Virus record (IMG/VR): IMGVR_UViG_3300023213_000432
Span: 128,001-192,000 of that record
Reading direction: 5' to 3' (one strand)
Source: a virus
Lineage: Duplodnaviria > Caudoviricetes
DNA: 64,000 nt
The notes under the pieces are model-generated. The model searched no databases. It worked only from the letters and a program-made list of their open reading frames with translations, and was not told the origin of the DNA. The translations under genes were made by a program, and so were the position numbers. Shown here piece by piece: positions 1-64,000 of the stretch (within the stretch, counting starts at the first letter, position 1; each line of letters starts with the position of its first letter).

Positions 1-117
1 GCCGTCCCATTTGACTACTTCAGGATGTTCAGGGTAGGCTCGAGTTATTAGTCCATCTTTTCCAAAAGTATTGCGATTAGTATTTGTTAAATCAAAGTAA
101 ATATCAATTTTAAACAT
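1..117 (-). CDS. hypothetical protein, 5' part (runs off left edge)
   Basis: Manual translation MFKIDIYFDLTNTNRNTFGKDGLITRAYPEHPEVVKWDG, open to the window edge and co-directional with neighbouring minus-strand ORFs. Confidence 0.4.
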   Translation of the reverse strand, partial: MFKIDIYFDLTNTNRNTFGKDGLITRAYPEHPEVVKWDG

Positions 118-135
118 CCCATTAGTGAAATGTTC

Positions 136-330
136 CTATATTCTGGCTGCTTGCCAAATTAGTTGTCGTTCCCCGAAAGTGAAATTGATGTCCGCATGAA
201 GTGTTTCTAAGTAGGTATATGGTAGAGAATAATCAGGCTGATGGAATAAAAACTTAGGCGGGAGTAATCGAATGCCTGAACGATATAAGAAATAGTAGAT
301 GTTAGCTACGAGTTTCCGGAGCCATTTCAT
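136..330 (-). CDS. hypothetical protein
   Basis: 64-aa ORF tiling with adjacent minus-strand ORFs. Confidence 0.45.
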   Translation of the reverse strand: MKWLRKLVANIYYFLYRSGIRLLPPKFLFHQPDYSLPYTYLETLHADINFTFGERQLIWQAARI

Positions 331-464
331 TAAACTATACCAAATTAATCAATTGCGATGAATATATACATCATTGGAACGCCACAAACAGGACGTTCTA
401 CATTGGCAATTACGATCTGTGATTAAATAGTGGGCGCTCCTATAAAGAAAGTCCTGAAGAAACT

Positions 465-635
465 TCAATCAGGAAGTTCATCGAACATTGCATCGACTAA
501 TTGATCGAATACTTTCTTGGAATAATCTTCTATGTCAGCCTCATTCTGATCTTCTGCTGCTAACTTTTTGATTAAAGTATTTTGTTTGGTTTCCAAAATA
601 AGTTGTTGAAGTTTTTGTTTTCTAGGTTTGTTCAT
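465..635 (-). CDS. small hypothetical protein (56 aa)
   Basis: Manual translation MNKPRKQKLQQLILETKQNTLIKKLAAEDQ...ELPD; start overlaps the stop of 632..1912 (ATGA coupling). Confidence 0.45.
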   Translation of the reverse strand: MNKPRKQKLQQLILETKQNTLIKKLAAEDQNEADIEDYSKKVFDQLVDAMFDELPD

Positions 636-1912
636 TGTTCAAATTTCCTTTCAATAAGTTGGGCAATCAAAATTAATATTTCTGCAACGCCTCGCACCAT
701 CTTTGGAATAGATCTAACTTCTGTCCTTAACTCATTAAGTGGGGCTCGAACCTCTATCGGTATTGCTGGTAACTCAAGCCAACCTGTTTCATCTAATTGT
801 TTGAGTTTATCTCTTAAAGCATAGAGATTAATCAGTTCTGTGAAAAAACTTTTATAGTGATTTCGGATAGCCTGATCTTCTTTTTTGATAGCAGCTTCTA
901 GCGCTGATTTATTGGAGTGGGAAGGGGACGCTCTCATTAACTGTTTGGCTGCATTGGTTGCATCTATTATCGGTTGTAATTCCGCGGGCGGATTTTTCTT
1001 GATTGATTTTTGTTTATCGCTTTTAAGGCTTGCTAATCGTTGAGTTAAATGAATAATATAACTAGATAAAGTACTTTGAGCTTTCTCTTCTCTAAGTTTC
1101 TTGGCTCTTTCTATAACTACACTCATTCGTTTTTCTTCTCTGGCAGTCGGATCTTCAGTGCCCCTTTCCTTTTCTGTTCTCCCATACCAACTCTTTTGAC
1201 GACTTCGAGATTTAATACGATACTCTTCTCTACGAACTGGATCCTCCATAATCATTCGATAATTGTGTCGAGATGTCTCGATTAGTCTTTGATATTCGGG
1301 ACTGTTTTTGGCGAACTTTCGGAGCCATTTGATTTGGTCAAGATATTTGCTTCGAGCCCGGAGCAATTGTTCAATTTTATCTCCCGTGAAATGAAGTTTG
1401 GTATCTCCACGATCTATTGCGTCTTGATTAAGATCTTTGGCAATCTCTAATTTTTTTAAAGCGCTAACGTCAATATCGCCCACAGCGGATTGAAAACGAT
1501 CGTTAGCGTCTTCTACCATATTAGCCAAGAGTTCTCGGAATTTAACCGGATCAAATTCTTCATCAAATCCTTGTTCGGGGGACACATTCAAATATTCATT
1601 ACTCTGAATGCGCTCGTACCTGGTTTCCAAAGTATTGACGAGATCCCCCAAATTTTGCATACCTTCTTCGGAAAGGCTTTCGATACTAATTTTCAACGCT
1701 TCAACCAACTCTTTATAGCCTGATAAGAAAGTTTCAAATTGCTCAAAAAGTTCTTCATCCCGAATGTCGTATTGTTCGGCTTTTGCCAATAGTTCTTGTT
1801 GTGTGGCGGCAAAGCGAACAATCTGGTAATCCCAGTGAGCATCTGCACTAAAATTAGTAATAATTGTGCATAATTGTGCAATTTTGTCAAGTTCGTAAGT
1901 AATCGTTTGCAT
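632..1912 (-). CDS. coiled-coil hypothetical protein, related to 3926..4513
   Basis: 426-aa ORF, helical and charged; shares RQ(K/R)xWYxR...TL..L.Q.(L/I)A..K segment with 3926..4513. Confidence 0.7.
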   Translation of the reverse strand: MQTITYELDKIAQLCTIITNFSADAHWDYQIVRFAATQQELLAKAEQYDIRDEELFEQFETFLSGYKELVEALKISIESLSEEGMQNLGDLVNTLETRYERIQSNEYLNVSPEQGFDEEFDPVKFRELLANMVEDANDRFQSAVGDIDVSALKKLEIAKDLNQDAIDRGDTKLHFTGDKIEQLLRARSKYLDQIKWLRKFAKNSPEYQRLIETSRHNYRMIMEDPVRREEYRIKSRSRQKSWYGRTEKERGTEDPTAREEKRMSVVIERAKKLREEKAQSTLSSYIIHLTQRLASLKSDKQKSIKKNPPAELQPIIDATNAAKQLMRASPSHSNKSALEAAIKKEDQAIRNHYKSFFTELINLYALRDKLKQLDETGWLELPAIPIEVRAPLNELRTEVRSIPKMVRGVAEILILIAQLIERKFEQ

Positions 1913-1932
1913 TACATGTTATATCTCAAATT

Positions 1933-3045
1933 ATGGCTATTAGATTAAGTAATACAACCATTGATCAAAAATTATATGGTTATAGCATTCGACGCCTTGA
2001 TGATTGTAGCAACGCTAAAATAACTGATAAAGTAATGTGGTCGTGTTTAAATTGCGGACATGCATGGAAAACAACTATACGCAAAATTGTGTGGAAAGAA
2101 ACGGGTTGTCCCCAATGCGCCGGTAATATTAAATTATCTAATGCAATAATTGATCAAAGATTAATTAATAGAGACATTCGAAGAATTGGTGATTATGTTA
2201 ATGCTAATAGTAAGATTGAATGGCAATGTTTAAATTGTAAATATATGTGGATCACAACACCCAGAAGTGTTGTGGATCTTAAAACTGGATGTCCATTTTG
2301 TGCAGGCAATTTACGATTAACAAATCAAATAATTGATCAGAAATTAATTGGGCGGAATATCCAAAGAATTGAAAATTATAATGGCGCTCATTTAAAAATA
2401 CTTTGGAATTGCATGACTTGTAATTATGAGTGGAGCGCAACACCTGGCCACATTCTTAATGGTGGTCGTGGGTGTCCTCGATGTGCTAATAATATTCGCT
2501 TGACCAACGAAATAATAGATCAAAGATTGATTAATAGGTCAATCAAGAGGATCGGCGAATATTATAACTCCTGCACCAAAATTGACTGGCAATGTTTGAC
2601 ATGTATGCATCGCTGGAAAGCGTTGCCACCTAATGTTGTTAGTCTCGAAAAGGGATGTCCAAAATGTAGTACCATAGGTATCAATGAAGCGTTAATGATC
2701 AGTATTTTTCATCAATATAATTTAGAATTTGAACCCCATTATTCTATTAGAAATATAGATAATGTAGAGCGCAATCTTATTTTTGATACCTATTTCCCTC
2801 TAATAAAATTGGCCATTGAATATAATGGAAAACAACATTATATTCCAACAGGGTTTTTCAATAGTGATAATCCTGAAGAAGAGTTTAAAAAACAGCAAGA
2901 AAGAGATGAATATAAAAGATTATTCTGTAAGAGAAATTCAATCCAATTAATAGAAATTGATGGTAGAAAATTCTACAATGAAAGACTCAAAAAGTATCTA
3001 ATATATGATGTGGTGCCCATGATAAAGGAAATGGGTATTAAATGA
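1933..3045 (+). CDS. zinc-ribbon-repeat protein with C-terminal PD-(D/E)XK/Vsr-like nuclease domain (putative homing endonuclease)
   Basis: Four ~61-aa repeats (IDQ.L...W.C..C...W...GCP.C) followed by FDTYFPLIKLAIEYNGKQHY. Confidence 0.75.
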   Translation: MAIRLSNTTIDQKLYGYSIRRLDDCSNAKITDKVMWSCLNCGHAWKTTIRKIVWKETGCPQCAGNIKLSNAIIDQRLINRDIRRIGDYVNANSKIEWQCLNCKYMWITTPRSVVDLKTGCPFCAGNLRLTNQIIDQKLIGRNIQRIENYNGAHLKILWNCMTCNYEWSATPGHILNGGRGCPRCANNIRLTNEIIDQRLINRSIKRIGEYYNSCTKIDWQCLTCMHRWKALPPNVVSLEKGCPKCSTIGINEALMISIFHQYNLEFEPHYSIRNIDNVERNLIFDTYFPLIKLAIEYNGKQHYIPTGFFNSDNPEEEFKKQQERDEYKRLFCKRNSIQLIEIDGRKFYNERLKKYLIYDVVPMIKEMGIK

Positions 3046-3929
3046 GCATCAAACCACCATTCCCTTACTTTGGTTCAAAACGACAAGTTGCCGACACAAT
3101 TTGGCAGGGTTTGGGACAGATTTCCAACTATGTAGAACCCTTTGCAGGAAGTTTAGCGGTCTTATTGGCCAATTCATCAATTCCCAAAATCGAAACTGTT
3201 AATGACAAAAATTGCTTTGTCTCTAATTTCTGGCGAGCTGTCTCTAATAATCCCGACACTATTATTCAGTATGCTGATTACCCTATTCATGAAGATACTT
3301 TGCATGCTCGCCATCAATGGTTAGTTTCTTCTGCAACAGATGAGTTCCGCAAAAAGATGAATTCAGATCCTAACTATTATGATGCCAAAATCGCAGGATA
3401 TTGGATATGGGGTATGGGAGCCTCTATTGGTAATAATTGGCTTAACACAAAAGGATTAAAAGCTACTCCATTATTATCTTCAGCTGGTGGCGGTATTCAT
3501 GGTCTTACATACAATATTAGGGAACAATTCAATATACTTCAAAAACGATTGCGGCGGGTCAGAGTATGTTGCGGCGATTGGAAGAAAATTTTAACGCCAT
3601 CTATTACTTATTCTAATAAGGGGCTAGCATCCAAAGATATTACAGCGGTCTTTTTAGACCCACCATATATTCAACTGGGTCGCGACCAAGTCTATCAAGA
3701 GGATAATGACGTCTTCAAGAATGTAGTGAATTGGGCTATTGAGAATGGCGATAATCCTCGAATGAGAATTGCTGTTTGTGGATATGAAGGAGATCATGGC
3801 TTCCCCAATACTTGGCGAGAGTATGCTTGGAAAGCAAATGGTGGAATGGGTAATCTAGGAAACGATCGTGGCAAGGATAATGCTAATAGAGAAAAAATAT
3901 GGTTTAGTTCTAATTGTCTCGAAGTTTAA
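3042..3929 (+). CDS. DNA adenine methyltransferase (Dam/D12 class)
   Basis: Motifs FPYFGSK, YVEPFAGS (SAM-binding) and FLDPPY (catalytic). Confidence 0.85.
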   Translation: MSIKPPFPYFGSKRQVADTIWQGLGQISNYVEPFAGSLAVLLANSSIPKIETVNDKNCFVSNFWRAVSNNPDTIIQYADYPIHEDTLHARHQWLVSSATDEFRKKMNSDPNYYDAKIAGYWIWGMGASIGNNWLNTKGLKATPLLSSAGGGIHGLTYNIREQFNILQKRLRRVRVCCGDWKKILTPSITYSNKGLASKDITAVFLDPPYIQLGRDQVYQEDNDVFKNVVNWAIENGDNPRMRIAVCGYEGDHGFPNTWREYAWKANGGMGNLGNDRGKDNANREKIWFSSNCLEV

Positions 3930-4513
3930 TGTTCGTATTGAATAATTACTTCTTCTAATTTCTGACCTATGTGATCTAATGTATTGGCAATGGCTTTTTG
4001 CCCGCCCTCTTTAGTTTCTTGTTGTAGATTTACAATTTCAGCAATCATCTCTGTTAATAGGACGATGGGATTGGGGGCGCCCCACAAAAGTTGTTTAATA
4101 CTTTTTCGCAAATTATAGAGACGAGGCACTATTCTTTCAAAACTTGATAATTTGGTCGGATCAATGTTCCTACTAAGATTGGTTTTAGTATCAGCAATCT
4201 GTTGTCGAAGTTTTACAGATAATCCTTCCAATGTATTCGAGCGCATCTGTTGTTTTTTCTGCTCCCATTTCTTCTCTTCAAGTTGTTGTAGTTTTTCAGG
4301 ATCCACGCGCTCATACCATTTACGCTGACGTTCTTTCAATCCTTCGCGGTGTTTTTCCATTGCTTCAGGATTTGTTTTACGAATCTCTTGTTCAATGAGG
4401 TAGCGTTCTTTTCTTTTGGCAGGATCTTCCACCAATCCAAGATCCAATGCTTCGTTCTCAAAATCAGTAGCGAGCCTCAATAGATAATCAACGTACCCCA
4501 TAAGAACATACAA
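3926..4513 (-). CDS. hypothetical protein, related to 632..1912
   Basis: 195-aa ORF with shared RQRKWYER motif. Confidence 0.6.
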   Translation of the reverse strand: MYVLMGYVDYLLRLATDFENEALDLGLVEDPAKRKERYLIEQEIRKTNPEAMEKHREGLKERQRKWYERVDPEKLQQLEEKKWEQKKQQMRSNTLEGLSVKLRQQIADTKTNLSRNIDPTKLSSFERIVPRLYNLRKSIKQLLWGAPNPIVLLTEMIAEIVNLQQETKEGGQKAIANTLDHIGQKLEEVIIQYEH

Positions 4514-4542
4514 TTTTATTCACGAGCACCAAAGGAAGCTAT

Positions 4543-5724
4543 ATGCAAGTCATTTACTACGATGATAATATGCCATACAAATTTAGTAAAAGTCTATTTC
4601 TAGCCGGCCCTTCACTTCGCGCTGGACAAGAAGGCACTTCGTGGCGCAAAGATGCCCTTCAAATTTTACAGGACATTGGATACGACGGAATTGTATTTTG
4701 TCCTGAGACTCGCGATGGTGTTTTTGATGAAAACGTAGATCATGAGAAAATCATTGGTTGGGAAGATCAGTATCTCAATATTGCTGATGTTATTGTTTTT
4801 TGGGTGCCAAGAGATCTTTCTTTTGATAAGAATGGCACGCTTAAATTACCGGGTTTAACTACTAACGTAGAATTTGGGCGTTACGAAAATTCTGGCAAAA
4901 TCGTTTTTGGTGCTCCCGAAGATGCAGAAAAGGTTTCTTATCTAAAGCATTATGCAGAAAAATATAGCGTGCCTGTCTGTTCTACTCTCACAGAAACACT
5001 GGAAGTTGCTTTGAAAAGAATTGGTGAGGGAGCAGAACGGTCTCTCGGAGAACGTTATATTCCCCTTCATCTTTGGAATAATTCTTCCTTTCAAGACTGG
5101 TATCAATCCCAGACAAAAGCAGGTAATCGTTTAGAAACTGCTCAACTTCTTTATACTTTCCGTCCAAACCATAAAGATATATTTCTTTGGATATTGAAAG
5201 TAAATGTTTGGATCAATTCCGAGCAACGTTTTAAAAGCAACGAATTTGTCCTATCAAGAAGTGATATTAGTTCTGTTTTGATGTGGAAGCCTCACGAAGA
5301 TTTAATGCAATCCGAAATTGTTTTGGTGCGAGAGTTCCGATCTCCTGCTGTTACGGAGGACGGGTTTATCCATGAACTTCCCTCGGGTTCTTCTCGAAAA
5401 GATATGGAACCAAAGGAGAATGCTCTTCATGAAATTCAAGAAGAAACGGGAATTGTTATTGATCAAAGCCGCCTTCAATTTCATGAAGCTCGACAATTAG
5501 CTGGGACTCTTTCCGCTCATAAGTCGCATCTCTATTCTGTGAAATTAACCGAAGAAGAAATAAGTTGGCTCAAATCTCAAAAGAACGTTTCTCGAGGTGT
5601 TGAAAAAGATAGTGAAAAAACGTGGATTGAAGTGATGGAGTTGCGCGATATTTTGAAAAATGAGTTCGTGGATTGGAGCAATTTGGGAGAAATTTTGTCG
5701 GTAGTATTTGCCCTAAGAAATTAA
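4543..5724 (+). CDS. nucleoside 2-deoxyribosyltransferase-like / NUDIX hydrolase fusion
   Basis: N-terminal LFLAGP..WR..PE..WE..ADVIVFW..TTNVEFG; C-terminal NUDIX box ELPSGSSRKDMEPKENALHEIQEETG. Confidence 0.8.
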   Translation: MQVIYYDDNMPYKFSKSLFLAGPSLRAGQEGTSWRKDALQILQDIGYDGIVFCPETRDGVFDENVDHEKIIGWEDQYLNIADVIVFWVPRDLSFDKNGTLKLPGLTTNVEFGRYENSGKIVFGAPEDAEKVSYLKHYAEKYSVPVCSTLTETLEVALKRIGEGAERSLGERYIPLHLWNNSSFQDWYQSQTKAGNRLETAQLLYTFRPNHKDIFLWILKVNVWINSEQRFKSNEFVLSRSDISSVLMWKPHEDLMQSEIVLVREFRSPAVTEDGFIHELPSGSSRKDMEPKENALHEIQEETGIVIDQSRLQFHEARQLAGTLSAHKSHLYSVKLTEEEISWLKSQKNVSRGVEKDSEKTWIEVMELRDILKNEFVDWSNLGEILSVVFALRN

Positions 5725-6057
5725 ATGTTTAAATCTCAAGATTATATATATTTGGGGTATGATTCAAAAACAGATCAATTTCGATACGAAACCACTATCG
5801 TGGATGATGATTTTACTGAAATAGTTATCGCTGCCGCCTCCGCTGATGCTATAAGAGCCGTTGTACGAGCCGCTGTCTTGATCGATGTTTATTCTCGAAG
5901 AAATCTCAACGTAGCTGGTAACTTAGCGTTATTAATGCAATACGTAGAAAATAAGTTATGGATGGATATTAAACAGCAAATTGAAGAGTATCAGAAATTT
6001 GTTCCCGCATATCCAAAATACCATGACCAAGTGATGGACTATCTAATATTTATGTGA
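5725..6057 (+). CDS. dispersed paralog family protein, copy 1
   Basis: Family motifs DDDF.E, LID.YSRRNLNVAGNL, KYHDQVMDYLIF. Confidence 0.85.
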   Translation: MFKSQDYIYLGYDSKTDQFRYETTIVDDDFTEIVIAAASADAIRAVVRAAVLIDVYSRRNLNVAGNLALLMQYVENKLWMDIKQQIEEYQKFVPAYPKYHDQVMDYLIFM

Positions 6058-6287
6058 GGATCATAAACGCATTTTTCAGCATCTTGATATGCTGGACGAT
6101 GACAATCTAATTGGCACTGAAAGAAAGTTTTTATTTAAGTGTGAAGATTGTGAAATGATTGTAAGTGCATCCTTTTCTACTGAAGAAGATTTTATAAAGA
6201 TTGCTGAAAATTTATTAGATCTTACATGCCAATGTGAAGGAATTATGAAAGTTTTACGAGATTAATTATTAAAAAATTGAGGTAAAT

Positions 6288-7004
6288 ATGAAAGGCGCCA
6301 TTTACGTTTCTAAATCAGAGAACGCAAAAATTGCAGGCTCCAATCCCATTGATTGCACTTATGTTTCTATTAAACGAAGTTGCCCCGACACTTGCTCACT
6401 ACGAGATAATAAAACGTGTTATGCGGAAAATGGGCATGTGGGTTTTACCGTTCAAAAGTTAGATCATCGGGCTCGTGGATTGTCAGCATTGCAAGTAGCT
6501 AGGGCGGAAGCCAAAGCCATTGATGATGCTTATAAAGGGAAAGAATTTCCTAAAGGCAGAAATTTGCGCCTTCATGTTTCGGGAGATAGTCGCACCATTA
6601 AAGGTACTAGATTGCTTAACAAAGCTATTCAACGCTGGAAACAGCGCGGTGGCGGTAGTTGTTGGTCCTATACTCATGCTTGGAAACGGGTACCGAGAAT
6701 AGAATGGAAAGATGTCAGTATCTTGGCTTCCATCGAACGAGTAGAAGAAGCATTGGAAGCCCGAAAACAAGGATACGCTCCCGCTTTAGTAGTGCCAGAA
6801 CATATTAGTGATAAGTCCTATAAACTGCCCAATTCAGAAATCAAATGGATACCTTGCGTAGCACAAACAAGAAACATACCATGTTCTGATTGTAAATTAT
6901 GTTTTAATGCAGATAGGTTGTTTGAGGGTGGATTTGGAATTACATTTGCGGTGCATGGGGCAAGAAAAAATTCTTTGAAAAGACATTTACAGGTTCTTCA
7001 ATGA
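6288..7004 (+). CDS. Cys-rich phage protein, Gp88-like (possible Fe-S/Zn binding)
   Basis: CPDTC..CYA, LRLHVSGD, WSYTH, CSDCKLC motifs; family assignment from memory. Confidence 0.5.
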   Translation: MKGAIYVSKSENAKIAGSNPIDCTYVSIKRSCPDTCSLRDNKTCYAENGHVGFTVQKLDHRARGLSALQVARAEAKAIDDAYKGKEFPKGRNLRLHVSGDSRTIKGTRLLNKAIQRWKQRGGGSCWSYTHAWKRVPRIEWKDVSILASIERVEEALEARKQGYAPALVVPEHISDKSYKLPNSEIKWIPCVAQTRNIPCSDCKLCFNADRLFEGGFGITFAVHGARKNSLKRHLQVLQ

Positions 7005-7122
7005 GATGTATATTAATGATGATTATGTGTTCTGGATGTTATACGTTTAGTTATAGCGAGAACCGATGTGTTCGTTCAGGCTATTATGAAATGAGTGATG
7101 GCAAAATGGTTCCTATGTATCG

Positions 7123-7386
7123 ATGCACTTCAACAGGCGATATATGACTATCATTCAGTGGCAAGTTTGTATTTCTGATTGGAGTCTGGATGCCAAGCAT
7201 TATACGAAACCGATCCCAGACACTGGAAAGATTGATCATCGAACTGTTCGGGCAAAAACATTCGATACAGAACGAGAAGCTATTAAATATGCAGAGAAAT
7301 ATCTAAAAGATCGAGAAGACATTGAATGGTTAGCTAGTTTAGAGGTTAAGAAATGCACGACGGAAATAATCAAAAAATTGAAATAA
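7123..7386 (+). CDS. hypothetical protein (likely start 7144)
   Basis: ORF track; ATG at 7144 overlaps the stop of a small upstream ORF (7001..7147). Confidence 0.5.
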   Translation: MHFNRRYMTIIQWQVCISDWSLDAKHYTKPIPDTGKIDHRTVRAKTFDTEREAIKYAEKYLKDREDIEWLASLEVKKCTTEIIKKLK

Positions 7387-8735
7387 ATATAAGAACTAAA
7401 GAAGAACGAAATAGCCTACGAGAAGATATGTTTTTAGAACGTAACGGCATGCGTGGCGCTCCTAAAATGGAACTTGCGCTTAGTAATGCTCTTGATCTTC
7501 TTGACGAGAAGGACAAGAAAATCGCAGCTTCGAATTTCAAATTAGCTCATCTCGAAAGTGTATTGCGGGCAATTAGTCAGTGGGATATGATCAATCCGCC
7601 GAACCCAGATACATTGGCAGACGGCACATGGTTGCGGTCACTCATTGATGAAGCGTCCAATGTTCTCAGTGATAATGCTGATGAAATCGCCGCTTTGAAA
7701 GAAGATCTAGCCGATGATGTTGCATACGAGAGGCGCATTAGTGAGTTGTCGGATGCTCTTTTGCGAAAAACTTTGAAAGAAAAATGGAATCTTCTTTGGG
7801 GCCCGGAACTAGAAGATCTAGGAGCGGTTTTCGATCGTTTGCACGTCCGTATCGCTAAGCTCGAAGCTGATCTCAAAACAAAAGCAGATGAGATTGCAGC
7901 CCATGATGGCTTGTGTGACGCTATAGGCGCACAACCGTATCTTTTGGCGCGCATCAAGCAGCTCGAAAGTGTATTGGAAAAGGCGGACGTCATCCGTGAT
8001 TTAGTGCTCGAAGCTGCACCCTTGACGTGGGCAGTTGGCACGCAGTTCGAAGAACATGCGTATTGTTGGGAGAAAGAAATCACGAGCGCTAACGAAGCAT
8101 ATGACCAAGTCCGCGCCTTCGAGCGGAAGACTACGGAGGGGCACACAGGGAATCCTAAGGCGGTCACTAGGAAAGAACCTGAGTCTGTTCCATCACCGTA
8201 CATGGAACCCTCTCGTCCGGCAGAGGCTCCATCAGAGCCGGGCTCCCTTCGGGGAAAGAATGTGTGCCCGACATGTAGTCGCACCATCGGCAGTATCGGA
8301 CACCTTTATAGCGAATGTGAACGGGACTTCGAGCGCGCAGAGGGACAAGACGGCGAGATCAAGGCGGGGCAGCAAGAGCCCGAGTCCGTTCCACAAAGAT
8401 CCCTCTCGCCACGCAATACGCACGATTTCCTCGCACGCATCGTTTGGGACAAAAGTGAGCAGGAATGGCAGCTCTACGCTTTTCGAGATAGCGGCGATTA
8501 CGCATGGTTGTCCCCAGACGAAGATCACCAAGAAATTATATGCATATTTTCGACCAGCGCAGGACACACTTCGTACAAAAAGTTTTCGGATGCATTGAAG
8601 GCGGTGCGTGATTGGATTTTTTCAAGAGACCGATGCGTTGATCATGCAGCCGCCGGAAAAGTATCATCAGCCGATAATCGTACTAGCATTGCCGTTGAGG
8701 GTCATGGAGATGAATGGAAATATACGGGCGATTAA
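7353..8735 (+). CDS. mosaic hypothetical protein in a GC-rich segment
   Basis: 460-aa ORF, coiled-coil N-half, repeated EPESVP motif, GC well above flanks. Confidence 0.6.
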   Translation: MHDGNNQKIEINIRTKEERNSLREDMFLERNGMRGAPKMELALSNALDLLDEKDKKIAASNFKLAHLESVLRAISQWDMINPPNPDTLADGTWLRSLIDEASNVLSDNADEIAALKEDLADDVAYERRISELSDALLRKTLKEKWNLLWGPELEDLGAVFDRLHVRIAKLEADLKTKADEIAAHDGLCDAIGAQPYLLARIKQLESVLEKADVIRDLVLEAAPLTWAVGTQFEEHAYCWEKEITSANEAYDQVRAFERKTTEGHTGNPKAVTRKEPESVPSPYMEPSRPAEAPSEPGSLRGKNVCPTCSRTIGSIGHLYSECERDFERAEGQDGEIKAGQQEPESVPQRSLSPRNTHDFLARIVWDKSEQEWQLYAFRDSGDYAWLSPDEDHQEIICIFSTSAGHTSYKKFSDALKAVRDWIFSRDRCVDHAAAGKVSSADNRTSIAVEGHGDEWKYTGD

Positions 8736-8757
8736 TTTTACAGAATAAAGGTGCAAT

Positions 8758-9216
8758 ATGACAGATACATCAATTTGTGAGTATCCATTAAATACCGGTG
8801 ACGATGGATTTAGCATCGATGGAGTAATGTGTGGCCAACCAGCAACATGGATTTCGTGCATTCCATTTTCGAACACGCCCACTTGTGATGCACATAAGTG
8901 TCGATGCAGAAAACCTATTGATATACAGTCAAATAGAAATAATACAGAACCGGAAAAATCTCAACAGCTTGTCGATGCATTTTCAAAAAAGTATCCCGCG
9001 CTAGGCGAATCCATTGCGATTATTCTTCATTTTGCTCGCGAACAAACGATTGAGGAATGTGCCAAAATTTGCGACACGAAAGAGGCAGAGGAGTGCAATC
9101 TTATTAATTATCATGGATCGGTTGCGCTAGACGCTCAGGGCATAGAGCATCGGACAGCATCGAATTGTGCAGGATCTCTTGCTCGTCAAATCCGTGCGCT
9201 AAAGAATAGTAAATGA
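8758..9216 (+). CDS. hypothetical protein
   Basis: 152-aa ORF with RBS-like AAGGTG upstream, coupled to the next gene. Confidence 0.55.
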   Translation: MTDTSICEYPLNTGDDGFSIDGVMCGQPATWISCIPFSNTPTCDAHKCRCRKPIDIQSNRNNTEPEKSQQLVDAFSKKYPALGESIAIILHFAREQTIEECAKICDTKEAEECNLINYHGSVALDAQGIEHRTASNCAGSLARQIRALKNSK

Positions 9217-9452
9217 TATGGTTTGTTTATATTCTCAAATGCGCCGATAATTCTTATTATTGCGGAATTACTAATGACCTTGACAAACGTCTCAAAGCGC
9301 ATAATAATGGAACTGCCAGCAAATATACACGAGGCAGATTGCCCGTTAAATTTGTTAAAATTTGGGCAGTAACAAACAAATCTGCCGCCCTGAAATTAGA
9401 AGCCAAAATTAAAAAGTTGCCCAAGAATAAAAAACTTTCTTTTATCATCTGA
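9213..9452 (+). CDS. small GIY-YIG nuclease (UPF0213/YhbQ-like)
   Basis: FVYILKCADNSYYCGITNDLDKRLKAHNNG..SKYTRGR. Confidence 0.85.
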   Translation: MIWFVYILKCADNSYYCGITNDLDKRLKAHNNGTASKYTRGRLPVKFVKIWAVTNKSAALKLEAKIKKLPKNKKLSFII

Positions 9453-9491
9453 TATAGAGAACCTATCAACACAACCAAAAGGAAAATTAAC

Positions 9492-10172
9492 ATGAATGAC
9501 AATCTAACAGCAATTGCAGTAATTCTCGATCAATCGGGCTCTATGGGCAGCGTTTGCACCGACACTATCGGTGGCTTTAATAACTTTTTAACAGAACAGA
9601 AAAAGTTAGACGGGAAAGCCTTTCTTACATTATGCACTTTTTCCGATACTTATCAGTTGGTGCATAATTATGTTCCATTGAATGATGTTCCCGAATTAAC
9701 TACAGAAACGTATAGTCCGAGTGGATGGACAGCGCTTTTGGATGCGGTAGGAGCAACCGTAAATAGTCTCAAAAAGAAAATTGCTTCTATGCAAGAAGCA
9801 GATCAGCCAAAGAAGGTTGTTTTCGTGATTTTGACCGACGGACAAGAAAATGCGAGTGTCGAATACAAGCGTGCTCAGATCAAGAGTATGTTGGAAGAAC
9901 AACAAAGTAAGCATAATTGGCAAATAATTTTTCTTGGCGCAAATTTTGATAGTTTCGCAGAAGGGGCAAGTATTGGTGTTGCGGGTAGTAGTTTTAATTA
10001 TACCTCCAATTCCCGTGGAACTCAAAGAACTTACAGCGCCATTTCCGATTCAATCGGAGCTTATCGTTTTTCCAAATCAGCTTCTATGGATATGAATGCT
10101 TTTGCGGATTTGGACAAGGATAATCTGGCAGGAGCATCTATGATTATTCCGAAGGGCAAAGATACTAAATGA
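9492..10172 (+). CDS. von Willebrand factor A domain protein
   Basis: MIDAS motif LDQSGSM, T in GWTALLDA, ILTDGQEN. Confidence 0.85.
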   Translation: MNDNLTAIAVILDQSGSMGSVCTDTIGGFNNFLTEQKKLDGKAFLTLCTFSDTYQLVHNYVPLNDVPELTTETYSPSGWTALLDAVGATVNSLKKKIASMQEADQPKKVVFVILTDGQENASVEYKRAQIKSMLEEQQSKHNWQIIFLGANFDSFAEGASIGVAGSSFNYTSNSRGTQRTYSAISDSIGAYRFSKSASMDMNAFADLDKDNLAGASMIIPKGKDTK

Positions 10173-10615
10173 GGATTATTAAAACTGTTAATAAAGCAGT
10201 TGAAGAAACTGATAATATATTTTGTAACAAATGTGGTAAATCTTGCTATAGCGAGGTTGCTTATGGTGGATTGATTGGAGCCAAAGTGAAAGGTGGATAT
10301 TGTTCTAAATTCATCGGAGACGGCGACAATTATCAATTCGACATTTGCGAAAAATGTTTTAAAGAATATGCTGACACTTTTGTTATACCAGCAAAGGTAG
10401 GTAATTTTTATTTTCCCGAAGAAGCAGAACAAGCTCAAAAAGATGTGCAAGCTTCTCTCAATCAACTCAAAAATGCTCTTCAAGAGACGGCAGAAACCAT
10501 TAAAGATCGTTTGGGAATTAATGAGGGATTTGTTAAGTTTGACGACAGCTTGGAAAATAATAAAGAAAAAGTTAAACAGATAGTGATGGGTTGGTTGGAA
10601 AAGGACAAGAAATAA
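10169..10615 (+). CDS. hypothetical protein with Zn-finger-like Cys pairs
   Basis: FCNKCG...DICEKC; translationally coupled to the previous gene. Confidence 0.6.
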   Translation: MRIIKTVNKAVEETDNIFCNKCGKSCYSEVAYGGLIGAKVKGGYCSKFIGDGDNYQFDICEKCFKEYADTFVIPAKVGNFYFPEEAEQAQKDVQASLNQLKNALQETAETIKDRLGINEGFVKFDDSLENNKEKVKQIVMGWLEKDKK

Positions 10616-10938
10616 AAATCATGATTTCTTCTTTAATTGAAGGTATTAAATTCAATATCAAAAAATATGATTATATTTTGATTTTTCAAGCCACCACCCC
10701 GGTGATGGGTTTCGATGAGGAAAAGAAGACTCAATATAAATATGATCTGGTAATGTCAGATTTAACTTTGTATGCCAGCACTTCTCAAATGCAAATGGAA
10801 ACGGCTCTGTGTCATTGGGGGCGAGCCTATGTCAGCGAAGACGGTGTTAAAGTATTGATTGGGGTAATTCGAGATCATTTCAAGAATTTGCCAATAAAAG
10901 ATTTGGCGGATGTAACGAAGACAGTAATTAGTAATTGA
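10591..10938 (+). CDS. hypothetical protein (likely start 10621)
   Basis: ORF track; AAGGA upstream of ATG 10621. Confidence 0.55.
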   Translation: MVGKGQEIKIMISSLIEGIKFNIKKYDYILIFQATTPVMGFDEEKKTQYKYDLVMSDLTLYASTSQMQMETALCHWGRAYVSEDGVKVLIGVIRDHFKNLPIKDLADVTKTVISN

Positions 10939-11018
10939 CAAGTGGTGAAGTGTGGATATGAAAGGTGTGGGTCTAGTACTAGTCCCCGGTAGTTTTAGTT
11001 AGAAGAACATCGTCAATT

Positions 11019-11038
11019 ATTGCTCAGTTCGCTGAGAC
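11019..11038 (+). repeat. dispersed hairpin motif copy 1
   Basis: ATTG-CTCAG-TTCG-CTGAG-AC. Confidence 0.85.
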
Positions 11039-11113
11039 TCTGCTGGACTTGGGTATTCTATGATACAGTAGAATTTTTTTATTGGGGGTGGGTACTATTA
11101 TAGATCGCGTAAT

Positions 11114-11452
11114 ATGTTTCGATCTTGCAGTATTACATCCAGATCTAACATACCTGTAATTAGTCAAGAGAGACCGAATTATGAGTATGAAGTTACTATC
11201 GTGGATGATGATTTTTTTGAAACCAAAACTGTTTTTGCCAACGTCGCTACTGAGGCAGCCGCCATCGCATTGATCGATATTTACTCTCAAAAAAATCTCA
11301 ACGTAGCTGGCAATCTAGCGTTGTTGATGCGATATGTAGAACATAATTTTCCAGCGTTAGATATTAACTTGCAAATCAGGGCATACCAAAATAATATTCC
11401 TGAATATTCAAAATACCATGATCAAGTAATGGGTTATCTGGTGTTTTTATGA
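11114..11452 (+). CDS. dispersed paralog family protein, copy 2
   Basis: Family motifs present; divergent N-terminus. Confidence 0.85.
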   Translation: MFRSCSITSRSNIPVISQERPNYEYEVTIVDDDFFETKTVFANVATEAAAIALIDIYSQKNLNVAGNLALLMRYVEHNFPALDINLQIRAYQNNIPEYSKYHDQVMGYLVFL

Positions 11453-11476
11453 AAGTTATTAGATATTAGTAAAAAA

Positions 11477-11806
11477 ATGTTTCGATCTTTTAATTATAAA
11501 TACTTTGGATATAACGGTGAAAAACTTCATCGATATCAAGTTATCATTGTGGATGATGATTTTATTGAAACTGCCACCGTGTTTGCCGTCGCTCCCGGAA
11601 GCATCGCCACTGAAGCCGCTGCCCTGATCGATATTTATTCTCGAAGAAATCTTAATGTGGCTAGTAACTTGGCACTGTTGATGCAATATACAGAACATGT
11701 ATGTCCATGGATAGATATTAAGTGGCAAATCGAGTGTTATCAAAAAGAAATTCCTGAATACCAGAAATACCACGATCAAATAATGGATTATTTAATATTT
11801 TTGTGA
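11477..11806 (+). CDS. dispersed paralog family protein, copy 3
   Basis: Family motifs; tandem with copy 2. Confidence 0.85.
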   Translation: MFRSFNYKYFGYNGEKLHRYQVIIVDDDFIETATVFAVAPGSIATEAAALIDIYSRRNLNVASNLALLMQYTEHVCPWIDIKWQIECYQKEIPEYQKYHDQIMDYLIFL

Positions 11807-11879
11807 AGCGCGATATGGCAAACAAGCCTTGACAGTTTTCTTGTTGGGTGTTATATAGATGTTCATGAGGGCAAGATAA

Positions 11880-12269
11880 ATGCCGTTTGATAACAATTTT
11901 TATTATCCACATTATGATCCTAGAGTTCGTGTTTCTAGTTTCGCTGATAACCAAGATGTAGATCTTATTGTTGGGAAAATGCTCCGGCAATTGTTACCAT
12001 TTGACGGTCAGCAATTAAATGATAAAACAGTTCTAGCCATGCAAAGTATTGTTGAGCAGTCGGTTTATGACATTTCTCGTCTTGGTGGAAACGGTGATTA
12101 CGTTCGTGGCGTTGCTGATAAACTATCTTTTAACGGACGTCCAATAAGTTATTGGCTTTCATATCTTGGTGTTGATATTCGGCGTGTTTATAACTCTCCA
12201 ATCCAAGAATCCCCAGAGGATACTTATTGCTTGAAGTGCGATAAGGAGTGTCCTTGCGAGTGTAAGTAA
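11880..12269 (+). CDS. hypothetical protein
   Basis: 129-aa ORF, C-terminal CLKC..CPC; TTGACA at 11829 and TATATA at 11852 upstream. Confidence 0.6.
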   Translation: MPFDNNFYYPHYDPRVRVSSFADNQDVDLIVGKMLRQLLPFDGQQLNDKTVLAMQSIVEQSVYDISRLGGNGDYVRGVADKLSFNGRPISYWLSYLGVDIRRVYNSPIQESPEDTYCLKCDKECPCECK

Positions 12270-12326
12270 AGAAAAATTAAATTGTCTCAAATTATTTTAG
12301 AATAACATCATTTAAGGGAAATTGAA

Positions 12327-13823
12327 ATGAGTTTAACCATCGAAGTTTTACCATCCAATAAAATATTTTCTGAGTTAGAAAACAATACTACCAGTTTCTT
12401 CCATCTATTATCAGAACTTGTTGATAACTCAATTGCTGCTATGGTGGATGGGTTATGCAGCATCTCTATAGAGATTGTTGCAGATTGGTCGAGCAAAAAG
12501 AAATTTTATGAGACAGGACAAATTATTGTTCATGATGATGCTGGCGGTATCTCTAGATCGGAAATCGGACAAGCTATTTCACCAGCAGCAAACGCTTGTA
12601 AAAACCCAAATTCTCTTAATAGGCATGGTATAGGCGGTAAAATAACTATTATGTCTGTAGGCACTAAATTAGACGAGAAATCGGGATTTTTAACAGGAGT
12701 TGAAATTACCACAAAAACAAAGTCGGACGACCAGATTACCAAAATTGATCAGATTGGATTTGGAAAAATCCCTTACTCTACTATCAATGATAATAACATT
12801 TTTCCTAAAGGACATGGAACAAGAATTACAATCAAAAATTTAAAACCGATCGTTTATTGTAGAAAATCGGATTATACACAAATCATAATTCCATTATTGG
12901 GACATAGGTATCAACTTTATTTGAATGGCTCCTTAAACAAGAAGGTAAAAATAACCCTCAAACTATTGGATATGGATAGTAACCCAATTGTAAATGCGAA
13001 GGGCAATCTCCAAGTATTCGAAATTGTTCCGATAACACCGGTTTTTCAAGGCGGCTCACCTATTTTAGATACGGTTTTGCACCCTAACAAAGACAACAAA
13101 AAAGGTTGGAGAGCACATATGAGATTTGGGTGGAGTCCAAGCAAAGAGGCATTGGCCGAAATTGGAACTGATAAAGATCAATGTAGATTATTTGTCAAAA
13201 AGAATTCTCCATATTATATCGACAATCGAAAAATAGATCTTATTACGAATGGTGTGGTAATTTGTCAGGTTGGATATGATTGGTTATCACCATTTAAAGG
13301 AGAAGAAACCATTGAAAGAGATTGGCGCGGTAACAGCCCAAGGCTAATTATTACTCTTGAAAATGGTTTCCAAACCACCATCACAAAAGATGCTTTCGTT
13401 GATGATGATAATTTAAAAACACTCAAGAAAATAGTTCTTGAGCGTATTAAGAAATATGCCAATACTGATAAAAGTAGGATAAAAGAAAGCGAAGAAGAGA
13501 CAAAGAATAGAGTAGAGGCTATGTTGTTGGAGACCTGTGAAAATGTTAAAAGAGAGCCCACCATCGGAAGTTATGGGCTTAGGGCTGATTTTTCACTAAA
13601 AAAGAAAGGGGCACCTCAAATCTGGGAATGTAAAATACAACAAGCTAGCGTTTCAGATGTAATACAACTAGTAGGATATCTAAAGCTTGATGGCTGTTTA
13701 AATGGCAAATTGATAGCGCCAGATTTTAGCGACAATGCCAGAAACCTTGTGAAAGATTGCTCAGACATTTTCGGAGTAAACGTAGAATTAACTTCCTATA
13801 AAGATCTCGGACTTCAACTATAA
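12327..13823 (+). CDS. GHKL (MORC/Hsp90-like) ATPase fused to a C-terminal restriction-endonuclease-like domain
   Basis: ELVDNS (N box), HDDAGGI, RHGIGGK, HGTRITI; C-terminal ADF...IWECK...Q..GY. Confidence 0.75.
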   Translation: MSLTIEVLPSNKIFSELENNTTSFFHLLSELVDNSIAAMVDGLCSISIEIVADWSSKKKFYETGQIIVHDDAGGISRSEIGQAISPAANACKNPNSLNRHGIGGKITIMSVGTKLDEKSGFLTGVEITTKTKSDDQITKIDQIGFGKIPYSTINDNNIFPKGHGTRITIKNLKPIVYCRKSDYTQIIIPLLGHRYQLYLNGSLNKKVKITLKLLDMDSNPIVNAKGNLQVFEIVPITPVFQGGSPILDTVLHPNKDNKKGWRAHMRFGWSPSKEALAEIGTDKDQCRLFVKKNSPYYIDNRKIDLITNGVVICQVGYDWLSPFKGEETIERDWRGNSPRLIITLENGFQTTITKDAFVDDDNLKTLKKIVLERIKKYANTDKSRIKESEEETKNRVEAMLLETCENVKREPTIGSYGLRADFSLKKKGAPQIWECKIQQASVSDVIQLVGYLKLDGCLNGKLIAPDFSDNARNLVKDCSDIFGVNVELTSYKDLGLQL

Positions 13824-13827
13824 TAAA

Positions 13828-15708
13828 ATGAAATTTTATCATCTTCTTTTCTTCTTCCTCACCAGTTGCGGAGCCCTCACCCTCTTCTCTCCCGTTCCTG
13901 CTCCCATCCAGCCTCGCCCTATCCAATATCTTTCGGGCTCCTCTTTTCATCCCGAAATTACCAATGGGCTTTCTAACGAAGACCGCGGCACTTACTATCA
14001 CTTTGATGAAGGGATTCAGTGGCTTCCCACTGATGTTATGCTTTCATTGAAACGTCCCTCTTCTAACGTGTTTAAGGTAATGGATGAATTACTGTTAGCT
14101 AAGCCAGAACGTTTTGGTCTTCTCCCCAATTACATTGATGTGCTTTATCCTAACCAACTTAATCCACAAGCGGACATCCCTTTAGGAATTACTATTTCCA
14201 CCAACACCGATTATGTTCCTATGTCCGGAATATCATGCAGCTCATGTCATACTACCATTATTTCTAATTCCGAAGGACATTTCTTCTTAGTTGATGGGGC
14301 TCCTTCTCGTTTTGCGGTAGATCGTTTCGTGGCGGAAATGGTCAAATCTTTGGCGGCTACTTTGGCTAATCCAGTAGAATTTGAAGCCTTTTATGAGCGC
14401 TTTAAAGCTCGTCTTCATTTTGGAATGGGGGAAAGTTATGATCGATTAATATTGCTCAGTTCGCTGAGACTCAAAGATCATCCTGACCTTAAGGCTCTAG
14501 CTCCAGTAGTAGAAAAAGCCTTTAATACCAATGATTGTCAAGAATTGCAAACCAAACTTTCTACTATTTCTAATCCCATTACCTATCGTTTTCAGCGTTT
14601 TACAACCCTTGATTCTGCCTATCCAACTTATGCTATGCTTGGCAATCAACAGGGAATGTATTTCTATTTGGTCAAGCGTTTCATCTTCTTGTTGGAACAA
14701 ACGAAATATGGAACGGCTGACAAAGATTCTTTGGTGGCAGAAAGTGGATTGGGGCGAGCTAACCCATGGAGTGTAGCAAAGAAACTCATCTCCGATAAAT
14801 ATTTCCATCTCAAAAACGCAGTCCATGTAGAAGGTGGGCCAGTAAGCACTCCCTATATGTGGGATTATGATCGCCAAACTTGGGTCTTTTGGAGCGGAAC
14901 CACTAACTCTATGCTGGAACGCAATTTGGCTCAATGCACTACTCTTTTGACCGATTTTAATGAGAAAACTTACGAGACCACCTGCTCCGTCAAGAAACTT
15001 CAGGACATTTCTTATTATGCTCAAAAAATTCAAGCTCCCAAGTGGCCCGAAGCAATTTTAGGCAGCATCGATACCGATAAAGCTAATAAGGGCAAAATCA
15101 TCTTTCAGGATAAATGTTTAAATTGCCATGATCCCAAAGCTTCTTATACTCTCACCGGAACCGCTTCTTATACCTATATAAGTGTTGGAACTGATCCTAA
15201 CTATATTCAAGGACAACTGGAATTAATTAATAAGAAAGATATTTTTACTGGTATGATTGCACCATGGATTAATCATGTAAAGGAAGTAGCCGCCCTTCAA
15301 ATAGAAGGTTTAATTTATATAGATTTGTTAAATTATGAGAATGGAAGATTGCCAGCTACATGGCGCAGTCCAGAGTTGAATCGAATCGAAGCGAAACCAC
15401 TTGCTGGTGTCTGGGCTACTGCACCTTATCTTCATAATGGAAGCGTGCCCACTATTTGGGATTTATTGCAACCAGTGGATCAGCGCCCCCATCGATTTCA
15501 TATTGGCGGGTTTGTTTATGATACCAAAAAGCTTGGATATATTGGAGATGAGAATTTGCCGGATGGATTTGAGTTCGAGGTAAATTGTTTGCATTGTCAA
15601 GGGAATAGCAATCAAGGACATGAATTTGGTACCGAGCTAAGTTCGGAAGATAAATGGAACTTGATTGAATTTCTCAAGTCCTATAATAATGAGACAACAT
15701 TTAAATGA
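13828..15708 (+). CDS. di-heme cytochrome c lipoprotein (RoxA / cytochrome c peroxidase-like)
   Basis: Lipobox LTSCG; heme motifs CSSCH and CLNCH; KPLAGVWATAPYLHNGSVPT signature. Confidence 0.8.
   Translation: MKFYHLLFFFLTSCGALTLFSPVPAPIQPRPIQYLSGSSFHPEITNGLSNEDRGTYYHFDEGIQWLPTDVMLSLKRPSSNVFKVMDELLLAKPERFGLLPNYIDVLYPNQLNPQADIPLGITISTNTDYVPMSGISCSSCHTTIISNSEGHFFLVDGAPSRFAVDRFVAEMVKSLAATLANPVEFEAFYERFKARLHFGMGESYDRLILLSSLRLKDHPDLKALAPVVEKAFNTNDCQELQTKLSTISNPITYRFQRFTTLDSAYPTYAMLGNQQGMYFYLVKRFIFLLEQTKYGTADKDSLVAESGLGRANPWSVAKKLISDKYFHLKNAVHVEGGPVSTPYMWDYDRQTWVFWSGTTNSMLERNLAQCTTLLTDFNEKTYETTCSVKKLQDISYYAQKIQAPKWPEAILGSIDTDKANKGKIIFQDKCLNCHDPKASYTLTGTASYTYISVGTDPNYIQGQLELINKKDIFTGMIAPWINHVKEVAALQIEGLIYIDLLNYENGRLPATWRSPELNRIEAKPLAGVWATAPYLHNGSVPTIWDLLQPVDQRPHRFHIGGFVYDTKKLGYIGDENLPDGFEFEVNCLHCQGNSNQGHEFGTELSSEDKWNLIEFLKSYNNETTFK
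14451..14470 (+). repeat. dispersed hairpin motif copy 2 (inside CDS)
   Basis: 23 nt (TATTGCTCAGTTCGCTGAGACTC) identical to copy 1. Confidence 0.85.
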
Positions 15709-15926
15709 ATTTCTGCGATTTTTGTCCTTGTGAATCTTGTAAGTTTGGAGACAAACATCTCTCGCACGCCCAAACAGATGATGGTAAATGGATCTGCGAC
15801 GTATGCTGGCGTTATGAAATTTGTATGGAAACCAAGATGGCATTACTTGGAAAACATGATGGGCCTTGTGATAATTTGGATTGTGAGCACCGACCTAAAT
15901 TGATAACAGAATGGAAAAAATTATGA
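15705..15926 (+). CDS. small Cys-rich hypothetical protein
   Basis: CDFCPCESC, CDVC, CDNLDCEH. Confidence 0.6.
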   Translation: MNFCDFCPCESCKFGDKHLSHAQTDDGKWICDVCWRYEICMETKMALLGKHDGPCDNLDCEHRPKLITEWKKL

Positions 15927-16129
15927 TTAAATCATCGAAACAGATTACTCCAGAAATAATTGAATCTTATATTGCTGAAATGGAATTAGAAGTGAAACGT
16001 AGAAAAAAATTGAGTTCTTCTTGGAAAAAAGGTAAACCGCCTATGATTTTCGATGGCAATGACTTAGCTATTAATACTTATGAAGAAATGATTAGAGTTC
16101 TTAAGACGCTGATTGATAATAAGACATGA
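15911..16129 (+). CDS. hypothetical protein
   Basis: ORF track; tiles with neighbours. Confidence 0.5.
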   Translation: MEKIMIKSSKQITPEIIESYIAEMELEVKRRKKLSSSWKKGKPPMIFDGNDLAINTYEEMIRVLKTLIDNKT

Positions 16130-16147
16130 AGCGATTTAGGAATTGGA

Positions 16148-16585
16148 ATGTTTGATATTGAACAAATCATCGATAAATTAAATATCGCTAAAGAGGATAC
16201 TCCTGAGCAAAGAGAAGCAAAAATTGAAGCCGTCCTTGGCGTTTCTATTGAGAAGATGAGGCAAGCCTTGGAAAAGAAAATCCAAGAGCAAGCTGATAAG
16301 TTAGTGCCTGATTTGATTAATGTGGCGCCATATGGAGATTATGGCAACCTAATAGAAGACAGTGATAAAATTATTGGGTTTCTCAAAGAAGAGGCGTCCC
16401 AAGCTAAAAACTGGAAAATTACTGCCATTACTCTAGATGGAGGGGAACGTCTTGGAGAAAGTGATGGTTTCGGATTTAGTTTTGTCAATACTGCGGTAGA
16501 TGAAGGAGATCTTTTATACGGACGTGTATTTGTGGGAGGCGGCGGGGAAATTAGACATGTGATGGTATATGTGGATGATATATAA
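16148..16585 (+). CDS. hypothetical protein
   Basis: 145-aa ORF with AGGA upstream. Confidence 0.6.
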   Translation: MFDIEQIIDKLNIAKEDTPEQREAKIEAVLGVSIEKMRQALEKKIQEQADKLVPDLINVAPYGDYGNLIEDSDKIIGFLKEEASQAKNWKITAITLDGGERLGESDGFGFSFVNTAVDEGDLLYGRVFVGGGGEIRHVMVYVDDI

Positions 16586-16588
16586 GAT

Positions 16589-16867
16589 TTGGAAGGAAGA
16601 TTCATGAAATTTATCGAGTTAAAGTTCGAACGACATCCACTGGGCATAGACGGTGTTCAAGCACGCGTGACGTTTGCCAATGGCTATGGCGCCTCCGTCA
16701 TTAAGTACCCGTATTCATATGGTGCCGAAGAAGGGTTGTATGAACTCGCGGTTTTCGGCAAGGACGGACAACTTACCTACGACACGCCGATCACTGATGA
16801 CGTGATTGGGTATCTCACGCCGGAAGAAGTTGAGGAACTTCTCGATCGAATCGAGGACTTATCATGA
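16589..16867 (+). CDS. conserved phage hypothetical protein (likely start 16603)
   Basis: FANGYGASVI..YSYG...GLYELAV pattern recalled from phage proteins. Confidence 0.6.
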   Translation: MEGRFMKFIELKFERHPLGIDGVQARVTFANGYGASVIKYPYSYGAEEGLYELAVFGKDGQLTYDTPITDDVIGYLTPEEVEELLDRIEDLS

Positions 16868-17901
16868 AATCTATTCATTATTTAGTGCTTGGCTTATTGT
16901 TGCTGATTGGGTGTCCCGGAGAAGTTGTTAATCCTGATGGCGGTAGCTTGGGCGATGCTATGGATGTAGTAGATGCGGGAATGGAAGCAGATGCATCTGG
17001 AGATAGTCAGGTGAAAGATGTGATAAGTGAAGGGGACGGAGGATTGAATTTTGATTTCTGGTCTTGTGGCAACGAGCCCATTTCATATCACGATGGCCCG
17101 GTCATGGTTGAACCAATTAAAATTTTTGTATTATGGTATGGCAATTGGATTAATAACAATAAAACGGTGCCAATTGTCGAACAATTTATCATTGACCTTA
17201 ATGGAAGTCCGTGGTTTAGCACCACTTCTACCTACTATGAAACTCTTCCTATAGATATGATTGCTCCTGCTCAGGGCGTTATGGGACGTGCCTATGCTAC
17301 CAACAATTTGATTTTAACCAAAAGTGTTTTTATTAGCAGCGCCACTCATGGAAACAATCTTTCAATGTCAGATGTGTTCGCTATTGTTACAGATGCAATT
17401 AATGACCAATCTGTTCCAAATGATCCTACAGCGGCGTATTTAGTTTTGACTAGTTCTGATATTAACCAATATGATGGATTTGAGAGCGCCTGTCAAGCAT
17501 ATTGTGGTTTTCATAACCATAAAATTTACAACGCTGTAGATGTCAAATTTGCATGGATTGGAGATCCTGCTCGTTGCTTAGATGTATGTTCAGCAAAATC
17601 CAAATATGACCTTTATGGTATTTCTCATTCGCCGAACTTTGATTGGAGTGCAGACGCTATGGTTTCTGTGATTGCGCATGAACTGACAGAAATAATTACA
17701 GACTATGCTTACGATACAGCTCCAGCATGGACAGATAGATATGGATGGGAAAATGCAGATAAAGGCGCATGGACATTTGGACAAGTCTATAAAACTGATA
17801 GCGGATCAGTTGCTAATGTTCATTTAGGTGATCGAGATTATCTACTTCAACAGAATTGGACATTGTTTGATGGCGGGCAAGGATGTGCATTGCATCCATA
17901 G
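16864..17901 (+). CDS. phosphate-induced protein 1 / EXORDIUM-like domain lipoprotein
   Basis: Lipobox LLIGC; ISYHDGPVM, LWYGNW, YCGFH, VIAHELTE, ENADK.AW.FG, YLLQQNW. Confidence 0.75.
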   Translation: MKSIHYLVLGLLLLIGCPGEVVNPDGGSLGDAMDVVDAGMEADASGDSQVKDVISEGDGGLNFDFWSCGNEPISYHDGPVMVEPIKIFVLWYGNWINNNKTVPIVEQFIIDLNGSPWFSTTSTYYETLPIDMIAPAQGVMGRAYATNNLILTKSVFISSATHGNNLSMSDVFAIVTDAINDQSVPNDPTAAYLVLTSSDINQYDGFESACQAYCGFHNHKIYNAVDVKFAWIGDPARCLDVCSAKSKYDLYGISHSPNFDWSADAMVSVIAHELTEIITDYAYDTAPAWTDRYGWENADKGAWTFGQVYKTDSGSVANVHLGDRDYLLQQNWTLFDGGQGCALHP

Positions 17902-17975
17902 AATTATGCAAATGAACAAATGCACGTCGTATCCAAATGAAGAATTCTGATATTGGCATATCATTTTTAGCCCAA

Positions 17976-19115
17976 TTACAATTCAATACAACAAGGAACA
18001 ACATTATTTATAATATGTTTTTGATTATTATCAAATCTATCTAATCCGTTATAATGGTATATACTATGGTTATTTTTATACCTTTTAACGATATTGGAAT
18101 TAATTGCAGGTTTTCCGCAATACCAACAATCTAATTGCGAGAGCATGTAAAATTGTTCTACAGTTAAATCTCCATCATTGTATCCAACAGATATAAATAT
18201 ACGATTAGCTAACGTTATTAATGGATGCCGCTTTCTAATCGGACAATATGGACATCGTTGGCCGCAAGATCTAGTTGCGCCTTCTTTGAGATGCCCTAAA
18301 CCCTTAATGCAGGGGCTGCCACAATCACATATGCAATTTACCCATGTTTTCTTGTTTTTCCTAAAAGTAGAAAGCACTGTCAAACTGCCATATTTATTTG
18401 AAACATCGTTAATATTAGGTGATATCTTTGTTGGAATGGTAATACCTTGATTTTCAGCGTATTGTAATAATTGGGCAGTTTTAGGACATGCATTAGATTT
18501 CTTTTTACAAAAATTATTTACTTGAATAATCCATTGAATAAATTCTTCCTGACTTTTTTCAGCTTTTGCTCGATTGCAATTAATGCAGGCAGATACAACG
18601 TTATCTAAATTATGTGGCTTGAAACTATTTATCCTATCTAAACCATTGTATATAAACATTCCATTTTCGATGGAGAATTGAGATGATGTCTCAGCGCTTG
18701 GGGTTGAAAATGAATTCCATTTATTGGAAGGTGATTTACCACAGTAAAAACAATTTTGTTGAGATAGTAGATAAAACATCTCAAAAGTTAAATTTCCGTC
18801 TTGATAATTTGTTCTGAAAATTGTTTTAGCGGATGTAATAATAGGATCTTGTTTTCTACTGGTGCTGAATTGGCACCCGCGCCCGCAAGAACCAATTCTT
18901 GCAAGTTTCCAATCCCCGAGGCGCACAATTTTATCAATACCGCATGCACACCGAATCTTAATTGCACTTATTTTATGTCCTCTGTTGTCATAAAGAATAT
19001 GTTCTGTCTCTACGATTTCGCAGCTTTTGTATTTTTCTCCAACAGAACCCAATAATTCCATATTCAATGATATATCACATATTAAAGGCATAAAACAACA
19101 TATTATCAACAACAA
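17976..19115 (-). CDS. double-HNH homing endonuclease-like protein, frameshifted near 3' end (likely start 19061)
   Basis: Two CxYCG..YNGLDR..N..NVV.xC units; the second continues in another frame as CNWAKNDMPISEFFIWI. Confidence 0.75.
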   Translation of the reverse strand: MLLIICCFMPLICDISLNMELLGSVGEKYKSCEIVETEHILYDNRGHKISAIKIRCACGIDKIVRLGDWKLARIGSCGRGCQFSTSRKQDPIITSAKTIFRTNYQDGNLTFEMFYLLSQQNCFYCGKSPSNKWNSFSTPSAETSSQFSIENGMFIYNGLDRINSFKPHNLDNVVSACINCNRAKAEKSQEEFIQWIIQVNNFCKKKSNACPKTAQLLQYAENQGITIPTKISPNINDVSNKYGSLTVLSTFRKNKKTWVNCICDCGSPCIKGLGHLKEGATRSCGQRCPYCPIRKRHPLITLANRIFISVGYNDGDLTVEQFYMLSQLDCWYCGKPAINSNIVKRYKNNHSIYHYNGLDRFDNNQKHIINNVVPCCIEL

Positions 19116-19188
19116 GGGAGTTTAGTTCATTTAGAAGAACGCGACAATAGCATTGTCGATGTGCTGGGAGCGTAGCCCAGAACTTCCA
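19116..19188 (+). tRNA. tRNA-Ala (anticodon AGC), atypical loops
   Basis: Acceptor GGGAGTT/AACTTCC with G3:U70 and A73; D stem GTTC/GAAC; anticodon stem CGACA/TGTCG with loop ATAGCAT; T stem CTGGG/CCCAG. Confidence 0.7.
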
Positions 19189-19248
19189 CTAACTCGCGCT
19201 TATCTCACTTGTTGAGGTAAGTAGATCGAGTAAAAATTATGGCAATTG

Positions 19249-19268
19249 ATTGCTCGGTACGCCGAGAC
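19249..19268 (+). repeat. dispersed hairpin motif copy 3
   Basis: ATTG-CTCGG-TACG-CCGAG-AC. Confidence 0.85.
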
Positions 19269-19339
19269 CGCCACTAGTAGAACACAGACTGGTGGCACTG
19301 CCGAACACTTGATATAGTTGTACTATAGAGAGGAAACTA

Positions 19340-19618
19340 ATGCAACAACTTAGAATTATCATGGAAGCCAACGAGAACGGACTATTGACTGCTGCAAATA
19401 CTAACGTCTATTTGGATGATGAGCGGATTGGACTTATTCAAGACATCAAAATTCATGCAGATGTTTTCAAATCATCTCCTCAAGTAGAAATTACCTTTCC
19501 TATAATTTTACCGGATAATCACCCCTTAAACGATCAGGTAGCTTATTATACTGGAGCACTTTCTGTTTTTCCCAATGTTTTGGTAATGGTTAAAGCGAAT
19601 GAAGATATTCGCCCATAG
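19340..19618 (+). CDS. hypothetical protein
   Basis: 92-aa ORF, GAGG RBS. Confidence 0.6.
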   Translation: MQQLRIIMEANENGLLTAANTNVYLDDERIGLIQDIKIHADVFKSSPQVEITFPIILPDNHPLNDQVAYYTGALSVFPNVLVMVKANEDIRP

Positions 19619-19708
19619 GAATGTATGAATTAGTGAATCGACATTTCCATGCAGATTATTGCCGAGTAGGGAAGCATCCACAGAAATGCAATCATGCACT
19701 AGAATTAT

Positions 19709-19728
19709 ATTGCTCAGTATGCTGAGGC
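19709..19728 (+). repeat. dispersed hairpin motif copy 4
   Basis: ATTG-CTCAG-TATG-CTGAG-GC. Confidence 0.8.
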
Positions 19729-19769
19729 GTGCCTCCTGAGTAAATATAGCAACACGGAAGACAATAAAG

Positions 19770-20105
19770 ATGTTTAAATCCTATAGCTGGAAATATCTGG
19801 ATTATGACTCAAAAACAGATCAATGGCGATACGAAATCACTATCATGGATGTTGATTTTACTGAACCCGTTGCCGCCTCGGCCATCACAGCTGACTGGAC
19901 CATCAACGACATCGCCGACGCCCTGATCGATATTTACTCTCGAAGAAATCTCAATGTGGCTGGCAATTTAGTATTGTTTATGCAATATGTAGAAAATAAA
20001 TGGCCATGGCGAGATATTAAACGGCAAATTAAATGGTATCAGAAATACGTTCCCGGATATCAAAAATATCATGATCAAGTAATGGACTATCTAATATTTA
20101 TGTGA
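19770..20105 (+). CDS. dispersed paralog family protein, copy 4
   Basis: Family motifs. Confidence 0.85.
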   Translation: MFKSYSWKYLDYDSKTDQWRYEITIMDVDFTEPVAASAITADWTINDIADALIDIYSRRNLNVAGNLVLFMQYVENKWPWRDIKRQIKWYQKYVPGYQKYHDQVMDYLIFM

Positions 20106-20117
20106 TAAAGAAGAAAA

Positions 20118-20465
20118 ATGTTTAGATTTTATGATTGGAAATGTTTTGAATCTATTTATGAAACAGAAAAATCGCAATATGAAATTACTATCGTGGATGA
20201 TGATTTTATTGAAATCGAAATGATCAGCGTGGGCTTAAGAGGCAATGGTTCTCTCACCGATATCATCGCCACTTTTCACGCTATAATCAATACTTATTCT
20301 CGAAGAAATCTCAATGTAGCTGGAAACCTAGTTTTGTTGATGCAGTTTATAGAACATAAATGGCCATCTATGGATATTAAATGGCAAATTGAGATTTGCC
20401 AGCAATTCATTTCAGAGTATCGGGAATACCATGATCAAGTAATGGATTATTTAATATTTTGGTGA
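20118..20465 (+). CDS. dispersed paralog family protein, copy 5
   Basis: Family motifs; tandem with copy 4. Confidence 0.85.
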   Translation: MFRFYDWKCFESIYETEKSQYEITIVDDDFIEIEMISVGLRGNGSLTDIIATFHAIINTYSRRNLNVAGNLVLLMQFIEHKWPSMDIKWQIEICQQFISEYREYHDQVMDYLIFW

Positions 20466-20479
20466 TAAAGAAGAAAAAG

Positions 20480-20521
20480 ATGTTTAAATCCTATAGCTGG
20501 AAATATCTGAGTTATACTTAA
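20480..20521 (+). pseudogene. 5' fragment of a paralog family gene
   Basis: ATGTTTAAATCCTATAGCTGGAAATATCTG is identical to the first 30 nt of copy 4, then stops after 13 codons. Confidence 0.8.
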
Positions 20522-20543
20522 AAAACGTTCAGCCTCTATACAA

Positions 20544-21143
20544 ATGATGGAAAGAAAGACTCTTAATCTTGGCGGGATCGTTGATTATGATCCTAATTTT
20601 TTGTCTCAAGAAGTAGCTGATGGACTGTTTGTTGCCTTACTTAAAGCTGTAAATTGGGAGCAGCATTACTATACAAACTACAAAACGGGCGCCAAACTTC
20701 CAGTTCCGCGCCACACAGCTTGGTATGCTGATAGTCCCAAAATGGCATATTCTTATTCCGGGATCACTGAAAAAGTTCAGCCATGGCTTCCATCTCTTCT
20801 CGATCTTAGATCCCAGATAGAAAACATTACAGGAGCTACCTACAATAGTGTTCTTCTTAACTTATATCGTAATGGTCGAGACAGTGTTGGGATGCACGCT
20901 GACAATGAAAAGGAATTGGGTATTGATGCTAATATTGCTTCGGTATCATTGGGCGTTACTCGTCTTTTCCAAATGCGCCAAATAGATGGTGCTGATTATG
21001 AACAATATCTTCTAACCCATGGCTCTTTATTAATCATGAGCGGCACCACTCAACATCATTTTAAACATAGTGTTCCCAAAGATCCAAACGTTACCGAACC
21101 ACGGATTAATCTAACATTTAGAAAGTTCTTAAATGACTCCTAA
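20544..21143 (+). CDS. alkB: AlkB-family 2OG-Fe(II) dioxygenase (ALKBH2/3-like)
   Basis: PRHTAWY, NSVLLNLYRNGRDSVGMHADNE, HSVPK..RINLTFR. Confidence 0.88.
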   Translation: MMERKTLNLGGIVDYDPNFLSQEVADGLFVALLKAVNWEQHYYTNYKTGAKLPVPRHTAWYADSPKMAYSYSGITEKVQPWLPSLLDLRSQIENITGATYNSVLLNLYRNGRDSVGMHADNEKELGIDANIASVSLGVTRLFQMRQIDGADYEQYLLTHGSLLIMSGTTQHHFKHSVPKDPNVTEPRINLTFRKFLNDS

Positions 21144-21576
21144 TCAACTCTATCAACGCACACCCATTCATACCGAAACCTTTCTCAGTATCCTCAAAGC
21201 TAATTGGCACCACTACAATCATATTCCTGAAATTCATGGCGATCTTCCTCCGGCTGATCCCAACAAAAAAATAGAGGTTCGCTACTACAAAGACTTTCAT
21301 TTCGATATGCGTCGCTATTGGGCATTAGCCTCGGTTTGGTTCGAGGGTAAGCCAGTAATGGTTATTCAAAATGCAGGACGAGAAGGCGATGATCATTCCA
21401 AACGTTTTATTACCGACAAGGGTCAATATCAGCTGATGATTGAATATTTAGCTACCCTTCAAAAATCGGACGAATTTATTTCTGAACCAGATTTAGTTTC
21501 TCCTAATGAAGAAGTTAAAAATCTAACCAGTTTTTATGGCAATGAGTTGGATGGAATATTTGATTATCATCGCTAA
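21133..21576 (+). CDS. hypothetical protein
   Basis: 147-aa ORF overlapping the previous stop. Confidence 0.6.
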   Translation: MTPNQLYQRTPIHTETFLSILKANWHHYNHIPEIHGDLPPADPNKKIEVRYYKDFHFDMRRYWALASVWFEGKPVMVIQNAGREGDDHSKRFITDKGQYQLMIEYLATLQKSDEFISEPDLVSPNEEVKNLTSFYGNELDGIFDYHR

Positions 21577-21637
21577 ATTGAGTTATGTCATTTTGGCACC
21601 CAAGACTTTCAACAAATTATAATTGAAGGAAAAATAG

Positions 21638-22087
21638 ATGGCTTCCGCAAAACACGCTAATAAATTGCTCAACACATATTTGGAGAACCAAGATTATGAG
21701 GAATCTTGGGCTCTAATCCGATCCGTCATTCAAAATGATAACGACATCAATGCCAAATATGATCTATTGTGTCTCTTGATGAATGGCAACACTATGGAAC
21801 TTATCATAGACAATTTGCAAAGGCAGCTATGTCATATTTATCTTTCCGATAAGAACATCGAAGCCTATCTTGACAAGGCAGTTCAATTTAATCCTTTGTT
21901 GGGATATGTGAGCATTGAAGCTAGATCCCGGCGCGACATGAAAAATGAAAGCTCTTTGTGTATTGGTATTCCCGTTACTCGAAAGAGTGATATTGATAAG
22001 CAATGTGAGGAGGCGGAGCGGATTATGACTACTGTGAAGGAAGTCTTAACTATGATGTTGGTAGAAAGTAGAACAATTCCTGTATGA
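21638..22087 (+). CDS. hypothetical protein
   Basis: 149-aa ORF, GAAGG RBS. Confidence 0.6.
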   Translation: MASAKHANKLLNTYLENQDYEESWALIRSVIQNDNDINAKYDLLCLLMNGNTMELIIDNLQRQLCHIYLSDKNIEAYLDKAVQFNPLLGYVSIEARSRRDMKNESSLCIGIPVTRKSDIDKQCEEAERIMTTVKEVLTMMLVESRTIPV

Positions 22088-22245
22088 TTATTAAACGAAA
22101 TTTATTGCTCCGTGCCAAACCAGAAAATCTTAAAAGATTGGCAAAATGGCTTGGAATTGAGGATAAGGAACTAACCCATCAACAATTGGTTCATTTTGTT
22201 GATAAGAAGATTAATAAAGGACAGTATTTCTTTGACATATGTTGA
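22084..22245 (+). CDS. small hypothetical protein (53 aa)
   Basis: Manual translation MIIKRNLLLRAKPENLKRLAKWLG...; ATGA coupling. Confidence 0.45.
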   Translation: MIIKRNLLLRAKPENLKRLAKWLGIEDKELTHQQLVHFVDKKINKGQYFFDIC

Positions 22246-23310
22246 TTAGTCTAATCCGAGGGCTTTCATTTTTTTTCTTAATGTACCAATCGTCGTCCCT
22301 AGCAATTTGGCCATTTCTTTACAGTTAGATGTTTTCGACATTTCTTTTAACACTTCTTTGTTTGGCAAAAATACTCTTTGTTTTTTTGAAACCTGTTCAT
22401 ATAATCCATTTAATTTTAATCTCTTGGTAATGGCGTCTGCACTTATTCCAGTAATTTGAGAAACTCGCCTAATATTGCTTTTATTAATCATATTTACTAA
22501 ATCAACATTGGACGGCCAAGTAATGATGGTTCCTTTACGTGGTTTGAAATATTCGCCTCTACCACTTTGGTATTTTGGGTTCGTATTGACATATGCTATA
22601 ATGTCATCAGATATTTTCTTTTTGCGTGGCAAAAAAAGAGTCGCTTCTGGGTAATAGCACCATTTCAAAAATTTTTGACATTCTGTTCCAGAAATCGTCA
22701 CAGTATATTGATCATGTTTCGGAATAATCATTCCACCGCCATTTTTAAGGGTTGTTATTTTCATTTTCTTGACAGATTTTGTGTAAAAATTACTTCTAAA
22801 CCCCAGTCTTTGTAAGCAAAGCGCTATGCTTACGATGAAATTTTTGCTGGCACCAACAATATAACAGGAGGGGTATTTGTTTCTATTACGCTTATATAAT
22901 CCTAACGATCCATCTCCGTCAATGCACCCTCGAATAAAATCTGGTAAATATTGTTCTGGGACATTTGGAAATTCAATAGTAAGAGTTTTGTTAATGATGC
23001 ACCCTTTTGATATTAACCATTCTGATATGCGTTTATCACATAATCGTAATCTGAAATATTCAGGTCGATTTTTAGATGTTGATTGCACAGATAATTGTGG
23101 GCTTATCACGTCTCTAATTTTTTCTAACCAATCTTTATCGCACGAATTAATTTGGTTTGCTATACTGACACCATTTTTAAAAACACAACCATCTGTAAAA
23201 TAAACACCAAGCAAGTAATATGAAATAGCGTCTTCATTAAAGAATGCCGAATAGTTATGAGAATACTTTTGTCGATAAGATTTTTTGATATGTTCCATAT
23301 AAAGATGCAT
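22246..23310 (-). CDS. LAGLIDADG homing endonuclease with C-terminal HTH repeats
   Basis: YLLGVYFTDG and FIRGCIDGDG motifs. Confidence 0.85.
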   Translation of the reverse strand: MHLYMEHIKKSYRQKYSHNYSAFFNEDAISYYLLGVYFTDGCVFKNGVSIANQINSCDKDWLEKIRDVISPQLSVQSTSKNRPEYFRLRLCDKRISEWLISKGCIINKTLTIEFPNVPEQYLPDFIRGCIDGDGSLGLYKRNRNKYPSCYIVGASKNFIVSIALCLQRLGFRSNFYTKSVKKMKITTLKNGGGMIIPKHDQYTVTISGTECQKFLKWCYYPEATLFLPRKKKISDDIIAYVNTNPKYQSGRGEYFKPRKGTIITWPSNVDLVNMINKSNIRRVSQITGISADAITKRLKLNGLYEQVSKKQRVFLPNKEVLKEMSKTSNCKEMAKLLGTTIGTLRKKMKALGLD

Positions 23311-23321
23311 ATCTATGCATA

Positions 23322-23885
23322 ATGTGGATGGAAAAATACGCGATTTTGTTTAAAAAAATTGCTCAATTTGAGGCATTAGCCAAAAATTATGCTGACAATT
23401 TTCGTGTCTGGGGCCCTTATTCTAAATCTAATGGAAGACAAATAGTTGTTGTTATTGATCAGAACGGAAATCGTCGGACTGTCAGTTATCCAAAATGGCT
23501 CTTAGAATGTCATCTTGGCAAACCTTTAGGGGACTTAACAGTAGATCATTTGGATTTTGACTTTACTAACAATGATATTAATAATTTACGCGTAATAGAT
23601 CGGGCAACTCACTCCGCCGATGACAGTCGAAGGGTTCGGCTCATTAAATTAAAATGTGCTTGGTGCAAAAAAGAATTCGAGCGTTCTCCTCGCCTTTTAC
23701 GAGACAAATCCAAAAAAGGCAAACGTGGTGGATTTTGTTCTCGCTCCTGTGCGGCTAAATATAGTCGTGCCCTTCAACTCGGCAAAATTGACAAACTTCC
23801 CGTCCAGCCCTACGTGGAAAGCGAATATTATCGAAGAAAAAATGTTCAAGCTTTCCTCGATTATTTGATCGCCAAATACGCTTAA
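23322..23885 (+). CDS. HNH endonuclease with Zn-binding tail
   Basis: TVDHLDFDFTNNDINNL..H; CAWC..FCSRSC. Confidence 0.8.
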   Translation: MWMEKYAILFKKIAQFEALAKNYADNFRVWGPYSKSNGRQIVVVIDQNGNRRTVSYPKWLLECHLGKPLGDLTVDHLDFDFTNNDINNLRVIDRATHSADDSRRVRLIKLKCAWCKKEFERSPRLLRDKSKKGKRGGFCSRSCAAKYSRALQLGKIDKLPVQPYVESEYYRRKNVQAFLDYLIAKYA

Positions 23886-23899
23886 TTTTCTTTTGTCCC

Positions 23900-23927
23900 T
23901 TGACATCTTTATTCAAAGACTTATACT
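23900..23927 (+). promoter_or_regulatory. sigma70-like promoter
   Basis: TTGACA-N16-TATACT upstream of 23981. Confidence 0.55.
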
Positions 23928-23980
23928 TCAAACTTAATTCGAGGCAATTACGTCTCACAATCCAAACGGAGTTCAATTAA

Positions 23981-24304
23981 ATGACAACTATTAATACGTC
24001 AAACGACAATAATACCAATGATAACAACGACATTCAGAACATGATCCAAACGGCTCAAAAAGTCTGGGATGCCACCAACGAAATCGTCAGCAACATGGAT
24101 GACAAGGATCATATTTCCCTTCAAGTTCTAGCTAGCAAAGTTAGCAAAGCAGTTTCTATGGAGCCCAAGACGGTTTTTGGTTTTGTGGATCATTTCGTCC
24201 GCAATTCTACCACGGCTTTTATTTCCCCCGGTAAGTCCGGCGGTGTTCGTAAAGGTGCAAGACCAGTTAAGGTGGTTAAGCCCGCTAAGAAATCCACGAA
24301 GTAA
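23981..24304 (+). CDS. small protein with Lys-rich tail, possible nucleoid/DNA-binding protein
   Basis: C-terminal GGVRKGARPVKVVKPAKKSTK; GGAG RBS. Confidence 0.55.
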   Translation: MTTINTSNDNNTNDNNDIQNMIQTAQKVWDATNEIVSNMDDKDHISLQVLASKVSKAVSMEPKTVFGFVDHFVRNSTTAFISPGKSGGVRKGARPVKVVKPAKKSTK

Positions 24305-24329
24305 ATCTTAACTCTTCGATATAGAGTTT

Positions 24330-24486
24330 GAAGCAGTTTAACAAGCCCCTTACGGGGAAGGTTTTCTGAGGATTTTTCCTTTCTCTCACGAGAGAATAAA
24401 GTCCTTGTTTTTCTATGAACAATTCCTCAAAAGGAGAATTCAATTCTTCCCACGGCTAAAGTCGTGGTCTCTTCGAACCATTTTTC
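24330..24486 (+). mobile_element. internally deleted IsrB/IscB-type IS200/IS605 remnant
   Basis: GAAGCAGTTTAACAAG-hairpin-TTTTCTGAGGA matches the omega-RNA 3' part near 39510-39560; TTCAATTCTTCCCACGGCTAAAGTCGTGG..GAACCATTTTTC|ATGA matches the element end at 40565-40616. Confidence 0.75.
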
Positions 24487-24813
24487 ATGAGTAATCGAGA
24501 AATTCTGTCCAAACTTCTTAAGAATTGGGCGCAGGATCATGATGTTAATTATAAAATTGCTGATCCTGATCCCACAGAAGAGGGCTTAAAAAAGACTGGC
24601 GGTTATCTAACTTGGGTTATTCGAAATGGACATATCAATCTGGATTTAGTGTCTCTTTTGGATAGGTTAGAAATTTTTCTAATTAATCGAGAAAAACACG
24701 CTTCTACAGCCGGATTGTTTTGCCAGAAATGTGGAACTTATTGTCCTTTGTCTGCGCCTAATCAGGAAGATGGTGGTTTTGTCTGTTATTCTTGCCGACA
24801 TCGACCTTACTAA
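24487..24813 (+). CDS. hypothetical protein with C-terminal Zn ribbon
   Basis: CQKC...CYSC. Confidence 0.6.
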   Translation: MSNREILSKLLKNWAQDHDVNYKIADPDPTEEGLKKTGGYLTWVIRNGHINLDLVSLLDRLEIFLINREKHASTAGLFCQKCGTYCPLSAPNQEDGGFVCYSCRHRPY

Positions 24814-25255
24814 TTTTACCTCTTTTGCACTTGTCAAACACATGAAAATTCTCAAACAGCGCTATAGAACTGACTGTGTTCCTACCTGTATTGCCATGAT
24901 TACCGATGTTTCTCATCGGAAAGCCATGGAGGCTACTCACCCATTTCATTTCAAAGGTATGGATTGGCGCACTGATGATCATGAAGCTGTCCATGCTTTG
25001 AAGAGGTTAGGCTGGAGAGCCAAAACCAGTTTGATCACTTTGCTCACCAAAATTAAACGCCCTGCTTTGATTATGGTGGAAGGCAAAGTTAGTTTTCGAA
25101 TAAGTGGAACGCTTTTTGATAGTGAAGACCATTGTTTTGCTTGGAATCCGAAGACTCGAGAACTAATTGATCCGTCCTTTGGAATAGGGATAGATCGAAG
25201 ATCCTTTCGGGCGTTCAAAGGGCAAGTAGCTATTGAGATTAGTCCTCGCCATTAA
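24731..25255 (+). CDS. peptidase C39-like cysteine protease (likely start 24842)
   Basis: Q....DCVPTCIAM and later H.FAW. Confidence 0.6.
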   Translation: MELIVLCLRLIRKMVVLSVILADIDLTNFTSFALVKHMKILKQRYRTDCVPTCIAMITDVSHRKAMEATHPFHFKGMDWRTDDHEAVHALKRLGWRAKTSLITLLTKIKRPALIMVEGKVSFRISGTLFDSEDHCFAWNPKTRELIDPSFGIGIDRRSFRAFKGQVAIEISPRH

Positions 25256-25282
25256 AAAATTTTTTGTTTTCTGGTCGAAAGT

Positions 25283-25846
25283 TTGGCTAAACTATTACTC
25301 AAATTCCATCAAGATATAGTGGTTGAAAAATTAGAAGTCGAGAAGAGATATTTAGTAGAGTTGCCATCTTCTTGGAGAGACTTAGCATCTATGTTTGATG
25401 GCTTGGTGGATGTAAAAAGGATTAAGCAGATTTATCTTCGTCCTGATAGTAGCGGAATATCTTCAAGAATAAGAAAAACAGTCCAAGGTTTGTTGGGCAA
25501 GATTCAAATCGTATATCATGCCAATCAAAAAGAATTCGTGGAAGCTGGAGTGCATAAAGAAACGGAACACCAAATTTCCAAAGAAGAATATGAAAAAGCA
25601 CTAGAAAAAAGGCATCCCGATAAAGTAGTGATTGAAAAGACACGTTTTGTCTTTAATTATCATGATCAGTGTTTTGAACTAGATTTATTCAAAGGAGCAT
25701 TGGGCGGATTGGCGATTTTGGAGCTGGAGTTATCCGATCAAAATCAGAAAGTAGAATTGCCGCCTTTCTTGAAGGTAATTGAAGAAATAACAGAGGATCG
25801 CAGATTTAGTAACTTTCAATTAGCCACTAAGGAGCTGCACAAATGA
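25283..25846 (+). CDS. CYTH domain (triphosphate tunnel metalloenzyme) protein
   Basis: EVEKRYLV, EKTRF, FELDLF, LAILELE. Confidence 0.85.
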   Translation: MAKLLLKFHQDIVVEKLEVEKRYLVELPSSWRDLASMFDGLVDVKRIKQIYLRPDSSGISSRIRKTVQGLLGKIQIVYHANQKEFVEAGVHKETEHQISKEEYEKALEKRHPDKVVIEKTRFVFNYHDQCFELDLFKGALGGLAILELELSDQNQKVELPPFLKVIEEITEDRRFSNFQLATKELHK

Positions 25847-25911
25847 ATTGTCGTCCAAAAGAAGTCAAGCGCCCGGTCAAGGGTTGCCAATAATCCAATA
25901 TAAAGACTATT

Positions 25912-25939
25912 GTCAATTACCAATGACTAAAGTCCTTGG
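25912..25939 (+). mobile_element. solo IS200/IS605 end remnant
   Basis: GTCAATTACCAATGACTAAAGTCCTTGG resembles the IsrB left end GTCAATAACCCATGACTAAAGTCATGGG. Confidence 0.55.
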
Positions 25940-26027
25940 AAACTGAACCGGTCAAGGATCGGCTCCCGCTGGAAACGGGCTGGTACCCGTCATAGGGTAT
26001 GGGATGCAAGCTCTCCGGTTTCCGCCA
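25938..26027 (+). tRNA. tRNA-Ser (GGA)
   Basis: Acceptor GGAAACT/GGTTTCC, G73, encoded CCA, loop CTGGAAA, long variable arm TACCC/GGGTA; T loop TGCAAGC. Confidence 0.8.
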
Positions 26028-26042
26028 ACGTTGCACTTTAAG

Positions 26043-26088
26043 GTCAATTACCCATGATTAAAATTATGGGCTTCCTTGCTTAGAGATC
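26043..26088 (+). mobile_element. 46-bp miniature IS200/IS605 derivative (single hairpin)
   Basis: GTCAATTACCCATGATTAAAATTATGGGCTTC fused to CTTGCTTAGAGATC|ATGA. Confidence 0.65.
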
Positions 26089-26178
26089 ATGATCTTTCAA
26101 TAATTTCGCATTACATCAAATATAATATTCGAGAGGTGCCCCACTAAACTAATATTCCCTCTAACTATTTACTTTGAT

Positions 26179-26523
26179 GTGGAGATCGCTATGGGCACGC
26201 CAAAATTGAAAGACCCAAATTTTTCGTTCGATGAGGAAGAACTTGATGTCCCGCTTGACATTCAAGATATTATTACCGTGTGTCGAGAATATAGCAAATT
26301 AGGATGGCATCTTCAGCGCCAAATAGAGGCAATATTAGAATTTGGAAATGTGGAAGAAGCTATTAAAATGGGACAGGTTAAAAAAGAAGCTCTGCCCCAC
26401 ATTAAGGAGTTTTTAATGGTAATATCTAATACGCACTATTTCGGTGATGCTGCTTATCAGGCTCATGATTGTATTTTTTTGATCGAACGATATCAGGATA
26501 ACCAAATATCAAGCCTCAACTAA
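26179..26523 (+). CDS. hypothetical protein
   Basis: ORF abutting the next gene. Confidence 0.55.
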   Translation: MEIAMGTPKLKDPNFSFDEEELDVPLDIQDIITVCREYSKLGWHLQRQIEAILEFGNVEEAIKMGQVKKEALPHIKEFLMVISNTHYFGDAAYQAHDCIFLIERYQDNQISSLN

Positions 26524-27027
26524 ATGATTTTTATTTACATTCTTCTTACTTTTGCCTCTGCTTTTTTTCTAACTACTTTGTTTGGGTATTTGGCGCATTG
26601 GATTATGCATAAACGTTGGTCTGGAAGGTTATATCAAGCCCATTATACACATCACCAAGTCTTATATCCTCCTGAGGATATGTATTCCGATAAATATCGA
26701 GAAGCTGGGATTGATGATAGCGGCAAATTATTTATTTTGCTTTTCCTTCCTATTATTCTGGTCATTTTGGCGTTTGGGTGGTTCAAAGTGATACCTCTAT
26801 GGGCAGCTATTCTAACAGTGATAGAGATGGGATTGATTGGATATTTGCATGATTTTTGGCACGAAAAGTTTCATTTATCTAATACTTGGTGGAAGAAATT
26901 TAAGTGGTTTCAACATCTAACTCAACTTCATTATATACATCATATTGAAACTTCAAAAAATCTGGGGATATTTAATTTTTGGTGGGATAGAGTGTTTAAA
27001 AGTTATCACGGAAAATTTGATGAGTAA
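26524..27027 (+). CDS. fatty acid hydroxylase / sterol desaturase family membrane protein
   Basis: His boxes HWIMH, HYTHH, HDFWH, HYIHH plus transmembrane helices. Confidence 0.8.
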   Translation: MIFIYILLTFASAFFLTTLFGYLAHWIMHKRWSGRLYQAHYTHHQVLYPPEDMYSDKYREAGIDDSGKLFILLFLPIILVILAFGWFKVIPLWAAILTVIEMGLIGYLHDFWHEKFHLSNTWWKKFKWFQHLTQLHYIHHIETSKNLGIFNFWWDRVFKSYHGKFDE

Positions 27028-27039
27028 GGAGTATAAGTA

Positions 27040-27387
27040 ATGGCAACGTTAATCCTCGCAGACCTATGCATCAATTGCGGAGCGTGTTTTGGCCCTGAAG
27101 TATGTCCTAACGATGCAATTACGGATGGCTCTGATGTTGGAATAGATGCCTTCTATATTCACCCAAACAAATGTGATGAGTGTGTGGGGTTTTATTCTTT
27201 TGCTAATTGCCAAACTTATTGTCCCGTAGAAGGCTGTATCATTCCCGATCCCAACATCGTTGAAGACGAAGATACTCTTATTCAACGAGCTTTGTCTTTA
27301 CATCCCAATAATGAAGAACTGAAAACCCGATTTGATAGTGGCGACTTTCCATCTTTGAAACGCAAACTCCCCATCGTTAAAAATTAA
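27040..27387 (+). CDS. YfhL-type 4Fe-4S dicluster ferredoxin
   Basis: CINCGAC..CP and CDEC..C...CP motifs. Confidence 0.85.
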   Translation: MATLILADLCINCGACFGPEVCPNDAITDGSDVGIDAFYIHPNKCDECVGFYSFANCQTYCPVEGCIIPDPNIVEDEDTLIQRALSLHPNNEELKTRFDSGDFPSLKRKLPIVKN

Positions 27388-28413
27388 TTACTGTGGCGTC
27401 CAAGCATTGGTCGATGAATTGAATAACCAAGTATCGTTGTAATCTTCATCATCTTTGATTCCGCCGAACAATACCGTTCGAGCCGAAAAGACATCATATG
27501 CCATTTGAGCATAGGCTCTTCGCAGAGGCACAGTTCCTGATGGAAGAATTTGCGTCCAAGTATTATTTGTAGGATTGAATACCCAAGTTTCTGCGTTATA
27601 TCCTTGGGCAGTGATTCCTCCAAACAGAATGAATAAGTTATTCCCGCTATCATACACCATGTTTGCCCCATATCTTCCGCTGGGCACCGAACTCGATAAC
27701 CCCAAATTGACACCAAGCCAAAAAGTTCCGTCAAACTGCCAAGTATCTGTCAAAAGTTCCGTTGGACCAGCACCGCCAAAAAGCAAAGTGATCGATGGGC
27801 TGCTAGCTTGAGCATGGTGCAATCTTTTGCTAGGAGCATTGGGTGGGTTCAACAAAGTCCAAGTGTTATTAGAGTGAGTCCAAGCCCACGTGCCAGCAGT
27901 ATAAGTGTTATTGGTTTGTCCGCCAAATAAGATCGCCTTCCCTATTCCAGACTGGTAAGATAGTTTAGCTGACTTTCGACTAACAGGATTAACAATAGCT
28001 CCTGTTCCATTATTAACCAGGCTCCAAGTTCCAGTAAAAGACCAAGTGTCTTGCAATGGATTTAGTTCAGCATTAGCTCCACCGAACAAAATGAGACTAG
28101 TTCCATCAAAAGACATAGAGCCATCGAACCTTCCCGATGGACCAACAATTTCATTTAATAGCACCCAGACAGAACCGTTCCAAAACCAACTGTCATTCAA
28201 AACACCATCGTTGGTGTTGTTTGTGGTTTTTCCTCCGAAAAGAACTGTTCCGATTCCCGGAAGATAGTCCATCATCCCTTGCCAACGAGGCGGAGGAGAA
28301 AAACTAAGTCCAATTCCGGGGAAAAGATCTAACCCAGATCCACTTGGGCCACCACCGGGAGGTGCGGGCGAATAAATTCCGGGTGGGAAGGTGAAGAAAA
28401 AAAGAAACATCAC
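27388..28413 (-). CDS. Kelch/galactose-oxidase-type beta-propeller protein
   Basis: Repeated LFGG...DTW.W..W and PSxR units. Confidence 0.85.
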   Translation of the reverse strand: MMFLFFFTFPPGIYSPAPPGGGPSGSGLDLFPGIGLSFSPPPRWQGMMDYLPGIGTVLFGGKTTNNTNDGVLNDSWFWNGSVWVLLNEIVGPSGRFDGSMSFDGTSLILFGGANAELNPLQDTWSFTGTWSLVNNGTGAIVNPVSRKSAKLSYQSGIGKAILFGGQTNNTYTAGTWAWTHSNNTWTLLNPPNAPSKRLHHAQASSPSITLLFGGAGPTELLTDTWQFDGTFWLGVNLGLSSSVPSGRYGANMVYDSGNNLFILFGGITAQGYNAETWVFNPTNNTWTQILPSGTVPLRRAYAQMAYDVFSARTVLFGGIKDDEDYNDTWLFNSSTNAWTPQ

Positions 28414-28425
28414 CCTACCTAAAAA

Positions 28426-30324
28426 TTAGACACAGTCATAACCAGTTATAGTTACTGATTCAAGGGTTCCAGAAGCGCCCGCGGCTGCAAATTCTAAGGT
28501 CATGGCAGTTGCAGCGGAACCGACAATATTAAGACCGCTGATATTAAGGCTGCGAACGTCATTAGAGATAGCCGATAAATACTGGCTCCATAGAATAGTT
28601 CCGGTTCCTGTTACGCCATCACGCAAATTAACTAAAGTAGCAGCGTTGGTAGCAGTACCCGCAAAGCTAGCAGAAACGCTAGTGCAGACATGTCTAACAC
28701 CTGCCGCTCCTGCTGCCTTGGTTGCAGTCGCTTGAGTAGCCGCAGATGGTGTGCTAACTACTGTCCAGTTACCAGGTAACACAGTAAGTTCTGCGCCAGT
28801 GGAACTGAAAGCTGATAAATTAGCCGCTGCACCCGATCGAGCCCGATCCATATTGGTGCCATTGAATAACGCTGGATTTTCTGCCACGATATTAACCGCC
28901 GGCATAGCATCGGCAGTAGCAGAACGTTCAATGTAGTAGAGTTGTGATGCCGGATCATAAAGAGCTTCTTCTTCAATGCCGATACCATCTGGTAAGAAAC
29001 CGTTAGTGCCGGGGCCCAGTACCGAATGTTGATCCCATTCAACTGTCGAGTTTTGAGCGTGTGAAAATTGAGTTGCAATTTGGAGTGGAACAGTTGTAGA
29101 ACCAACAGTATAGGTTGCTGATACATAGTTGGTTTCTGGATTGGATCCAACTCGATCAAGAATAACTTTCTGTCCGGGAATTAGGGTAGTTGGCGCGCTA
29201 TTAAGCGTAAGAGTGGTGCTATTAGCAGCCAAAGGATTATTGGAAATAGTTCCGCTTCCCTTACCTTTAGCATTAACGTTACGGGCTCTATCGAATTGGA
29301 AACCAGAAAGCACGCTTCCATTTGCTAATGGGTTGCCATTCCATTCGTATTCAGCCGCAATTGCAGTACCGTTGCCAGAAGCACCATCAAGTTCGCCACC
29401 TGCGGAACGTTCTAATTCGGCTAAGTTGGCATTTGTGTTAAACAAATAAGTCATTGATGCTGACAAACCAGTCAAAGCAATGTTATTACCTGCACCAGCA
29501 TCGCGAGCAACGTTATAGTGAAACCAGCTAAGTGTTTCGTTGCCCGTATGGTTAGCTTTAAAGACGGCGGTAATTGAAGTGCCGCTTGGAACTGCACTGA
29601 CGAAAATGTTTTCTGGATTGGTTCCACCCACCGCGACATAATCACCAATTTTTATGTTTGTCGTGGATGTAACAGTAATAGTTTGGGGCGAGTTGCCGCC
29701 GGTGATAGCGCCTTGATTGATAGTTGTGCTAAAAGGTATTGCAAATTGAGAGCTACCAGCGGTAAGACCCGAGGCTGGCTGACCGTCAAACGCCGTTGAA
29801 CGTTGGCGATCATAGCCCCCTGAGTTAATACCGTTGAGATTAGAACACGGATTAAGAATAGCTGTTGGGCCCGATACATCTAATTGAAATGCCGTGCCAC
29901 TAGGGACTTGGTTATCAGCATTACGACCTTGCGTTGTGCCAACAACATTTACACCGTCTCCAATCTTGATTGGAATTGGGTTATTATTAGCAAGAACCGC
30001 ATTACCTTGCGATAATTGAACGGGAATAGGATTATTTGCTGCTAATACTGAACCACTTTGGGATAATTGACTTGGAATGGGATTGCTAGCAGATAACACT
30101 GCGTTGCTTTGAGATAGCTGAGCCGGAATAGGATTATTAGCTGCTAAAACTGCGTTGCTTTGGGACAATTGAGCTGGAAGTGGATTGGTCGCTGTAATAT
30201 CACCACCATCCGTATCCAAAGATCCAATACGAACCTTGATTACTGGAATTTTATACGCACCAATGTCCTCGGTTGCGATATTATCACCACCAGCTCCTGG
30301 ATTAATCCTTGTATTATCACTCAT
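28426..30324 (-). CDS. probable virion structural (tail/fibre-associated) protein
   Basis: 632 aa, A/G/T/N-rich; N-terminus MSDNTRINPGAGGDNIATEDIG recalled from phage structural proteins. Confidence 0.55.
   Translation of the reverse strand: MSDNTRINPGAGGDNIATEDIGAYKIPVIKVRIGSLDTDGGDITATNPLPAQLSQSNAVLAANNPIPAQLSQSNAVLSASNPIPSQLSQSGSVLAANNPIPVQLSQGNAVLANNNPIPIKIGDGVNVVGTTQGRNADNQVPSGTAFQLDVSGPTAILNPCSNLNGINSGGYDRQRSTAFDGQPASGLTAGSSQFAIPFSTTINQGAITGGNSPQTITVTSTTNIKIGDYVAVGGTNPENIFVSAVPSGTSITAVFKANHTGNETLSWFHYNVARDAGAGNNIALTGLSASMTYLFNTNANLAELERSAGGELDGASGNGTAIAAEYEWNGNPLANGSVLSGFQFDRARNVNAKGKGSGTISNNPLAANSTTLTLNSAPTTLIPGQKVILDRVGSNPETNYVSATYTVGSTTVPLQIATQFSHAQNSTVEWDQHSVLGPGTNGFLPDGIGIEEEALYDPASQLYYIERSATADAMPAVNIVAENPALFNGTNMDRARSGAAANLSAFSSTGAELTVLPGNWTVVSTPSAATQATATKAAGAAGVRHVCTSVSASFAGTATNAATLVNLRDGVTGTGTILWSQYLSAISNDVRSLNISGLNIVGSAATAMTLEFAAAGASGTLESVTITGYDCV
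29971..30186 (-). repeat. four 51-bp tandem repeats encoding NP(I/L)PxQLSQxxxVLxxx
   Basis: Repeat visible in DNA and in aa 47-118 of 28426..30324. Confidence 0.85.
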
Positions 30325-30390
30325 AATCTGTCCTTCTTGTTAGCAATTGTTTGAATTTTGCCCATATGGCAAAATGCGAATTTATGCCGA

Positions 30391-30699
30391 TTACTTAAGT
30401 CTCCCGCCCATCTGCCGATATACAAACATGGTAGTTCCATATGGCTCTTCTTGCTTTTTCCAGTAAGGCTTAACTGCCTTTTTAGCTTTTTCCCAAATGT
30501 GCTTATCCAGAACAGCAGGTGGAGGATTTAGTGGATTATCCCAATCTTTACTCATTTTGGCAAGATAAGCCCGATCTTCTTCATTCAGCCATGTTAGTTC
30601 ATCTGCTTTAACACTTTGAGGTTCATGTTGAGAATAGTGATATTCTGACACTTTAATTAGAAACTTTTCTGCCAATTTGAATATTTTTTCAAAACTCAT
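30391..30699 (-). CDS. hypothetical protein
   Basis: 102-aa ORF. Confidence 0.6.
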   Translation of the reverse strand: MSFEKIFKLAEKFLIKVSEYHYSQHEPQSVKADELTWLNEEDRAYLAKMSKDWDNPLNPPPAVLDKHIWEKAKKAVKPYWKKQEEPYGTTMFVYRQMGGRLK

Positions 30700-30715
30700 A
30701 ATTTGATGCCCAACT

Positions 30716-31036
30716 ATGGATAGTCAATTAACCTACACGTATCGCTTAAAATCTAAGGGAAGAGATTATTACGATGTTTATTCCTTTGGAGCCAGAGTCG
30801 TGCCTTGGGATGTCCCTAAAAATCTGTTAGATGTTCATATTGCTCATTATTCGGGAGATGGTACGAAATTAGCGATTACTAATTTTTGGGTTGATATTAC
30901 TGAGGACTTAACTATCCAATGGTTGCCTTATCGAAGAGTTGCGACTGATAGTGGCTATAATTATGATACCACCAACATTCCATCTGATGTCAAAGAATTC
31001 GCAGAGAGGATAGTCAAAAATTTAGCATTCTGGTGA
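30716..31036 (+). CDS. hypothetical protein
   Basis: 106-aa ORF ending IVKNLAFW. Confidence 0.6.
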   Translation: MDSQLTYTYRLKSKGRDYYDVYSFGARVVPWDVPKNLLDVHIAHYSGDGTKLAITNFWVDITEDLTIQWLPYRRVATDSGYNYDTTNIPSDVKEFAERIVKNLAFW

Positions 31037-31040
31037 AAAT

Positions 31041-31640
31041 ATGAAACAATTTATAATAGGGTCAGACGAAGTAGGTTATGGAAGTTATGCGGGGCCGATT
31101 GTTGTCTGTGCCATCAAAGCTTCTTTCGATTGGAAAATTGAAGGACTACGAGATAGCAAAAAACTTTCTCCCAAAAAACGAGAAGTTATATGTGAAAAAC
31201 TTAATGCTCTTATTGTCAATCAAGAAATCAAATTTGCTTTAGCTCAACGAGACAATCTTCATATCGATCGAGTAGGAATTGCAGTCGCTTTGAAGGAATG
31301 TTATGTGGAGTGTTTCCGTCAGCTTTATGATAAGCAGTCTTCTATTATTGTGGATGGCAATTTAAAGTTTAGTGGATTGGGAATTGATGATTACGACATC
31401 AAAAGTATAATTAAAGCAGACGATAGTGTTCCTATGGTGATGGCAGCCTCTTGTTGGGCCAAGGTATATCGTGATGCGTTATTAGTAAAACTTCATGAGC
31501 AATACCCTATCTATGATTGGAAGTCGAATAAGGGGTATGGCACTCCCAAGCACAAAGCAGCCTTAGAACAATATGGAGTCTCACCGTTTCACAGAATGAG
31601 CTACGCACCTATGAAAAATATGAAGCATGTTCAAAATTAA
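31041..31640 (+). CDS. rnhB: ribonuclease HII
   Basis: GSDEVGYG..GP, DSKKL, IVDG, IKAD..V.AAS..AKV.RD, NKGYGT..H. Confidence 0.92.
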   Translation: MKQFIIGSDEVGYGSYAGPIVVCAIKASFDWKIEGLRDSKKLSPKKREVICEKLNALIVNQEIKFALAQRDNLHIDRVGIAVALKECYVECFRQLYDKQSSIIVDGNLKFSGLGIDDYDIKSIIKADDSVPMVMAASCWAKVYRDALLVKLHEQYPIYDWKSNKGYGTPKHKAALEQYGVSPFHRMSYAPMKNMKHVQN

Positions 31641-32028
31641 ACAACTCAAAAATTTTACTAGTAAAGAAATCGCTCAAGTAAGCCGCCTTACTAACTATGC
31701 GGAAGATGGTGGCGGTAGTTATATGCTTCAAACTCAAATTAAAAAAAGAAAAGAGCGCCCAATTACTTGTGCAGTTCTTTATTATCGATGTGAGAAAATT
31801 ATTGGCTGGGCTACTGTAGAAAAAAATTGTGGCGATGTTTTGTATTGTGTTTTTGTGGCACCCGTATATCGTCGCAAAGGAATCGGTAGTAAGTTGCTTA
31901 AAAAGGCTAAAGAAATTGCCAAAATTCGGTTTCCTTTAGCATATTCGTCACCTATAGCGTGGCCGTGGGATGATAGGGGAAGAACTTTTTATGTTAAGAC
32001 TTTCAAGGATAAAATTGAATTTTGTTAG
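31627..32028 (+). CDS. GNAT family acetyltransferase
   Basis: VFVAPVYRRKGIGSKLL acetyl-CoA motif A. Confidence 0.8.
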   Translation: MFKIKQLKNFTSKEIAQVSRLTNYAEDGGGSYMLQTQIKKRKERPITCAVLYYRCEKIIGWATVEKNCGDVLYCVFVAPVYRRKGIGSKLLKKAKEIAKIRFPLAYSSPIAWPWDDRGRTFYVKTFKDKIEFC

Positions 32029-32038
32029 GAAATAATAG

Positions 32039-32317
32039 ATGTTGAATAAAATAAGAAATCGAAAGTCTATTCGCAAACCATGTCCTTGCGGCGGATTATG
32101 TGAATGTCATCTGCCTATCCAAGAAAATTGGACGCCATGGCTATTTGCTTTGATACCTTTTGCGGTGCTAATACTTGTATCTTGGTGGGTTAGTACTCTT
32201 CCATCAGCGCCACATTATATCGAAGTTAACGGACAAATGTGTCAAATCCAATTCAAACAAACCGGAATTACTAGTACTGGCATGCCAGTAGGACACGATA
32301 TAGCGGTGTGTAGATGA
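32039..32317 (+). CDS. small membrane protein
   Basis: Single hydrophobic helix, Cys cluster. Confidence 0.5.
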   Translation: MLNKIRNRKSIRKPCPCGGLCECHLPIQENWTPWLFALIPFAVLILVSWWVSTLPSAPHYIEVNGQMCQIQFKQTGITSTGMPVGHDIAVCR

Positions 32318-33073
32318 TTAAATGAATTTGCGTCGCTTGAGAAACTTTCTGACCGCACCATGCGTGCAATTAAGTTGGCGAGCAACCTTAACTACACCAA
32401 TCTTATTGATCATTTCTAATAGTTCTTTAGGTTCTGGCCAAGAAATTTTCTTTTTAGGTCGCGGATCATATTGAATGTCGGTTAAATGAGACCATGTCCT
32501 TCCTTGTAGAATGGCATAAATAGCATTAATTTTCATATCGAAATGATCCGCTATTTCTTGACGTCTCATTCCGCTTTGCGCTAATTTGACAATCTCTAAA
32601 ACCTGTTCTTCAGTTAGTTTAGCCATTTTGTGTTTTGATCCGGCATCAAAACTACTCGAAGTGCGTATATTGGTTCCTTTTAACCATGGTATGTGTCCCG
32701 CTTTGAATTCTGTTGCTGGAGAAAAATGTTTACCCTTTCTAGCTTTTGAAAGTTTCCTTTTGGTTTCCTCAGTCATGGGCGACTTGTTTCCGCCCGTCCT
32801 GATATTATAGCCTTTGATTGGGTTTCTCGTGTCCAATAAACCAATCCAGAATTCTTCAGCAATATCCACTTCTTTCTGAGTTTGCCATGTTTCTATTGGC
32901 GTAAAGGAGAAGTTAATGATTTGATATTTTTTGAGAGCCCGACTGACAATCAGAGGTGGATTTTTCATCCGAGCATCGCTTTTGTGGCGTTTCCAGCGAT
33001 TCTTTAAATTTTCGGTTTGTCCAACGTATCGTTTGCCGTTGAGTGTATTTCGGATGACGTAGATATAATGCAT
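32318..33073 (-). CDS. GIY-YIG homing endonuclease with NUMOD3/HTH domains
   Basis: HYIYVIRN..RYVGQT..R; MTEETKRKLSKARKGK; KLTEEQVLEI. Confidence 0.85.
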   Translation of the reverse strand: MHYIYVIRNTLNGKRYVGQTENLKNRWKRHKSDARMKNPPLIVSRALKKYQIINFSFTPIETWQTQKEVDIAEEFWIGLLDTRNPIKGYNIRTGGNKSPMTEETKRKLSKARKGKHFSPATEFKAGHIPWLKGTNIRTSSSFDAGSKHKMAKLTEEQVLEIVKLAQSGMRRQEIADHFDMKINAIYAILQGRTWSHLTDIQYDPRPKKKISWPEPKELLEMINKIGVVKVARQLNCTHGAVRKFLKRRKFI

Positions 33074-33110
33074 ATCTACTATATATCATTACACCAATGG
33101 TTTCAACGAA

Positions 33111-34046
33111 TTACAACTGTGTCCAGTTGTTTCCGTCCCATTGCCAAGTATCAGACAACGGATTTGTGAGGTCATTTCCGCCCATTAAGATAACTTTACC
33201 CGATCCATTAGGATCCATACTCAACTGGGCTCCGACGCGACCTGATGGGCTATTGGTTGGGGACTTTTTAGTCCAGTTGGTTCCGTCGAATATCCAAGTT
33301 TCAGGCGGACGAAGACCGAAATTATCTCGACCCCCAAACAAAACGAAGCTTTTATTGACGGTGTCATAGGTCATAGCACATTCTGCGCGAACTGATGGAG
33401 ATGTGGTTGGAGAAAGCTGTGTCCATTGATTGGTAGCATCAATTTTCCAAGTATCATTCAAGAAACTGTTGCTGTTAGATCCCCCAAACATTAAAACATA
33501 GTTTAGCTGTCCGCCACCGGAAATGCCGCCCGCTATCATATGGTTGATGCGAACTGATGGTGATGTAGTTGGAGAAAGTTGTGTCCAAACAGATCCGTTC
33601 CAATTCCAAGTATCATTCAAGAAATTGAGTATATTGCTTCCACCGAACATAATGGTTCCAGTAGCGGGGCTGTATGCCAATTCATGTTTGAAGCGTCCGA
33701 AAGGCGAACCAGAGAAAGCGCCACCCACTCTTGACCAAACGGATCCGTTCCAAGTCCATGTATCCGATAAAACTCCTGCAGTTTCACTTTGTCCCCGACC
33801 TCCAAACAAAACAATGTTAGTGCCGTCAAAAGACATACCGAAATCGAGACGAAGCGGAAGAGGCCCGTTAGGATCGATTTGAGAAGTTGAGACTTGTGTC
33901 CAATCAGTTCCAGACCATGTGTAGGTCATATTCAAATAGTTAGCTTCACCCGGATAATTACCGGTATTCAATAACATAACTATACCGGTTTGACCTTTGT
34001 TGGTCATCGAAGAGTGGCTACATGCTAGTGGGCTATGTGCGGGCAT
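33111..34046 (-). CDS. Kelch-type beta-propeller protein (paralog of 27388..28413)
   Basis: Repeated FGG..DTW.W.G..W.QL.P..SPS.R. Confidence 0.85.
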   Translation of the reverse strand: MPAHSPLACSHSSMTNKGQTGIVMLLNTGNYPGEANYLNMTYTWSGTDWTQVSTSQIDPNGPLPLRLDFGMSFDGTNIVLFGGRGQSETAGVLSDTWTWNGSVWSRVGGAFSGSPFGRFKHELAYSPATGTIMFGGSNILNFLNDTWNWNGSVWTQLSPTTSPSVRINHMIAGGISGGGQLNYVLMFGGSNSNSFLNDTWKIDATNQWTQLSPTTSPSVRAECAMTYDTVNKSFVLFGGRDNFGLRPPETWIFDGTNWTKKSPTNSPSGRVGAQLSMDPNGSGKVILMGGNDLTNPLSDTWQWDGNNWTQL

Positions 34047-34149
34047 TGAGTTTCTCCAAAAAAAGTGGGGACTATCGTAATCCTATACTTAATAATTGAT
34101 AGATTTTAGATAGCTAAAATTAGGGATAAGATGATATTTTACAAAGTGC

Positions 34150-34225
34150 GCGTCAGTAGTTCAATTGGTAGAATATCGCGCTTCCAACGCGAGGGTTGTG
34201 GGATCGTGCCCCACTTGACGCTCCA
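34150..34225 (+). tRNA. tRNA-Gly (TCC)
   Basis: Acceptor GCGTCAG/TTGACGC, U73, CCA; anticodon stem TCGCG/CGCGA with loop CTTCCAA; T loop ATCGTGC. Confidence 0.88.
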
Positions 34226-34230
34226 ATTCA

Positions 34231-34298
34231 GCGAGCATAATTCAGGAGTAGAATCCCGGTGACGGATAACGTTGGTGCAAATCCAACTGCTCGCTCTA
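34231..34298 (+). ncRNA. tRNA-like RNA lacking an anticodon loop
   Basis: Acceptor GCGAGCA/TGCTCGC, D stem ATTC/GAAT and T stem GTTGG/CCAAC all pair fully, but the anticodon arm is CCG-GTGA-CGG. Confidence 0.7.
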
Positions 34299-34301
34299 AT
34301 G

Positions 34302-35024
34302 TTACCTTCGATACCACTCGCTTTTGACTTCTGCTTTTTTCTCTGGGCTAACTTTCCATCCAAATATTTGCTGAATATTACCTGATTGACGAACAATCAT
34401 GTATCCGCCCGGTGTCATACTGAATGGAACACTTAGCAATTGCAAGTAATCAAACGGAGCGTCCGTGGCTTGGGCTTGCGGATTAAACCATGTTGGCAAA
34501 ACGAAGTTAGAAACTAATACCAGAGTGCCGTCACCTAAATCAATAGTATAGGAATTTGCTTCCACTGGATCGCACAATTCCAGCGCGTATTCAGTGTAAG
34601 TTTGCCCATCAGCAGCTACCACTCCTGGCCCGTCTGCCCAAAAGTTAACATAATAATCGCCAACCATTTCGCATATTTCGTGGCTCAATACAGACGAAAC
34701 GCTGATGTTTTGTGGGTTAGTAGAATCATAGAGAACAACTCCTCCATTATCTAAAACTGGTTGAGCAAAAATGAAGCCATCTACCACATCATTATCTTCG
34801 GAATGATATCCTAATGCTCCCGCTTGAGTAGTATTGTCTAAGATGCTAACAATCCATGCGCCCGCTGGAATCAAAGTTTGATCTGCGTAAAATGTAATGG
34901 TGCCAGATTGTTGATTCCACGCCGGAAGCACATGCGAAGTAAGTTGAATTTGCACCGCTTGACACATAGAGTTTGCTTGATCATCGGAAATTAAAGTTGA
35001 TTGGTTGATAACAGCGATAAGCAT
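34302..35024 (-). CDS. zincin-like metallopeptidase domain protein
   Basis: ALGYH..., SHEICEMVGD, E.CDPVE. Confidence 0.65.
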   Translation of the reverse strand: MLIAVINQSTLISDDQANSMCQAVQIQLTSHVLPAWNQQSGTITFYADQTLIPAGAWIVSILDNTTQAGALGYHSEDNDVVDGFIFAQPVLDNGGVVLYDSTNPQNISVSSVLSHEICEMVGDYYVNFWADGPGVVAADGQTYTEYALELCDPVEANSYTIDLGDGTLVLVSNFVLPTWFNPQAQATDAPFDYLQLLSVPFSMTPGGYMIVRQSGNIQQIFGWKVSPEKKAEVKSEWYRR

Positions 35025-35070
35025 ATTTGTCTCCTATTCTCGTTGAATATAAAAAAATATGCGCAGGCTC

Positions 35071-35099
35071 TTGACAATTTTTATATTGAAGGTTAGTTT
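35071..35099 (+). promoter_or_regulatory. sigma70-like promoter
   Basis: TTGACA-N17-TAGTTT upstream of tsf. Confidence 0.5.
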
Positions 35100-35102
35100 G
35101 AA

Positions 35103-35993
35103 GTGAGAAAAATCATGAATAATTCCGATCTGATTAGAAAATTAAGATATTTGACAGCTGCGGGGATGAAGGATTGTGCCGATGCTTTAAAAGAAGCAGA
35201 TGATAATCTTCAAAAAGCCATCGATATTCTCAAAATTAAAGGGAAAAATATCGCCTCTGAACGAGAAGATAAGGCGGCGTCTGAAGGAAAAATTAAAGTT
35301 TTATCAAAAGATGATACTTTAATCGTTATGGTAGAATGCAATTGTCAAACTGATTTCACCGCTCGAAGTCCCGAATTTGATGGTTTTGTTACATATGTTG
35401 CTCGGAAATTATTCGAGAGAATTGAAAAGAATGAAGTTTTTACCGTGGAAGATGTGGAAGAAAGACGACAAGAATTAATAATATCTACCAAAGAAAATAT
35501 TGTGGTGCGTCGGTGGTGGACAGAACAAGCCTTTGCCGATAATGCTGGTGTTTTCCGTTATGTTCATAATAATGGAAAAATTGGCGTTCTTTTAACTTTG
35601 TTAGCTCCTTCGGAAACAGTAGAGAATAGCAAAGAATTTGAGCATCTAGGAGATGATTTGGCCATGCAGATAGCGGGCATGAATCCATTGGTGATTTCTC
35701 GTGACCATTTAGAGCCAGCAACCGTGGAACGACAAAAGGATATTTTTGAAAGCCAACTAATGGAGATGAAAAAGCCGCCAGCTGCTTGGGCTAAGATTAT
35801 TGATGGAAAAATGAATAAATGGTATTCTGAAGTCTGTTTGTTGGATCAAGAAAGCGTTGTGACTTCAAAAACCTCAATTCAACAAGTTATAGATAAAGTA
35901 AATAAAGATATTAAAGTTGTTAATTTCATCCGCGCAGTTGTCGGGGAAGAAATTGATCAAAAAGAAAGCAACTTATCAAACGAAGTTGCTTAA
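35103..35993 (+). CDS. tsf: translation elongation factor Ts
   Basis: LR..T.AGM.DC..AL.E....L.KA...L..KG; ECNCQTDFTAR; YVH..GKIGV; LAMQIA.MNP; LLDQ. Confidence 0.92.
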   Translation: MRKIMNNSDLIRKLRYLTAAGMKDCADALKEADDNLQKAIDILKIKGKNIASEREDKAASEGKIKVLSKDDTLIVMVECNCQTDFTARSPEFDGFVTYVARKLFERIEKNEVFTVEDVEERRQELIISTKENIVVRRWWTEQAFADNAGVFRYVHNNGKIGVLLTLLAPSETVENSKEFEHLGDDLAMQIAGMNPLVISRDHLEPATVERQKDIFESQLMEMKKPPAAWAKIIDGKMNKWYSEVCLLDQESVVTSKTSIQQVIDKVNKDIKVVNFIRAVVGEEIDQKESNLSNEVA

Positions 35994-35998
35994 ACGTT

Positions 35999-36301
35999 AT
36001 GAAAGGAAAAAATAAAATGAATACTGAACAATTAATTAATAAACTTACCAAAGCTATTTCCTTCCAATTTAAGGAAGATAAAACGGCGCCCGGACTTACC
36101 ATTGCAGCTCTTAAAAAGGGATATTATTGTAGTGTGGTGCGCTATAATGGAGCCTTTGCCAAGGATAAGATTGTCTTTTGCCATGCCAAAGGAAAGACCA
36201 TGGATGAGGCGCTCAAAGTGGTAGCCGCCCAATTTTTGAAATCTTCGGTGAAAAAGAATCCTGTTAAAGAATTAAACGATTTGGTCAAGACATCCAAGTA
36301 A
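35999..36301 (+). CDS. hypothetical protein (likely start 36017)
   Basis: AAGGA RBS before ATG 36017. Confidence 0.6.
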   Translation: MKGKNKMNTEQLINKLTKAISFQFKEDKTAPGLTIAALKKGYYCSVVRYNGAFAKDKIVFCHAKGKTMDEALKVVAAQFLKSSVKKNPVKELNDLVKTSK

Positions 36302-36317
36302 TCTTATTTTCATAAAA

Positions 36318-36650
36318 ATGTTTAAATTCTTTGAATGGAAATATCTAGGTTATGATCCAAAAACAGATCAGTATCGATCCGAAATCACTATCGTGGATGA
36401 TGATTTTACCGAAACCCTCGTCGCCGCCTCCCCAATCGGCGGCGAAGCCGTTGTTCCACCCGCCACCACCGCCTTAATCGATATTTATTCTCGAAGAAAT
36501 CTCAATGTGGCTGGTAATCTCGTGTTGTTGATGCAAGATATAGAAAGTAAATGGCTAGACATTAAACTACAAATCGAATATTATCAAAAATATATTCCTG
36601 AATATTCAAAATATCACGATCAAGTAATGGGTTATCTAATATTCACATGA
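36318..36650 (+). CDS. dispersed paralog family protein, copy 6
   Basis: Family motifs. Confidence 0.85.
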   Translation: MFKFFEWKYLGYDPKTDQYRSEITIVDDDFTETLVAASPIGGEAVVPPATTALIDIYSRRNLNVAGNLVLLMQDIESKWLDIKLQIEYYQKYIPEYSKYHDQVMGYLIFT

Positions 36651-37162
36651 GTCTGCAAGATAAAAAACGCCTCAAGCGGATTAAAAATGACGTCATTGAG
36701 CGAGATGGAATGATTTGTTGCTACTGCGATACTGTATTGACACTCGAAACATTAACACTTGATCATATCGTTCCTGATAGCAAACGAGGAACTTTCAATT
36801 CCACTAATTTGACAGTTTCTTGTAAAACCTGCAATAATAATCGCGGGAACAAGCCATTCTTTGAATATTGTAAAAAATTCAAATTTTCCGAAGATAAAAT
36901 TAATAAGTATAAGCGACTGTATTTTAATAACCTTAAAATCAAAGTATTGAATATTGCTAAGGAAGAATGTTTAAAGAGTGATTGTGCCATTCCTAAAAAA
37001 TTGATTAATAAAGCTTGCCAGATTTTGAAAATCAAACCTATCTCGTTTGCAAATTATGAGAAGGAATACCCATTGAATATTGATTTTTCCACTTCATGTC
37101 GGAGACGGGAAATTAAATTTTGTTTTGAGCAATTAATAAGGATTATAGAAGTGGATACGTAG
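36647..37162 (+). CDS. HNH endonuclease (McrA-like)
   Basis: RDG..CCYC..TLDHIVP..NL..SCKTCNNNRG. Confidence 0.85.
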   Translation: MSLQDKKRLKRIKNDVIERDGMICCYCDTVLTLETLTLDHIVPDSKRGTFNSTNLTVSCKTCNNNRGNKPFFEYCKKFKFSEDKINKYKRLYFNNLKIKVLNIAKEECLKSDCAIPKKLINKACQILKIKPISFANYEKEYPLNIDFSTSCRRREIKFCFEQLIRIIEVDT

Positions 37163-37170
37163 GAGAGAAA

Positions 37171-37714
37171 ATGGATATTAAACCTTTAAGAGATCATGTT
37201 GTCGTAGTGAACTACCTTTGCCTAAGGGCAAAAGCTTCGCGTTTCATTGACCTAATACTACTAGCGCCTCACCGCGTTTTTGTTTAATGTCCGACTATAT
37301 TCCGTAACCAGACAGGTTTTCATTACGCTATTATGACTTGGTTTTCGTCAATCTTAGCTTAATGTTATATATCACCATATGCGTACTTTTGTTAAAATAT
37401 TTTTGAGAAAACGCATTCATCTCTCGCCTAAAGGCGAGAGTCTTCTGCTATCAATCATGATAAAAGATGCTGCCCCCGATAAAATAGCGGGAGGATTATT
37501 ATATAAGCCCGATATTGTGGAGGAAGAATTTATTACCGGAACTGTGGTGGCTATTGGTTCTGGTAAAATTGCTGCAGACGGTTCTACCGTTCATTTGGAA
37601 ATATCCATTGGTGACAAGATTGTTTTCAATAGACATGCACCAGTTAAATTGAAAATCAAAGATCAAGACTATTTAGTTCTGCGCGAAGATCAGGTATTGT
37701 GCATTTTGCCATGA
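37171..37714 (+). pseudogene. groES: co-chaperonin GroES interrupted after codon 12
   Basis: AGGAG-ATG MDIKPLRDHVVV (37171-37206), then a 250-bp insertion, then (M)IKDAAPDKIAGGLL..GTVVAIGSG..GDKIVF..LRE..VL; excision restores the frame. Confidence 0.85.
37207..37456 (-). mobile_element. non-autonomous TnpB-type IS200/IS605 element (nuclease gene deleted, both ends kept)
   Basis: Minus strand: TCAT|GATTGATAGCAGAAGACTCTCGCCTTTAGGCGAGAGATGAATGCGT ... GAAGCTTTTGCCCTTAGGCAAAGGTAGTTCAC; left end resembles 63263-63306. Confidence 0.8.
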
Positions 37715-37726
37715 TATAGTTAAGTA

Positions 37727-38677
37727 ATGGAGTTTAGTATGGATTATACATTAGATGTTGTTAGTTCTCATCCTGAGCATCAGGGTAAGACCTTTCGCAA
37801 ATACATAGTAGAGGGTATTGAAACTGTGGGAGTCGCCTATGATGAAAAATTTGAAATTCGTTTTACCAATCATACTTGGCAAAAAGTGCAAGTTAAGATC
37901 ACTTTGGATGGAATCGATGTTTTAACAGGAGAGTTAGCTACTATTGAGCCTACCAAGGATATGTGGGTGGTGCAACCTTATGGAATTTTATCGATTAAAG
38001 CTTGGCCGGAAACAGATCAAGGCGGGGCAGGTTTTGTTTTTACTCATGCCGGTAATAGTGTCGCCGTTCATACTCAAAGCGATTTGACGCATCGAGGAAT
38101 TATTGCAGCTGCGGTTTATGTAGAAGGACATATGGAACCGTTGAAGTTGAACCCTTGGGTACCCTTGGGTACTTCGCCTTATGTGTTGTATACTGGGAAT
38201 AAAATTACTTGGGTTGTTCCTAACACTTGGGTTGTTCCTAACACTTGGACATATTCTAACACTTCGACGTATCCTAACACTTTTACTATTCAAGCGCAAA
38301 ATGCTGCAAGTCTTGCATTTGGTGGTTATGGTGGTGGGGGCAATTGTTCTGCCTCTTTTTCTTGCACTGCGAATGTTCCCAATCCAACTAGCACGCAGGA
38401 TCAACAAAGCTTACCAGCGGTAGGTGCTGGACAATACACTGCGCAACAAATTACTTATTCTGCTGGATTAGTCAAACCAATGTTTTCTCAGATTATTCGA
38501 GTGAGATACCTTTGGTGGTCAGATTTGGCTAACAAGCTGGTTAATCCAACGGCAACCTCATCGCATCCATCAGGATTTCCTTCGGATACCAACGAACGAA
38601 TTAATCTTGGAGCTACTCCTATAATTGGTGAGTCTGATATGGTTACACTTTATTCTCAACCTTTTACTCGTTTTTGA
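37727..38677 (+). CDS. hypothetical protein with low-complexity middle region
   Basis: 316-aa ORF; TGATATAGT 6 nt before the ATG. Confidence 0.65.
   Translation: MEFSMDYTLDVVSSHPEHQGKTFRKYIVEGIETVGVAYDEKFEIRFTNHTWQKVQVKITLDGIDVLTGELATIEPTKDMWVVQPYGILSIKAWPETDQGGAGFVFTHAGNSVAVHTQSDLTHRGIIAAAVYVEGHMEPLKLNPWVPLGTSPYVLYTGNKITWVVPNTWVVPNTWTYSNTSTYPNTFTIQAQNAASLAFGGYGGGGNCSASFSCTANVPNPTSTQDQQSLPAVGAGQYTAQQITYSAGLVKPMFSQIIRVRYLWWSDLANKLVNPTATSSHPSGFPSDTNERINLGATPIIGESDMVTLYSQPFTRF
38210..38281 (+). repeat. four 18-bp tandem repeats (xxxxxxxxxxCTAACACT)
   Basis: Encodes WVVPNT WVVPNT WTYSNT STYPNT. Confidence 0.85.
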
Positions 38678-38705
38678 TTAATTATTTAACAAAGGAATTT
38701 TATTT

Positions 38706-38960
38706 ATGAAAAACTCAGCCACCCAAGCCAAGTTTCCATTCGAAGAAGTAGATCATGTTTTCGGAGCCCTTTTCACCGCATTTCATGTAGAAGAAAGAGA
38801 AGACCCGCACTCCCAGTTTCTGGCGCTTTGGGTGCTTTTCTTGCAATGTGCAGGATGGACAGAAGATGAATATTGGGCAGCGGTAGATGAATTGAACGAC
38901 GAAGAAGCATTAGATGACGAAGAGACATTAGAGACAAACGATAAATCAAAACAGAATTAA
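38706..38960 (+). CDS. small acidic hypothetical protein
   Basis: AAGGA RBS; 84 aa. Confidence 0.6.
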   Translation: MKNSATQAKFPFEEVDHVFGALFTAFHVEEREDPHSQFLALWVLFLQCAGWTEDEYWAAVDELNDEEALDDEETLETNDKSKQN

Positions 38961-38973
38961 ACACAATAGAACG

Positions 38974-39267
38974 ATGCCAATGATGCCAGAAAAGACTATA
39001 GTTTATCTTGTGATAGAAGAAGATCATGATCATATTGATGGTCATTGCCATCATGAAATTATTGGCGGCTTTTTTACTCAGGAAGAGGCGCTGGCGAAAT
39101 GTGCTGAGATGGAGCAAAAACAAAAAGCACGACATGCTTTGACTAATAAATTAAGGCAAGCTAAGAATAGTTTTGATGAAGAAACGAATCGTTTTTTCCT
39201 GTGCCAACTGAAGAGCGAACAGATTGTTATTTCAATTTTGCCACTCAATCTTGTCAATAACCCATGA
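38974..39267 (+). CDS. hypothetical protein; last codons supplied by the IsrB element
   Basis: Reads into GTCAAT at 39253; reconstructed empty site ends ..PLNL-M-I-stop. Confidence 0.55.
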   Translation: MPMMPEKTIVYLVIEEDHDHIDGHCHHEIIGGFFTQEEALAKCAEMEQKQKARHALTNKLRQAKNSFDEETNRFFLCQLKSEQIVISILPLNLVNNP

Positions 39268-39570
39268 CTAAAGTCATGGGCTTGTGCGAAGGATCCTAGT
39301 CAGATTCTTTTGATCAAGACTAAAATATTGTACTAGACAAAGAGAGAAGAAAGGTTATTTAACCAAACAATATTTCAAATAGGCAAATCAGGATCGTTAT
39401 GACGAGACTGGAAAAGATATGCTACTGGATGTTTCGCTAGTCTGTAGCCGCATTTCCGCAAGGAGATGCCAATACCTTATCGATAATTGTAAGGTATTCG
39501 CTGTGTTTTGCTTATGTCGAAGCGAGTTGAACAAGGCACGTAAGTGCAATTTTTGAGGAAATAATAGAAA
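39253..39570 (+). ncRNA. omega-RNA scaffold (guide would be the upstream flank)
   Basis: ~320-nt non-coding, hairpin-rich leader between the element end and isrB, as in OMEGA loci. Confidence 0.7.
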
Positions 39571-40612
39571 TTGGTTCCCGTTATCGATAACCACAAACAA
39601 CCATTAATGCCTTGCTCTGAAAAGAGAGCACGGAGACTTATGGAGAAAGGCAGCGCTATCTCATATTGGCAGAAAGGTATCTTCTGTGTCCGTCTAACCA
39701 GAGAACCTTTTAACCGAAAGACACAACCCATTGCTCTTGGCATTGATCCAGGAAGTAAAAGAGAAGGATATACTATTGCTACTAGAAAGGCAGTAGTTCT
39801 CAATATCACAACTAATACTACAGATTGGGTCAAAGATCATATTGATACTCGAAGACAACTACGAAGAACAAGAAGAACTCGTAAAACCCCCTATCGTTCT
39901 TGTCGAGAAAATAGAGCTACTTTGAGGAAAGATCGAGTTCCTCCTTCCACCAAAGCTAGGTGGAATGCTAAATTGCGAATGGTTAAATTTCTTCTGAAAA
40001 TTATTCCTATTACCATTATCAATGTAGAAGATATTGCCGCTGCCACTAAGAAAGGGCAGGCAAAGTGGAATCTTTCTTTCTCTCCTTTAGAAGTGGGAAA
40101 GGTTTGGTTCTATCAAGAAATAGAAAACCTTGGAGTTCAGCTTCTCAAAACCCAAGGACATCAAACTCAAGAAAAACGAGATCAACGAGGCTTTCAAAAA
40201 TCATATTCCAAGCTTAATTATTCTTGGAATGCTCATAACGTAGATAGCCATGTTCTTGCGGAGATAGCGATGGAAACAGAAATCCTTCCATATTATGGAT
40301 TGTGGAAAGTGGAGTTTTTAGAGTTTCATCGAAGACAACTTCATGTTCAGAATCCAATCAAGAATAATGTTAGAAAACAATATGGCACAACTATTTCTAT
40401 AGGAATGTCAAGAGGATCTGTTGTAAGATATAAAAACAAGTTTTATTATCTTGGTGGAAGTAGCAAAGGTAAAGTTTCAATTCATAGTATTATTACAGGA
40501 AAAAGAGTTAAACAATCCGTCAAAAAGAGAGATATTGACGTCTTATATACACAGAATAGGAGAGTTCAATTCCTCCCACGATTAAAATCGTGGGTCTTCT
40601 TGAACCATTTTC
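39253..40612 (+). mobile_element. IS200/IS605-family OMEGA element carrying isrB
   Basis: Left end GTCAATAACCCATGACTAAAGTCATGGGCTTG; right end CCCACGATTAAAATCGTGGG..CCATTTTC|ATGA; no tnpA. Confidence 0.85.
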
Positions 40613-40647
40613 ATGATTTGAAAAATAAGGATCATATGTATGTCTAA
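39571..40647 (+). CDS. isrB: IsrB RNA-guided nickase (IscB-like, no HNH domain)
   Basis: PLMP motif, RuvC-I GIDPG, Arg-rich bridge helix, RuvC-II VEDI, RuvC-III HNVDS; 358 aa, no HNH or Zn-finger insert. Confidence 0.82.
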   Translation: MVPVIDNHKQPLMPCSEKRARRLMEKGSAISYWQKGIFCVRLTREPFNRKTQPIALGIDPGSKREGYTIATRKAVVLNITTNTTDWVKDHIDTRRQLRRTRRTRKTPYRSCRENRATLRKDRVPPSTKARWNAKLRMVKFLLKIIPITIINVEDIAAATKKGQAKWNLSFSPLEVGKVWFYQEIENLGVQLLKTQGHQTQEKRDQRGFQKSYSKLNYSWNAHNVDSHVLAEIAMETEILPYYGLWKVEFLEFHRRQLHVQNPIKNNVRKQYGTTISIGMSRGSVVRYKNKFYYLGGSSKGKVSIHSIITGKRVKQSVKKRDIDVLYTQNRRVQFLPRLKSWVFLNHFHDLKNKDHMYV

Positions 40648-40870
40648 CTGGATTGATAGTATTAAACAAGACGGATCTTTTTGTTCTCTCATCACTTCTA
40701 CTGGTGGGGCTTGCATCTATCGACTCAGCGATCGAAAGTGGAAATGGGAGGCTCGTTCCAATGCTGTTACCTTTGTGGATGACAATAGTGGTTGCGGTGT
40801 TTGTTTGCTTAAAGATGATGCTAAGCAAGAAGCAGAGGAATGGTTGAGAGCGCACGGAGAAACTTTATGA
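40640..40870 (+). CDS. hypothetical protein
   Basis: 76-aa ORF. Confidence 0.5.
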   Translation: MSNWIDSIKQDGSFCSLITSTGGACIYRLSDRKWKWEARSNAVTFVDDNSGCGVCLLKDDAKQEAEEWLRAHGETL

Positions 40871-41091
40871 TCAAAAAGACTAAGAAATATATTCTGACTA
40901 TTGAGTTCGATACCAAGAAAGCTTGTGAATATTTTATGGAATACCTATGTGAGGCTGGCGAACAGGATTATTGGAAGAGCATGGAGTATGTCGAAGAAAA
41001 GGATACTAGCGACGGTATCACCGCGATCGATTTTGATTATGACTTTAAGAAGGGCAAGATAAAGACTGTTAGTGGAAGACTAGATAAATGA
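40840..41091 (+). CDS. hypothetical protein
   Basis: GGAG RBS before the internal ATG; coupled to the helicase. Confidence 0.55.
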   Translation: MVESARRNFMIKKTKKYILTIEFDTKKACEYFMEYLCEAGEQDYWKSMEYVEEKDTSDGITAIDFDYDFKKGKIKTVSGRLDK

Positions 41092-42581
41092 CCTCCAAGT
41101 TTCCTCCCAAGAAACCTGAGCAATATATTTTTAAACCTGCTCCGAAACACGAGTGGAACAAATGGCAGCAAGCCATCTTTAAAAATGTCAGTAGCGGGAC
41201 TGGACATACCATTATTGAAGCTTATGCTGGTTCTGGGAAAACGACGACGATTATTGAAAGTTTTCGATACATCCCTAGAGGCAAAAAGTCTATCGCACTC
41301 GCATTTAATAAAATTATTCAAGAGGAACTTCAAGCTCGCGCTCCCAACTTTATAGAAAAAAGAACATTTCATTCCATCGGGCTTCAATGTTTGAAACAAC
41401 GGTTCGGAAACATAGAGATCGATGATAACAAAGCGTTTAATATTGTCAAATCAATTTTAGATACGAATACTAATAATGATTTAATTGTCAATCTGTGTGA
41501 TGCTATTGCGTTTTGCAAATACGGATTGTTGGATACGCCAAGTCAAATTGATGATTTGATTGATCGGTTTGGAATTGATGTTTGTGATTTGCCGCGCTCA
41601 AGTTTTATCGAATTAGTTATTAAGGCATTGGGGGAGTGCAAAAGACAAACCAATATAGTTGATTTTAATGATATGTGTTATCTTCCATTCGTCCTTAATC
41701 TTCCATTAGGAAGATTTCATTTAGTTTTTATCGATGAATACCAAGATCTTAACAAAAGTCAGCTGATAATGGCAAAAAAAATGTGTGACCCTAATGGTGG
41801 AAGGATTATTGCGACCGGAGATGCAAATCAAGCGCTTTATTCATGGCGACTATCTGACACATCTGTGATGGATGAAATTAGAAAACAACCCACCACCAAG
41901 ATTCTTACACTTCCTGTTTCTTATCGTTGTCCTAAAAAGATAATCGCCTTAGCTCAACATTGGGTGCCAGACATTACTTGTCCCGATACTGCCATTGAGG
42001 GTGAAGTGCATGACATTTCTCTTAATTCTCTCTACGATAAAGCGACGCCCGGTTGTTTTATTTTGAGTCGTACTAATGCTCCTCTGATCAAGATTTGCAT
42101 GAATTTTATCAGGCTTGAAATTAAAGCTAATATTCGTGGAAGGGATGTTGGAAAATCTCTTACCTATCTCATTCGCAAATCTAAAAAAAAGAAGATGGAT
42201 GCTTTTCTTAAATGGTTAGAAGATTGGAAAAATGAGGAAGCTGATAAACTTCAAAAAAAGAATATCAATCCCGAAAATATTCTTGATCGATATGAATGTT
42301 TAGTTAATATTTGTGAAGAATGCAAAACATTGGATGAAGTAGTCAAAAAAGTGGAAGAGTTGTTCAACGATACCGATGAGAAGAATATCGTGATTATGAG
42401 CACAGTGCATAAGGCGAAAGGACTTGAAAGAGATGATGTTTTTGTGCTTCGATGGACTTTTCGGGAATGGTTGGATGAGAGTTTGCAGTTTGTAGAAAAG
42501 CCTAATGAAGAAATTAATATAGCATATGTCGCCGGATCGAGGACGTGCAAAAGGCTTTTTTTAGTCAATAAGTTCATCTAA
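41088..42581 (+). CDS. UvrD/Rep-like superfamily 1 helicase
   Basis: AYAGSGKTT, FIDEYQD, TGD..QALY.WR, SYRCP, STVHKAKGLE, YVA.SR. Confidence 0.9.
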   Translation: MTSKFPPKKPEQYIFKPAPKHEWNKWQQAIFKNVSSGTGHTIIEAYAGSGKTTTIIESFRYIPRGKKSIALAFNKIIQEELQARAPNFIEKRTFHSIGLQCLKQRFGNIEIDDNKAFNIVKSILDTNTNNDLIVNLCDAIAFCKYGLLDTPSQIDDLIDRFGIDVCDLPRSSFIELVIKALGECKRQTNIVDFNDMCYLPFVLNLPLGRFHLVFIDEYQDLNKSQLIMAKKMCDPNGGRIIATGDANQALYSWRLSDTSVMDEIRKQPTTKILTLPVSYRCPKKIIALAQHWVPDITCPDTAIEGEVHDISLNSLYDKATPGCFILSRTNAPLIKICMNFIRLEIKANIRGRDVGKSLTYLIRKSKKKKMDAFLKWLEDWKNEEADKLQKKNINPENILDRYECLVNICEECKTLDEVVKKVEELFNDTDEKNIVIMSTVHKAKGLERDDVFVLRWTFREWLDESLQFVEKPNEEINIAYVAGSRTCKRLFLVNKFI

Positions 42582-42624
42582 TTAGTCGCCCAATAAAATC
42601 GCATCTTGACGATAAGAACCAAGC

Positions 42625-43920
42625 ATGCTATTACTTCTGCTTTTCAATCCATCGGCTACTGTTTTCAATCCTATTTCACCTCTGCCGGGGCCGGAACCGC
42701 TTCCTCCTAGCGGACCTCGGTTTAGAATGGTGGGACGAGACGAAAACTCTAGTCCCACTCACTTTCGAAGCTGGGTAGTTAATGGTCAGCCCGATTTCCC
42801 CGCCGCTCTTTACGGTGGATTGAAATCCGGCATCAATCCTTTACTAGATGTCAAAGCTTATGAAATTTTCGATCCTACTAGTCCATTTGATTTTAGCCTG
42901 CCAGATGTTCTAAATTGGAACACGACCAAACGGGTGCTTCCTGCTGTTATTTCCAATTCTCAACTTGCCATTATGGATGGTTATGTTTGGTTATTCGGTT
43001 CTCAAAACTCTGCCAAGATTTGGCGAGCCCCTCTTAATAATCCCGCGGATTGGACGGATACTGGGGCTACTTTACCTAAAAACATTTCCGATAGTCAGCT
43101 AGCCGTAATCGATGGCTATGTTTGGCTATTTGGAGGTTTAACGGATGGATACACTGGGAGCGAAACTGATGAAATATTTTCTGCGCCCATTTCCAATCCA
43201 TTATCTTGGACTAATCGAGGTCATGCTCTACCCAAACCACTGTCCGCTTCTCAATTGGTGATCGTGGATGGTTACATGTATATGTTGGGCGGAAGATTGA
43301 ATTCAGGCCCCTATGATGGAATTTGGCAAGCCCCGATTACTAATCCACTAATTTGGACGGATACCGGAAAAAAACTTCCCAACAAGGTGTTCAATTCTCA
43401 AGTATGCATCACTCGTTCTGATGGATATGTTGAACTTCTGGGCGGACAACTTGATGGATATCACTTCACTGATCTTATTTATTATGCTTCCGTTTTCAAT
43501 CCAACTTCTTGGGCTGTTGCTGGAAGATTACCAGCTCAATGTGCGGGCGGACAATTTGCCCAAATAGCCGGTAAGGGATATCTCTTCACGCCTGCCAATA
43601 TTGGCGCTTCTAACACTCGTATTTTTCGGTGTGATTTCGGAACTAATCCTTTTGCTTGGGTGGATGTAGTTAATACTATTCCGGGTGAAATTTCTCAATC
43701 CCAAATAGCGATAATCGATGATAGATTATTTTTATTTGGAGGTTCGGGCAGTAGTGTGATTTTTGCTAGTGACCAAATCATCAAATATCAATTTGCCTCA
43801 CCAGCCGCTTTACAGTATGGATTTATTACTCGCACTCAAGTTTTGGGTATTGGTAATGCTAACAATTTGTTCAAAGTGCTAAGCATGCAACCTTGGAAAA
43901 CCGGATATTTAGATTTTTGA
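42625..43920 (+). CDS. Kelch-like beta-propeller repeat protein
   Basis: Repeats SQL.(I/V).DGY..LFGG...I..API.NP..W...G..LP; N-terminus MLLLLLFNP. Confidence 0.7.
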   Translation: MLLLLLFNPSATVFNPISPLPGPEPLPPSGPRFRMVGRDENSSPTHFRSWVVNGQPDFPAALYGGLKSGINPLLDVKAYEIFDPTSPFDFSLPDVLNWNTTKRVLPAVISNSQLAIMDGYVWLFGSQNSAKIWRAPLNNPADWTDTGATLPKNISDSQLAVIDGYVWLFGGLTDGYTGSETDEIFSAPISNPLSWTNRGHALPKPLSASQLVIVDGYMYMLGGRLNSGPYDGIWQAPITNPLIWTDTGKKLPNKVFNSQVCITRSDGYVELLGGQLDGYHFTDLIYYASVFNPTSWAVAGRLPAQCAGGQFAQIAGKGYLFTPANIGASNTRIFRCDFGTNPFAWVDVVNTIPGEISQSQIAIIDDRLFLFGGSGSSVIFASDQIIKYQFASPAALQYGFITRTQVLGIGNANNLFKVLSMQPWKTGYLDF

Positions 43921-43962
43921 TTTGAACTTGACAATTGTATTTTAATAATTAGGATTAGTAGA

Positions 43963-45183
43963 GTCAATCACCACCAACACAAGGTTGATGGCTTGCCGCT
44001 AACATTACTGTTGCGGCATATGGCTCATTGACCAGAGCCTGCTCCTTGTCTATCAAGGAGAGAAGTTCGCAAGCATTTTGCTTGCTCTGCTTTTCAAGCA
44101 GATAATTGTTTCGGATGTTGATAGCAGCGTTGAGATCTGCATTACTTTTAAATCCACACTTACCACAATTAAACAGAGATCTGTCCCGATTAACTTTCTC
44201 GGTATGTCCACAGTTAGAACATTTTTGGGAAGTATAGCGAGCATCTACTTTAACTATTTGCTTCCCAAGCTCTTCTGCTTTATATACCAAAAATTGTTCT
44301 AATTGGTAGAACGTCCAATTAGCAAGCCAACCGTTTAATACTTTTCCTTTCCTATGTTTTCTGATCCCTGTTAAATCTTCCAAAACGAACACATCATATG
44401 GCAAACTAACTAACCATTTGCTGATGATATGATTAATATTACGGCTGAACCGCATTTCTCGTCCGGAACGCTTTTTGAGAAGCCGTTTCGCAGAGCGAGT
44501 GCCTTTTGCCATAAGTTGTCTTTTCACAAAAAGAAACTTGCGTTTCTGCTTTCTGATCTCCCATGCATTATATTGTTGTCCGTCCGACAACGAGACGACA
44601 TTATATAATCCACGATCCACTCCAATAACTTTGTCTGATTGTTTAGTTGTCGGAGTAGAAGAGGTAAAAGTTAGGTTAGCCTTGAAGCAATTCTGTTGCT
44701 TGTTGAAGCCAATAGTAGCGGACTGAAACTTCCAACCACTGTATTTCTTAAAATAAGAAGGAATGCTAATAAGTTGGCGGATTCGTTTTCCGCTCCAAGA
44801 GAAGGAAAGAAGATTGCCCCGAAGAGAAACGGTATTCTTATTGTAGCGAATAGCGGAGTAGGGTTTTTTGATAGGCTTGAATTTAAACTTAACAGCTTTA
44901 ACCGCTTCCAAAGCCTGATCTCGAACGCTTTGAATAACACAGGATGGAATGTTAGGGAACTCTTGGCGGAGTTAACGAGTTTGGAAAGCCCATTCTACGT
45001 GTCGATTGAAGATATCGGAGCAAGTTTTTAGGTAATCGAGGAAGCCGGCGGGAACTTCAATTTTGATGGGCAGAGTTCGTTGCATTCAAAACATATATGT
45101 CATTATTGATAGATGTTGAAAGAAAAAGAAAGGGGCAGCTATTCTCATAGCACAGGACTATGGATTTCGTTGCCTAAGAGATC
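43963..45183 (-). mobile_element. IS200/IS605-family TnpB element (no tnpA)
   Basis: Right end CAAGCCATCAACCTTGTGTTGGTGGTGATTGAC; left end TCAT|GATCTCTTAGGCAACG with hairpin CATAG/CTATG. Confidence 0.8.
43964..45085 (-). pseudogene. tnpB: TnpB with an in-frame TAA at codon 38
   Basis: MQRTLPIKIEVP..FQTR*LRQEFP.. in frame with ORF 43964..44911, which has GVDRG, VLEDL, CSNCG..CGKC and ADLNAAINI. Confidence 0.85.
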
Positions 45184-45564
45184 ATGAAAGACCAAAAACA
45201 AGACCCAATAGTTTGTTATCTTGTAGTTAGAGAAAGTTTAGGAATGACTATGGGAAAAATGGCGGTTCAATGCTGCCATGGCATTCAATATGTATTGGAA
45301 GGATATTATGGTTGGAAATATACTGGACTTGGAACTAAAAGCGTCGAATTGGTGGATGACTGGATAAAGAGCGGACACCGTAAAGTAGTTCTTAAAGCTG
45401 ATGAAAAAGAATGGAAGCAATTAGAAGAATTGTCAGAAGATCATAAAGTGGTAATAGATGCTGGCCTTACTCAACTGGAACCCGGAACATCAACGGTGAT
45501 CGCATTTTTTCCGATGCGAAAGAGTCAATGTCCTAAAATTATCAAAAGATTGCAAGTATTATGA
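45184..45564 (+). CDS. pth2: peptidyl-tRNA hydrolase, Pth2 family
   Basis: LGMTMGKMAVQCCHG, RKVVLK, VIDAGLTQLEPGTSTV. Confidence 0.88.
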   Translation: MKDQKQDPIVCYLVVRESLGMTMGKMAVQCCHGIQYVLEGYYGWKYTGLGTKSVELVDDWIKSGHRKVVLKADEKEWKQLEELSEDHKVVIDAGLTQLEPGTSTVIAFFPMRKSQCPKIIKRLQVL

Positions 45565-46316
45565 ATAATGATAGTTTGGGCGACCGTATGAAGTGTTTTG
45601 AGGATGCTTACAGAATTAAATTACCTATTCGTATGCCTGTAATATTGAGAGTCGATGGTTGTCATTTTCACTCTTACACTAAAGGATGTCAGCGCCCATT
45701 CGATGAGAAACTCATTGACTGCATGAATGATACCGCTATCTATTTGTGTAAAAACATCCAGGGGGCGCAACTTGCATATGTTCAATCCGATGAAATTTCT
45801 ATCTTATTGAACAACTACAAAACATTAGAAACACAATCTTGGTTTGAAAATAATCTTCAAAAAATGGCCAGCGTTTCTGCTTCAATGGCTGGAGCGATTT
45901 TTACAGCTAATTCTACTAAGATTTTTGGAGAAATCAGAATGGCAACGTTTGATGCTCGTGTTTTTGTTTTGCCCAAAGAAGAAGTCTGTAATTATCTACT
46001 TTGGCGGCAATTAGATAGTTCCCGCAACTCTGTTCAAATGGTAGCCCGCTCTCATTTTTCTCATAAACAATGTGAAAACAAAAACTGTTCTCAACTTCAA
46101 GAGAAACTTTTTCAAGAGAAAGGTATTAATTGGAATGATCTTCCTACGTGGCAGAAACGAGGACGGTGTGTTGTTAAGAAAAACAAAATGAAAGAAAGTG
46201 TTAATACCCAAACAGGAGAAAAAATAATTGCAGAACGTTCCGAATGGGTTATTGATAATAATATTCCGCTCTTTAATCAATCCCGTGAGTATGTGGAAAA
46301 ATATGTCTGTTTTTGA
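45561..46316 (+). CDS. thg1: tRNA(His) guanylyltransferase Thg1
   Basis: LGDRMK.FE, ILRVDG..FH, YVQSDEISI, FDARVF, WRQ.D..RNS. Confidence 0.92.
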   Translation: MNNDSLGDRMKCFEDAYRIKLPIRMPVILRVDGCHFHSYTKGCQRPFDEKLIDCMNDTAIYLCKNIQGAQLAYVQSDEISILLNNYKTLETQSWFENNLQKMASVSASMAGAIFTANSTKIFGEIRMATFDARVFVLPKEEVCNYLLWRQLDSSRNSVQMVARSHFSHKQCENKNCSQLQEKLFQEKGINWNDLPTWQKRGRCVVKKNKMKESVNTQTGEKIIAERSEWVIDNNIPLFNQSREYVEKYVCF

Positions 46317-46392
46317 GAAATCTGTCAAAGATCTGGGATATAGGGACAAGTAAAAGAAAAAATGAACTCTAACCCTCTAACCAAAGGAACTC

Positions 46393-46875
46393 ATGATATT
46401 ATCAAAACTTACTGCTTGGGTATTAGCTGCAGCATTGGTGGCGTCAGGAAATACCACTCCAATGCCTCCCAAATTAGCCCACGGTATCAGCACGATGAGC
46501 TTATCGTTCCCAATTTTCGGTGGGACTGATGGAGCGCAACAAACCGCTGCATTATTGGTGATTTTTGCATGGGGCGAAAGCGGTTATCAAAATCATTTAG
46601 TAGCGGATGATACTTATGGCAAGAAATCGTATGGCGCTTTTATGATCCAAGATTGTGGGCCATATTCTTGTCTGGAGATCATTTCTGATACACAGAAGAG
46701 TTCTTATATGAGCATCGTTTGGCTCGCTAGATCCATGAAATATTGTCCCGAATATCCATTCTGGTTCAGTATATATGCTAGTGGCGGATGTAATAATAGT
46801 GCTGGTAGATTTATCTCCAAAGATCGTTTGCAAAAAGCAAATAATCTAATCAAGATAGTAAAAATAGAAGACTAA
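46393..46875 (+). CDS. secreted lysozyme/transglycosylase-like protein
   Basis: Signal peptide; AWGESGY and SYGAFMI resemble lytic transglycosylase motifs. Confidence 0.45.
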   Translation: MILSKLTAWVLAAALVASGNTTPMPPKLAHGISTMSLSFPIFGGTDGAQQTAALLVIFAWGESGYQNHLVADDTYGKKSYGAFMIQDCGPYSCLEIISDTQKSSYMSIVWLARSMKYCPEYPFWFSIYASGGCNNSAGRFISKDRLQKANNLIKIVKIED

Positions 46876-46885
46876 AATAGTCAAT

Positions 46886-46905
46886 ATTGCTCAGTGCGCT
46901 GAGAC
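46886..46905 (+). repeat. dispersed hairpin motif copy 5
   Basis: ATTG-CTCAG-TGCG-CTGAG-AC. Confidence 0.85.
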
Positions 46906-46920
46906 GAAATAAGAGATTTA

Positions 46921-47538
46921 ATGCAAGTTATTATTAATGGAATTCAGTCCGATACTGGTCAATCTATTACCGAAGAAACTTTTAATCGTTGCAATACTTT
47001 TGCGGAAGAATCTGTTGATAGTAATGCGGATCGATATGCGCGGCGCAATCAGTTTAATATTGAAAAAATAAAACTCGATATTCGAACCGGCAAGTTGGGA
47101 GAAGAATTAGTTTATAATATATTAGTCAAACAATTCCCCAATTTAACCAAACCAGATCATACAATTTACTCCAAAAAAGACAAGTCGTGGGCGCCTGATT
47201 TAAGCGATCCTGGTAGCGGAATTGTTATTGGAGTCAAGAGTCAAGAGATCAAATCGGAATTAGCTTATGGAAGATCTTGGGTCTTCCAATATCGAGCCGG
47301 CAAAAATTATGATAGCGACAAGGGTATCTTCGGAGAAAAAGATGACAAACATTATGTGGCGTTTGTTTCTATTAATTCTACCAAAAGAATCGGCGAACTG
47401 CGTGGTGTGGTGAAAGTAAATTGGTTGCATGAAAATAAGTTGTTTAAACCAATGAAGTTGCAACATTTGCAGAATAACAAAATGGCTGTTTATTATGAAG
47501 ATTTGGCTAAGTATGGAAAAGCTTTGTTTCAGCTATGA
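46921..47538 (+). CDS. PD-(D/E)XK-like hypothetical nuclease
   Basis: GKLGEELV..PDL....IGVKSQ pattern. Confidence 0.5.
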   Translation: MQVIINGIQSDTGQSITEETFNRCNTFAEESVDSNADRYARRNQFNIEKIKLDIRTGKLGEELVYNILVKQFPNLTKPDHTIYSKKDKSWAPDLSDPGSGIVIGVKSQEIKSELAYGRSWVFQYRAGKNYDSDKGIFGEKDDKHYVAFVSINSTKRIGELRGVVKVNWLHENKLFKPMKLQHLQNNKMAVYYEDLAKYGKALFQL

Positions 47539-48365
47539 TCAAAAGCCCCTTTCGATATCCCGGTTCTAAAAATAAAATGATTGTCCCAATAATGGAACAT
47601 CTAATTCCATTAATAGAAAAATATAAAGTATATTGCGAGCCGTTTATTGGAGGGGGCTCTATTTTGTTAGAGATCGCAGAAAAATATCCCAAATTAGAAC
47701 TTTTTGCCAATGATCGCGACGATTGGTGTTCAAGTTTTTGGCAAGTAATGTCTGATCCTGATACCACCAATCTAAATAGATTGCTCCAACTATTGGATAC
47801 TCAACCTACCATCGAACATTTCTATCAACTTCGCGAAACTCCATCAAATGATGTAATGGATTGTGCTTACCGTGCACTGTATTATAACCGCTGTTGTTTT
47901 AGTGGGATTGTGATGAAGGATGATAAAGGGATGGTCAAATCCAATCCCATTGGGGGCAAAAATCAAAAATCCAAATGGAAAGTTGACTGTCGCTATAATG
48001 CCAAAAAGTTAAAGGAAAAAGTCATCAAATGTCATCAATTATTAGCTGGAAGAACAACAGTGGAATGCAAGGACTTTTCGGAATATGATATGTTAATCAA
48101 ATCAGATTATCCTGCCTATTGCGATCCTCCATATGTGATTAAAGGCGGAATGCTTTATTCTGAAAATATGTCACTGATAGAACATAAGCAGTTAGCTAAT
48201 GTTCTGAACAAACGAAATAATTGGATTTTGTCATATGATGATTGCGATGAAGTTAGAGAAATGTATAAAAATAATCAGATAACTACTATTAGGGCCGCAT
48301 ATACAATAAATGGCAAGAAAGAAATGTGGAAAAATAATAACGAATTGATTATTGAACCGATATGA
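47535..48365 (+). CDS. DNA adenine methyltransferase (Dam/D12 class)
   Basis: PFRYPGSK, EPFIGGGS, YCDPPY, ILSYDD. Confidence 0.9.
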   Translation: MIKSPFRYPGSKNKMIVPIMEHLIPLIEKYKVYCEPFIGGGSILLEIAEKYPKLELFANDRDDWCSSFWQVMSDPDTTNLNRLLQLLDTQPTIEHFYQLRETPSNDVMDCAYRALYYNRCCFSGIVMKDDKGMVKSNPIGGKNQKSKWKVDCRYNAKKLKEKVIKCHQLLAGRTTVECKDFSEYDMLIKSDYPAYCDPPYVIKGGMLYSENMSLIEHKQLANVLNKRNNWILSYDDCDEVREMYKNNQITTIRAAYTINGKKEMWKNNNELIIEPI

Positions 48366-49522
48366 AAAAAGAAAGGAAAAAGTTAAGCAATGAAGAGCTT
48401 TTAGAAAATATTAAACTTTATCTAAAAGTAAATAAGCCGGGCTCGTCTTGTTTAGGTGTTGAAAGACGAGCGGTTTATATAATTTACGCCACAATTAAAT
48501 GTGAAAACGGCCACATTTGGACAACAAAATTTTCTCATATAAAATCGGGGCATTGGTGCGCAGCATGTTTGGGTATTGCAAAGAAAAGTCTAACAGATGT
48601 TCAAATATTTCTAGATCATAATTATAGTGGTTATGTTTGTATAAGTGATGATTATTTTAATACACATATCGACCTCAACATAAAGTGCAATAAAGGGCAT
48701 TCATTCAAAATTAGTTATAAACATTTAGTCCAAAATTCAGTTGCAGGTAAATGTCCAATTTGTCACCATAAAAGAAGAAGACGATTGAGTATTGGGCATA
48801 TCCAGAACTATCTAGACACTAATCATTGTGGTTCCAAATGCATAAAAATGTATCACAAAATCAATAATATAAAAACATATCTGTTAATAGATTGTGGTAA
48901 TGGACACCAATTTGGAATTAGATCGGATGCTCTATTTTTAGGGACATGGTGTCAAAAATGTAGAAAGATTAAAAGCAAAAACGAAATTATTGCGATAATA
49001 ACTGAAAGATGTTCAGAGTCCAAGTTGTTGGATGAAAATTACGTTAATGATAGATACCTGATGTCAATTTACTGTGGTAATGGTCATCAATGGAAAATTA
49101 ATGCTAATAATTTAAAAGATGGACATTGGTGTCCTAAGTGTAGTGAAAGTTTTGGCGAAACTATAACTCGTAAGTATTTTGAAGAAATTTTTGGATTTCA
49201 GTTTCCAAAGGTAAGACCAAATTGGCTCAAAAATCCTATCACTGGATATAATTTAGAACTTGATGGATATTGTGCTGAATTAAATATAGCCTTCGAATAC
49301 CAAGGAGATCAGCATTTTAAAAAAATACCCTTCTTTAAAATGACTGATGAGAGACTTATCTTGTCTCAGCAAAGAGATCAATTTAAAAGGAATTTATGTC
49401 AAAAAATGAACATATCTCTCATTGAGGTGCCACAATTAACTTATTATTTTAGAAAAGACGATCTATATAGGCTTATAATTGATGCTTGTTTGAAGTTGAA
49501 TATTTCGCCAAAGAATACATAA
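48362..49522 (+). CDS. zinc-ribbon-repeat protein with C-terminal PD-(D/E)XK nuclease (putative homing endonuclease)
   Basis: Repeats C.NGH.(W/F).....G.WC..C; LELDGY..IAFEYQGDQHF. Confidence 0.8.
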   Translation: MKKERKKLSNEELLENIKLYLKVNKPGSSCLGVERRAVYIIYATIKCENGHIWTTKFSHIKSGHWCAACLGIAKKSLTDVQIFLDHNYSGYVCISDDYFNTHIDLNIKCNKGHSFKISYKHLVQNSVAGKCPICHHKRRRRLSIGHIQNYLDTNHCGSKCIKMYHKINNIKTYLLIDCGNGHQFGIRSDALFLGTWCQKCRKIKSKNEIIAIITERCSESKLLDENYVNDRYLMSIYCGNGHQWKINANNLKDGHWCPKCSESFGETITRKYFEEIFGFQFPKVRPNWLKNPITGYNLELDGYCAELNIAFEYQGDQHFKKIPFFKMTDERLILSQQRDQFKRNLCQKMNISLIEVPQLTYYFRKDDLYRLIIDACLKLNISPKNT

Positions 49523-49541
49523 TTAAATTTGTTGTAGAAAT

Positions 49542-49871
49542 TTGAAGGAGCACGTAATGAAGTATTTGTTAATGTTATGTATGCTATTAAGTTTGACAAG
49601 TTGTGTGGTAGTTGGCCCCGCTGATGTTTACACAGATGAGTGTGTAGTTTTTCATGATGATCTTGGAGAGCGAGAAGTTTGTGGAGTTCGTTATTATCGA
49701 ACTCCCAAAGGCGATCTCTATTATTATGATGAGCGCTTCTCTATTTGGGTCGGCCCGAGAGGGTTTTATCGGGGCGGGATTTATTATTTTGGAATCCATC
49801 CGGGCTATCGCGAATATTACGGCCCTAACTGGTATTATCCTCACGGCTATTTCCGCTACAGAATTCGATGA
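49542..49871 (+). CDS. small lipoprotein-like hypothetical protein
   Basis: Lipobox LTSC; Tyr/Gly-rich tail. Confidence 0.55.
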   Translation: MKEHVMKYLLMLCMLLSLTSCVVVGPADVYTDECVVFHDDLGEREVCGVRYYRTPKGDLYYYDERFSIWVGPRGFYRGGIYYFGIHPGYREYYGPNWYYPHGYFRYRIR

Positions 49872-50164
49872 TCTTGATCTATATTCTTGCCATTTTTGGA
49901 CTTAATTTTGCTATTCGTCAAACAAGCGGGCCTTATGGAAGCATTGCTTGGCTTCGCAATAAGTTAATGTCCAATAGGCATTTAGGCGTCCTTTTTTACC
50001 AACTCTTAGAATGCTCGTTTTGTAGTGGGTTTTGGTGTGGAATTGTGATATGCCTGCTCCAAGGAGAAATACATATTAATCAACTTATTGTGTGGGGTTT
50101 GGCAGGCGCAACTATCAGTCTTATCTTAGATGCAACATTGACCAAATTGTGGTACGAAAAATGA
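49868..50164 (+). CDS. small membrane protein (DUF1360-like)
   Basis: GP....LR..LLEC.FC.GFW plus TM helices. Confidence 0.55.
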   Translation: MILIYILAIFGLNFAIRQTSGPYGSIAWLRNKLMSNRHLGVLFYQLLECSFCSGFWCGIVICLLQGEIHINQLIVWGLAGATISLILDATLTKLWYEK

Positions 50165-50769
50165 TCCAACAGTTTTGGGATAGGTGTTCTCTTTGTCCGG
50201 TATGTCATAACCGCCGAGTTCTTAGGGCTTCTGTTGGCCCGGATCGTTTCTTTCGAGACACTTCTTTTCAAAAAGAAGATAATGTTTTTCGGATCAAAAC
50301 CTATTATAAATGGAAAGATTTGAGATATTGTATTCATTTTGATATTGATTGTTTGACCAACACATTTACCGCTTCCTTTGAGGATCAATCAGATCAGTCA
50401 ATGGATGCCGCTATGAGTTTGGAAGATGAGAAATTATTCAAGAGAGTAGATTATGCTCGACCTTATTTTTGGATTGATGGAAATTGTCATCATTGCGAAA
50501 GAACAGCCATTCATACTACCGATATCATTCTTGATATGAGAACTATGCAACTAATACATAATGATATTGGAATCGAAAGAGAACTTATTTATGTTATGAA
50601 TCAATATGAAATAATTTTGCGCCCGCTTCAAAAGGAAATGGATATTGGCAAGCTAATAGACGGTGGTATAAAAATGAGCCAATACTTAACATGTCCTTTA
50701 GTAGATATCGATTTTTCTAATCCCGAACAAGCATTAAAGCGAGTAGAAACTTTATTAGTGTTTGGATGA
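50092..50769 (+). CDS. hypothetical protein (likely start 50161)
   Basis: CPVC..CHHC; ends RVETLLVFG. Confidence 0.6.
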   Translation: MGFGRRNYQSYLRCNIDQIVVRKMIQQFWDRCSLCPVCHNRRVLRASVGPDRFFRDTSFQKEDNVFRIKTYYKWKDLRYCIHFDIDCLTNTFTASFEDQSDQSMDAAMSLEDEKLFKRVDYARPYFWIDGNCHHCERTAIHTTDIILDMRTMQLIHNDIGIERELIYVMNQYEIILRPLQKEMDIGKLIDGGIKMSQYLTCPLVDIDFSNPEQALKRVETLLVFG

Positions 50770-50772
50770 GAT

Positions 50773-51105
50773 ATGTTTCGATCCTTTGACTGGAAATATC
50801 TGGATTATGATCCAACAACAAATCAATCTCGATACGAAATTATTTTTGTAGATGATGATTTTATCGAGACCACAATCGCTGCCTCCATTGCAGACTATGT
50901 CGTTGTCACCGTTTCCATCGCCCTAATCGATATTTACTCTCGAAGAAATCTCAATGTAGCTGGTAATCTAGTTTTGCTGATGCAATATATAGAAAATAAA
51001 CGGTCATGGGCAGATATTAAATGGCAAATCGAGGAATACCAAAAATGCATTCCAGAATATCAAAAATACCATGATCAAGTAATGGACTATCTAGTATTCA
51101 TGTGA
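50773..51105 (+). CDS. dispersed paralog family protein, copy 7
   Basis: Family motifs. Confidence 0.85.
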   Translation: MFRSFDWKYLDYDPTTNQSRYEIIFVDDDFIETTIAASIADYVVVTVSIALIDIYSRRNLNVAGNLVLLMQYIENKRSWADIKWQIEEYQKCIPEYQKYHDQVMDYLVFM

Positions 51106-51117
51106 GAAAGAAGTAAA

Positions 51118-51453
51118 ATGTTTCAATCTTTTGATTGGAGATATCTGGGTTATAATCTAAAAACAAATCAATCTCAATACGAAACTACTTTCGTAGATGA
51201 TGATTTTATCGAAACAGTCGTCGTTTCCTTCATCAGCACCATCAATGACGGATCTTCCCTCGCCGCTGTTCTGATTGATATTTACTCTCAAAGAAATCTC
51301 AATGTAGCGGGCAATCTTGTGTTGTTAATGCAATATATAGAAAATAAATGGCCATGGATAGATATTAAGTGGCAAATCGAGCGTTATCAAAAAGAAGTTC
51401 CTGAATACCAGAAATACCACGATCAAGTAATGGATTATCTAATATTCATGTAG
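51118..51453 (+). CDS. dispersed paralog family protein, copy 8
   Basis: Family motifs; tandem with copy 7. Confidence 0.85.
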   Translation: MFQSFDWRYLGYNLKTNQSQYETTFVDDDFIETVVVSFISTINDGSSLAAVLIDIYSQRNLNVAGNLVLLMQYIENKWPWIDIKWQIERYQKEVPEYQKYHDQVMDYLIFM

Positions 51454-51463
51454 AAGTTGTTAT

Positions 51464-51483
51464 ATTGCTCGGTACGCCGAGAC
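51464..51483 (+). repeat. dispersed hairpin motif copy 6
   Basis: ATTG-CTCGG-TACG-CCGAG-AC, identical to copy 3. Confidence 0.85.
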
Positions 51484-51505
51484 GGTTAAAACAGAGGTTG
51501 ATAAA

Positions 51506-52153
51506 ATGGCACTTAAAATTGTTGCAATATCTGATACGCATTCTTATCATCGCAAGATTAGCGTGCCTGATGGTGATGTTCTAGTTTTTGCGGGCGACAT
51601 AACGTGGAAAGGTGAATTAGATATTATTGCTGATTTTGTCAATTGGCTTCGAGAATTACCCCACAAACATAAGTGCGTGATATTTGGCAACCATGAATTA
51701 GGATTTCAACATGGTTTTAAACGGATTCCTGCTATCAATATGATCAAAGAGGCGGGAGCACATTATCTTGAGGATAGCGGGGTTGAAATTGAAGGGAAAC
51801 TTTTTTGGGGTAGCCCATGGCAGCCATGGTTTCACGATTGGGAATGGAATTTACCACGAGGAGAAAAATTGGCCAAAAGATGGGCTATGATACCTAAGGA
51901 AACTAACGTTTTGTTGTGCCATGGCCCTCCATTCGGCATTGGTAGTTTGGACTTGCTAGATTCTGGCGAGAGGGTTGGTTGTGAAGAGCTGACTAAAAGA
52001 ATAAAAACTCTTCCAGAATTGGAATTATTTGTGTGCGGTCATATTCATTCGGGATACTCTAAGCACATAGAAAATAATGTTACTTTTGTGAATGCTGCTA
52101 GTTGCGACGAACAGTATAATCCAATTAATCCTCCGATTATTGTGGATTTATGA
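51506..52153 (+). CDS. calcineurin-like metallophosphoesterase
   Basis: ISDTH, FAGD, IFGNHE, LCHGPP, CGHIH. Confidence 0.9.
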   Translation: MALKIVAISDTHSYHRKISVPDGDVLVFAGDITWKGELDIIADFVNWLRELPHKHKCVIFGNHELGFQHGFKRIPAINMIKEAGAHYLEDSGVEIEGKLFWGSPWQPWFHDWEWNLPRGEKLAKRWAMIPKETNVLLCHGPPFGIGSLDLLDSGERVGCEELTKRIKTLPELELFVCGHIHSGYSKHIENNVTFVNAASCDEQYNPINPPIIVDL

Positions 52154-52273
52154 TTTCCAATTTTGACCAGATTTGATGGCACCAATAGTGCTCTAACTAA
52201 CATTGTATATTTTGGCTATTTCTTTTTGTGTTAGATCATTATTTAATGAACCGATTGTGATTGAGGTATAAGA

Positions 52274-52621
52274 ATGAAGAAGAAAAATTATTTTATTGTA
52301 ATCAGCAAGGACATCGATGATTTCGACCCGTCAACCCTCATGCCTAATCCAATTATTGTATTAGGGGCAACTAATATGGAAGCCAAATATTTCAATGATC
52401 TGTCAGGTGAAATTTCAATTGAGGTAAATGGAGATGAAGTGTTCTTTTCTTGCAGCGGCAAAATGCATCATCAGATTGCTGGGCTTCAAAAGCAAATTGC
52501 TAAAAAAGAAAAACAATTTGCACAGCATATCAGAAGCATGAAATTGGCTCTTGGAGTTATGAAAGAGGGACTAAAAGTCGCTCGCAAAGCCATCAAGAAA
52601 AACAAAAGCAATGAACTATAA
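52274..52621 (+). CDS. hypothetical protein
   Basis: GAGG RBS; 115 aa. Confidence 0.6.
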   Translation: MKKKNYFIVISKDIDDFDPSTLMPNPIIVLGATNMEAKYFNDLSGEISIEVNGDEVFFSCSGKMHHQIAGLQKQIAKKEKQFAQHIRSMKLALGVMKEGLKVARKAIKKNKSNEL

Positions 52622-52799
52622 AGAATTAGCAAGAAAATGGTTGATTGAACACGAGCATTATGAACACGAACATTCTTTCAACGATGATTTAGAAAGCCTT
52701 TTGACATTAATTACTACGGCAGTTGATCATTATTTTGATACTTATGAAGAAATAGCGCCGACGGAATGCAAGAATTGTAAGTGTGGAAGGTTTAAATGA
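52611..52799 (+). CDS. hypothetical protein
   Basis: Coupled small ORF. Confidence 0.5.
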   Translation: MNYKELARKWLIEHEHYEHEHSFNDDLESLLTLITTAVDHYFDTYEEIAPTECKNCKCGRFK

Positions 52800-53158
52800 T
52801 TAAATTCAAATTATTCAGTGAATACGGCAGATCCTTCAAGGAATACTTGCCAAAGAAGTGCAAAAGATTGCCATCTCCTTTCACCCTGAAACATATCAAG
52901 CCGGGGATGTTCAATAAAACGGTGATGAAAAGATTACAATCCGCTAAAGAAAACGGTATGAAAATCGCTGTTCGGAAGTATGCTGGTTATAACCTTGTCG
53001 GCATTTTAGTAATCAACGAAGAAGATCAAAAAGAACAAAAGAAGGAACTCACTAGCCTCAAAAGAAAATATACTCGGTTGCTGAAAGATGAGAAGGTGAT
53101 AGAGTTTTTGAACATCAAAGCTAAATTGTTTATATTGACTAACGGGGCGGATTTATAA
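52796..53158 (+). CDS. hypothetical protein
   Basis: Coupled ORF. Confidence 0.55.
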   Translation: MIKFKLFSEYGRSFKEYLPKKCKRLPSPFTLKHIKPGMFNKTVMKRLQSAKENGMKIAVRKYAGYNLVGILVINEEDQKEQKKELTSLKRKYTRLLKDEKVIEFLNIKAKLFILTNGADL

Positions 53159-53635
53159 GTGATTTTAGCCATCACCGGTCATAGACCCTCGAAATTAGGT
53201 GGATTTTCTCTCCCCAATCCAACCTATCTCAAAGTTTGTCAAGCCTTGGATGCCAAGTTCCGAGAACTGAAGCCAGAAAAGATTATTGTAGGAATGTCAC
53301 AGGGGATCGATCAATATGCAGCTTTTGTGGCTCATAAACTTGGAATACCATTCATTGCCGCTGTTCCATTTGTGGGACAAGAAAAGATTTGGCCCGCCGC
53401 CGCGCAAAAGACCTATCACCAACTCTTGAAGTTAGCATCGAAACAAGTGATTGTGAGTGAGGGCGGATATTCAATAGAAAAGATGATGATTAGGAATGAA
53501 TGGATGGTAGATCAGGCTGATATGATTTTAGCTTGTTTTGATAAAACTACCAAAAATGGTGGAACATATAATTGTATCCAATATGTCATTAAAAAAAGCA
53601 AACCAATTATCTTTATAGATCCCAAAGAACTTTAA
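53159..53635 (+). CDS. SLOG family protein (YpsA/DUF1273-like)
   Basis: AITGHRP.KLGG, GMSQGID, RNEWMVD, GGT.NC. Confidence 0.85.
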   Translation: MILAITGHRPSKLGGFSLPNPTYLKVCQALDAKFRELKPEKIIVGMSQGIDQYAAFVAHKLGIPFIAAVPFVGQEKIWPAAAQKTYHQLLKLASKQVIVSEGGYSIEKMMIRNEWMVDQADMILACFDKTTKNGGTYNCIQYVIKKSKPIIFIDPKEL

Positions 53636-53638
53636 TAA

Positions 53639-54883
53639 ATGGAAAAAATAATGATAACTTATAAACCTAACGATTTTCGAACATATACTAAACAAGATGT
53701 AGAAAAACTTCGAGGCTCTTTTCAAATAGAATACACTGTTGCCAAAATGGGCGCCGAAAGATTATGGTGGCTTTTTAATAATCGTCCATACATCAAAGCA
53801 CTTGGGGCACTAACTGGCAATCAAGCTATGCAAATGGTCAAAGCAGGATTGGAAGCTATCTATTTGAGTGGTTGGCAAGTAGCCGCCGATAATAATACTT
53901 ATGGTGGCATGTATCCAGATCAATCTATTTATCCTGTCAACAGTGTTCCTAATGTGGTCAAGAAAGTTAATAATACTTTATTTCGAGCAGATCAAATTGA
54001 ACATGTTGAAGGCGGTGTCAAACGACATTGGTTAGCCCCGATTATAGCTGATGCTGAAGCTGGTTTTGGTGGATGCTTGAATTCTTTTGAATTAGCCAAG
54101 AACATGATTGAGGCAGGGGCAGCCGGCATTCATTATGAGGATCAGTTGTCGAGTGAAAAGAAATGTGGGCATTTGTCGGGCAAAGTATTGATTCCAACAT
54201 CTTCCTTCATTAAACATCTTATTGCCGCCCGATTAGCAGCAGATGTTTGTGGCACTAAAACGGTATTAGTTGCTCGAACAGATGCGGATAGTGCCCAGTT
54301 TATTACTTCGGATGCGGATGAATATGACGCTCCCTTTATTGATAAGGAAAAGCGAAGTAAAGATGGCTTCTATAAGGTGATAGGCGATCCAATAGATCGT
54401 TGCGTTGCTCGTGGTTTAGCTTATGCTCCTTATGCGGATATGTTATGGATGGAGACGAGCACGCCTTCATTGGAACAAGCTCAAAAATTTGCTGAAGGTA
54501 TCCATGCTAAATATCCTGACAAACTTCTTGCCTATAATAATTCGCCGTCTTTCAATTGGAAAAAACATCTTTCCAATAAGGAAATTGCAACATTCCAAGA
54601 CGAATTGGGCAAATTAGGCTATAAGTTTCAATTTATTACGTTAGCAGGCTTCCATGCACTCAATACCAGTATGTTTGAGTTAGCAGCCGGATATAAAGAG
54701 CATGGGATGAGTGCTTATGTAGAGTTGCAAGAGAAAGAGCTTGGATTGCAGGAGCTAGGATTTAGCGCAGTGAAACATCAAAGAGAAATTGGAACCGGAT
54801 ATTTCGACATGGTTCGCCAAGTGATCGATGGTAATTCAGAAATGTCAGCGTTAGAACATTCGACGGAAAAGAAACAATTTTGA
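53639..54883 (+). CDS. aceA: isocitrate lyase
   Basis: [64 protein letters not shown]. Confidence 0.95.
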
Positions 54884-54895
54884 GGAGATTAAATT

Positions 54896-55177
54896 ATGGA
54901 AGAGATCGTAAAATTGATTATTGATTGTACAAAGTTGGGTAACATAGTAGATAGCGAAAGACTTTCCATTGAGAGATCTGAAAAAGAAGGAAAGGAAATG
55001 TTTAAGGTTAAGATAAGTTATTTTGAAATCTGCAATGTAAGTTTGTATCAGGCGCTTTTGGAATTGAAAAGTAAGTTAGTATCTGAAATACAAGACAGAA
55101 TACAAATGACTTTGCGAGACGCAACTGATAAACTTAATACTTATTCTAAAATGTTGGAAGAAGCGGGTTGTCAATAA
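54896..55177 (+). CDS. hypothetical protein
   Basis: GAGGAG RBS. Confidence 0.6.
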   Translation: MEEIVKLIIDCTKLGNIVDSERLSIERSEKEGKEMFKVKISYFEICNVSLYQALLELKSKLVSEIQDRIQMTLRDATDKLNTYSKMLEEAGCQ

Positions 55178-55194
55178 GATGATATAAACAACGC

Positions 55195-55269
55195 GGCACG
55201 GTAGCCCAATTGGCAGGAGGCGGAATATTCAAAGTATTCACAGTGTCAGTTCGAATCTGATCCGTGCTA
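55195..55269 (+). tRNA. tRNA-Leu (CAA), short variable loop
   Basis: Acceptor GGCACGG/CCGTGCT, A73; stem GAATA/TATTC with loop TTCAAAG; T arm GTCAG-TTCGAAT-CTGAT; no encoded CCA. Confidence 0.8.
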
Positions 55270-55274
55270 CGAAT

Positions 55275-55354
55275 GGTGTTGTGTCGTAATGCGGCCGAGC
55301 AACGTTTAGATCGTTGTGCCCGAAGGCGTGTAGGTTCGAGTTCTACCAGTACCA
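55275..55354 (+). tRNA. tRNA-Leu (TAG)
   Basis: Acceptor GGTGTTG/CAGTACC, A73; stem CAACG/CGTTG with loop TTTAGAT; variable arm GCC-CGAA-GGC. Confidence 0.78.
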
Positions 55355-55360
55355 GTAAGA

Positions 55361-56371
55361 TTAATTCACAAAATAGAAAAATTGTATTGGATTGCCACCC
55401 TTTTTATCATAATCTTCTATTAGTCGTTTTTCTCTTTTGAGAATGCCTCTTTTGTATAGTCGTTCTATAAATTTGACACTATATTGTTCAGTCATTATTG
55501 ATAAATTGTTTGCAGCAAATATAGTGTTTAATGGTAATAACAATTCTTTTGCTGGCGTTGGGCCAAATTTTTGCAGAACTTTGAGTGTTAATATTTCTTT
55601 CGCAGAGGGATGCATTCTATTTTTGAAATTAGCATCTGCCAACGGCGGCACATCAGTATAAAATCTGGCTTCTGTTTTTCTCCAAATCTCTGATTTTCTT
55701 GCCATACTTTCTGGGAAAACATTATCAATCTCTTGGAGTAGTTTTCTTGCTGCGCTATCACATGCAACGATACGTAATTTTTCATGACCATCTTTGGCTA
55801 TACCCAAATGTAGAAGGCTGAAATGTTCATTATATCGTTTAGACAACATAGTAGCCAAAAACTCAACATCTTCTGGTAAAAACCCTTCGGTGCATAATCG
55901 AAGATAAAAACGATATTTGGATGCACGTGTTTTGATGTGCCCATCATCAGCAAACCAAACTGCTAATGTTAACGGAGTTAATTCAATATTTCTTGGTACC
56001 ATTTTAATGATCTTGTCTTGCCATGGTTTATACCAAATATCATAGTAATATGTGAATACAGGAAAACGACGTGTTTTTATGCTTGCCATTTCATAAATTT
56101 TATTGTTGATTAATTTTCCATTGATAGTTGGTGCAGGACAACCTCTATGGTAAATGTCTGCGGTTATATATTCATGAAATATTTCATGTTGCCATAGTAG
56201 ATAGTTAATATCTTCAGCGCTTCTTTCAATAGAAAGGCTCGCGTTAGATCGTGAATTTTCCCTTCCAGCCAAGGAACCATCCCCCAACAATAATCCAGTC
56301 ATTATTTCATGTTGAATGCCTGTTAATGGATGTTTCAGGGTATTAATTTCTTCTGCTGTTAATCTTGCCAC
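55361..56371 (-). CDS. LAGLIDADG homing endonuclease
   Basis: GLLLGDGSL and LAVWFADDG. Confidence 0.85.
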   Translation of the reverse strand: MARLTAEEINTLKHPLTGIQHEIMTGLLLGDGSLAGRENSRSNASLSIERSAEDINYLLWQHEIFHEYITADIYHRGCPAPTINGKLINNKIYEMASIKTRRFPVFTYYYDIWYKPWQDKIIKMVPRNIELTPLTLAVWFADDGHIKTRASKYRFYLRLCTEGFLPEDVEFLATMLSKRYNEHFSLLHLGIAKDGHEKLRIVACDSAARKLLQEIDNVFPESMARKSEIWRKTEARFYTDVPPLADANFKNRMHPSAKEILTLKVLQKFGPTPAKELLLPLNTIFAANNLSIMTEQYSVKFIERLYKRGILKREKRLIEDYDKKGGNPIQFFYFVN

Positions 56372-56399
56372 ATTCAGTTATATATCAGCTTTTCAGCAG

Positions 56400-56837
56400 T
56401 TATTTTGCATAATTGGCAATTAGCCGATCATTAATCTCAAATGAAGATTTTTTCTTTTTGGGCTCGCTGACTTCAATGCTTGGATAGTGTTTTTTGACAG
56501 CTCGCCTTACTGCCTCTTGAAGTTCACCTAATGTTCCTGAATACCATAAAGGTTTGTTCTTATGTTGGTGAGACCGCGCAATAGCATTTCTAGCTTGGTT
56601 TGCATCATTAATCGGGTAGTGATCAGCATCATCAAGCACCTTAGGACTTTCTGCCGGAAATACCACTTTCCCCCTTTGCCTTACTTTTGCTTTAGGGTCG
56701 AGTTTTCTCTTCCTTTTATCAGCCGTTTTTTCCAATTCTTCAGCGGCAGACTTTTCAAAATCAGCGACGCGCAGCAAAAGTTGATTAACTTGGGACATCA
56801 GAAACTCCGTTTGGGGACGATATATGAAATATGCCAT
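56400..56837 (-). CDS. hypothetical protein
   Basis: DHYPINDANQARNAIAR motif; basic. Confidence 0.6.
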   Translation of the reverse strand: MAYFIYRPQTEFLMSQVNQLLLRVADFEKSAAEELEKTADKRKRKLDPKAKVRQRGKVVFPAESPKVLDDADHYPINDANQARNAIARSHQHKNKPLWYSGTLGELQEAVRRAVKKHYPSIEVSEPKKKKSSFEINDRLIANYAK

Positions 56838-56907
56838 TCAATTGGCATAGTTAGACAAATATGGTGATGTAAATAGGCATTCAAATCGCCTTGGAATCGC
56901 CACTTCT

Positions 56908-56977
56908 GCCCCACGTGCCGGATGCACAGCAGTGTTTTCTAAACACAGCCCGCTCCGTTCAACTCGGAGGTGGGGTG
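56908..56977 (+). tRNA. degenerate tRNA, anticodon TCT (Arg) or CTA depending on register
   Basis: Acceptor GCCCCAC/GTGGGGT, T arm CTCCG-TTCAACT-CGGAG; anticodon arm GTGTTTTCTAAACAC; imperfect D arm. Confidence 0.55.
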
Positions 56978-56986
56978 CTAAACTTT

Positions 56987-57060
56987 TTTCGCGTAGTTCA
57001 ATGGATTAGAACATCGGTCTACGGAACCGAAAGTTGCAGGTTCAAGTCCTGCCGCGAAAA
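56987..57060 (+). tRNA. tRNA-Arg (ACG)
   Basis: Acceptor TTTCGCG/CGCGAAA; stem TCGGT/ACCGA with loop CTACGGA; canonical D and T arms. Confidence 0.88.
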
Positions 57061-57100
57061 CTAATCAACCCAACCCTTTCCCCTTGAAAGAAACATCATT

Positions 57101-57445
57101 ATGAACAAGAAAATTCGACGCGTCGTCATTGAAAGTCCCTATGCCGGAAATATTGAAAAAAACCTTCGCTATCTCCGAGCCTGCATGCGAGATTGTCTCT
57201 TGAAAAATGAGGCGCCTTTTGCTAGCCATGGCCTATACACAATGCCGGGAGTTCTTCGAGACGAAGTTCCCGAAGAGCGAATGCATGGAATTATTGCCGG
57301 ATTTGCTTGGAGAGAAATTAGCGATGCCACCATTGTTTATACTGACCTTGAAATTTCCAAAGGAATGGAATATGGTATTGCCCATGCCAAAGAATTGGGA
57401 CATCTCATCGAATATAGAGCATTAGGTGGGGAATGGAGCAAATGA
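57101..57445 (+). CDS. deoxyribosyltransferase-like fold phage protein
   Basis: VVIESPYAG..EAPFASH..Y.DL.IS.GM..GI. Confidence 0.6.
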   Translation: MNKKIRRVVIESPYAGNIEKNLRYLRACMRDCLLKNEAPFASHGLYTMPGVLRDEVPEERMHGIIAGFAWREISDATIVYTDLEISKGMEYGIAHAKELGHLIEYRALGGEWSK

Positions 57446-57596
57446 AGAAAACAAAGCGAAAGCGAAAACGACATTCTTGCTGCAATTCTCCTCAACCTCT
57501 ATATTATTCTTCGTGGAAAGATGAAGATGGTAGATGTGTTAATTGTGGTAAACCACTAAAGTATGGAGATAAATTATTGAAACGAGAAAATTATAA

Positions 57597-57884
57597 ATGA
57601 CCGCTAAAGTAGTAAATATTAATTCTGGCGAGCCCTTCGATGTCTATGTTGGGCGTCCGCCAAAATTTGGAAATACTTTTACTCATCTCCAGCATCTTGG
57701 AGGCAATCTCATCATAGTGGATACCCGAGAAGAAGCTGTTGCTCGTTATGAAGAATGGATTCGTTCTCAACCCGAACTTATGCTTGCCGCTAAACAAGAA
57801 CTCAAAAATAAAGTTCTTGCTTGTCACTGTCATCCACTTGCGTATCATGCCGATGTTCTTTTACGCATCGCCAACGAAGAATAA
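57597..57884 (+). CDS. DUF4326 family protein
   Basis: DVYVGRP.KFGN.F, L..KVLACHCHP..HADVL. Confidence 0.8.
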   Translation: MTAKVVNINSGEPFDVYVGRPPKFGNTFTHLQHLGGNLIIVDTREEAVARYEEWIRSQPELMLAAKQELKNKVLACHCHPLAYHADVLLRIANEE

Positions 57885-57887
57885 TTA

Positions 57888-58193
57888 ATGAGACCTACCT
57901 TTATTACTCAAGAACATATTATACGCTGGAACGAATTGATGCAACAAGATCCTCTGTTCCCGCCTGCTCTTTTTAAATCCTCCATCATTTTGGAAGTTTG
58001 TTATGCTGGACTTTATCTTCAAGAAGAACTTCATAAACTTCAATGTCCTGAAGAATTAATTACTCGAATTCAGTGGCATGGCGGAAAATTGTCTTTTGGT
58101 CGAGATCCATGGGAGATTCATCTTCAACTCTTGAATGACTATAAAGACAATCAGCTAACTTTTGAGGACGATCCCGATCTTCCGCTCAATTGA
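57888..58193 (+). CDS. hypothetical protein
   Basis: 101-aa ORF. Confidence 0.55.
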   Translation: MRPTFITQEHIIRWNELMQQDPLFPPALFKSSIILEVCYAGLYLQEELHKLQCPEELITRIQWHGGKLSFGRDPWEIHLQLLNDYKDNQLTFEDDPDLPLN

Positions 58194-58215
58194 ACAACAT
58201 TTATTTCTTAAAATA

Positions 58216-58244
58216 TTGACCAATTAATCATTCGTATTTATATT
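58216..58244 (+). promoter_or_regulatory. sigma70-like promoter
   Basis: TTGACC-N17-TATATT upstream of the AAA gene. Confidence 0.5.
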
Positions 58245-58264
58245 TTGCTCCCAATGGAATTATT

Positions 58265-59398
58265 ATGACTCAACCCAATCACAAAAACATGACTGTTTCC
58301 GATTTCAATTTGGTTAAACTAAACACCAAACAATTATCGGAACATATTGCAGCCACTATTCAAGGCGGCGGAAACATCGCCATTTTTGGCAAGCGTGGCA
58401 CCGGCAAAACAGAAATTTCTAAACAAGAGATTAAAAACGCTGGGCTTCAAGAAGTTTATATTAACCTCTCAGTTTTGGAAAGAACAGATTTAGCCGGATT
58501 TCCTCGGGTGTTATGTGCTGATCAGACAGAGAAATACGTGGAATATTTGCTTCCCCAGTTTTACAAGCCATTAATTGAGGGCAATAAAGAAGCGGTAGTT
58601 GTTTTTGATGAAGTAGATAAAGCTGATCCTAGCATTTGGGCACCCTTGTTAGAATTTACTCAATTCAAAAGTATTAATCAGCGATCTCTTCCCAATCTCA
58701 AATCTATTATTATGACGGGCAACTTAATTTCCGAAGGCGGCTCTCGTCCTAGTTTGCCACTATTGGATCGCAGTGAAAAATATTTAGTGGAAGCGGATGC
58801 TACTCTTTGGTTAGATTGGGCTGCCAAAGTTGGGCATATTCACCCTGCCATTCGAGCTTATATTTCTGACAATAATTTGGATTTGCATGGTGTTGCTGAC
58901 CCGGAAGATCGTTATGCCGATCCTTCTCCTCGTGGTTGGACAAATGCTTCCAAGATCTTGCAAAAAGGTGAAGAACAGGGCTGGAATACTGCTCTTCTTA
59001 AGCAAAAAGTTCATGGATGTGTTGGAAAAGCTGCTGGTATTAAATATGACATTTACTATGAGCATTATCAACAACTCTTGCCGATGATTGATGATTTGTT
59101 TCGAGGAAAGGACATTTTGGATCAGTATGAGAAAATGGAACCATCTAAAAAGATGGTGGCTTGTATGATTGCTTGCACTCGACTAGCTAATCAATTAGAT
59201 CTTGCTACGCCAGAGCAACCGCCGCCTACCATTTCCATCATTGGAAAGTTTTTACAACATGTTTCTTATGAAAATGCTTATATTGCGATTCGGGGCTCCA
59301 TTCAATTAGAACGATTTATTAAGTTCAAATTAGATATTCATCCAGATTGGAAAGAACATGTTAAGGAGCTTAAAGATCGAATCAAAGTTAGAATTTGA
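58265..59398 (+). CDS. MoxR-like AAA+ ATPase
   Basis: GKRGTGKT, VFDEVDKA, TGN, LLDR, PSPRGW. Confidence 0.85.
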   Translation: MTQPNHKNMTVSDFNLVKLNTKQLSEHIAATIQGGGNIAIFGKRGTGKTEISKQEIKNAGLQEVYINLSVLERTDLAGFPRVLCADQTEKYVEYLLPQFYKPLIEGNKEAVVVFDEVDKADPSIWAPLLEFTQFKSINQRSLPNLKSIIMTGNLISEGGSRPSLPLLDRSEKYLVEADATLWLDWAAKVGHIHPAIRAYISDNNLDLHGVADPEDRYADPSPRGWTNASKILQKGEEQGWNTALLKQKVHGCVGKAAGIKYDIYYEHYQQLLPMIDDLFRGKDILDQYEKMEPSKKMVACMIACTRLANQLDLATPEQPPPTISIIGKFLQHVSYENAYIAIRGSIQLERFIKFKLDIHPDWKEHVKELKDRIKVRI

Positions 59399-59401
59399 AA
59401 A

Positions 59402-59692
59402 ATGTTTCGATCTTATAGTTTGAAACCTCTAGATTACGGATACGAAATCACCATCGTGGATGATGATTTTACTGAATCTGCCTTCGCCATGAACGTGCCC
59501 TCCGTCACTGCCCTGATTAATATTTACTCTCGAAGAAATCTTAATGTGTCTGGCAATTTAGCTTTACTAATACGATATGGAGAATATAAACACTCATGGG
59601 ATATAAAAAGGCAAATTAAATGGTTTCAAGCATATGTTCCTGAATACCAGAAATACCATGATCAAGTAATAGACTATCTAATATTTTTGTGA
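59402..59692 (+). CDS. dispersed paralog family protein, copy 9 (shortest)
   Basis: Family motifs. Confidence 0.85.
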   Translation: MFRSYSLKPLDYGYEITIVDDDFTESAFAMNVPSVTALINIYSRRNLNVSGNLALLIRYGEYKHSWDIKRQIKWFQAYVPEYQKYHDQVIDYLIFL

Positions 59693-59773
59693 AGATTGTT
59701 ATATTAATTAAAAAGAAAGGAAAGGGCAAAATCCTACTGCAAACAAGAGCACAGGTCTTTTTGCCTATGAATC

Positions 59774-61315
59774 ATGAAATTTTCTCGTGTAATTGGAAAA
59801 ATTGATCCCAAGCTGATAGAACAAGCTGAAAGAAAATTATCAGAAGTGTTTTTGGAATTAGGAACACGATATGACAATATGGTAGTAGGAAGCGGATTAG
59901 GAGGAGATCCATTTGTCTTCACCCTTCTCTATCCAGTGCAACACATAGCTACTCTTAATATTCCAACTGCCGCCACTGATGGTATTAGATATTATTGGAA
60001 TCCCAAGTTCGTTATTAAACGTTCTAAAATTGGTTTGCGAATTGTTTCGGCTCACGAAGCTTTTCATGCCAACTACATGCATCCCCAAAGACGAGGTTCT
60101 CGATTGCCCAAATTGTGGAATATCGCCATTGATTATATTGTTAATGGAATTATCATGGAAGATTTACAATTCCGTGAGCCGAAAACCAAATTAAATCCCG
60201 AGGACACTTTCATCAAGCATTTGGGAAGATTTATGACTTTGACCCAATATGCGGAATACATCAAGGATCCTTTTGCTAAGATCAAAGGGTTCGATGATTT
60301 GGTTCCTGCAGAGAACGAAAATGGAGTCGAATTACCAGCGCCCGGAGAGGATCGAGAATTAACGCCTCAAGAAACCCGAGAACTAGAAAGAAGAGAAAAA
60401 TCGGTCAAATTTTATTTCGCGGATCCCAACTTAAGCGAGGAGATGAAAAAACCAGAACGAATTTACGATCACCTTTATAATTTGTTGCCCAAGTGTCCCA
60501 AGTGTGGTCAAGTAGGTATTTATCCTAATCCCAACAAGAACAAAAATAAAGCCGATCATAAAGATCACGACCATAAAGATAATAAAAAATGTGATCATGA
60601 AGGGGGTATTGATATTTTTGGATTGGGCGGTTCCACCATGGATGAACACATGGATACCGAAGAAAGCGAGGAAAAGTTAGCTAAACGATTATCTGATGCT
60701 ATGGAAACTTCCAAAAAGATGGCTGGTAAAATTCCCGCAGCTTTGGAAGAAGAGTTGGGAAAATTAATTGCTCCCAAGATCGCTTGGAAAGATGTGATTC
60801 GTGGAAGGATATTAAAATCTAGGGCTGGTAATGAACGTAATGATTGGACGCGATTTCGAACTCGTCCCATGTTTTTTGGTTTATTGGTACCTAAAAGAAA
60901 AGGTTATGTAGCTAGATTTGGTTGTTTGTTAGATACAAGCGGATCGATGAGCAAGGATGATTTAGTTTTTGGGATATCTCAACTTCAAGGACTAGATGAA
61001 AGAAATGAAGGCATTATTGTTCCTGCTGATGCTCAGTGTTATTGGGATCGAGCCACCAAGATTAGAGCTTGTAATGCGGAAGAGTTGAGTAAAGTAAAGA
61101 TAGTAGGAAAAGGTGGTACAATGTTCGGAAACTTTTTCTCTGATTATGAAAAACAAATTGGGCGAGTAGATTTTCTAATTTGTATAACCGACGGATTTTT
61201 GATGGATACCGATATTGCGGCGATGGTGCAACCTAAAGTGCCAGTGTATTGGATTTTGACCAGTAATTCTACTTTCAAGGCGCCCTTTGGAAAAGTATTT
61301 CAGTTAAGGGATTGA
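59774..61315 (+). CDS. putative metallopeptidase / VWA-like domain protein (DUF2201-like), MoxR partner
   Basis: TAATDG, AHEAFH, WNIAID, LDTSGSM, GGT.F, ITDG. Confidence 0.85.
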   Translation: MKFSRVIGKIDPKLIEQAERKLSEVFLELGTRYDNMVVGSGLGGDPFVFTLLYPVQHIATLNIPTAATDGIRYYWNPKFVIKRSKIGLRIVSAHEAFHANYMHPQRRGSRLPKLWNIAIDYIVNGIIMEDLQFREPKTKLNPEDTFIKHLGRFMTLTQYAEYIKDPFAKIKGFDDLVPAENENGVELPAPGEDRELTPQETRELERREKSVKFYFADPNLSEEMKKPERIYDHLYNLLPKCPKCGQVGIYPNPNKNKNKADHKDHDHKDNKKCDHEGGIDIFGLGGSTMDEHMDTEESEEKLAKRLSDAMETSKKMAGKIPAALEEELGKLIAPKIAWKDVIRGRILKSRAGNERNDWTRFRTRPMFFGLLVPKRKGYVARFGCLLDTSGSMSKDDLVFGISQLQGLDERNEGIIVPADAQCYWDRATKIRACNAEELSKVKIVGKGGTMFGNFFSDYEKQIGRVDFLICITDGFLMDTDIAAMVQPKVPVYWILTSNSTFKAPFGKVFQLRD

Positions 61316-61316
61316 T

Positions 61317-61505
61317 ATGTTGCAGGGAATAATAAATGCTATCGCGAGTTTTGAAAGAGAAACTGGAACTAAGCCAGCTGGATTAGTTTTGACTAAACAT
61401 CAATTTGATTGTTTACTGTCTGAACTGGTCTCAAAATGTGTTAAGTTTGAGAGCGGAAGCGATCCATATTGCGGTATTGTTTTGTATGGAACAAGGATCG
61501 AGTAG
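61317..61505 (+). CDS. hypothetical protein
   Basis: Small ORF abutting the previous stop. Confidence 0.5.
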   Translation: MLQGIINAIASFERETGTKPAGLVLTKHQFDCLLSELVSKCVKFESGSDPYCGIVLYGTRIE

Positions 61506-61591
61506 ATTAACGAAAATACTAATGAACTTTGAGAAAGAAAAAATAATTTATCAATTGTGTTCCAAATATACCAATAATATATCATTTTAAT

Positions 61592-62506
61592 ATGGTTAAG
61601 TTTTCCAATGAATTTTTGCTTCCTCATGTCCTAACAAATATTCAACATCAAGTTTTAGTAGGATCACTATTGGGTGATGGATCATTAGAATTGCCTGGCA
61701 AATTTCCACGAATGAAGATTGGTCGTCAAATCAAAGATCATTTGTATTTGGAATGGGAATATAGTCTTTTTCAAGATTTATGCAAGAGTGGCATCAAAAC
61801 AATATGTCGATATGATAGCAGATACAATAAAGCATATAAGCATGTATATTTTCAGACACGAGCGGTGCCGGCATTTTTGAATTATTATCACCAATGGTAT
61901 CCTAATGGAAAAAAGACAGTCCCCAAAGATTTGAAATTAACGTCCCTTATATTGGCAGTATGGTTTGCCGACGATGGCTGTATTATTCGCAAAAATAATC
62001 ATTTAACACTCAAAATAGCGACAGACGGATTTGGATTTGAAGGCGCCAATAGATTATCCCAAAAATTAGAGCAAAGATATAGTTGCAAATTTCCAATCTA
62101 TCAAAAACAAAAAAATAAAGATTTGTGGTTTATAAAAACATCAACGCGTGCCGCCCAACCATTTATTAAAGATATCGCTCCACATATTGAGCAGATGGGC
62201 ATGAGCAGGAAATCTGACTTATGGAAGAGTTTTGATCTCAACACAATTCCTATCGCTGGCAGAATGCCTAATAAGGAAGCAGAAAAACAATTATACAAAG
62301 CAATTTTAAAACTACAGGATTTTTCAGTCAATAAATTAGTTAGTTTAGCAGACCAATATGATATTAATACATTACGCTCATATTTAAATGATTTTATTAA
62401 AGACGGCTATTTAATTAGATATGAAGGTTCAGAAAAATGGAATTTATATCATTACAAAATGACTAATACGGGAAAAAATTTTTTCCGAGAGGTAGCTAGA
62501 AAATGA
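61592..62506 (+). CDS. LAGLIDADG homing endonuclease (paralog of 55361..56371)
   Basis: GSLLGDGSL and LAVWFADDG. Confidence 0.85.
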   Translation: MVKFSNEFLLPHVLTNIQHQVLVGSLLGDGSLELPGKFPRMKIGRQIKDHLYLEWEYSLFQDLCKSGIKTICRYDSRYNKAYKHVYFQTRAVPAFLNYYHQWYPNGKKTVPKDLKLTSLILAVWFADDGCIIRKNNHLTLKIATDGFGFEGANRLSQKLEQRYSCKFPIYQKQKNKDLWFIKTSTRAAQPFIKDIAPHIEQMGMSRKSDLWKSFDLNTIPIAGRMPNKEAEKQLYKAILKLQDFSVNKLVSLADQYDINTLRSYLNDFIKDGYLIRYEGSEKWNLYHYKMTNTGKNFFREVARK

Positions 62507-62583
62507 GTTTGATAGGATTAGTGGCGCTATCGATAGTGTTAGTGGTTGGACTATATGGAAATATGTTAAAGGATAAAGAATAA

Positions 62584-62922
62584 ATGTTTCGATCTTACGA
62601 TTATAAATATCTTGGATTTAACAATAAAACAGATCAATGGCGATATGAAATTACTATCATGGATGACAACTTTACTGAAACTGCTGTTGCCGCCGCCGTC
62701 GCGGACGTTGGCGACAATGACGCTACGCGCATCGCCGCTGTCCTTATCGATATTTATTCTCGAAGAAATCTCAATGTGGCCGGTAATCTAGTTCTGCTGA
62801 TGCAATATATAGAAAATAAATGGTCACGTGATATTAAAAGGCAAATTGAATTGTATCAGGAACATATTATAGAATATCAGAAATATCATGATCAGGTAAT
62901 GGGTTACTTGGTATTTATATGA
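62584..62922 (+). CDS. dispersed paralog family protein, copy 10
   Basis: Family motifs. Confidence 0.85.
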   Translation: MFRSYDYKYLGFNNKTDQWRYEITIMDDNFTETAVAAAVADVGDNDATRIAAVLIDIYSRRNLNVAGNLVLLMQYIENKWSRDIKRQIELYQEHIIEYQKYHDQVMGYLVFI

Positions 62923-62929
62923 GGACAAA

Positions 62930-63253
62930 ATGATTATCATTACGGAAAAAGCAGTCGCCAAATTAAAAGAATTTTCTAAAAGTGAAGGAATTGGGCACTT
63001 GTGTGTCCGATTGAAGGTAGTATCTGGCGGCTGTGCCGGACTGAGTAGAGATATGTTCTTCGAAGATTTCGTTGATGAGACGGATGAAGTAATGGAGATA
63101 GATGGTATCAAAATCATCGTTGATCCCATTTCTTATCAGTTTTTAGAAAATACTTCTATCGATTATCAAGAAACTCAGTTTCAAAGTGGGTTTAGGTTTT
63201 CTGCCCCTGAAACCAAGATGAGTTGTGGGTGCGGAAAGAGTTTTTCGGTGTAA
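62930..63253 (+). CDS. A-type Fe-S carrier protein (IscA/ErpA/HesB family)
   Basis: GGCAGL, IDY, CGCGKSF. Confidence 0.92.
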   Translation: MIIITEKAVAKLKEFSKSEGIGHLCVRLKVVSGGCAGLSRDMFFEDFVDETDEVMEIDGIKIIVDPISYQFLENTSIDYQETQFQSGFRFSAPETKMSCGCGKSFSV

Positions 63254-63262
63254 TTTTATCCT

Positions 63263-64000
63263 GATAATATCAGAAAATTCTCGTCTTAAGTAACATATGA
63301 ATGCGTCTTTTAGAAAAGACATAGAAAAATAATCTCATTACAAAAACTTTACATAACGCAAGATATAATTATACGTGATGCAAAAAGCCTTCAAATTCCG
63401 TTTCTATCCAACCGAAGCTCAGAAAGACTTCCTCTCTCAACAATTCGGAGCGGTTCGTTTCATCTATAATTTCTTCCTTGCTCATCGAAAAGACGAATAT
63501 CTCAATAATAAGAAAAGTTTAACTTATTACGATGATGCTAAGGGTTTAACCGAACTCAAATCCAAAAATGGCTATGAATGGCTTTACGATATTAACAGTC
63601 AAACGTTGCAAGCATCTCTTCGTAATTTAGAAGTAGCTTATACTAGCTTTTTCAAAAAGCGAACCAAATTCCCTCGCTTTCATTCTAAAAAGAATAGACA
63701 ATCCATTAAAATACCGCAAAACTTCAAGATCGAAAACAACCGGCTCTTTATTCCCAAACTCAAGGATGGAATCAAAATTAACCAACATCAACCACTCGCT
63801 GGTAAAATAACTTGCTGTTTTATCTCTAAAACACCATCCGATAAATATTATGTTTCTATCTTATGCGAGACGGATACCGTTCAGTTAAAAAAGAACGATA
63901 ACGTCATCGGTATTGATTTGGGTAGCAAATATCTAGTAGTTTCTTCCGATAAAAACAAGATAGACAATCCCAAGTTCTATCGTAAATTAGAAAAGAAACT
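63263..64000 (+). mobile_element. IS200/IS605-family TnpB element, left part
   Basis: TCCT|GATAATATCAGAAAATTCTCG..ATGAATGCGT resembles the left end of the groES insertion; tnpB follows. Confidence 0.65.
63378..64000 (+). CDS. tnpB: TnpB RNA-guided nuclease, 5' part (runs off right edge)
   Basis: Manual translation MQKAFKFRFYPT..QFGAVRFIYN..EWL..NSQTLQ..FPRF..IGIDLG, open to the edge. Confidence 0.9.
   Translation, partial: MQKAFKFRFYPTEAQKDFLSQQFGAVRFIYNFFLAHRKDEYLNNKKSLTYYDDAKGLTELKSKNGYEWLYDINSQTLQASLRNLEVAYTSFFKKRTKFPRFHSKKNRQSIKIPQNFKIENNRLFIPKLKDGIKINQHQPLAGKITCCFISKTPSDKYYVSILCETDTVQLKKNDNVIGIDLGSKYLVVSSDKNKIDNPKFYRKLEKK

Follow-up and report, generated by a model that had tools for sequence, protein, structure and literature searches.

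Why should one tailed phage keep version after version of the same small gene strewn among its other genes? The question is posed by a 64,000-nt stretch of DNA, here called the window (one strand; positions 128,001 to 192,000 of the IMG/VR record IMGVR_UViG_3300023213_000432). A preliminary description, made from the letters, singled out ten dispersed paralogous open reading frames in it and offered two readings, a selfishly spreading cassette or an expanded effector or adaptor family under diversifying selection. The best explanation that we can offer, one for which belief and doubt seem about evenly balanced, is a phage-only multigene family of fast turnover, whose proteins have a constant frame and a variable end and may together form a panel of binders.

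The family and its reach

The ten ORFs (96-115 aa, all on the + strand; Table 1) are paralogs, as their coordinates and a full-length alignment bear out. Identity is 50-71%, and the 29 invariant columns include M1 F2, D-D-D-F-x-E, a YSRRNLNV..NL block and YHDQ..YL.F. An HMM built from the ten, as had been recommended, recovers 13 ORFs in the 198,652-bp record (E 1e-44 to 1e-60) with no other match in it, the three outside the ten beginning at genome positions 55850, 78236 and 196509; a 327-kb version of the contig has three further copies. In all, the phage has no fewer than 13-16 genes for a ~110-residue protein not described before, the 198.6-kb record that holds the window (G000) being estimated at 46% complete and the complete relatives being 447-452 kb long. 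That the copies are real genes, kept under constraint, is seen from a dN/dS of 0.25 over all but the variable segment considered below and from the one confidently predicted fold that two paralogs share. The central block and the 3' end had also been thought conserved at the DNA level in their own right. This is not sustained, since dS is 0.70 and 0.88 in those two parts, on a level with the 0.74-0.75 of the remainder, so that the DNA is conserved no more than protein conservation gives.

Table 1. Family copies and a remnant in the window (window coordinates)
Feature	Position	Strand	Remarks
Family copy, 110 aa	5725..6057	+	variable segment 5821-5877; 0 nt past stop of NDT/NUDIX gene 4543-5724
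Family copy, 112 aa	11114..11452	+	variable segment 11222-11269; first in pair
Family copy, 109 aa	11477..11806	+	variable segment 11570-11623; second in pair; spacer 24 nt
Family copy, 111 aa	19770..20105	+	variable segment 19866-19922; first in pair; promoter-like 22-nt motif 19705-19726
Family copy, 115 aa	20118..20465	+	longest variable segment, 20214-20282 (23 codons)
5' remnant, third tandem copy	20480..20543	+	13 codons then stop; first 30 nt as in the 19770 copy
Family copy, 110 aa	36318..36650	+	variable segment 36414-36473; stop overlaps HNH endonuclease start (36647-37162)
Family copy, 110 aa	50773..51105	+	variable segment 50869-50922; first in pair
Family copy, 111 aa	51118..51453	+	variable segment 51214-51270; followed by 22-nt motif and metallophosphoesterase gene 51506-52153
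Family copy, 96 aa (shortest)	59402..59692	+	variable segment 59477-59512; between AAA ATPase and DUF2201 VWA-like gene
Family copy, 112 aa	62584..62922	+	variable segment 62680-62742; just 5' of Fe-S assembly gene 62930-63253

The family as a whole comes to 375 clusters at 50% identity (E<=1e-3), and one motif scan of the cellular genomes of 185,579 species found no relative. In the related metagenome contigs examined the family is multi-copy, with up to 16 genes per 20 kb: L011 has 7 in 20 kb, L012 16 in 20 kb, WNFI01697384.1 6+6, and contigs of just 2.3-2.5 kb have 3-4 each. It is missing from three complete relatives of 447-452 kb and from six partial records, among them the 252-kb syntenic G007, in which unrelated small ORFs sit in the same slots.

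Searches and predicted fold

That the proteins have no recognisable domain was already proposed, and it stands: Pfam, PHROG, NCBIfam, PADLOC and PDB searches gave no match, the best from the first four being chance-level singletons among the 10, 36 or 121 members scanned and the best PDB profile match having an E of 0.49. No match came from tblastn of one copy against a phage GenBank collection, and no published account of such a family was found in the literature. Nuclease domains of Pfam (LAGLIDADG, GIY-YIG, HNH, His-Cys, PD-(D/E)xK, EDxHD) are absent across 121 members, a point on which the fold searches are uninformative.

In this phage the proteins are small, soluble and mostly acidic (pI 4.4-6.0). 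AlphaFold models of two paralogs (pLDDT 94-96) have three strands and four helices, the copy at 20118 (pLDDT 94.3) folding as does that at 50773 (pLDDT 96.3) though with a longer loop and helix 1. The predicted frame is a three-stranded sheet against four helices, with D27, F30, I52, Y55, V62, N65 and Y99 invariant or nearly so and R58, N61, L66 and Y106 strongly conserved; the variable segment is modelled as strand 3, the loop after it and the initial turns of helix 1, all at one end of the molecule. A homodimer prediction scored 0.10 against a mark of 0.42, which bears neither way.

Foldseek against PDB, BFVD, AFDB clusters and Swiss-Prot gave nothing significant (best E 0.08-0.37), the best Z in a wide VIA-align comparison was 5.3, an Atlas structure search reached RNase H-domain clusters at a TM of about 0.5, and a search of the ESM Atlas by features gave no usable match. 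Residues 2-61 give a weak superposition (Foldseek E 0.17-0.5, TM by query 0.3-0.38) on the double-stranded RNA-binding domain (dsRBD) and on the strand-strand-strand-helix unit that is the N-terminal half of the RNase H-like fold. The family fold lacks both the opening helix of a dsRBD and strands 4-5 of RNase H, and this likeness, no match being significant, may serve as a lead only. The dsRBD proper, alpha-beta-beta-beta-alpha, was set aside on DSSP of both models, in which the chain opens with strand 1 at residue 2 and has no N-terminal helix.

Sites and neighbours

Several copies had been said to start 0-3 nt after the preceding stop, and those at 5725, 50773, 59402 and 62584 do (0, 3, 3 and 0 nt), the stop before the last belonging to a 26-codon mini-ORF; second members of pairs begin 12-24 nt past the first. 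The copy at 59402 does lie, as described, between an ATPase and its VWA partner, a weak-AAA protein (58265-59398) and a DUF2201_N+DUF2201 protein (59774-61315). A shared partner was looked for and did not emerge, the neighbours being heterogeneous: NDT/NUDIX, DUF7227, 2OG-Fe oxygenase, EF-Ts, HNH, metallophosphoesterase, AAA/DUF2201, LAGLIDADG and Fe-S genes, and unknowns. Arrays in L011 and L012 likewise lie 5' of a metallophosphoesterase gene, not necessarily the orthologue of that in the window. A promoter-like hairpin motif of 22 nt recurs but adjoins just two of the ten copies, and so does not bracket the family's genes. In a record-wide comparison the 13 copies have flanks that bear no relation to one another.

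Are the sites old or new? Both kinds occur. The AAA and DUF2201 genes are directly adjacent in L014 and 21 other related phage loci, all of which lack the 59402 copy, and the filled site differs from the empty one by the ORF plus 3+2 nt only; this copy is a lineage-specific insertion, its site being filled only in G000. The comparison of filled and empty sites that had been suggested thus yielded one clear case, a search for more through relatives finding one distant locus for the EF-Ts neighbour and none for NDT/NUDIX. Copy positions are, from this site, not identical in all relatives. At least four sites, however, are common to divergent phages whose flanking proteins are just 39-75% identical. 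A copy stands 5' of the Fe-S gene (the 62584 site) in G000 as in L014, PNKP is followed by an 80-aa gene, a copy and RNA ligase in G000, L014 and L068, and a copy lies 3' of a 252-aa gene in G000 and L012.

No terminal repeats, inverted repeats or target-site duplications were seen at the copies, similarity stopping at the ORF ends. A transposable element or cassette with defined ends was considered and rejected on the unrelated flanks, the gain of the ORF plus 3+2 nt only and the ORF-bounded identity between L013 and L014 copies.

Duplication and homogenisation

The window has three tandem pairs and one remnant. By TRF the stretch 50773-51455 is a tandem repeat (348 nt, 79% matches), and the copies at 50773 and 51118 are mutual closest relatives in the tree. 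Two of the pairs do have similar spacers, yet this mutual closeness means that local duplication fits better than the movement of a pair as a two-gene unit, an idea that was dropped. Relatives usually have the copies in tandem arrays (3-8 members), the stop of one overlapping the start of the next, and a truncated copy exists besides the truncated remnant.

In the tree copies group by genome and not by position, and positional orthology fails the AU test (p 0.002 and 0.004), the groups for which were set by synteny though after a first tree was seen. Copies at different loci in L013 and L014 are 97% identical, exactly within the bounds of the ORF, and the same comparison has a mosaic C-terminal patch (13/28 sites, p 3e-10). 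Inside G000 a Sawyer-type run test found no globally significant conversion tract (p 0.18), and any homogenisation there is not of recent date, dS between its paralogs being about 0.85. The greater closeness of copies within a lineage than across phages at the same site fits gene conversion or replacement. Arrays and remnants, and closeness within lineages, are both found as in a multigene family with tandem duplication and concerted evolution. Duplication, homogenisation between copies and one or more new insertions have all gone into the growth of the family.

The variable segment

Positions 33-49, bounded by the invariant D27/F30 and I52/Y55, have the highest entropy family-wide, and the length of the segment ranges over 10-29 residues (12-23 codons across the 13 copies of G000). 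Its codons are NNC or NNY whatever the amino acid, with positions 1 and 2 varying. Third-position C stands at 60% in the segment against 12-13% in its flanks and 16% genome-wide (binomial p 4e-52), and reaches 72% in G001 and 83% in L013/L014, the L013 tract being scored by TRF as a period-3 repeat. What the segment amounts to in this clade is a (GCC)n triplet tract that has decayed. No public sequencing run was listed for window positions 50000-53000. How readily it changes can be judged from the L013 and L014 copies, whose contigs may be one phage or two strains: the flanks differ at 7/251 sites and the segment by an 18-nt indel and at 10/48 sites (Fisher p 4e-5).

Within the segment dN/dS is about 1, values being saturated and the alignment unreliable. 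The earlier suggestion of an expanded family under diversifying selection accordingly survives in part: a hypervariable segment, lineage-specific expansions and the lack of a characterised match favour it, and positive selection does not come out of the dN/dS.

A conserved frame round a hypervariable stretch with NNC or NNY codons is familiar from the targets of diversity-generating retroelements (DGRs), such as Mtd of Bordetella phage BPP-1, and codons of this type are what AAC or AAY template codons would yield. Could the segment be the target of a DGR, or of another directed mutator, in the unsequenced part of a genome whose record is just 46% complete? We consider it very improbable. RVT_1 has no match in G000, G001 and G011 (about 585 kb; partial records, 46%, 28% and 62% complete), and nhmmer on the record for a template repeat returns only the 13 genes and the remnant, with no additional copy of the conserved flanks able to act as template and no further match to any segment that could be its donor. 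With neither reverse transcriptase nor template repeat found, a DGR is unlikely. In addition, a single template cannot yield 13 segments of 12-23 codons, and identity as a DGR target gene was rejected on these unequal lengths, the missing template repeat and the 18-nt indel between two near-identical copies. Unlike DGR targets, too, this family has many genes, its segment lies mid-protein and outside any known DGR target fold, and the closest relatives bear a plain GCC repeat. A guide-RNA or silent-cassette source for the segments was likewise discarded, matches being of 13-17 nt only, which is chance level.

What the paralogs may do

The pairs, arrays and truncated remnant show that the family grows through tandem duplication. 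Its copies occupy small gaps between genes, each just 3' of another gene, and at least one such slot was newly colonised. The segment, in this clade derived from (GCC)n, alters through indels that keep the frame and through dense substitution, the remainder of the gene staying nearly constant. On the preferred explanation most copies would be expressed as translationally coupled passengers of the gene upstream, and the paralogs would be binding proteins, either inhibitors or adaptors, that make up a panel in which the variable end picks the target, serving host takeover or countering host defences as expanded families of large DNA viruses are presumed to do. That the family acts on the host is probable, and, by analogy with those families, so is its function as a panel of binders.

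The same gene dynamics would, nevertheless, be compatible with a segment that is neutral, a slippage-prone (GCC)n filler in paralogs that all do one job, be that a matter of dosage, of structure or of assembly (a packaged internal protein, for instance). We think this unlikely, though well worth keeping in mind. The dN/dS is about 1 and not above, the frame is under purifying selection, the composition is of low complexity (Ala/Val/Thr/Ile) over a period-3 tract, and L012 array members at 10662 and 14964 have identical segments; a low-complexity stretch modelled partly as strand and helix may be tolerated filler and not a specificity loop. Yet in the L011 and L012 clades, where there is neither low complexity nor NNC bias, the same position is the most variable, and dosage alone hardly explains the upkeep of 13-16 diverged, intact copies. 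A further reading is an autonomous selfish gene, the ORF encoding or recruiting an activity that copies it to new intergenic sites, perhaps with the homing-endonuclease genes that adjoin two of the ten copies (HNH at 36647, LAGLIDADG at 61592). One clean insertion into a gene pair adjacent in 22 related loci, ORF-exact identity of 97% across two loci in relatives and a conserved acidic D-x-[DE] motif are all to its credit. We nonetheless judge it improbable: the copies show neither common flanks nor inverted repeats nor duplicated targets, searches matched them to no family of nucleases or recombinases, four sites are common to divergent phages, the overlapping arrays usual elsewhere speak for duplication, and most relatives lack the family despite offering the same slots. 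The spreading cassette of the preliminary description, taken as an autonomous element, is not borne out.

Nor do the copies look like the products of old duplications of some ordinary conserved phage gene that have stayed static since, free of any special dynamics. The sites shared by phages with such diverged flanking proteins, and the high dS among G000 copies, might be so explained, but the AU rejection of positional orthology, the site filled in G000 only, the truncated remnant and truncated copy, the near-identical copies at different loci in relatives and the complete relatives devoid of the family leave this with very little probability. To return to the panel of binders, a stronger form of it would be a retroelement-independent route to diversification in huge phages, a repertoire of small single-domain binders with a frame made uniform by conversion and a specificity segment continually remade by triplet-repeat slippage and substitution, kept as a standing anti-host panel. 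This is a fairly long shot. Were it true, the phage would have inhibitors or adaptors at hand for defence proteins or surface proteins that vary from host to host.

Significance and relation to known systems

If the paralogs are target-specific binders, phage proteins for counter-defence or host takeover could be drawn from them in large numbers, a source so far untapped, and they would exemplify a panel diversified without a DGR, by duplication, homogenisation of the frame and a slippage-prone in-frame repeat. They also offer a compact 110-residue scaffold, confidently modelled, with a natural variable segment. Read conservatively, what has been found is an unannotated family of hundreds of sequence clusters that makes up a noticeable share of the small 'hypothetical' genes of huge phages.

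Large DNA viruses have lineage-specific multigene families, among them the 'genomic accordions' of poxviruses and the ankyrin, BTB and F-box expansions of giant viruses. The present family resembles these in that each genome has many paralogs, often in tandem arrays, that copies cluster by lineage, arise and are lost, that relatives have the family only patchily, and that a role in host interaction is presumed. It differs in that the host is a bacterium or archaeon and the virus a tailed-phage-like huge phage, and in consisting of a single small domain without detectable relative, with one variable segment coded by a triplet repeat. At simple-sequence contingency loci a short tandem repeat within a gene shifts in length by slippage and alters the product. 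The repeat inside the present genes is comparable, but its unit is three bases, so that the reading frame is kept and the outcome is variable length and sequence with no on/off switch.

The internal proteins of T4 (IPI-III), encoded at a variable locus, are likewise small and polymorphic, and at least one counters a host defence. There is no relation in sequence or fold, and the N-terminus of the present family is strand 1, not a detachable capsid-targeting peptide. The hyperplastic regions of T4-type phages, reportedly described with mobile promoter/stem-loop cassettes (PeSLs) by Arbiol and colleagues in Genome Biology and Evolution in 2010, also have small accessory ORFs in slots between conserved genes, with occupants that vary among related phages; here, by contrast, one family occupies many slots, and the 22-nt motif accompanies few of its members.

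Members, constraint and predicted fold

The ten paralogous open reading frames of the preliminary description, all on the + strand, are present as claimed and align end to end at 50-71% identity. The hidden Markov model of the ten copies that it had proposed as a check finds 13 copies in the record (G000) at E values of 1e-44 to 1e-60 and has no other match; a 327,423-bp version of the same contig, present in the protein collection, adds three members (P0007, P0014 and P0017). Copies being named by start position, a DNA profile search of the record also located a 64-nt 5' remnant directly 3' of the 20118 copy; over its first 30 nt it does not differ from the 19770 copy. Outside a variable segment dN/dS is 0.25 with dS ~0.85, which marks the paralogs as old and as real genes under constraint. 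The extra DNA-level conservation ascribed to the central block and 3' end did not hold up, dS there being 0.70 and 0.88, no lower than elsewhere, and what was seen is protein conservation plus codon bias only.

That there is no recognisable domain was borne out, members being without match in Pfam, PHROGs, NCBIfam, PADLOC and PDB sequences. An AlphaFold2 model built with a 121-sequence alignment is very confident (pLDDT 96.3, pTM 0.88), with strands at residues 2-13, 18-27 and 31-38 and helices at 43-57, 62-76, 82-92 and 94-109. The paralog with the longest variable segment has the same modelled fold (pLDDT 94.3), its extra residues predicted to extend the loop between strand 3 and helix 1 and the start of helix 1. 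No significant structural neighbour was found (Foldseek best E 0.08-0.37, VIA-align best Z 5.3, Atlas TM ~0.5); residues 2-61 bear a weak, recurrent likeness to the strand-strand-strand-helix unit of dsRBD and RNase H-like domains.

The variable segment

Across 121 members variability is highest at positions 33-49, a stretch 10-29 residues long that is flanked by the protein's most conserved residues (N-terminally D27 and F30, C-terminally I52 and Y55). Its G000 form, 12-23 codons running from D-D-D-F-x-E to L-I-D-I-Y-S, is unalignable between copies. There, C takes 60% of third codon positions, while the figure is 12-13% elsewhere in these genes and 16% for the genome's long ORFs (binomial p 4e-52), a bias that holds across all amino acids (for instance Ala GCC 70% versus 19% genome-wide, Ile ATC 76% versus 25% and Asp GAC 83% versus 21%). 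The third-position figure is 72% in the partial phage record G001, and 83%, with 87% C at position 2, in the copies of metagenome loci L013 and L014, the L013 segment being a period-3 tandem repeat (TRF; ~20 units, score 64). In the L011/L012 clade the bias is absent (13-14%) and the segment is equally variable. In the G000 clade, then, the segment is a triplet-repeat tract, the simplest reading being in-frame (GCC)n that expands, contracts and decays. Between the L013 copy and the 5862 copy of L014, 7 of 251 sites differ outside the segment versus 10 of 48, plus an 18-nt indel, within it (Fisher p 4e-5), which supports fast change of the segment. Positive selection on it was not demonstrated, dN/dS being ~1 and saturated.

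Could so variable a segment be the target of a diversity-generating retroelement? This is unlikely, because RVT_1 has no match in ~585 kb from three partial genomes, the record holds neither a template-like copy nor a second match for any variable segment, and segment lengths are unequal.

Old sites, a new site and homogenisation

The copies are static and mobile at once, some sites being old and one new. The gene order of L014 (12.6 kb, G+C 45%) matches that of G000 185101-198270, with proteins 46-80% identical, and copies stand at two equivalent places in it, one before the Fe-S gene and one at that of the 196509 copy; locus L068 is also occupied at the latter site, by a copy cut down to 83 aa. 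The 252-aa gene upstream of the 55850 copy in G000 (55850 and 196509 being genome coordinates) has a homolog in L012, and an array lies after it there. Some 3 kb downstream of its truncated copy L068 has a gene, adjoining one for a metallophosphoesterase, whose product matches Pfam Acb5 (PF26761).

The suggested comparison of filled with empty sites gave a clear case at 59402. This site, between an AAA ATPase gene and a VWA-like DUF2201 gene, is filled in G000, whereas the spacer is merely 18 nt in L014, and in 21 of 21 further related loci the two genes are adjacent with no family copy within 6 kb. What was added is the ORF plus 3 nt upstream and 2 nt downstream of it, placed after the AAA stop codon and ahead of the native spacer; no duplication or repeat is visible there. 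Lineage-specific insertion probably also explains the LAGLIDADG_2 endonuclease gene that separates DUF2201 from the 62584 copy, since L014 and G007, both collinear relatives, have different small genes at its position; a hydrophobic mini-ORF of 26 codons (MSLIGLVALSIVLVVGLYGNMLKDKE) runs exactly up to the 62584 start codon. G007 (252 kb) is collinear with the window from 49.5 kb, and unrelated small ORFs fill the same slots with no family remnant in them. Three complete relatives and six partial ones lack the family; the partial record G011 has one distant copy.

The tree places the copies of G000 and G001 together without resolving them and sets L013/L014-type copies apart as a second group; grouping by site is rejected (AU p 0.002 and 0.004) and a by-lineage clade accepted (p 0.67). 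The L013 and L014-5862 copies are 97% identical despite different gene contexts, the identity extending from the upstream gene's stop codon, 5 nt before the start codon, to their own stop codon. A C-terminal 28-nt patch is dense with differences (13/28, p 3e-10), and the pair is a mosaic. As the L014 site is old but its sequence young, conversion or replacement is argued for, not first arrival. No conversion tract inside G000 is significant (p 0.18). G000 and G001 have almost no DNA in common except family genes (75-78% identity) and short elements, which for that reason are presumably IS200/IS605-type (IsrB/TnpB) ends. A second multi-copy family (~250-300 aa, no Pfam match) has one copy in G000, matched at 39-67% identity by at least eight ORFs in G001 (118 kb).

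Breadth and possible role

At E<=1e-3 an exhaustive profile search matched 375 clusters (50% identity), of which 62 remain at E<=1e-10; almost all are stand-alone proteins with a length of 90-130 aa. No member was found in prokaryotic genomes, one for each of 185,579 species, by one motif scan, nor in GenBank phages by tblastn with one copy as query. The family is invariably multi-copy on those huge-phage and related metagenome contigs that were examined: seven copies in 20 kb of a 196-kb contig (L011; arrays of 3 and 4), 16 in 20 kb of a 110-kb contig (L012; arrays of 4, 4 and 8), six in each of two 16-kb stretches of WNFI01697384.1 (L015 and L016), and 3-4 on small contigs of 2.3-2.5 kb. No description of the family was found in the curated libraries and literature searched. 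An expanded, fast-turnover viral gene family is a known kind of thing; to judge by these tools, what is new is the design: a small unassigned fold, a variable segment coded by a repeat, and no retroelement.

This multigene family is under constraint, phage-only and built as a conserved frame with one variable segment; its copies duplicate in tandem, are lost, have entered at least one new site and are homogenised within lineages. Static ancient duplicates, which the shared old sites would fit, are the less likely against the new 59402 site, and an autonomous selfish gene, which that insertion might recall, is likewise less likely. Spacers to the upstream gene of 0-24 nt suggest that most copies would be translated as its passengers. 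The paralogs may form a panel of binding proteins directed against the host, each with its target set by the variable end. The principal rival reading takes the segment as neutral filler, all copies sharing one job.

Genomic setting

The window spans positions 128001-192000 of an IMG/VR virus record, one contig of 198,652 bp, G+C 39%, 46% complete by CheckV. Related records with the AAA/DUF2201 module include complete 447-452 kb genomes, one with direct terminal repeats, and the record is therefore a huge-phage fragment. The window has six tRNA genes (Ala-AGC, Gly-TCC, Leu-CAA, Leu-TAG, Arg-TCT and Arg-ACG), the first with an anticodon unusual for bacteria, endonuclease genes of HNH and LAGLIDADG type, and many auxiliary genes, four of them unusual in phage.

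Positions of features in the window, the whole record and related loci
Feature	Position	Strand	Remark
RoxA-like cytochrome c gene	window 13828-15708		auxiliary
Phi_1/EXORDIUM-like protein gene	window 16864-17901		auxiliary
EF-Ts gene	window 35103-35993		auxiliary
Isocitrate lyase gene	window 53639-54883		auxiliary
tRNA-Ala (AGC)	window 19116-19189		
632-aa ORF	window 28426-30324	minus	no Pfam match
51-nt tandem repeat in this ORF	window 30007-30186		3.5 units, 72% matches
LAGLIDADG_2 gene	window 61592-62506		
Mini-ORF	window 62503-62583		
Promoter-like motif, 22 nt	window 14447-14468, 19245-19266, 19705-19726, 46882-46903, 51460-51481	+	
Short elements common to G000 and G001	G000 67636-67900, 94032-94390, 120029-120379, 127328-127692, 165201-165465		87-92% nt identity
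Second-family copy	G000 61996-62898 (L069:1497-2396)		
Acb5-match gene	L068:7266-7496		

The promoter-like motif, TTATATTGCTC.GTA.GC.GAG, has a small hairpin; its five + strand occurrences compare with 0.01 expected, and two of these sites touch family copies.

Follow-up and report, generated by a model that had tools for sequence, protein, structure and literature searches.

A C-ending codon bias in the hypervariable segment of a multi-copy phage protein family, with a decayed coding triplet array as its plausible source

A family of small open reading frames (ORFs, ~110 amino acids), present in ten copies on the plus strand of a 64,000-nucleotide stretch of a Caudoviricetes virus record (the window), carries at one fixed position a highly divergent in-frame segment whose codons end predominantly in C, flanked on both sides by codons that end mostly in A or T. 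The best explanation, to which a probability of roughly 0.55 may be attached, is that this segment is the remnant of a coding triplet array of the CCG/CGG class, turning over by slippage or unequal recombination and decayed in this genome. The bias and the arrays found in related phages are direct observations, while the process (slippage or unequal recombination) and its direction (decay) are presumptive parts of this reading. In each window copy the variable segment is bounded by the motifs D[DV][DN]F.E and [LI]I[DN].YS, and the copies are arranged as follows (C3, C-ending codons among all codons of the segment):

5725–6057, plus strand: paralog 1, 110 aa; variable segment 5821–5877, 19 codons, C3 7/19.
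11114–11452, plus strand: paralog 2, 112 aa, first in a tandem pair; variable segment 11222–11269, 16 codons, C3 7/16.
11477–11806, plus strand: paralog 3, 109 aa, second in the tandem pair with paralog 2; variable segment 11570–11623, 18 codons, C3 10/18.
19770–20105, plus strand: paralog 4, 111 aa, first in a tandem pair; variable segment 19866–19922, 19 codons, C3 14/19.
20118–20465, plus strand: paralog 5, 115 aa, second in the tandem pair with paralog 4; variable segment 20214–20282, 23 codons, C3 11/23, the least Ala-rich of the window segments.
20480–20521, plus strand: truncated third copy after paralogs 4 and 5, 13 codons and then a stop; a cassette remnant behind the same spacer.
36318–36650, plus strand: paralog 6, 110 aa; variable segment 36414–36473, 20 codons, C3 15/20, GC 0.73.
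50773–51105, plus strand: paralog 7, 110 aa, first in a tandem pair; variable segment 50869–50922, 18 codons, C3 11/18.
51118–51453, plus strand: paralog 8, 111 aa, second in the tandem pair with paralog 7; variable segment 51214–51270, 19 codons, C3 12/19.
59402–59692, plus strand: paralog 9, 96 aa; variable segment 59477–59512, 12 codons, C3 8/12.
62584–62922, plus strand: paralog 10, 112 aa; variable segment 62680–62742, 21 codons, C3 12/21.

The family behaves like a cassette and has expanded to 13 copies in the 198.6-kb record (G000), and two further family proteins are listed for a 327-kb contig of this phage. Paralog 9 sits between genes for a MoxR-like ATPase and a DUF2201 protein that adjoin each other in related phages, the stop of paralog 6 overlaps the start of an HNH endonuclease gene (36647–37162), and paralog 10 is syntenic with a copy located upstream of an Fe-S gene in the relative L006. 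At least 496 cluster representatives belong to the family, for which searches of Pfam and PHROG gave no match and searches of PDB, AFDB clusters, VIA-wide (best Z 5.8), ESM Atlas and BFVD gave no convincing fold match. A tblastn search against GenBank phages was likewise without a match, a metagenome scan for family loci returned only a spurious permease match, and scans of viral contigs either aligned distant members without a usable conserved stretch or, with narrower alignments, led to one locus. An uncharacterised phage protein family of about 110 residues with a fixed hypervariable position is now defined.

AlphaFold models of two paralogs (pLDDT 94.6 and 95.3, with confidence lowest in the loop) place the segment in a small alpha/beta protein, where it is predicted to run from strand 3 through a short loop into the first turns of helix 1. 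Specifically, strand 3 and helix 1 comprise residues 31–38 and 43–57 in the model of paralog 7, and residues 31–39 and 46–60, separated by a loop at 40–45, in that of paralog 10. The first-pass annotation had described the segment as a surface loop, which according to these models is correct for part of it but leaves out strand 3 and the start of helix 1.

An in-frame segment of 12–23 codons between conserved flanks, as originally reported, is indeed found in all ten window copies (12, 16, 18, 18, 19, 19, 19, 20, 21 and 23 codons), while over 137 family representatives its length is ~5–34 residues by a rough pattern-based extraction, and it reaches 36 codons in the related copy L008b. The description of the segments as unrelated is borne out in that their pairwise similarity equals that of a codon-shuffled control (mean z 0.24), but short common cores persist, one of them being a 17-nt stretch in which the segment of window copy 51118 matches that of genome copy 78236, located beyond the window, at 94%. 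The flanks are under purifying selection, with a median dN/dS of 0.24. Synonymous divergence in the flanks is unsaturated (median pS 0.51, with codon identity of 0.66–0.84 at positions encoding the same residue); the similarity of the segments is at chance level.

The NNC/NNY bias noted in the first-pass annotation is pronounced. Third positions of the ten window segments are C in 107 cases, T in 47, A in 21 and G in 10 (n = 185; C = 58%), versus 110 C in 911 (12%) in the flanks of the same copies, and the GC content of the segments is 0.48–0.73 versus ~0.30; the hand counts given earlier for five copies (15/20, 14/19, 12/21 with 19/21 pyrimidines, 12/19 and 11/18) are exact. Ala/Val/Thr composition, named there as a possible cause to be set against genome-wide codon usage, does not account for it. 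Of the 274 segment codons in a set of 15 copies (the 13 in the record and two from a second phage), 170 are C-ending, against 54.7 (sd 6.5; z = 17.6) expected from amino-acid composition together with codon usage across the genome. C occupies 68% of four-fold sites in the segments, versus 15% in the flanks and 19% genome-wide, and every amino acid in the segments prefers its C-ending codon (e.g., GAC 12/15 versus 16/138 in the flanks), and composition therefore does not explain the bias. A single synonymous codon dominates against genome usage, GCC accounting for 79 of 105 segment Ala codons versus 19% genome-wide, and it leads a codon spectrum that continues with its one- and two-step neighbours ATC, GTC, GCT, ACC, TCC and GTT. 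A genome-wide scan for period-3 C was not specific to the segments, since its minus-strand matches mostly mirror the first-position G of plus-strand genes.

Related phages keep to one third base per lineage; this base differs between lineages and runs counter to local codon usage. C-ending codons make up 18/18 of the segment in L007, 13/15 in L012, 11/13 and 13/18 in L006, and 14/19 in L009, where the segment has a GC content of 0.84 between flanks of 0.21 and GCC is 9% of the Ala codons in neighbouring genes. In the sister lineage the same position ends in G, with 21/25 codons in L008a (GCG/GTG), 22/36 in L008b and 17/28 in L013, in a genomic setting where GCC forms 46–52% and GCG 8–14% of the Ala codons of the genes beside the L008 and L013 copies.

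Tandem arrays are detectable in several relatives. Tandem Repeats Finder (TRF) calls arrays in the segment of 12 of 26 copies, among them L008 (CGG-type, score up to 93), L007 ((GCC)x18) and L013 (a 9-nt unit at 100% identity), together with L006, L009, L012, both copies of the related phage G001 and two record copies outside the window. Periods are multiples of three in 20 of 21 calls (3, 6, 9, 15 and 18), the remaining one being a period-8 call in L013, but the period-3 calls are largely compositional since shuffled segments yield them too. Four copies contain significantly more multi-codon repetition than their codon-order shuffles (record copy 55850, P < 0.005; L006a, 0.005; L008a, 0.02; L013, 0.04), and the summed multi-codon repeat score gives P = 0.025. 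On the ten window copies TRF called no array, even at score 24. Adjacent identical codons in the segments showed no excess (33 versus 29.5 in codon-order shuffles, P = 0.24). Given these results and the compositional nature of the period-3 calls, a repeat origin of the window copies would be an indirect reading, drawn from their codon uniformity and from their relatives.

According to the triplet-array explanation, the array would be read as GCC (Ala) in this phage and those closest to it, and as GCG in the sister lineage, and would occupy the one change-tolerant part of the protein, comprising strand 3, the following loop and the beginning of helix 1. Replication slippage, or else unequal recombination among the many paralogs, would duplicate and delete units of whole codons, one at a time or two to six together, with only in-frame products surviving. 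Because every duplication copies the third base of its unit, that base would stay uniform (C here), while positions 1 and 2 would drift among the transition neighbours of GCC (ACC, GTC, ATC, GCT, TCC), which may be retained because they supply the small and beta-branched residues needed by the strand and the helix cap. Indel turnover that scrambles the segment faster than flank synonymous sites change would make the copies look unrelated, and in this 39%-GC genome the arrays would have partly decayed towards T, leaving C in 58% of third positions.

Two mechanisms had initially been put forward, an RT-templated diversifier and (GCC)n slippage or recombination, and the latter fits best, given the uniform third base and the TRF arrays of the relatives. 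In the former, each paralog would receive NNC codons from a reverse transcriptase that copies an (AAC)n-type template with errors at its adenines. AAC template codons classically give rise to NNC/NNY codons, and a single template is able to act on many targets (PMC6642488); the 18/18 NNC codons of L007 are in keeping with this. This mechanism nonetheless fails all tests run and appears highly improbable. The annotation had noted neither a reverse transcriptase nor a template in the window, and no RVT_1 match at E <= 10 was found in the whole 198.6-kb record or in the related 118-kb record G001, both of which are fragments (CheckV 46% and 28%, respectively), so that a reverse transcriptase could lie off-record. 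No stretch of G000 matches any segment with mismatches allowed only at template A, the best non-self stretches having at least three non-A mismatches in 36 nt within an A-rich tract, and a blastn-short search of the segments against the record gave no template match, only chance 11–14-mers (guide-like or template-like). An A-rich site at genome position 110046, considered as an AAC template, was rejected as a purine-rich gene end. Exactly 13 copies of the conserved right-flank motif are present in the record, each belonging to one of the genes, and none of them is an orphan template; (AAY)n tracts with at least five units are absent. Moreover, the segments differ in length where a DGR preserves it, positions 1 and 2 are far from random (G 55% and C 51%, with only four AAC codons in the 15-copy set), sister lineages carry NNG segments, and in the models the segment is internal to a small alpha/beta fold rather than a C-terminal lectin-type or Ig-type variable region.

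It is also conceivable, if unlikely, that no special mutational process is at work, and that the segment is just where the protein is least constrained, its Ala- and GC-rich make-up being maintained by selection acting either on the peptide or on the nucleic acid (through RNA structure, a C-rich tract that binds protein, or translation speed). The position is variable throughout the family and mostly not Ala-rich (92 of 137 representatives have less than 15% Ala in the segment by the same rough extraction), two L010 copies have an ordinary AT-rich segment that varies without any bias, so that variability at this position needs no repeat, and the window copies are devoid of an order-level repeat signal. 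Selection on the peptide, however, cannot fix a synonymous third base, and selection for GC or host codons would not yield near-pure C in one lineage and near-pure G in another, both against the usage of their neighbours. RNA structure in or around the segment was rejected, its minimum free energy equalling that of codon-shuffled controls and its pairing partners being inconsistent, as were overlapping genes in other frames or antisense, whose ORFs remain open over the C-rich stretch for want of stop-prone codons in it, and are not conserved among copies. A high-GC foreign origin and GC-biased gene conversion were both rejected on account of strand asymmetry, as G-ending codons are almost absent (GCG 3 versus GCC 79; GTG 3 versus GTC 23). 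A further, rather unlikely possibility is adaptive diversification, in which the strand 3–helix 1 loop would be a specificity determinant and positive selection would have pushed the 13–15 paralogs apart, using the triplet array as its material; such a reading agrees with the array explanation and adds a function to it. The divergence of the segments, which exceeds that at synonymous sites of the adjoining flanks, the higher entropy of positions 1 and 2 (1.56 and 1.62 bits, versus 1.37 at position 3) and the expansion of the family speak in its favour, but dN/dS is not measurable in segments that cannot be aligned, indel turnover alone can give the same picture, and the protein, with no match to a known domain or fold, has no known partner or function.

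Should the triplet-array explanation hold, an NNC codon signature, often assumed to be a DGR hallmark, can come from a decayed GCC array, a case of use to diversity-generator screens of phage genomes, and an array unstable in populations would provide a large phage with a simple means of in-frame diversification. A bolder and improbable extension is that the array is a working enzyme-free diversifier rather than debris, slippage and unequal paralog recombination continually rewriting the strand 3–helix 1 loop of a mobile multi-copy cassette protein so that each copy or lineage acquires a different specificity, as an RT-independent functional analogue of a DGR.

Like DGR variable regions of the Bordetella phage BPP-1 Mtd type, the segment is short, hypervariable and coding, lies in a phage gene and has an NNC/NNY bias; a DGR, too, can have several targets in one genome (PMC6642488). 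The segment differs from such regions in that no reverse transcriptase or template was found in the records, and in its varying lengths, non-random positions 1 and 2, NNG-biased sister lineages, internal placement and non-lectin fold. Polyalanine tracts, imperfect runs of GCN in coding regions, expand and contract, which is attributed to slippage or unequal recombination. They resemble the segment in forming an Ala-rich run with in-frame length change between homologues, in the dominance of one GCN codon against the background and in their imperfect arrays, whereas here the array lies in a small multi-copy phage gene, on a strand-loop-helix element and not a disordered tail, and is heavily diversified to Val, Thr, Ile and Ser. 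Bacterial contingency loci and size-variable surface proteins, which are built on in-frame repeats, are alike in having a simple-sequence tract within an ORF that could make variants without an enzyme of its own, but here each unit is one codon, neither a long repeat nor a frame-shifting tract, and the protein has no recognised role. Mycobacterial PE_PGRS-type proteins contain GC-rich Gly/Ala repeat regions, likewise low-complexity, triplet-based and widely different among paralogs of one family; the present segment is far shorter (12–36 codons), lies in AT-rich genes within another host genome context and has no homology to them.

The window holds ten open reading frames of the family (96–115 aa, all on the + strand) and the whole virus record (198,652 bp, 39% GC, linear, with a CheckV completeness estimate of 46%) holds 13, with 50–71% identity between nearest-neighbour copies. 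In the coordinates of that IMG/VR record the window runs from 128001 to 192000. The pattern common to them is MF..WKYL..YEITIVDDDF.E, a variable segment, and then LIDIYSRRNLNVAGNL...YQKYHDQVMDYLIF. As the first-pass annotation had stated, the variable segment is present in every window copy and is 12–23 codons long.

Family copies and nearby features (window coordinates)
5725, 11114, 11477, 19770, 20118, 36318, 50773, 51118, 59402, 62584 (starts), +: family copies (tblastn and HMM search)
20480–20521: 13-codon truncated third copy after a tandem pair, its spacer identical to the pair's, closely followed by the gene of a 2OG-Fe(II) oxygenase (20544–21143)
19116–19189: tRNA-Ala (ARAGORN; no Rfam call at the gathering threshold), anticodon AGC, which is unusual in bacteria and phages
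34150, 55195, 55274, 56908, 56987: five further tRNA calls
30007–30186: 51-bp unit x3.5 (72% matches) inside a 632-aa ORF (28426–30324, −)
27388–28413, −: neighbouring ORF encoding a Kelch-repeat protein

The bias of these segments towards C-ending codons is real and strong. Third positions in the ten window segments (n = 185) comprise 107 C, 47 T, 21 A and 10 G, versus 110 C among 911 in their flanks, and segment GC is 0.48–0.73 versus ~0.30; the five hand counts made earlier proved exact on recount. Against expectations from amino-acid composition, with codon usage taken from 151 long ORFs of the record, the 15 segments of this record and the related 118-kb record G001 contain 170 C-ending codons where 54.7 are predicted (z = 17.6). 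Four-fold degenerate sites carry C in 68% of cases within segments, compared with 15% in the flanks and 19% across the genome, and the C-ending codon is preferred for every amino acid, two-fold ones included (GAC 12/15, ATC 20/26). Ala/Val/Thr composition is therefore no explanation. Non-C third bases are mostly T (47/78 in the window, 68/104 in the 15 copies), which would fit C-to-T decay in an AT-rich genome, and the window arrays look decayed.

The flanks are protein-coding and under purifying selection (median dN/dS 0.24), with only moderate synonymous divergence (median pS 0.51, closest pairs 0.30). Same-residue codon identity is 0.66–0.84 over the entire gene, revealing no special DNA conservation beside the segment. 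Similarity between segments is at the codon-shuffled level (mean z 0.24, z > 2 in 5% of pairs), so the segment appears either to have turned over faster than its own gene's synonymous sites or to have been spared while the flanks alone were homogenised.

A word-based search saw the family only in this phage, one 118-kb UViG and two short contigs; a full HMM search retrieved 496 cluster representatives at E <= 0.001, and the DNA of eleven further copies was compared.

Segments of relatives (loci of other phages or contigs)
L006, L007, L012 (nearest relatives, 45–46% GC): C-ending 11/13, 13/18, 18/18, 13/15, mostly GCC/ACC/GTC; flank GC 0.41–0.46
L009: C-ending 14/19, GC 0.84; flank GC 0.21; GCC is 9% of Ala codons in neighbour genes
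L008 (two tandem copies), L013: Ala/Val-rich, G-ending 21/25, 22/36, 17/28, GCG and GTG; Ala codons of neighbour genes 46–52% GCC, 8–14% GCG
L011, L014: GC-rich, third bases mixed; flank GC 0.19 and 0.23
L010 (two copies): AT-rich, without bias; flank GC 0.19–0.24

Across 137 representatives, by a rough pattern-based extraction, the segment position spans 5–34 residues, and Ala there reaches at least 30% in 11 and stays below 15% in 92, suggesting that variability at this position is family-wide and the GC-rich array a feature of a clade.

The third base of the segment is thus uniform within a lineage, different between lineages and opposed to local codon usage, an outcome that neither an AAC template, codon-usage selection nor GC selection can produce, and that amplification of a codon unit would be expected to leave. 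On the opposite strand and in a shifted phase, (GCC)n reads as (GCG)n, which puts the two in one repeat class, CCG/CGG. Within segments, TRF reports CGG-type arrays in L008 (periods 6, 9 and 15, score up to 93), (GCC)x18 plus a period of 9 in L007, and two 9-nt units in L013, one at 100%. A perfect 9-nt tandem duplication in this distant member (L013:3642–3663, 2.4 copies, within the variable segment) is the clearest single example of recent in-frame duplication. At a permissive threshold 12 of 26 copies carry arrays within the segment, among them both G001 copies and, outside the window, copies 55850 (15-nt unit x2.6) and 196509 ((GCC)x5.7); periods are multiples of three in 20 of 21 calls, the exception being one period-8 call in L013. 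Period-3 calls are largely compositional, as judged by codon-order shuffles, against which multi-codon repeats are significant in four copies (P <0.005, 0.005, 0.02, 0.04) and in summed score (P = 0.025). Even at the permissive threshold TRF calls no array in the ten window copies, and identical codons stand side by side not significantly more often than in codon-order shuffles (33 vs 29.5, P = 0.24), so that for the window it is codon uniformity and the relatives that point to a repeat origin. The triplet slippage or recombination proposed earlier, favoured by the lineage-uniform third base and the arrays in relatives but not by TRF calls in the window, is the best-supported mechanism, with a probability of about 0.55.

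AlphaFold2 models of copies 50773 (20 sequences) and 62584 (70 sequences), with pLDDT of 94.6 and 95.3 and pTM of 0.86 and 0.87, respectively, both predict a fold of three antiparallel strands and then four helices. In these models the segment covers strand 3 (residues 31–38 or 31–39), a loop (39–42 or 40–45, where confidence is lowest) and the opening turns of helix 1. The proposed surface loop is thus only part of what the segment would cover. Segment composition, beta-branched residues first and Ala at the end, fits this modelled position, and length change is placed by the models in the loop. The phage protein family is uncharacterised: no convincing match emerged among solved or predicted structures, no Pfam or PHROG family matched, and no homologue was found in GenBank phages.

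The family gene behaves like an insertable cassette. The start codon (ATG) touches the upstream stop or comes shortly after it, and the members of tandem pairs are separated by a common 12-nt spacer. Copy 59402 (59402–59692) lies between MoxR-like ATPase and DUF2201 genes that are directly adjacent in L006 (1518–4193; 63–69% aa identity) and L008 (5228–7914; 53–58%), and copy 62584 is syntenic with an L006 copy upstream of the Fe-S assembly gene. The two G001 copies are ~78% DNA-identical to copies of this record, despite 20-kb flanks without blastn-level similarity. Selfish-element genes are dense in the window, and two endonuclease genes directly adjoin family copies.

Selfish-element genes and repeated elements
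Window 36647–37162, 61592–62506, 55361–56371 (−), 22246–23310 (−), 43964–44911 (−): one HNH endonuclease, three LAGLIDADG endonucleases and one TnpB-like protein (Cas12f1-like TNB domain)
Genome 65133, 75937, 99326, 110843, 114395, 122088, 167252 (at least 7 sites) and L001:5655–5699: ~45-bp motif, 90–98% identity between two phages otherwise dissimilar in DNA
Window 37201–37462 (−), just downstream of the HNH gene; genome 67652–67898, 192460–192573; L002:19015–19273: ~260-bp element, 84–92% identity between the same two phages, which may be a miniature mobile element

Other sources of a C-rich stretch fare poorly. Selection for RNA structure is countered by minimum free energies equal to those of codon-shuffled controls and by inconsistent pairing partners; overlapping ORFs, which stay open for want of stop codons in C-rich sequence, are not conserved between copies; and both a foreign high-GC origin and GC-biased conversion are at odds with the near absence of G-ending codons (GCG 3 vs GCC 79). 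The first-pass annotation had also offered a templated diversifier. Diversity-generating retroelements (DGRs) require a reverse transcriptase, a template repeat and a variable repeat, with AAC repeats a hallmark of the template (PMC6642488). RVT_1 had zero matches at E <= 10 in either record, which alone is not decisive since both are fragments. No segment has a second match elsewhere in the record (blastn-short), and a template scan allowing any mismatch at template adenines returned nothing beyond the segments themselves and trivial hits at genome 110046, the A-rich end of a gene. The record contains no (AAY)n tract of at least 5 units, and each of the 13 family genes carries one copy of the conserved right-flank motif, which appears nowhere else in the record. 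The DGR interpretation is accordingly rejected as far as testable in fragmentary records: compared with such systems, these segments are unequal in length, far from random in base use (position 1 G 55%, position 2 C 51% in 15 copies) and carry AAC at 4 of 274 codons.

Follow-up and report, generated by a model that had tools for sequence, protein, structure and literature searches.

Solitary CasPhi-type CRISPR repeat handles in and before genes of a huge phage: candidate sites of message control

Six 20-nt hairpins on one strand of a partially recovered phage genome were shown by sequence comparison to match, each as a stand-alone unit, the 3'-terminal 20 nt of the CRISPR repeat of CasPhi (Cas12j, type V-J). 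What selection has kept in each copy (ATTG, a 5-bp stem, a tetraloop and AC) coincides with the mature crRNA handle, while the 5' half of the repeat had decayed, and on this match the hairpins are not a new RNA. Solitary repeat units (SRUs) and CasPhi are both already known, but CasPhi-type SRUs built into messages are absent from the searched literature.

A family of six hairpins on one strand

The window, i.e. the whole stretch of DNA that was analyzed (64,000 nt, positions 128,001 to 192,000 of IMG/VR record IMGVR_UViG_3300023213_000432), contained exactly six matches to the full 20-nt pattern, all on the + strand, with none expected from 100 shuffles; the stem-loop core alone retrieved the same six (0.03 expected). 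The genome-wide motif scan that an earlier note on this DNA had asked for returned only these six copies from the whole 198,652-bp record, all forward. A decaying seventh copy, on the + strand and with its stem pairing lost, was located 7.6 kb upstream of the window, and a structure-only scan (ATTG, any 5-bp stem, a loop of 3 to 5 nt, AC or GC) added no further family members. In the exact pattern scan the copies started at 11019, 14451, 19249, 19709, 46886 and 51464 of the window, spaced by 460 bp to 27 kb. They are listed below with the features directly around them.

11019..11038, + strand: SRU-1, stem CTCAG/CTGAG, loop TTCG; CasPhi-type crRNA handle
11039..11080, + strand: weak terminator-like hairpin (fold), 7-bp stem and large loop, then a seven-U run
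14437..14472, + strand: in-frame insertion of ~12-13 codons, YDRLILLSSLRL, one repeat length
14451..14470, + strand: SRU-2, identical to the SRU-1 handle; sense, coding, within the in-frame insertion
19249..19268, + strand: SRU-3, stem CTCGG/CCGAG, loop TACG
19270..19296, + strand: stable 9-bp hairpin immediately after SRU-3, no U run (fold)
19709..19728, + strand: SRU-4, stem CTCAG/CTGAG, loop TATG, 3' end GGC instead of GAC
46886..46905, + strand: SRU-5, handle with loop TGCG
51464..51483, + strand: SRU-6, handle identical to SRU-3

At stem pair 4, four copies had A-U and the other two G-C, a compensatory change, and the loops were TTCG and TACG (two copies each), TGCG and TATG (one each). 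All 20 handle positions were intact or compensated in the six copies, whose flanks could not be aligned. Three copies flanked members of a 13-member family of ~110-aa paralogues. The six copies in one orientation, the compensatory stem change, the four loop sequences and the three copies beside paralogue-family genes had all been described in the earlier note and were borne out by the scans and shuffles. Its proposal of a conserved RNA hairpin was likewise right in kind, as indicated by structural selection and the sense-strand reading. An Rfam scan matched three tRNAs only, none of them at the hairpins, a 10-kb megablast query found nothing among phage records, and no paper in the searched literature contained the 19-nt handles letter for letter, whether written as DNA or as RNA.

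Identity with the CasPhi repeat handle

SRU-3 and SRU-6 matched without a difference the final 20 nt of the 36-nt repeat of an array in a 529-kb phage (L012), where nine repeats with a 73-bp period directly follow a 796-aa gene matching CasPhi-2 (PDB 7lys, E = 6e-210). SRU-1 and SRU-2 equaled the handle of the L043 array, carried by a 3-kb contig on which the cas gene is not included, and also that of a single repeat in the L046 array. Arrays carrying this handle numbered seven, of which four lay next to casPhi. Besides L012, casPhi-adjacent arrays with the handle as the 3' end of their repeat were found in L046, L042, L044 and L047. No AT-rich array of the CTCAG type was present in the viral_contigs set, and the metagenome scan gave GC-rich arrays only.

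Cas12j repeats have been described as carrying 'ATTGC' in mid-repeat, a 5-nt stem, a tetraloop and 'GAC' at the 3' end (PMC9917002), a signature found in all six copies, with SRU-4 ending in GGC. The Cas12j3 structure places R338 in contact with C-1 and U-18 and shows a pair between G-17 and A-2; considered as sequence positions only, U-18, G-17, A-2 and C-1 were invariant in five of the six copies, A-2 being replaced by G in SRU-4. The stems CTCAG, CTCGG, CCCAG, CCCGG and CTCCT were each found with the matching 3' arm, as expected of covariation. The identity of the hairpin as the 3' handle of a CasPhi/Cas12j repeat accounts for the invariant ATTG and AC flanks and for the stem. A TAGAA box, with which CasPhi repeats begin (L047, for example), was located at most 26 nt upstream of four of the six copies (background 3.8%, P = 3e-5, post hoc). 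The earlier statement that no annotated feature explains the hairpin holds for this record only. The processing site that the same note listed among its options was the most plausible of its readings, although the identity of the hairpin as a CasPhi handle had been missed.

Surroundings of the copies

Five of the six copies were in sense orientation, 15 to 75 nt before start codons, and one was in frame inside a gene; we infer that each of the six is transcribed in the sense direction, within a phage message. A paralogue pair (11114-11452, 11477-11806) began 75 nt downstream of SRU-1, and a remnant of the 5' half of the repeat, TAGAAGAAC...TCAAT, lay directly upstream of this handle. The hairpin at 11039..11080 came from the fold and was not reported by the terminator scan; since this terminator-like structure and its U run directly follow the handle, SRU-1 could, with some uncertainty, be released as a small RNA of ~65 nt. 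SRU-3 was located in a divergent intergenic region, 71 nt before the ORF 19340-19618, and the 123-nt stretch around it gave a whole-stretch fold z of -2.5. SRU-4 preceded by 41 nt a second paralogue pair (19770-20105, 20118-20465), and a weak sigma-70-like site ended 3 nt upstream of it. SRU-5, with a 5'-half remnant upstream (TAGAAGAC...TCAAT) and a handle that recurs as a solitary unit in L026, was found 15 nt before the ORF 46921-47538, which heads a run of genes, a DNA methyltransferase and an HNH endonuclease among them. SRU-6 was placed between a paralogue pair (50773-51453) and a metallophosphoesterase gene (51506-52153), 22 nt before the start of the latter; it was absent at the orthologous place in the relatives L038-L041, and both the unit and the neighboring paralogue pair were lineage-specific insertions compared with these relatives.

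The copy at 14451 (SRU-2), whose in-frame position within a 626-aa ORF the earlier note had overlooked, belonged to an insertion (14437..14472) in a RoxA-like gene with a cytochrome-c domain (13828-15708). All ten aligned homologues (full-length, 587-612 aa) showed a gap at this insertion. The 626-aa protein was also listed on a 327-kb contig.

Sigma-70-like promoters upstream of the copies were not above chance in a sigma-70 scan, the scope of which does not include phage-specific promoters. This result spoke against the operator or -10 overlap that had been suggested from the TATATT preceding two copies; the hexamer is present, but three of its six letters are the ATT with which the motif itself starts, which leaves the promoter idea unsupported. 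A REP or BIME family, which needs many extragenic copies in both orientations, was rejected given six to seven copies in one orientation with one in an ORF, and so was the REP-like element of the earlier note; nothing in the analysis pointed to the single-stranded DNA role that it had also raised. Intrinsic terminators were set aside as well, no U run following any of the six hairpins.

CasPhi loci and similar units in huge phages

Neither a cas12j gene (tblastn and a profile of 16 CasPhi proteins) nor a CRISPR array was found in the 198.6-kb record, which represents ~46% of the genome (~54% unrecovered). The record holds no array or CRISPR-Cas locus, for which at least two repeats with spacers of ~36 nt and a nearby effector gene would be needed, and its copies are solitary repeat units in the sense of single viral repeat mimics away from cas genes. 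The only matches to the CasPhi profile were TnpB-like proteins, in their RuvC region; these lie on other strands and in other places and were not retained as partners of the hairpin. Of the 66 spacers in the CasPhi arrays collected, none matched this record.

Similar units were found in CasPhi-positive huge phages, beside the cas locus, in the sense leaders of genes and between genes after the array. L046 displayed the order array, SRU, 279-aa gene, SRU and 97-aa gene, L069 the order repeat, gene and repeat, and leader units were present in L068, L070 and L071. In L042 a full repeat formed an in-frame 16-aa insertion within casPhi itself. Units of L046, L070 and L071 were located at most ~150 nt upstream of casPhi and pointed away from it, the one of L071 being also the sense leader of a neighboring minus-strand gene; in L070, casPhi was followed by a single unit with no array. 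A GGTGTA box 10-12 nt upstream of units was seen only outside this phage, in other phages.

Two complete relatives lacking CasPhi also lacked such units. G002 (76% complete) and G003 (85%) harbored solitary units with no CasPhi found, so that not every unit-bearing phage can encode CasPhi, provided that CheckV completeness holds. The genes downstream of units were compared between phages and none was shared; being unrelated, they do not form a conserved regulon. Lack of conservation in relatives had been named beforehand as grounds for discarding the hairpin family: the hairpin was indeed absent at the orthologous sites of the nearest relatives, but many further huge phages keep the identical 20-mer in their CRISPR repeats.

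Discussion

The favored reading, to which we give an even chance, is that CasPhi docks at the units and cleaves sense transcripts there, providing post-transcriptional control. CasPhi would recognize the handle in a phage message, and its RuvC site would cut the transcript just 5' of the handle, as in pre-crRNA. The protein would then remain attached to the 5' end thus created and hold the ~20 nt that begin the message, in many cases with its ribosome-binding site, as a pseudo-guide. The phage's own DNA would be spared because GAC or GGC, and not a T-rich sequence, fills the place of the PAM. The selected effect would be CasPhi-dependent processing or repression of the handle-bearing messages, titration of CasPhi being a by-product, and the nuclease might come from the phage's own gene in the unrecovered ~54% of its genome or from a co-infecting huge phage. 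The location of the copies is weak evidence that the gene after each of them is controlled, because in such a packed genome nearly every intergenic site is a leader. An engineered counterpart exists in synthetic Cas12:pre-crRNA switches for mRNA degradation, in which a type V repeat in an untranslated region lowers expression; with CasPhi-2 (PAM TBN), expression of a repeat-carrying mRNA was lowered in yeast (PMC9943656), whereas the window may represent a natural case. The CasPhi repeats of huge 'Biggiephage' phages (PMC7162821, PMC9917002, PMC8298400, PDB 7lys) share with the window copies the 20 nt, ATTGC...GAC, the stem, the tetraloop and the contact positions, but the window copies are solitary, with degenerate 5' halves and no spacer-repeat periodicity, and are embedded in messages.

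A close rival to control of messages, possible although we would not expect it to prevail, is that a phage with no CasPhi of its own uses abundant handle-bearing messages as Racr-like RNA decoys, which would load the CasPhi of a rival huge phage in place of targeting crRNAs, any effect on downstream genes being incidental. Viral solitary repeat units are a demonstrated anti-CRISPR strategy (PMC10651486), they are likewise single repeat mimics, not adjacent to cas genes and expected to compete for the Cas protein (reviewed in PMC11656645), and other phages are the presumed targets of CasPhi arrays (PMC7162821). The lack of cas12j and array in the record agrees with decoys, as do the solitary units in the 76-85% complete records with no CasPhi; multiplying the unrecovered fractions, the probability that all five CasPhi-less unit-bearing phages encode an unseen CasPhi was estimated at ~0.005. 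Several handle variants, each matching the arrays of different phages, also coexist in the window, but handle heterogeneity is equal in CasPhi-positive phages. In the latter, units adjoin or interrupt the phage's own cas gene, which would make a decoy self-defeating; unlike Racrs, handle units occur equally in phages owning the cognate nuclease. Racrs are typically small promoter-led RNAs and those described mimic host systems, with no mention of Cas12j or huge phages in PMC10651486, whereas the window copies are located in mRNA leaders or an ORF, mimic a phage-borne system, have no sigma-70-like promoter predicted upstream beyond the chance level and show a terminator-like end at SRU-1 only. 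That none of the 66 spacers matches the record also weighs against decoys.

Other uses of the handle appear far less probable than decoys or message control. It is unlikely that each unit is a single-repeat guide, with the ~20 nt after the handle directing CasPhi to the same locus in related phages lacking the unit (exclusion or homing) or to promoters, as in CreR and Cracr RNAs. Whatever sequence follows a type V handle, the two make a complete guide, the unit's own locus would be protected by GAC in the PAM place, and the lineage-specific SRU-6 and paralogue pair would fit, as would the casPhi of L070 with its single unit; the units of L046, L070 and L071 pointing away from casPhi recall CreR/CreA, standalone cas-locus repeats and viral Cracrs, degenerate repeats that serve regulation and not defense (PMC10120712; bioRxiv 10.1101/2023.03.10.532045; 10.1101/2024.10.29.618823, none of which mentions Cas12j or CasPhi). 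Those elements act by partial spacer-promoter pairing beside a PAM, whereas the window units likely act on their own transcript. No downstream sequence had a second match in the record, 11-nt seed matches within it were at chance level with only one after a TBN-type PAM, and PAM-flanked promoter matches of the CreR/CreA/Cracr kind (at least 9-11 nt) were not above chance in this ~46% of the genome; moreover, the 'guides' are ordinary leaders with ribosome-binding site and start codon, and the inferred empty allele of SRU-2 would have neither a T-rich PAM nor a matching seed. The special case of self-protected guides, by which CasPhi would cut the same locus in unit-less co-infecting relatives and exclude or, via repair, convert them, seems very unlikely to us; if true, repair would copy the unit with its neighboring cassette, as a natural CRISPR-based homing or gene-drive system. 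It is improbable, too, that the units are functionless, neutral relics left by earlier CasPhi arrays or by recombination with a CasPhi phage, as the decayed 5' halves, the unpaired copy 7.6 kb upstream and the absence of units at orthologous sites in relatives could suggest, since the handle positions are kept or compensated amid unalignable flanks, decay reaches precisely to the edge of the mature handle and no further, every copy is in sense orientation and the pattern recurs in many phages. Least credible is a hairpin independent of CasPhi (5' mRNA stabilizer, REP-like mobile palindrome, terminator or operator at transcription starts). UNCG-type tetraloops are intrinsically stable, and the leader positions and TATATT hexamers might fit, but only the CasPhi handle explains the single-stranded ATTG and AC flanks; with the promoter, U-run, orientation and Rfam results above, the identity of the 20-mers with array repeats already largely refutes it.

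CasPhi is known as a hypercompact genome editor, but to our knowledge what it does for huge phages has hardly been studied. Handles in messages, after the array and inside casPhi suggest that the RNA processing of the nuclease is used on the phage's own transcripts, or else a warfare of RNA decoys. Either reading, if true, would extend CRISPR biology from defense to phage gene control or phage-phage conflict, and the handle units may offer natural, compact RNA switches for CasPhi-based tools.

Occurrence of the hairpin

The 20-nt hairpin occurred in the window as six exact matches to its pattern at the coordinates given in the earlier note (11019, 14451, 19249, 19709, 46886 and 51464), all on the plus strand and with none expected in shuffles; its stem-loop core searched alone returned the identical six sites. 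The window corresponds to bases 128001-192000 of a 198,652-bp IMG/VR virus record, which covers part of a huge-phage genome of some 430 kb (CheckV completeness 46%); the record as a whole contained these six forward copies only. A scan for any hairpin with the same architecture gave no further members, shuffled sequence yielding a handful of unrelated matches. The compensatory stem change was borne out (CTCAG/CTGAG in four copies, CTCGG/CCGAG in two), as was the flanking of paralogues, three copies adjoining genes from a family of 13, each encoding about 110 aa. A proposed overlap with transcription starts was not supported, sigma-70-like sites upstream of the copies being no more frequent than by chance; the TATATT hexamer was indeed present at two sites, but it includes the motif's own ATT.

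Identity as a CasPhi repeat handle

A motif scan of viral contigs retrieved several huge-phage contigs, among them a complete 529-kb genome (L012) with nine copies at a 73-bp period, forming a CRISPR array with a 36-nt repeat. Window copies 19249 and 51464 were identical to the last 20 nt of this repeat, and the 796-aa gene directly preceding the array matched CasPhi-2 (PDB 7lys, E = 6e-210). Six further arrays came from a metagenome scan that looked for pairs of copies spaced as in an array. In one of them (L043) the handle, i.e., the 20-nt 3' end of the CasPhi (Cas12j, type V-J) repeat, was exactly that of window copies 11019 and 14451, and another (L046) adjoined a casPhi gene on a 466-kb contig.

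The literature agrees with this identity. Cas12j repeats display 'ATTGC' mid-repeat, a 5-nt stem, a tetraloop and a 'GAC' 3' end (PMC9917002), and in the Cas12j3 structure R338 contacts C-1 and U-18 while G-17 pairs with A-2 (PMC8298400); numbered from the motif's 3' end, the contacted positions correspond to the invariant ATTG and AC flanks. In arrays and solitary copies alike, stems covaried between CTCAG, CTCGG, CCCAG, CCCGG and CTCCT, each with a matching 3' arm. Four of the six window copies were preceded, at a varying distance from the handle, by a TAGAA box, with which CasPhi repeats such as that of locus L047 start (P = 3e-5, post hoc test). The window copies thus derive from full repeats whose 5' halves decayed.

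Solitary units in other huge phages

Solitary copies were found in about ten other huge-phage records (estimated genomes of 450-530 kb), usually 0-45 nt ahead of a ribosome-binding site and ATG; among these records, CasPhi was found in one complete genome (G001) only. Solitary units also lay near every CasPhi locus that could be inspected with some 8 kb of flank or more, four loci being covered by 7-10 kb on each side. At the loci with called genes (L068-L071), eight of nine units were sense to the gene beside or around them. Within the same phage, the units and the array had different handle variants, so the handle heterogeneity in the window is not unusual.

CasPhi loci and their units
L046 (466-kb contig): casPhi, array, unit, 279-aa gene, unit and 97-aa gene, in this order
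L046, 10565-10621, strand opposite to casPhi: tandem pair of units 40 nt upstream of casPhi
L068: Cas12j-SF05 locus with two leader units
L069 (421-kb NCBI contig): receiver-domain gene between the last two repeats
L070, 10001-12330: casPhi, then a single repeat and an HU-like gene
L070, 9833-9852: unit upstream of casPhi
L071: two units in leaders and one within a gene
L071, 9926-9945: unit upstream of casPhi
L042, reverse strand, about 650-690 of the reversed locus: full-length CasPhi repeat in frame inside casPhi

Just past the arrays of L046 and L069, protein-coding genes stood between repeats as if in the place of spacers. L070 displayed no array in the stretch searched, which reached 1 kb upstream and about 3.8 kb downstream of casPhi. 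The units upstream of casPhi in L046, L070 and L071 pointed away from it within about 150 nt, with stems often slightly unlike those of the array (CCCGG versus CTCGG). They resemble autoregulators of the CreR type (crRNA-like regulators), of which the literature searched held no description for type V-J. The in-frame repeat of L042, which inserts 16 aa when compared with the L012 protein, may allow the nuclease to cleave and so autoregulate its own mRNA.

A GGTGTA box was observed 10-12 nt upstream of solitary units in L058-L060, L063, L064, L069 (8145) and L070 (12143 and 12295), and in L070 also 12 nt upstream of a start codon. These belong to one group of GC-richer huge phages, and the box could be a phage-specific promoter element starting transcripts at the handle.

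Gene setting in this phage

The record harbored neither a CRISPR array nor cas12j; tblastn and a profile of 16 CasPhi proteins matched TnpB-like proteins only, in the RuvC region. None of 66 spacers from the collected CasPhi arrays matched the record.

Features of the window and the record
43964-44911, minus strand: TnpB-like protein
63375-end, plus strand: TnpB-like protein
Genome 44381-45475: TnpB-like protein
Genome 100350-101477: TnpB-like protein (all four matched by the CasPhi profile in the RuvC and zinc-ribbon part, E down to 1.6e-17)
13828-15708: protein of 626 aa, RoxA-like cytochrome-c domain close to its C-terminus
Genome 120391-120410: a seventh unit in decay, one of its stem pairs broken, located 7.6 kb upstream of the window; a start codon follows 35 nt later
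53639-54883: member of the isocitrate lyase family (Pfam ICL, E = 5e-98), unusual as an auxiliary metabolic gene carried by a phage
34150-34222, plus strand: tRNA gene (Rfam)
55195-55269, plus strand: tRNA gene (Rfam)
56987-57060, plus strand: tRNA gene (Rfam)

Five of the six copies lay 15-75 nt upstream of a same-strand start codon. The remaining one, at 14451, was in frame within the 626-aa ORF, a point overlooked by the earlier note. The gene is conserved, and the copy falls in one of its variable loops, within 12-13 inserted codons that amount to one repeat length; the copy had ten upstream nucleotides in common with the seventh unit (ATCGATTAAT). Other very large contigs encode full-length homologues of the protein, most of whose length aligns at 41-60% identity, along with one distant 24% match, and the insertion was absent from all ten aligned full-length homologues. 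At the orthologous place, relatives carried neither copy 51464 nor its preceding paralogue pair, and three relatives of this phage (two complete) had no CasPhi and no such hairpins. The units are thus recent gains specific to this lineage.

Downstream of copy 19709 (window 19709-19760) lie another CTGAG and an AT-rich stretch, with which the handle and the bases upstream of it can pair; this alternative fold is in competition with the handle hairpin.

Possible functions of the units

Types I, II and V-A are known to have solitary repeat units, RNA anti-CRISPRs (Racrs) and crRNA-like regulators (PMC10651486; PMC10120712; 10.1101/2024.10.29.618823); the literature found made no mention of Cas12j units, of units within messages or of units within a cas ORF. 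A Racr-like decoy, mimicking the repeat and competing for the Cas protein, is a tentative but serious rival to control of the phage's own messages: this record shows no CasPhi, and, if CheckV completeness holds, the probability of an unseen cas12j in every one of the five unit-bearing phages that lack CasPhi is about 0.005. Units serving as guides are improbable; sequences 3' of the handles had no second match in the record, where their seed matches were at chance level and one alone followed a TBN-type PAM. Just as improbable are relics, the main argument for selection on the handle being the asymmetry between decayed 5' halves and the intact 20 nt retained in mature crRNA. A hairpin independent of CasPhi, set against the identity with array handles, is very improbable.

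Control of the phage's own messages ranks first, held with evenly balanced confidence, since CasPhi-positive phages keep units beside and inside cas genes and since a cleavage site would be a sensible role for an in-frame insertion the size of a repeat. The analysis shows sequence identity, structure conservation, position and comparative distribution; binding, cleavage and effect are inferred. The RuvC site of CasPhi processes its own pre-crRNA (PMC8298400), and expression of an mRNA with the CasPhi-2 repeat is lowered by CasPhi-2, whose PAM is TBN (PMC9943656). Any CasPhi in the cell would cut unit-bearing messages just 5' of the handle and afterwards retain the newly made 5' end, along with any ribosome-binding site within about 20 nt (copies 46886 and 51464), while the phage's own DNA would be spared because of the GAC or GGC in the PAM position.
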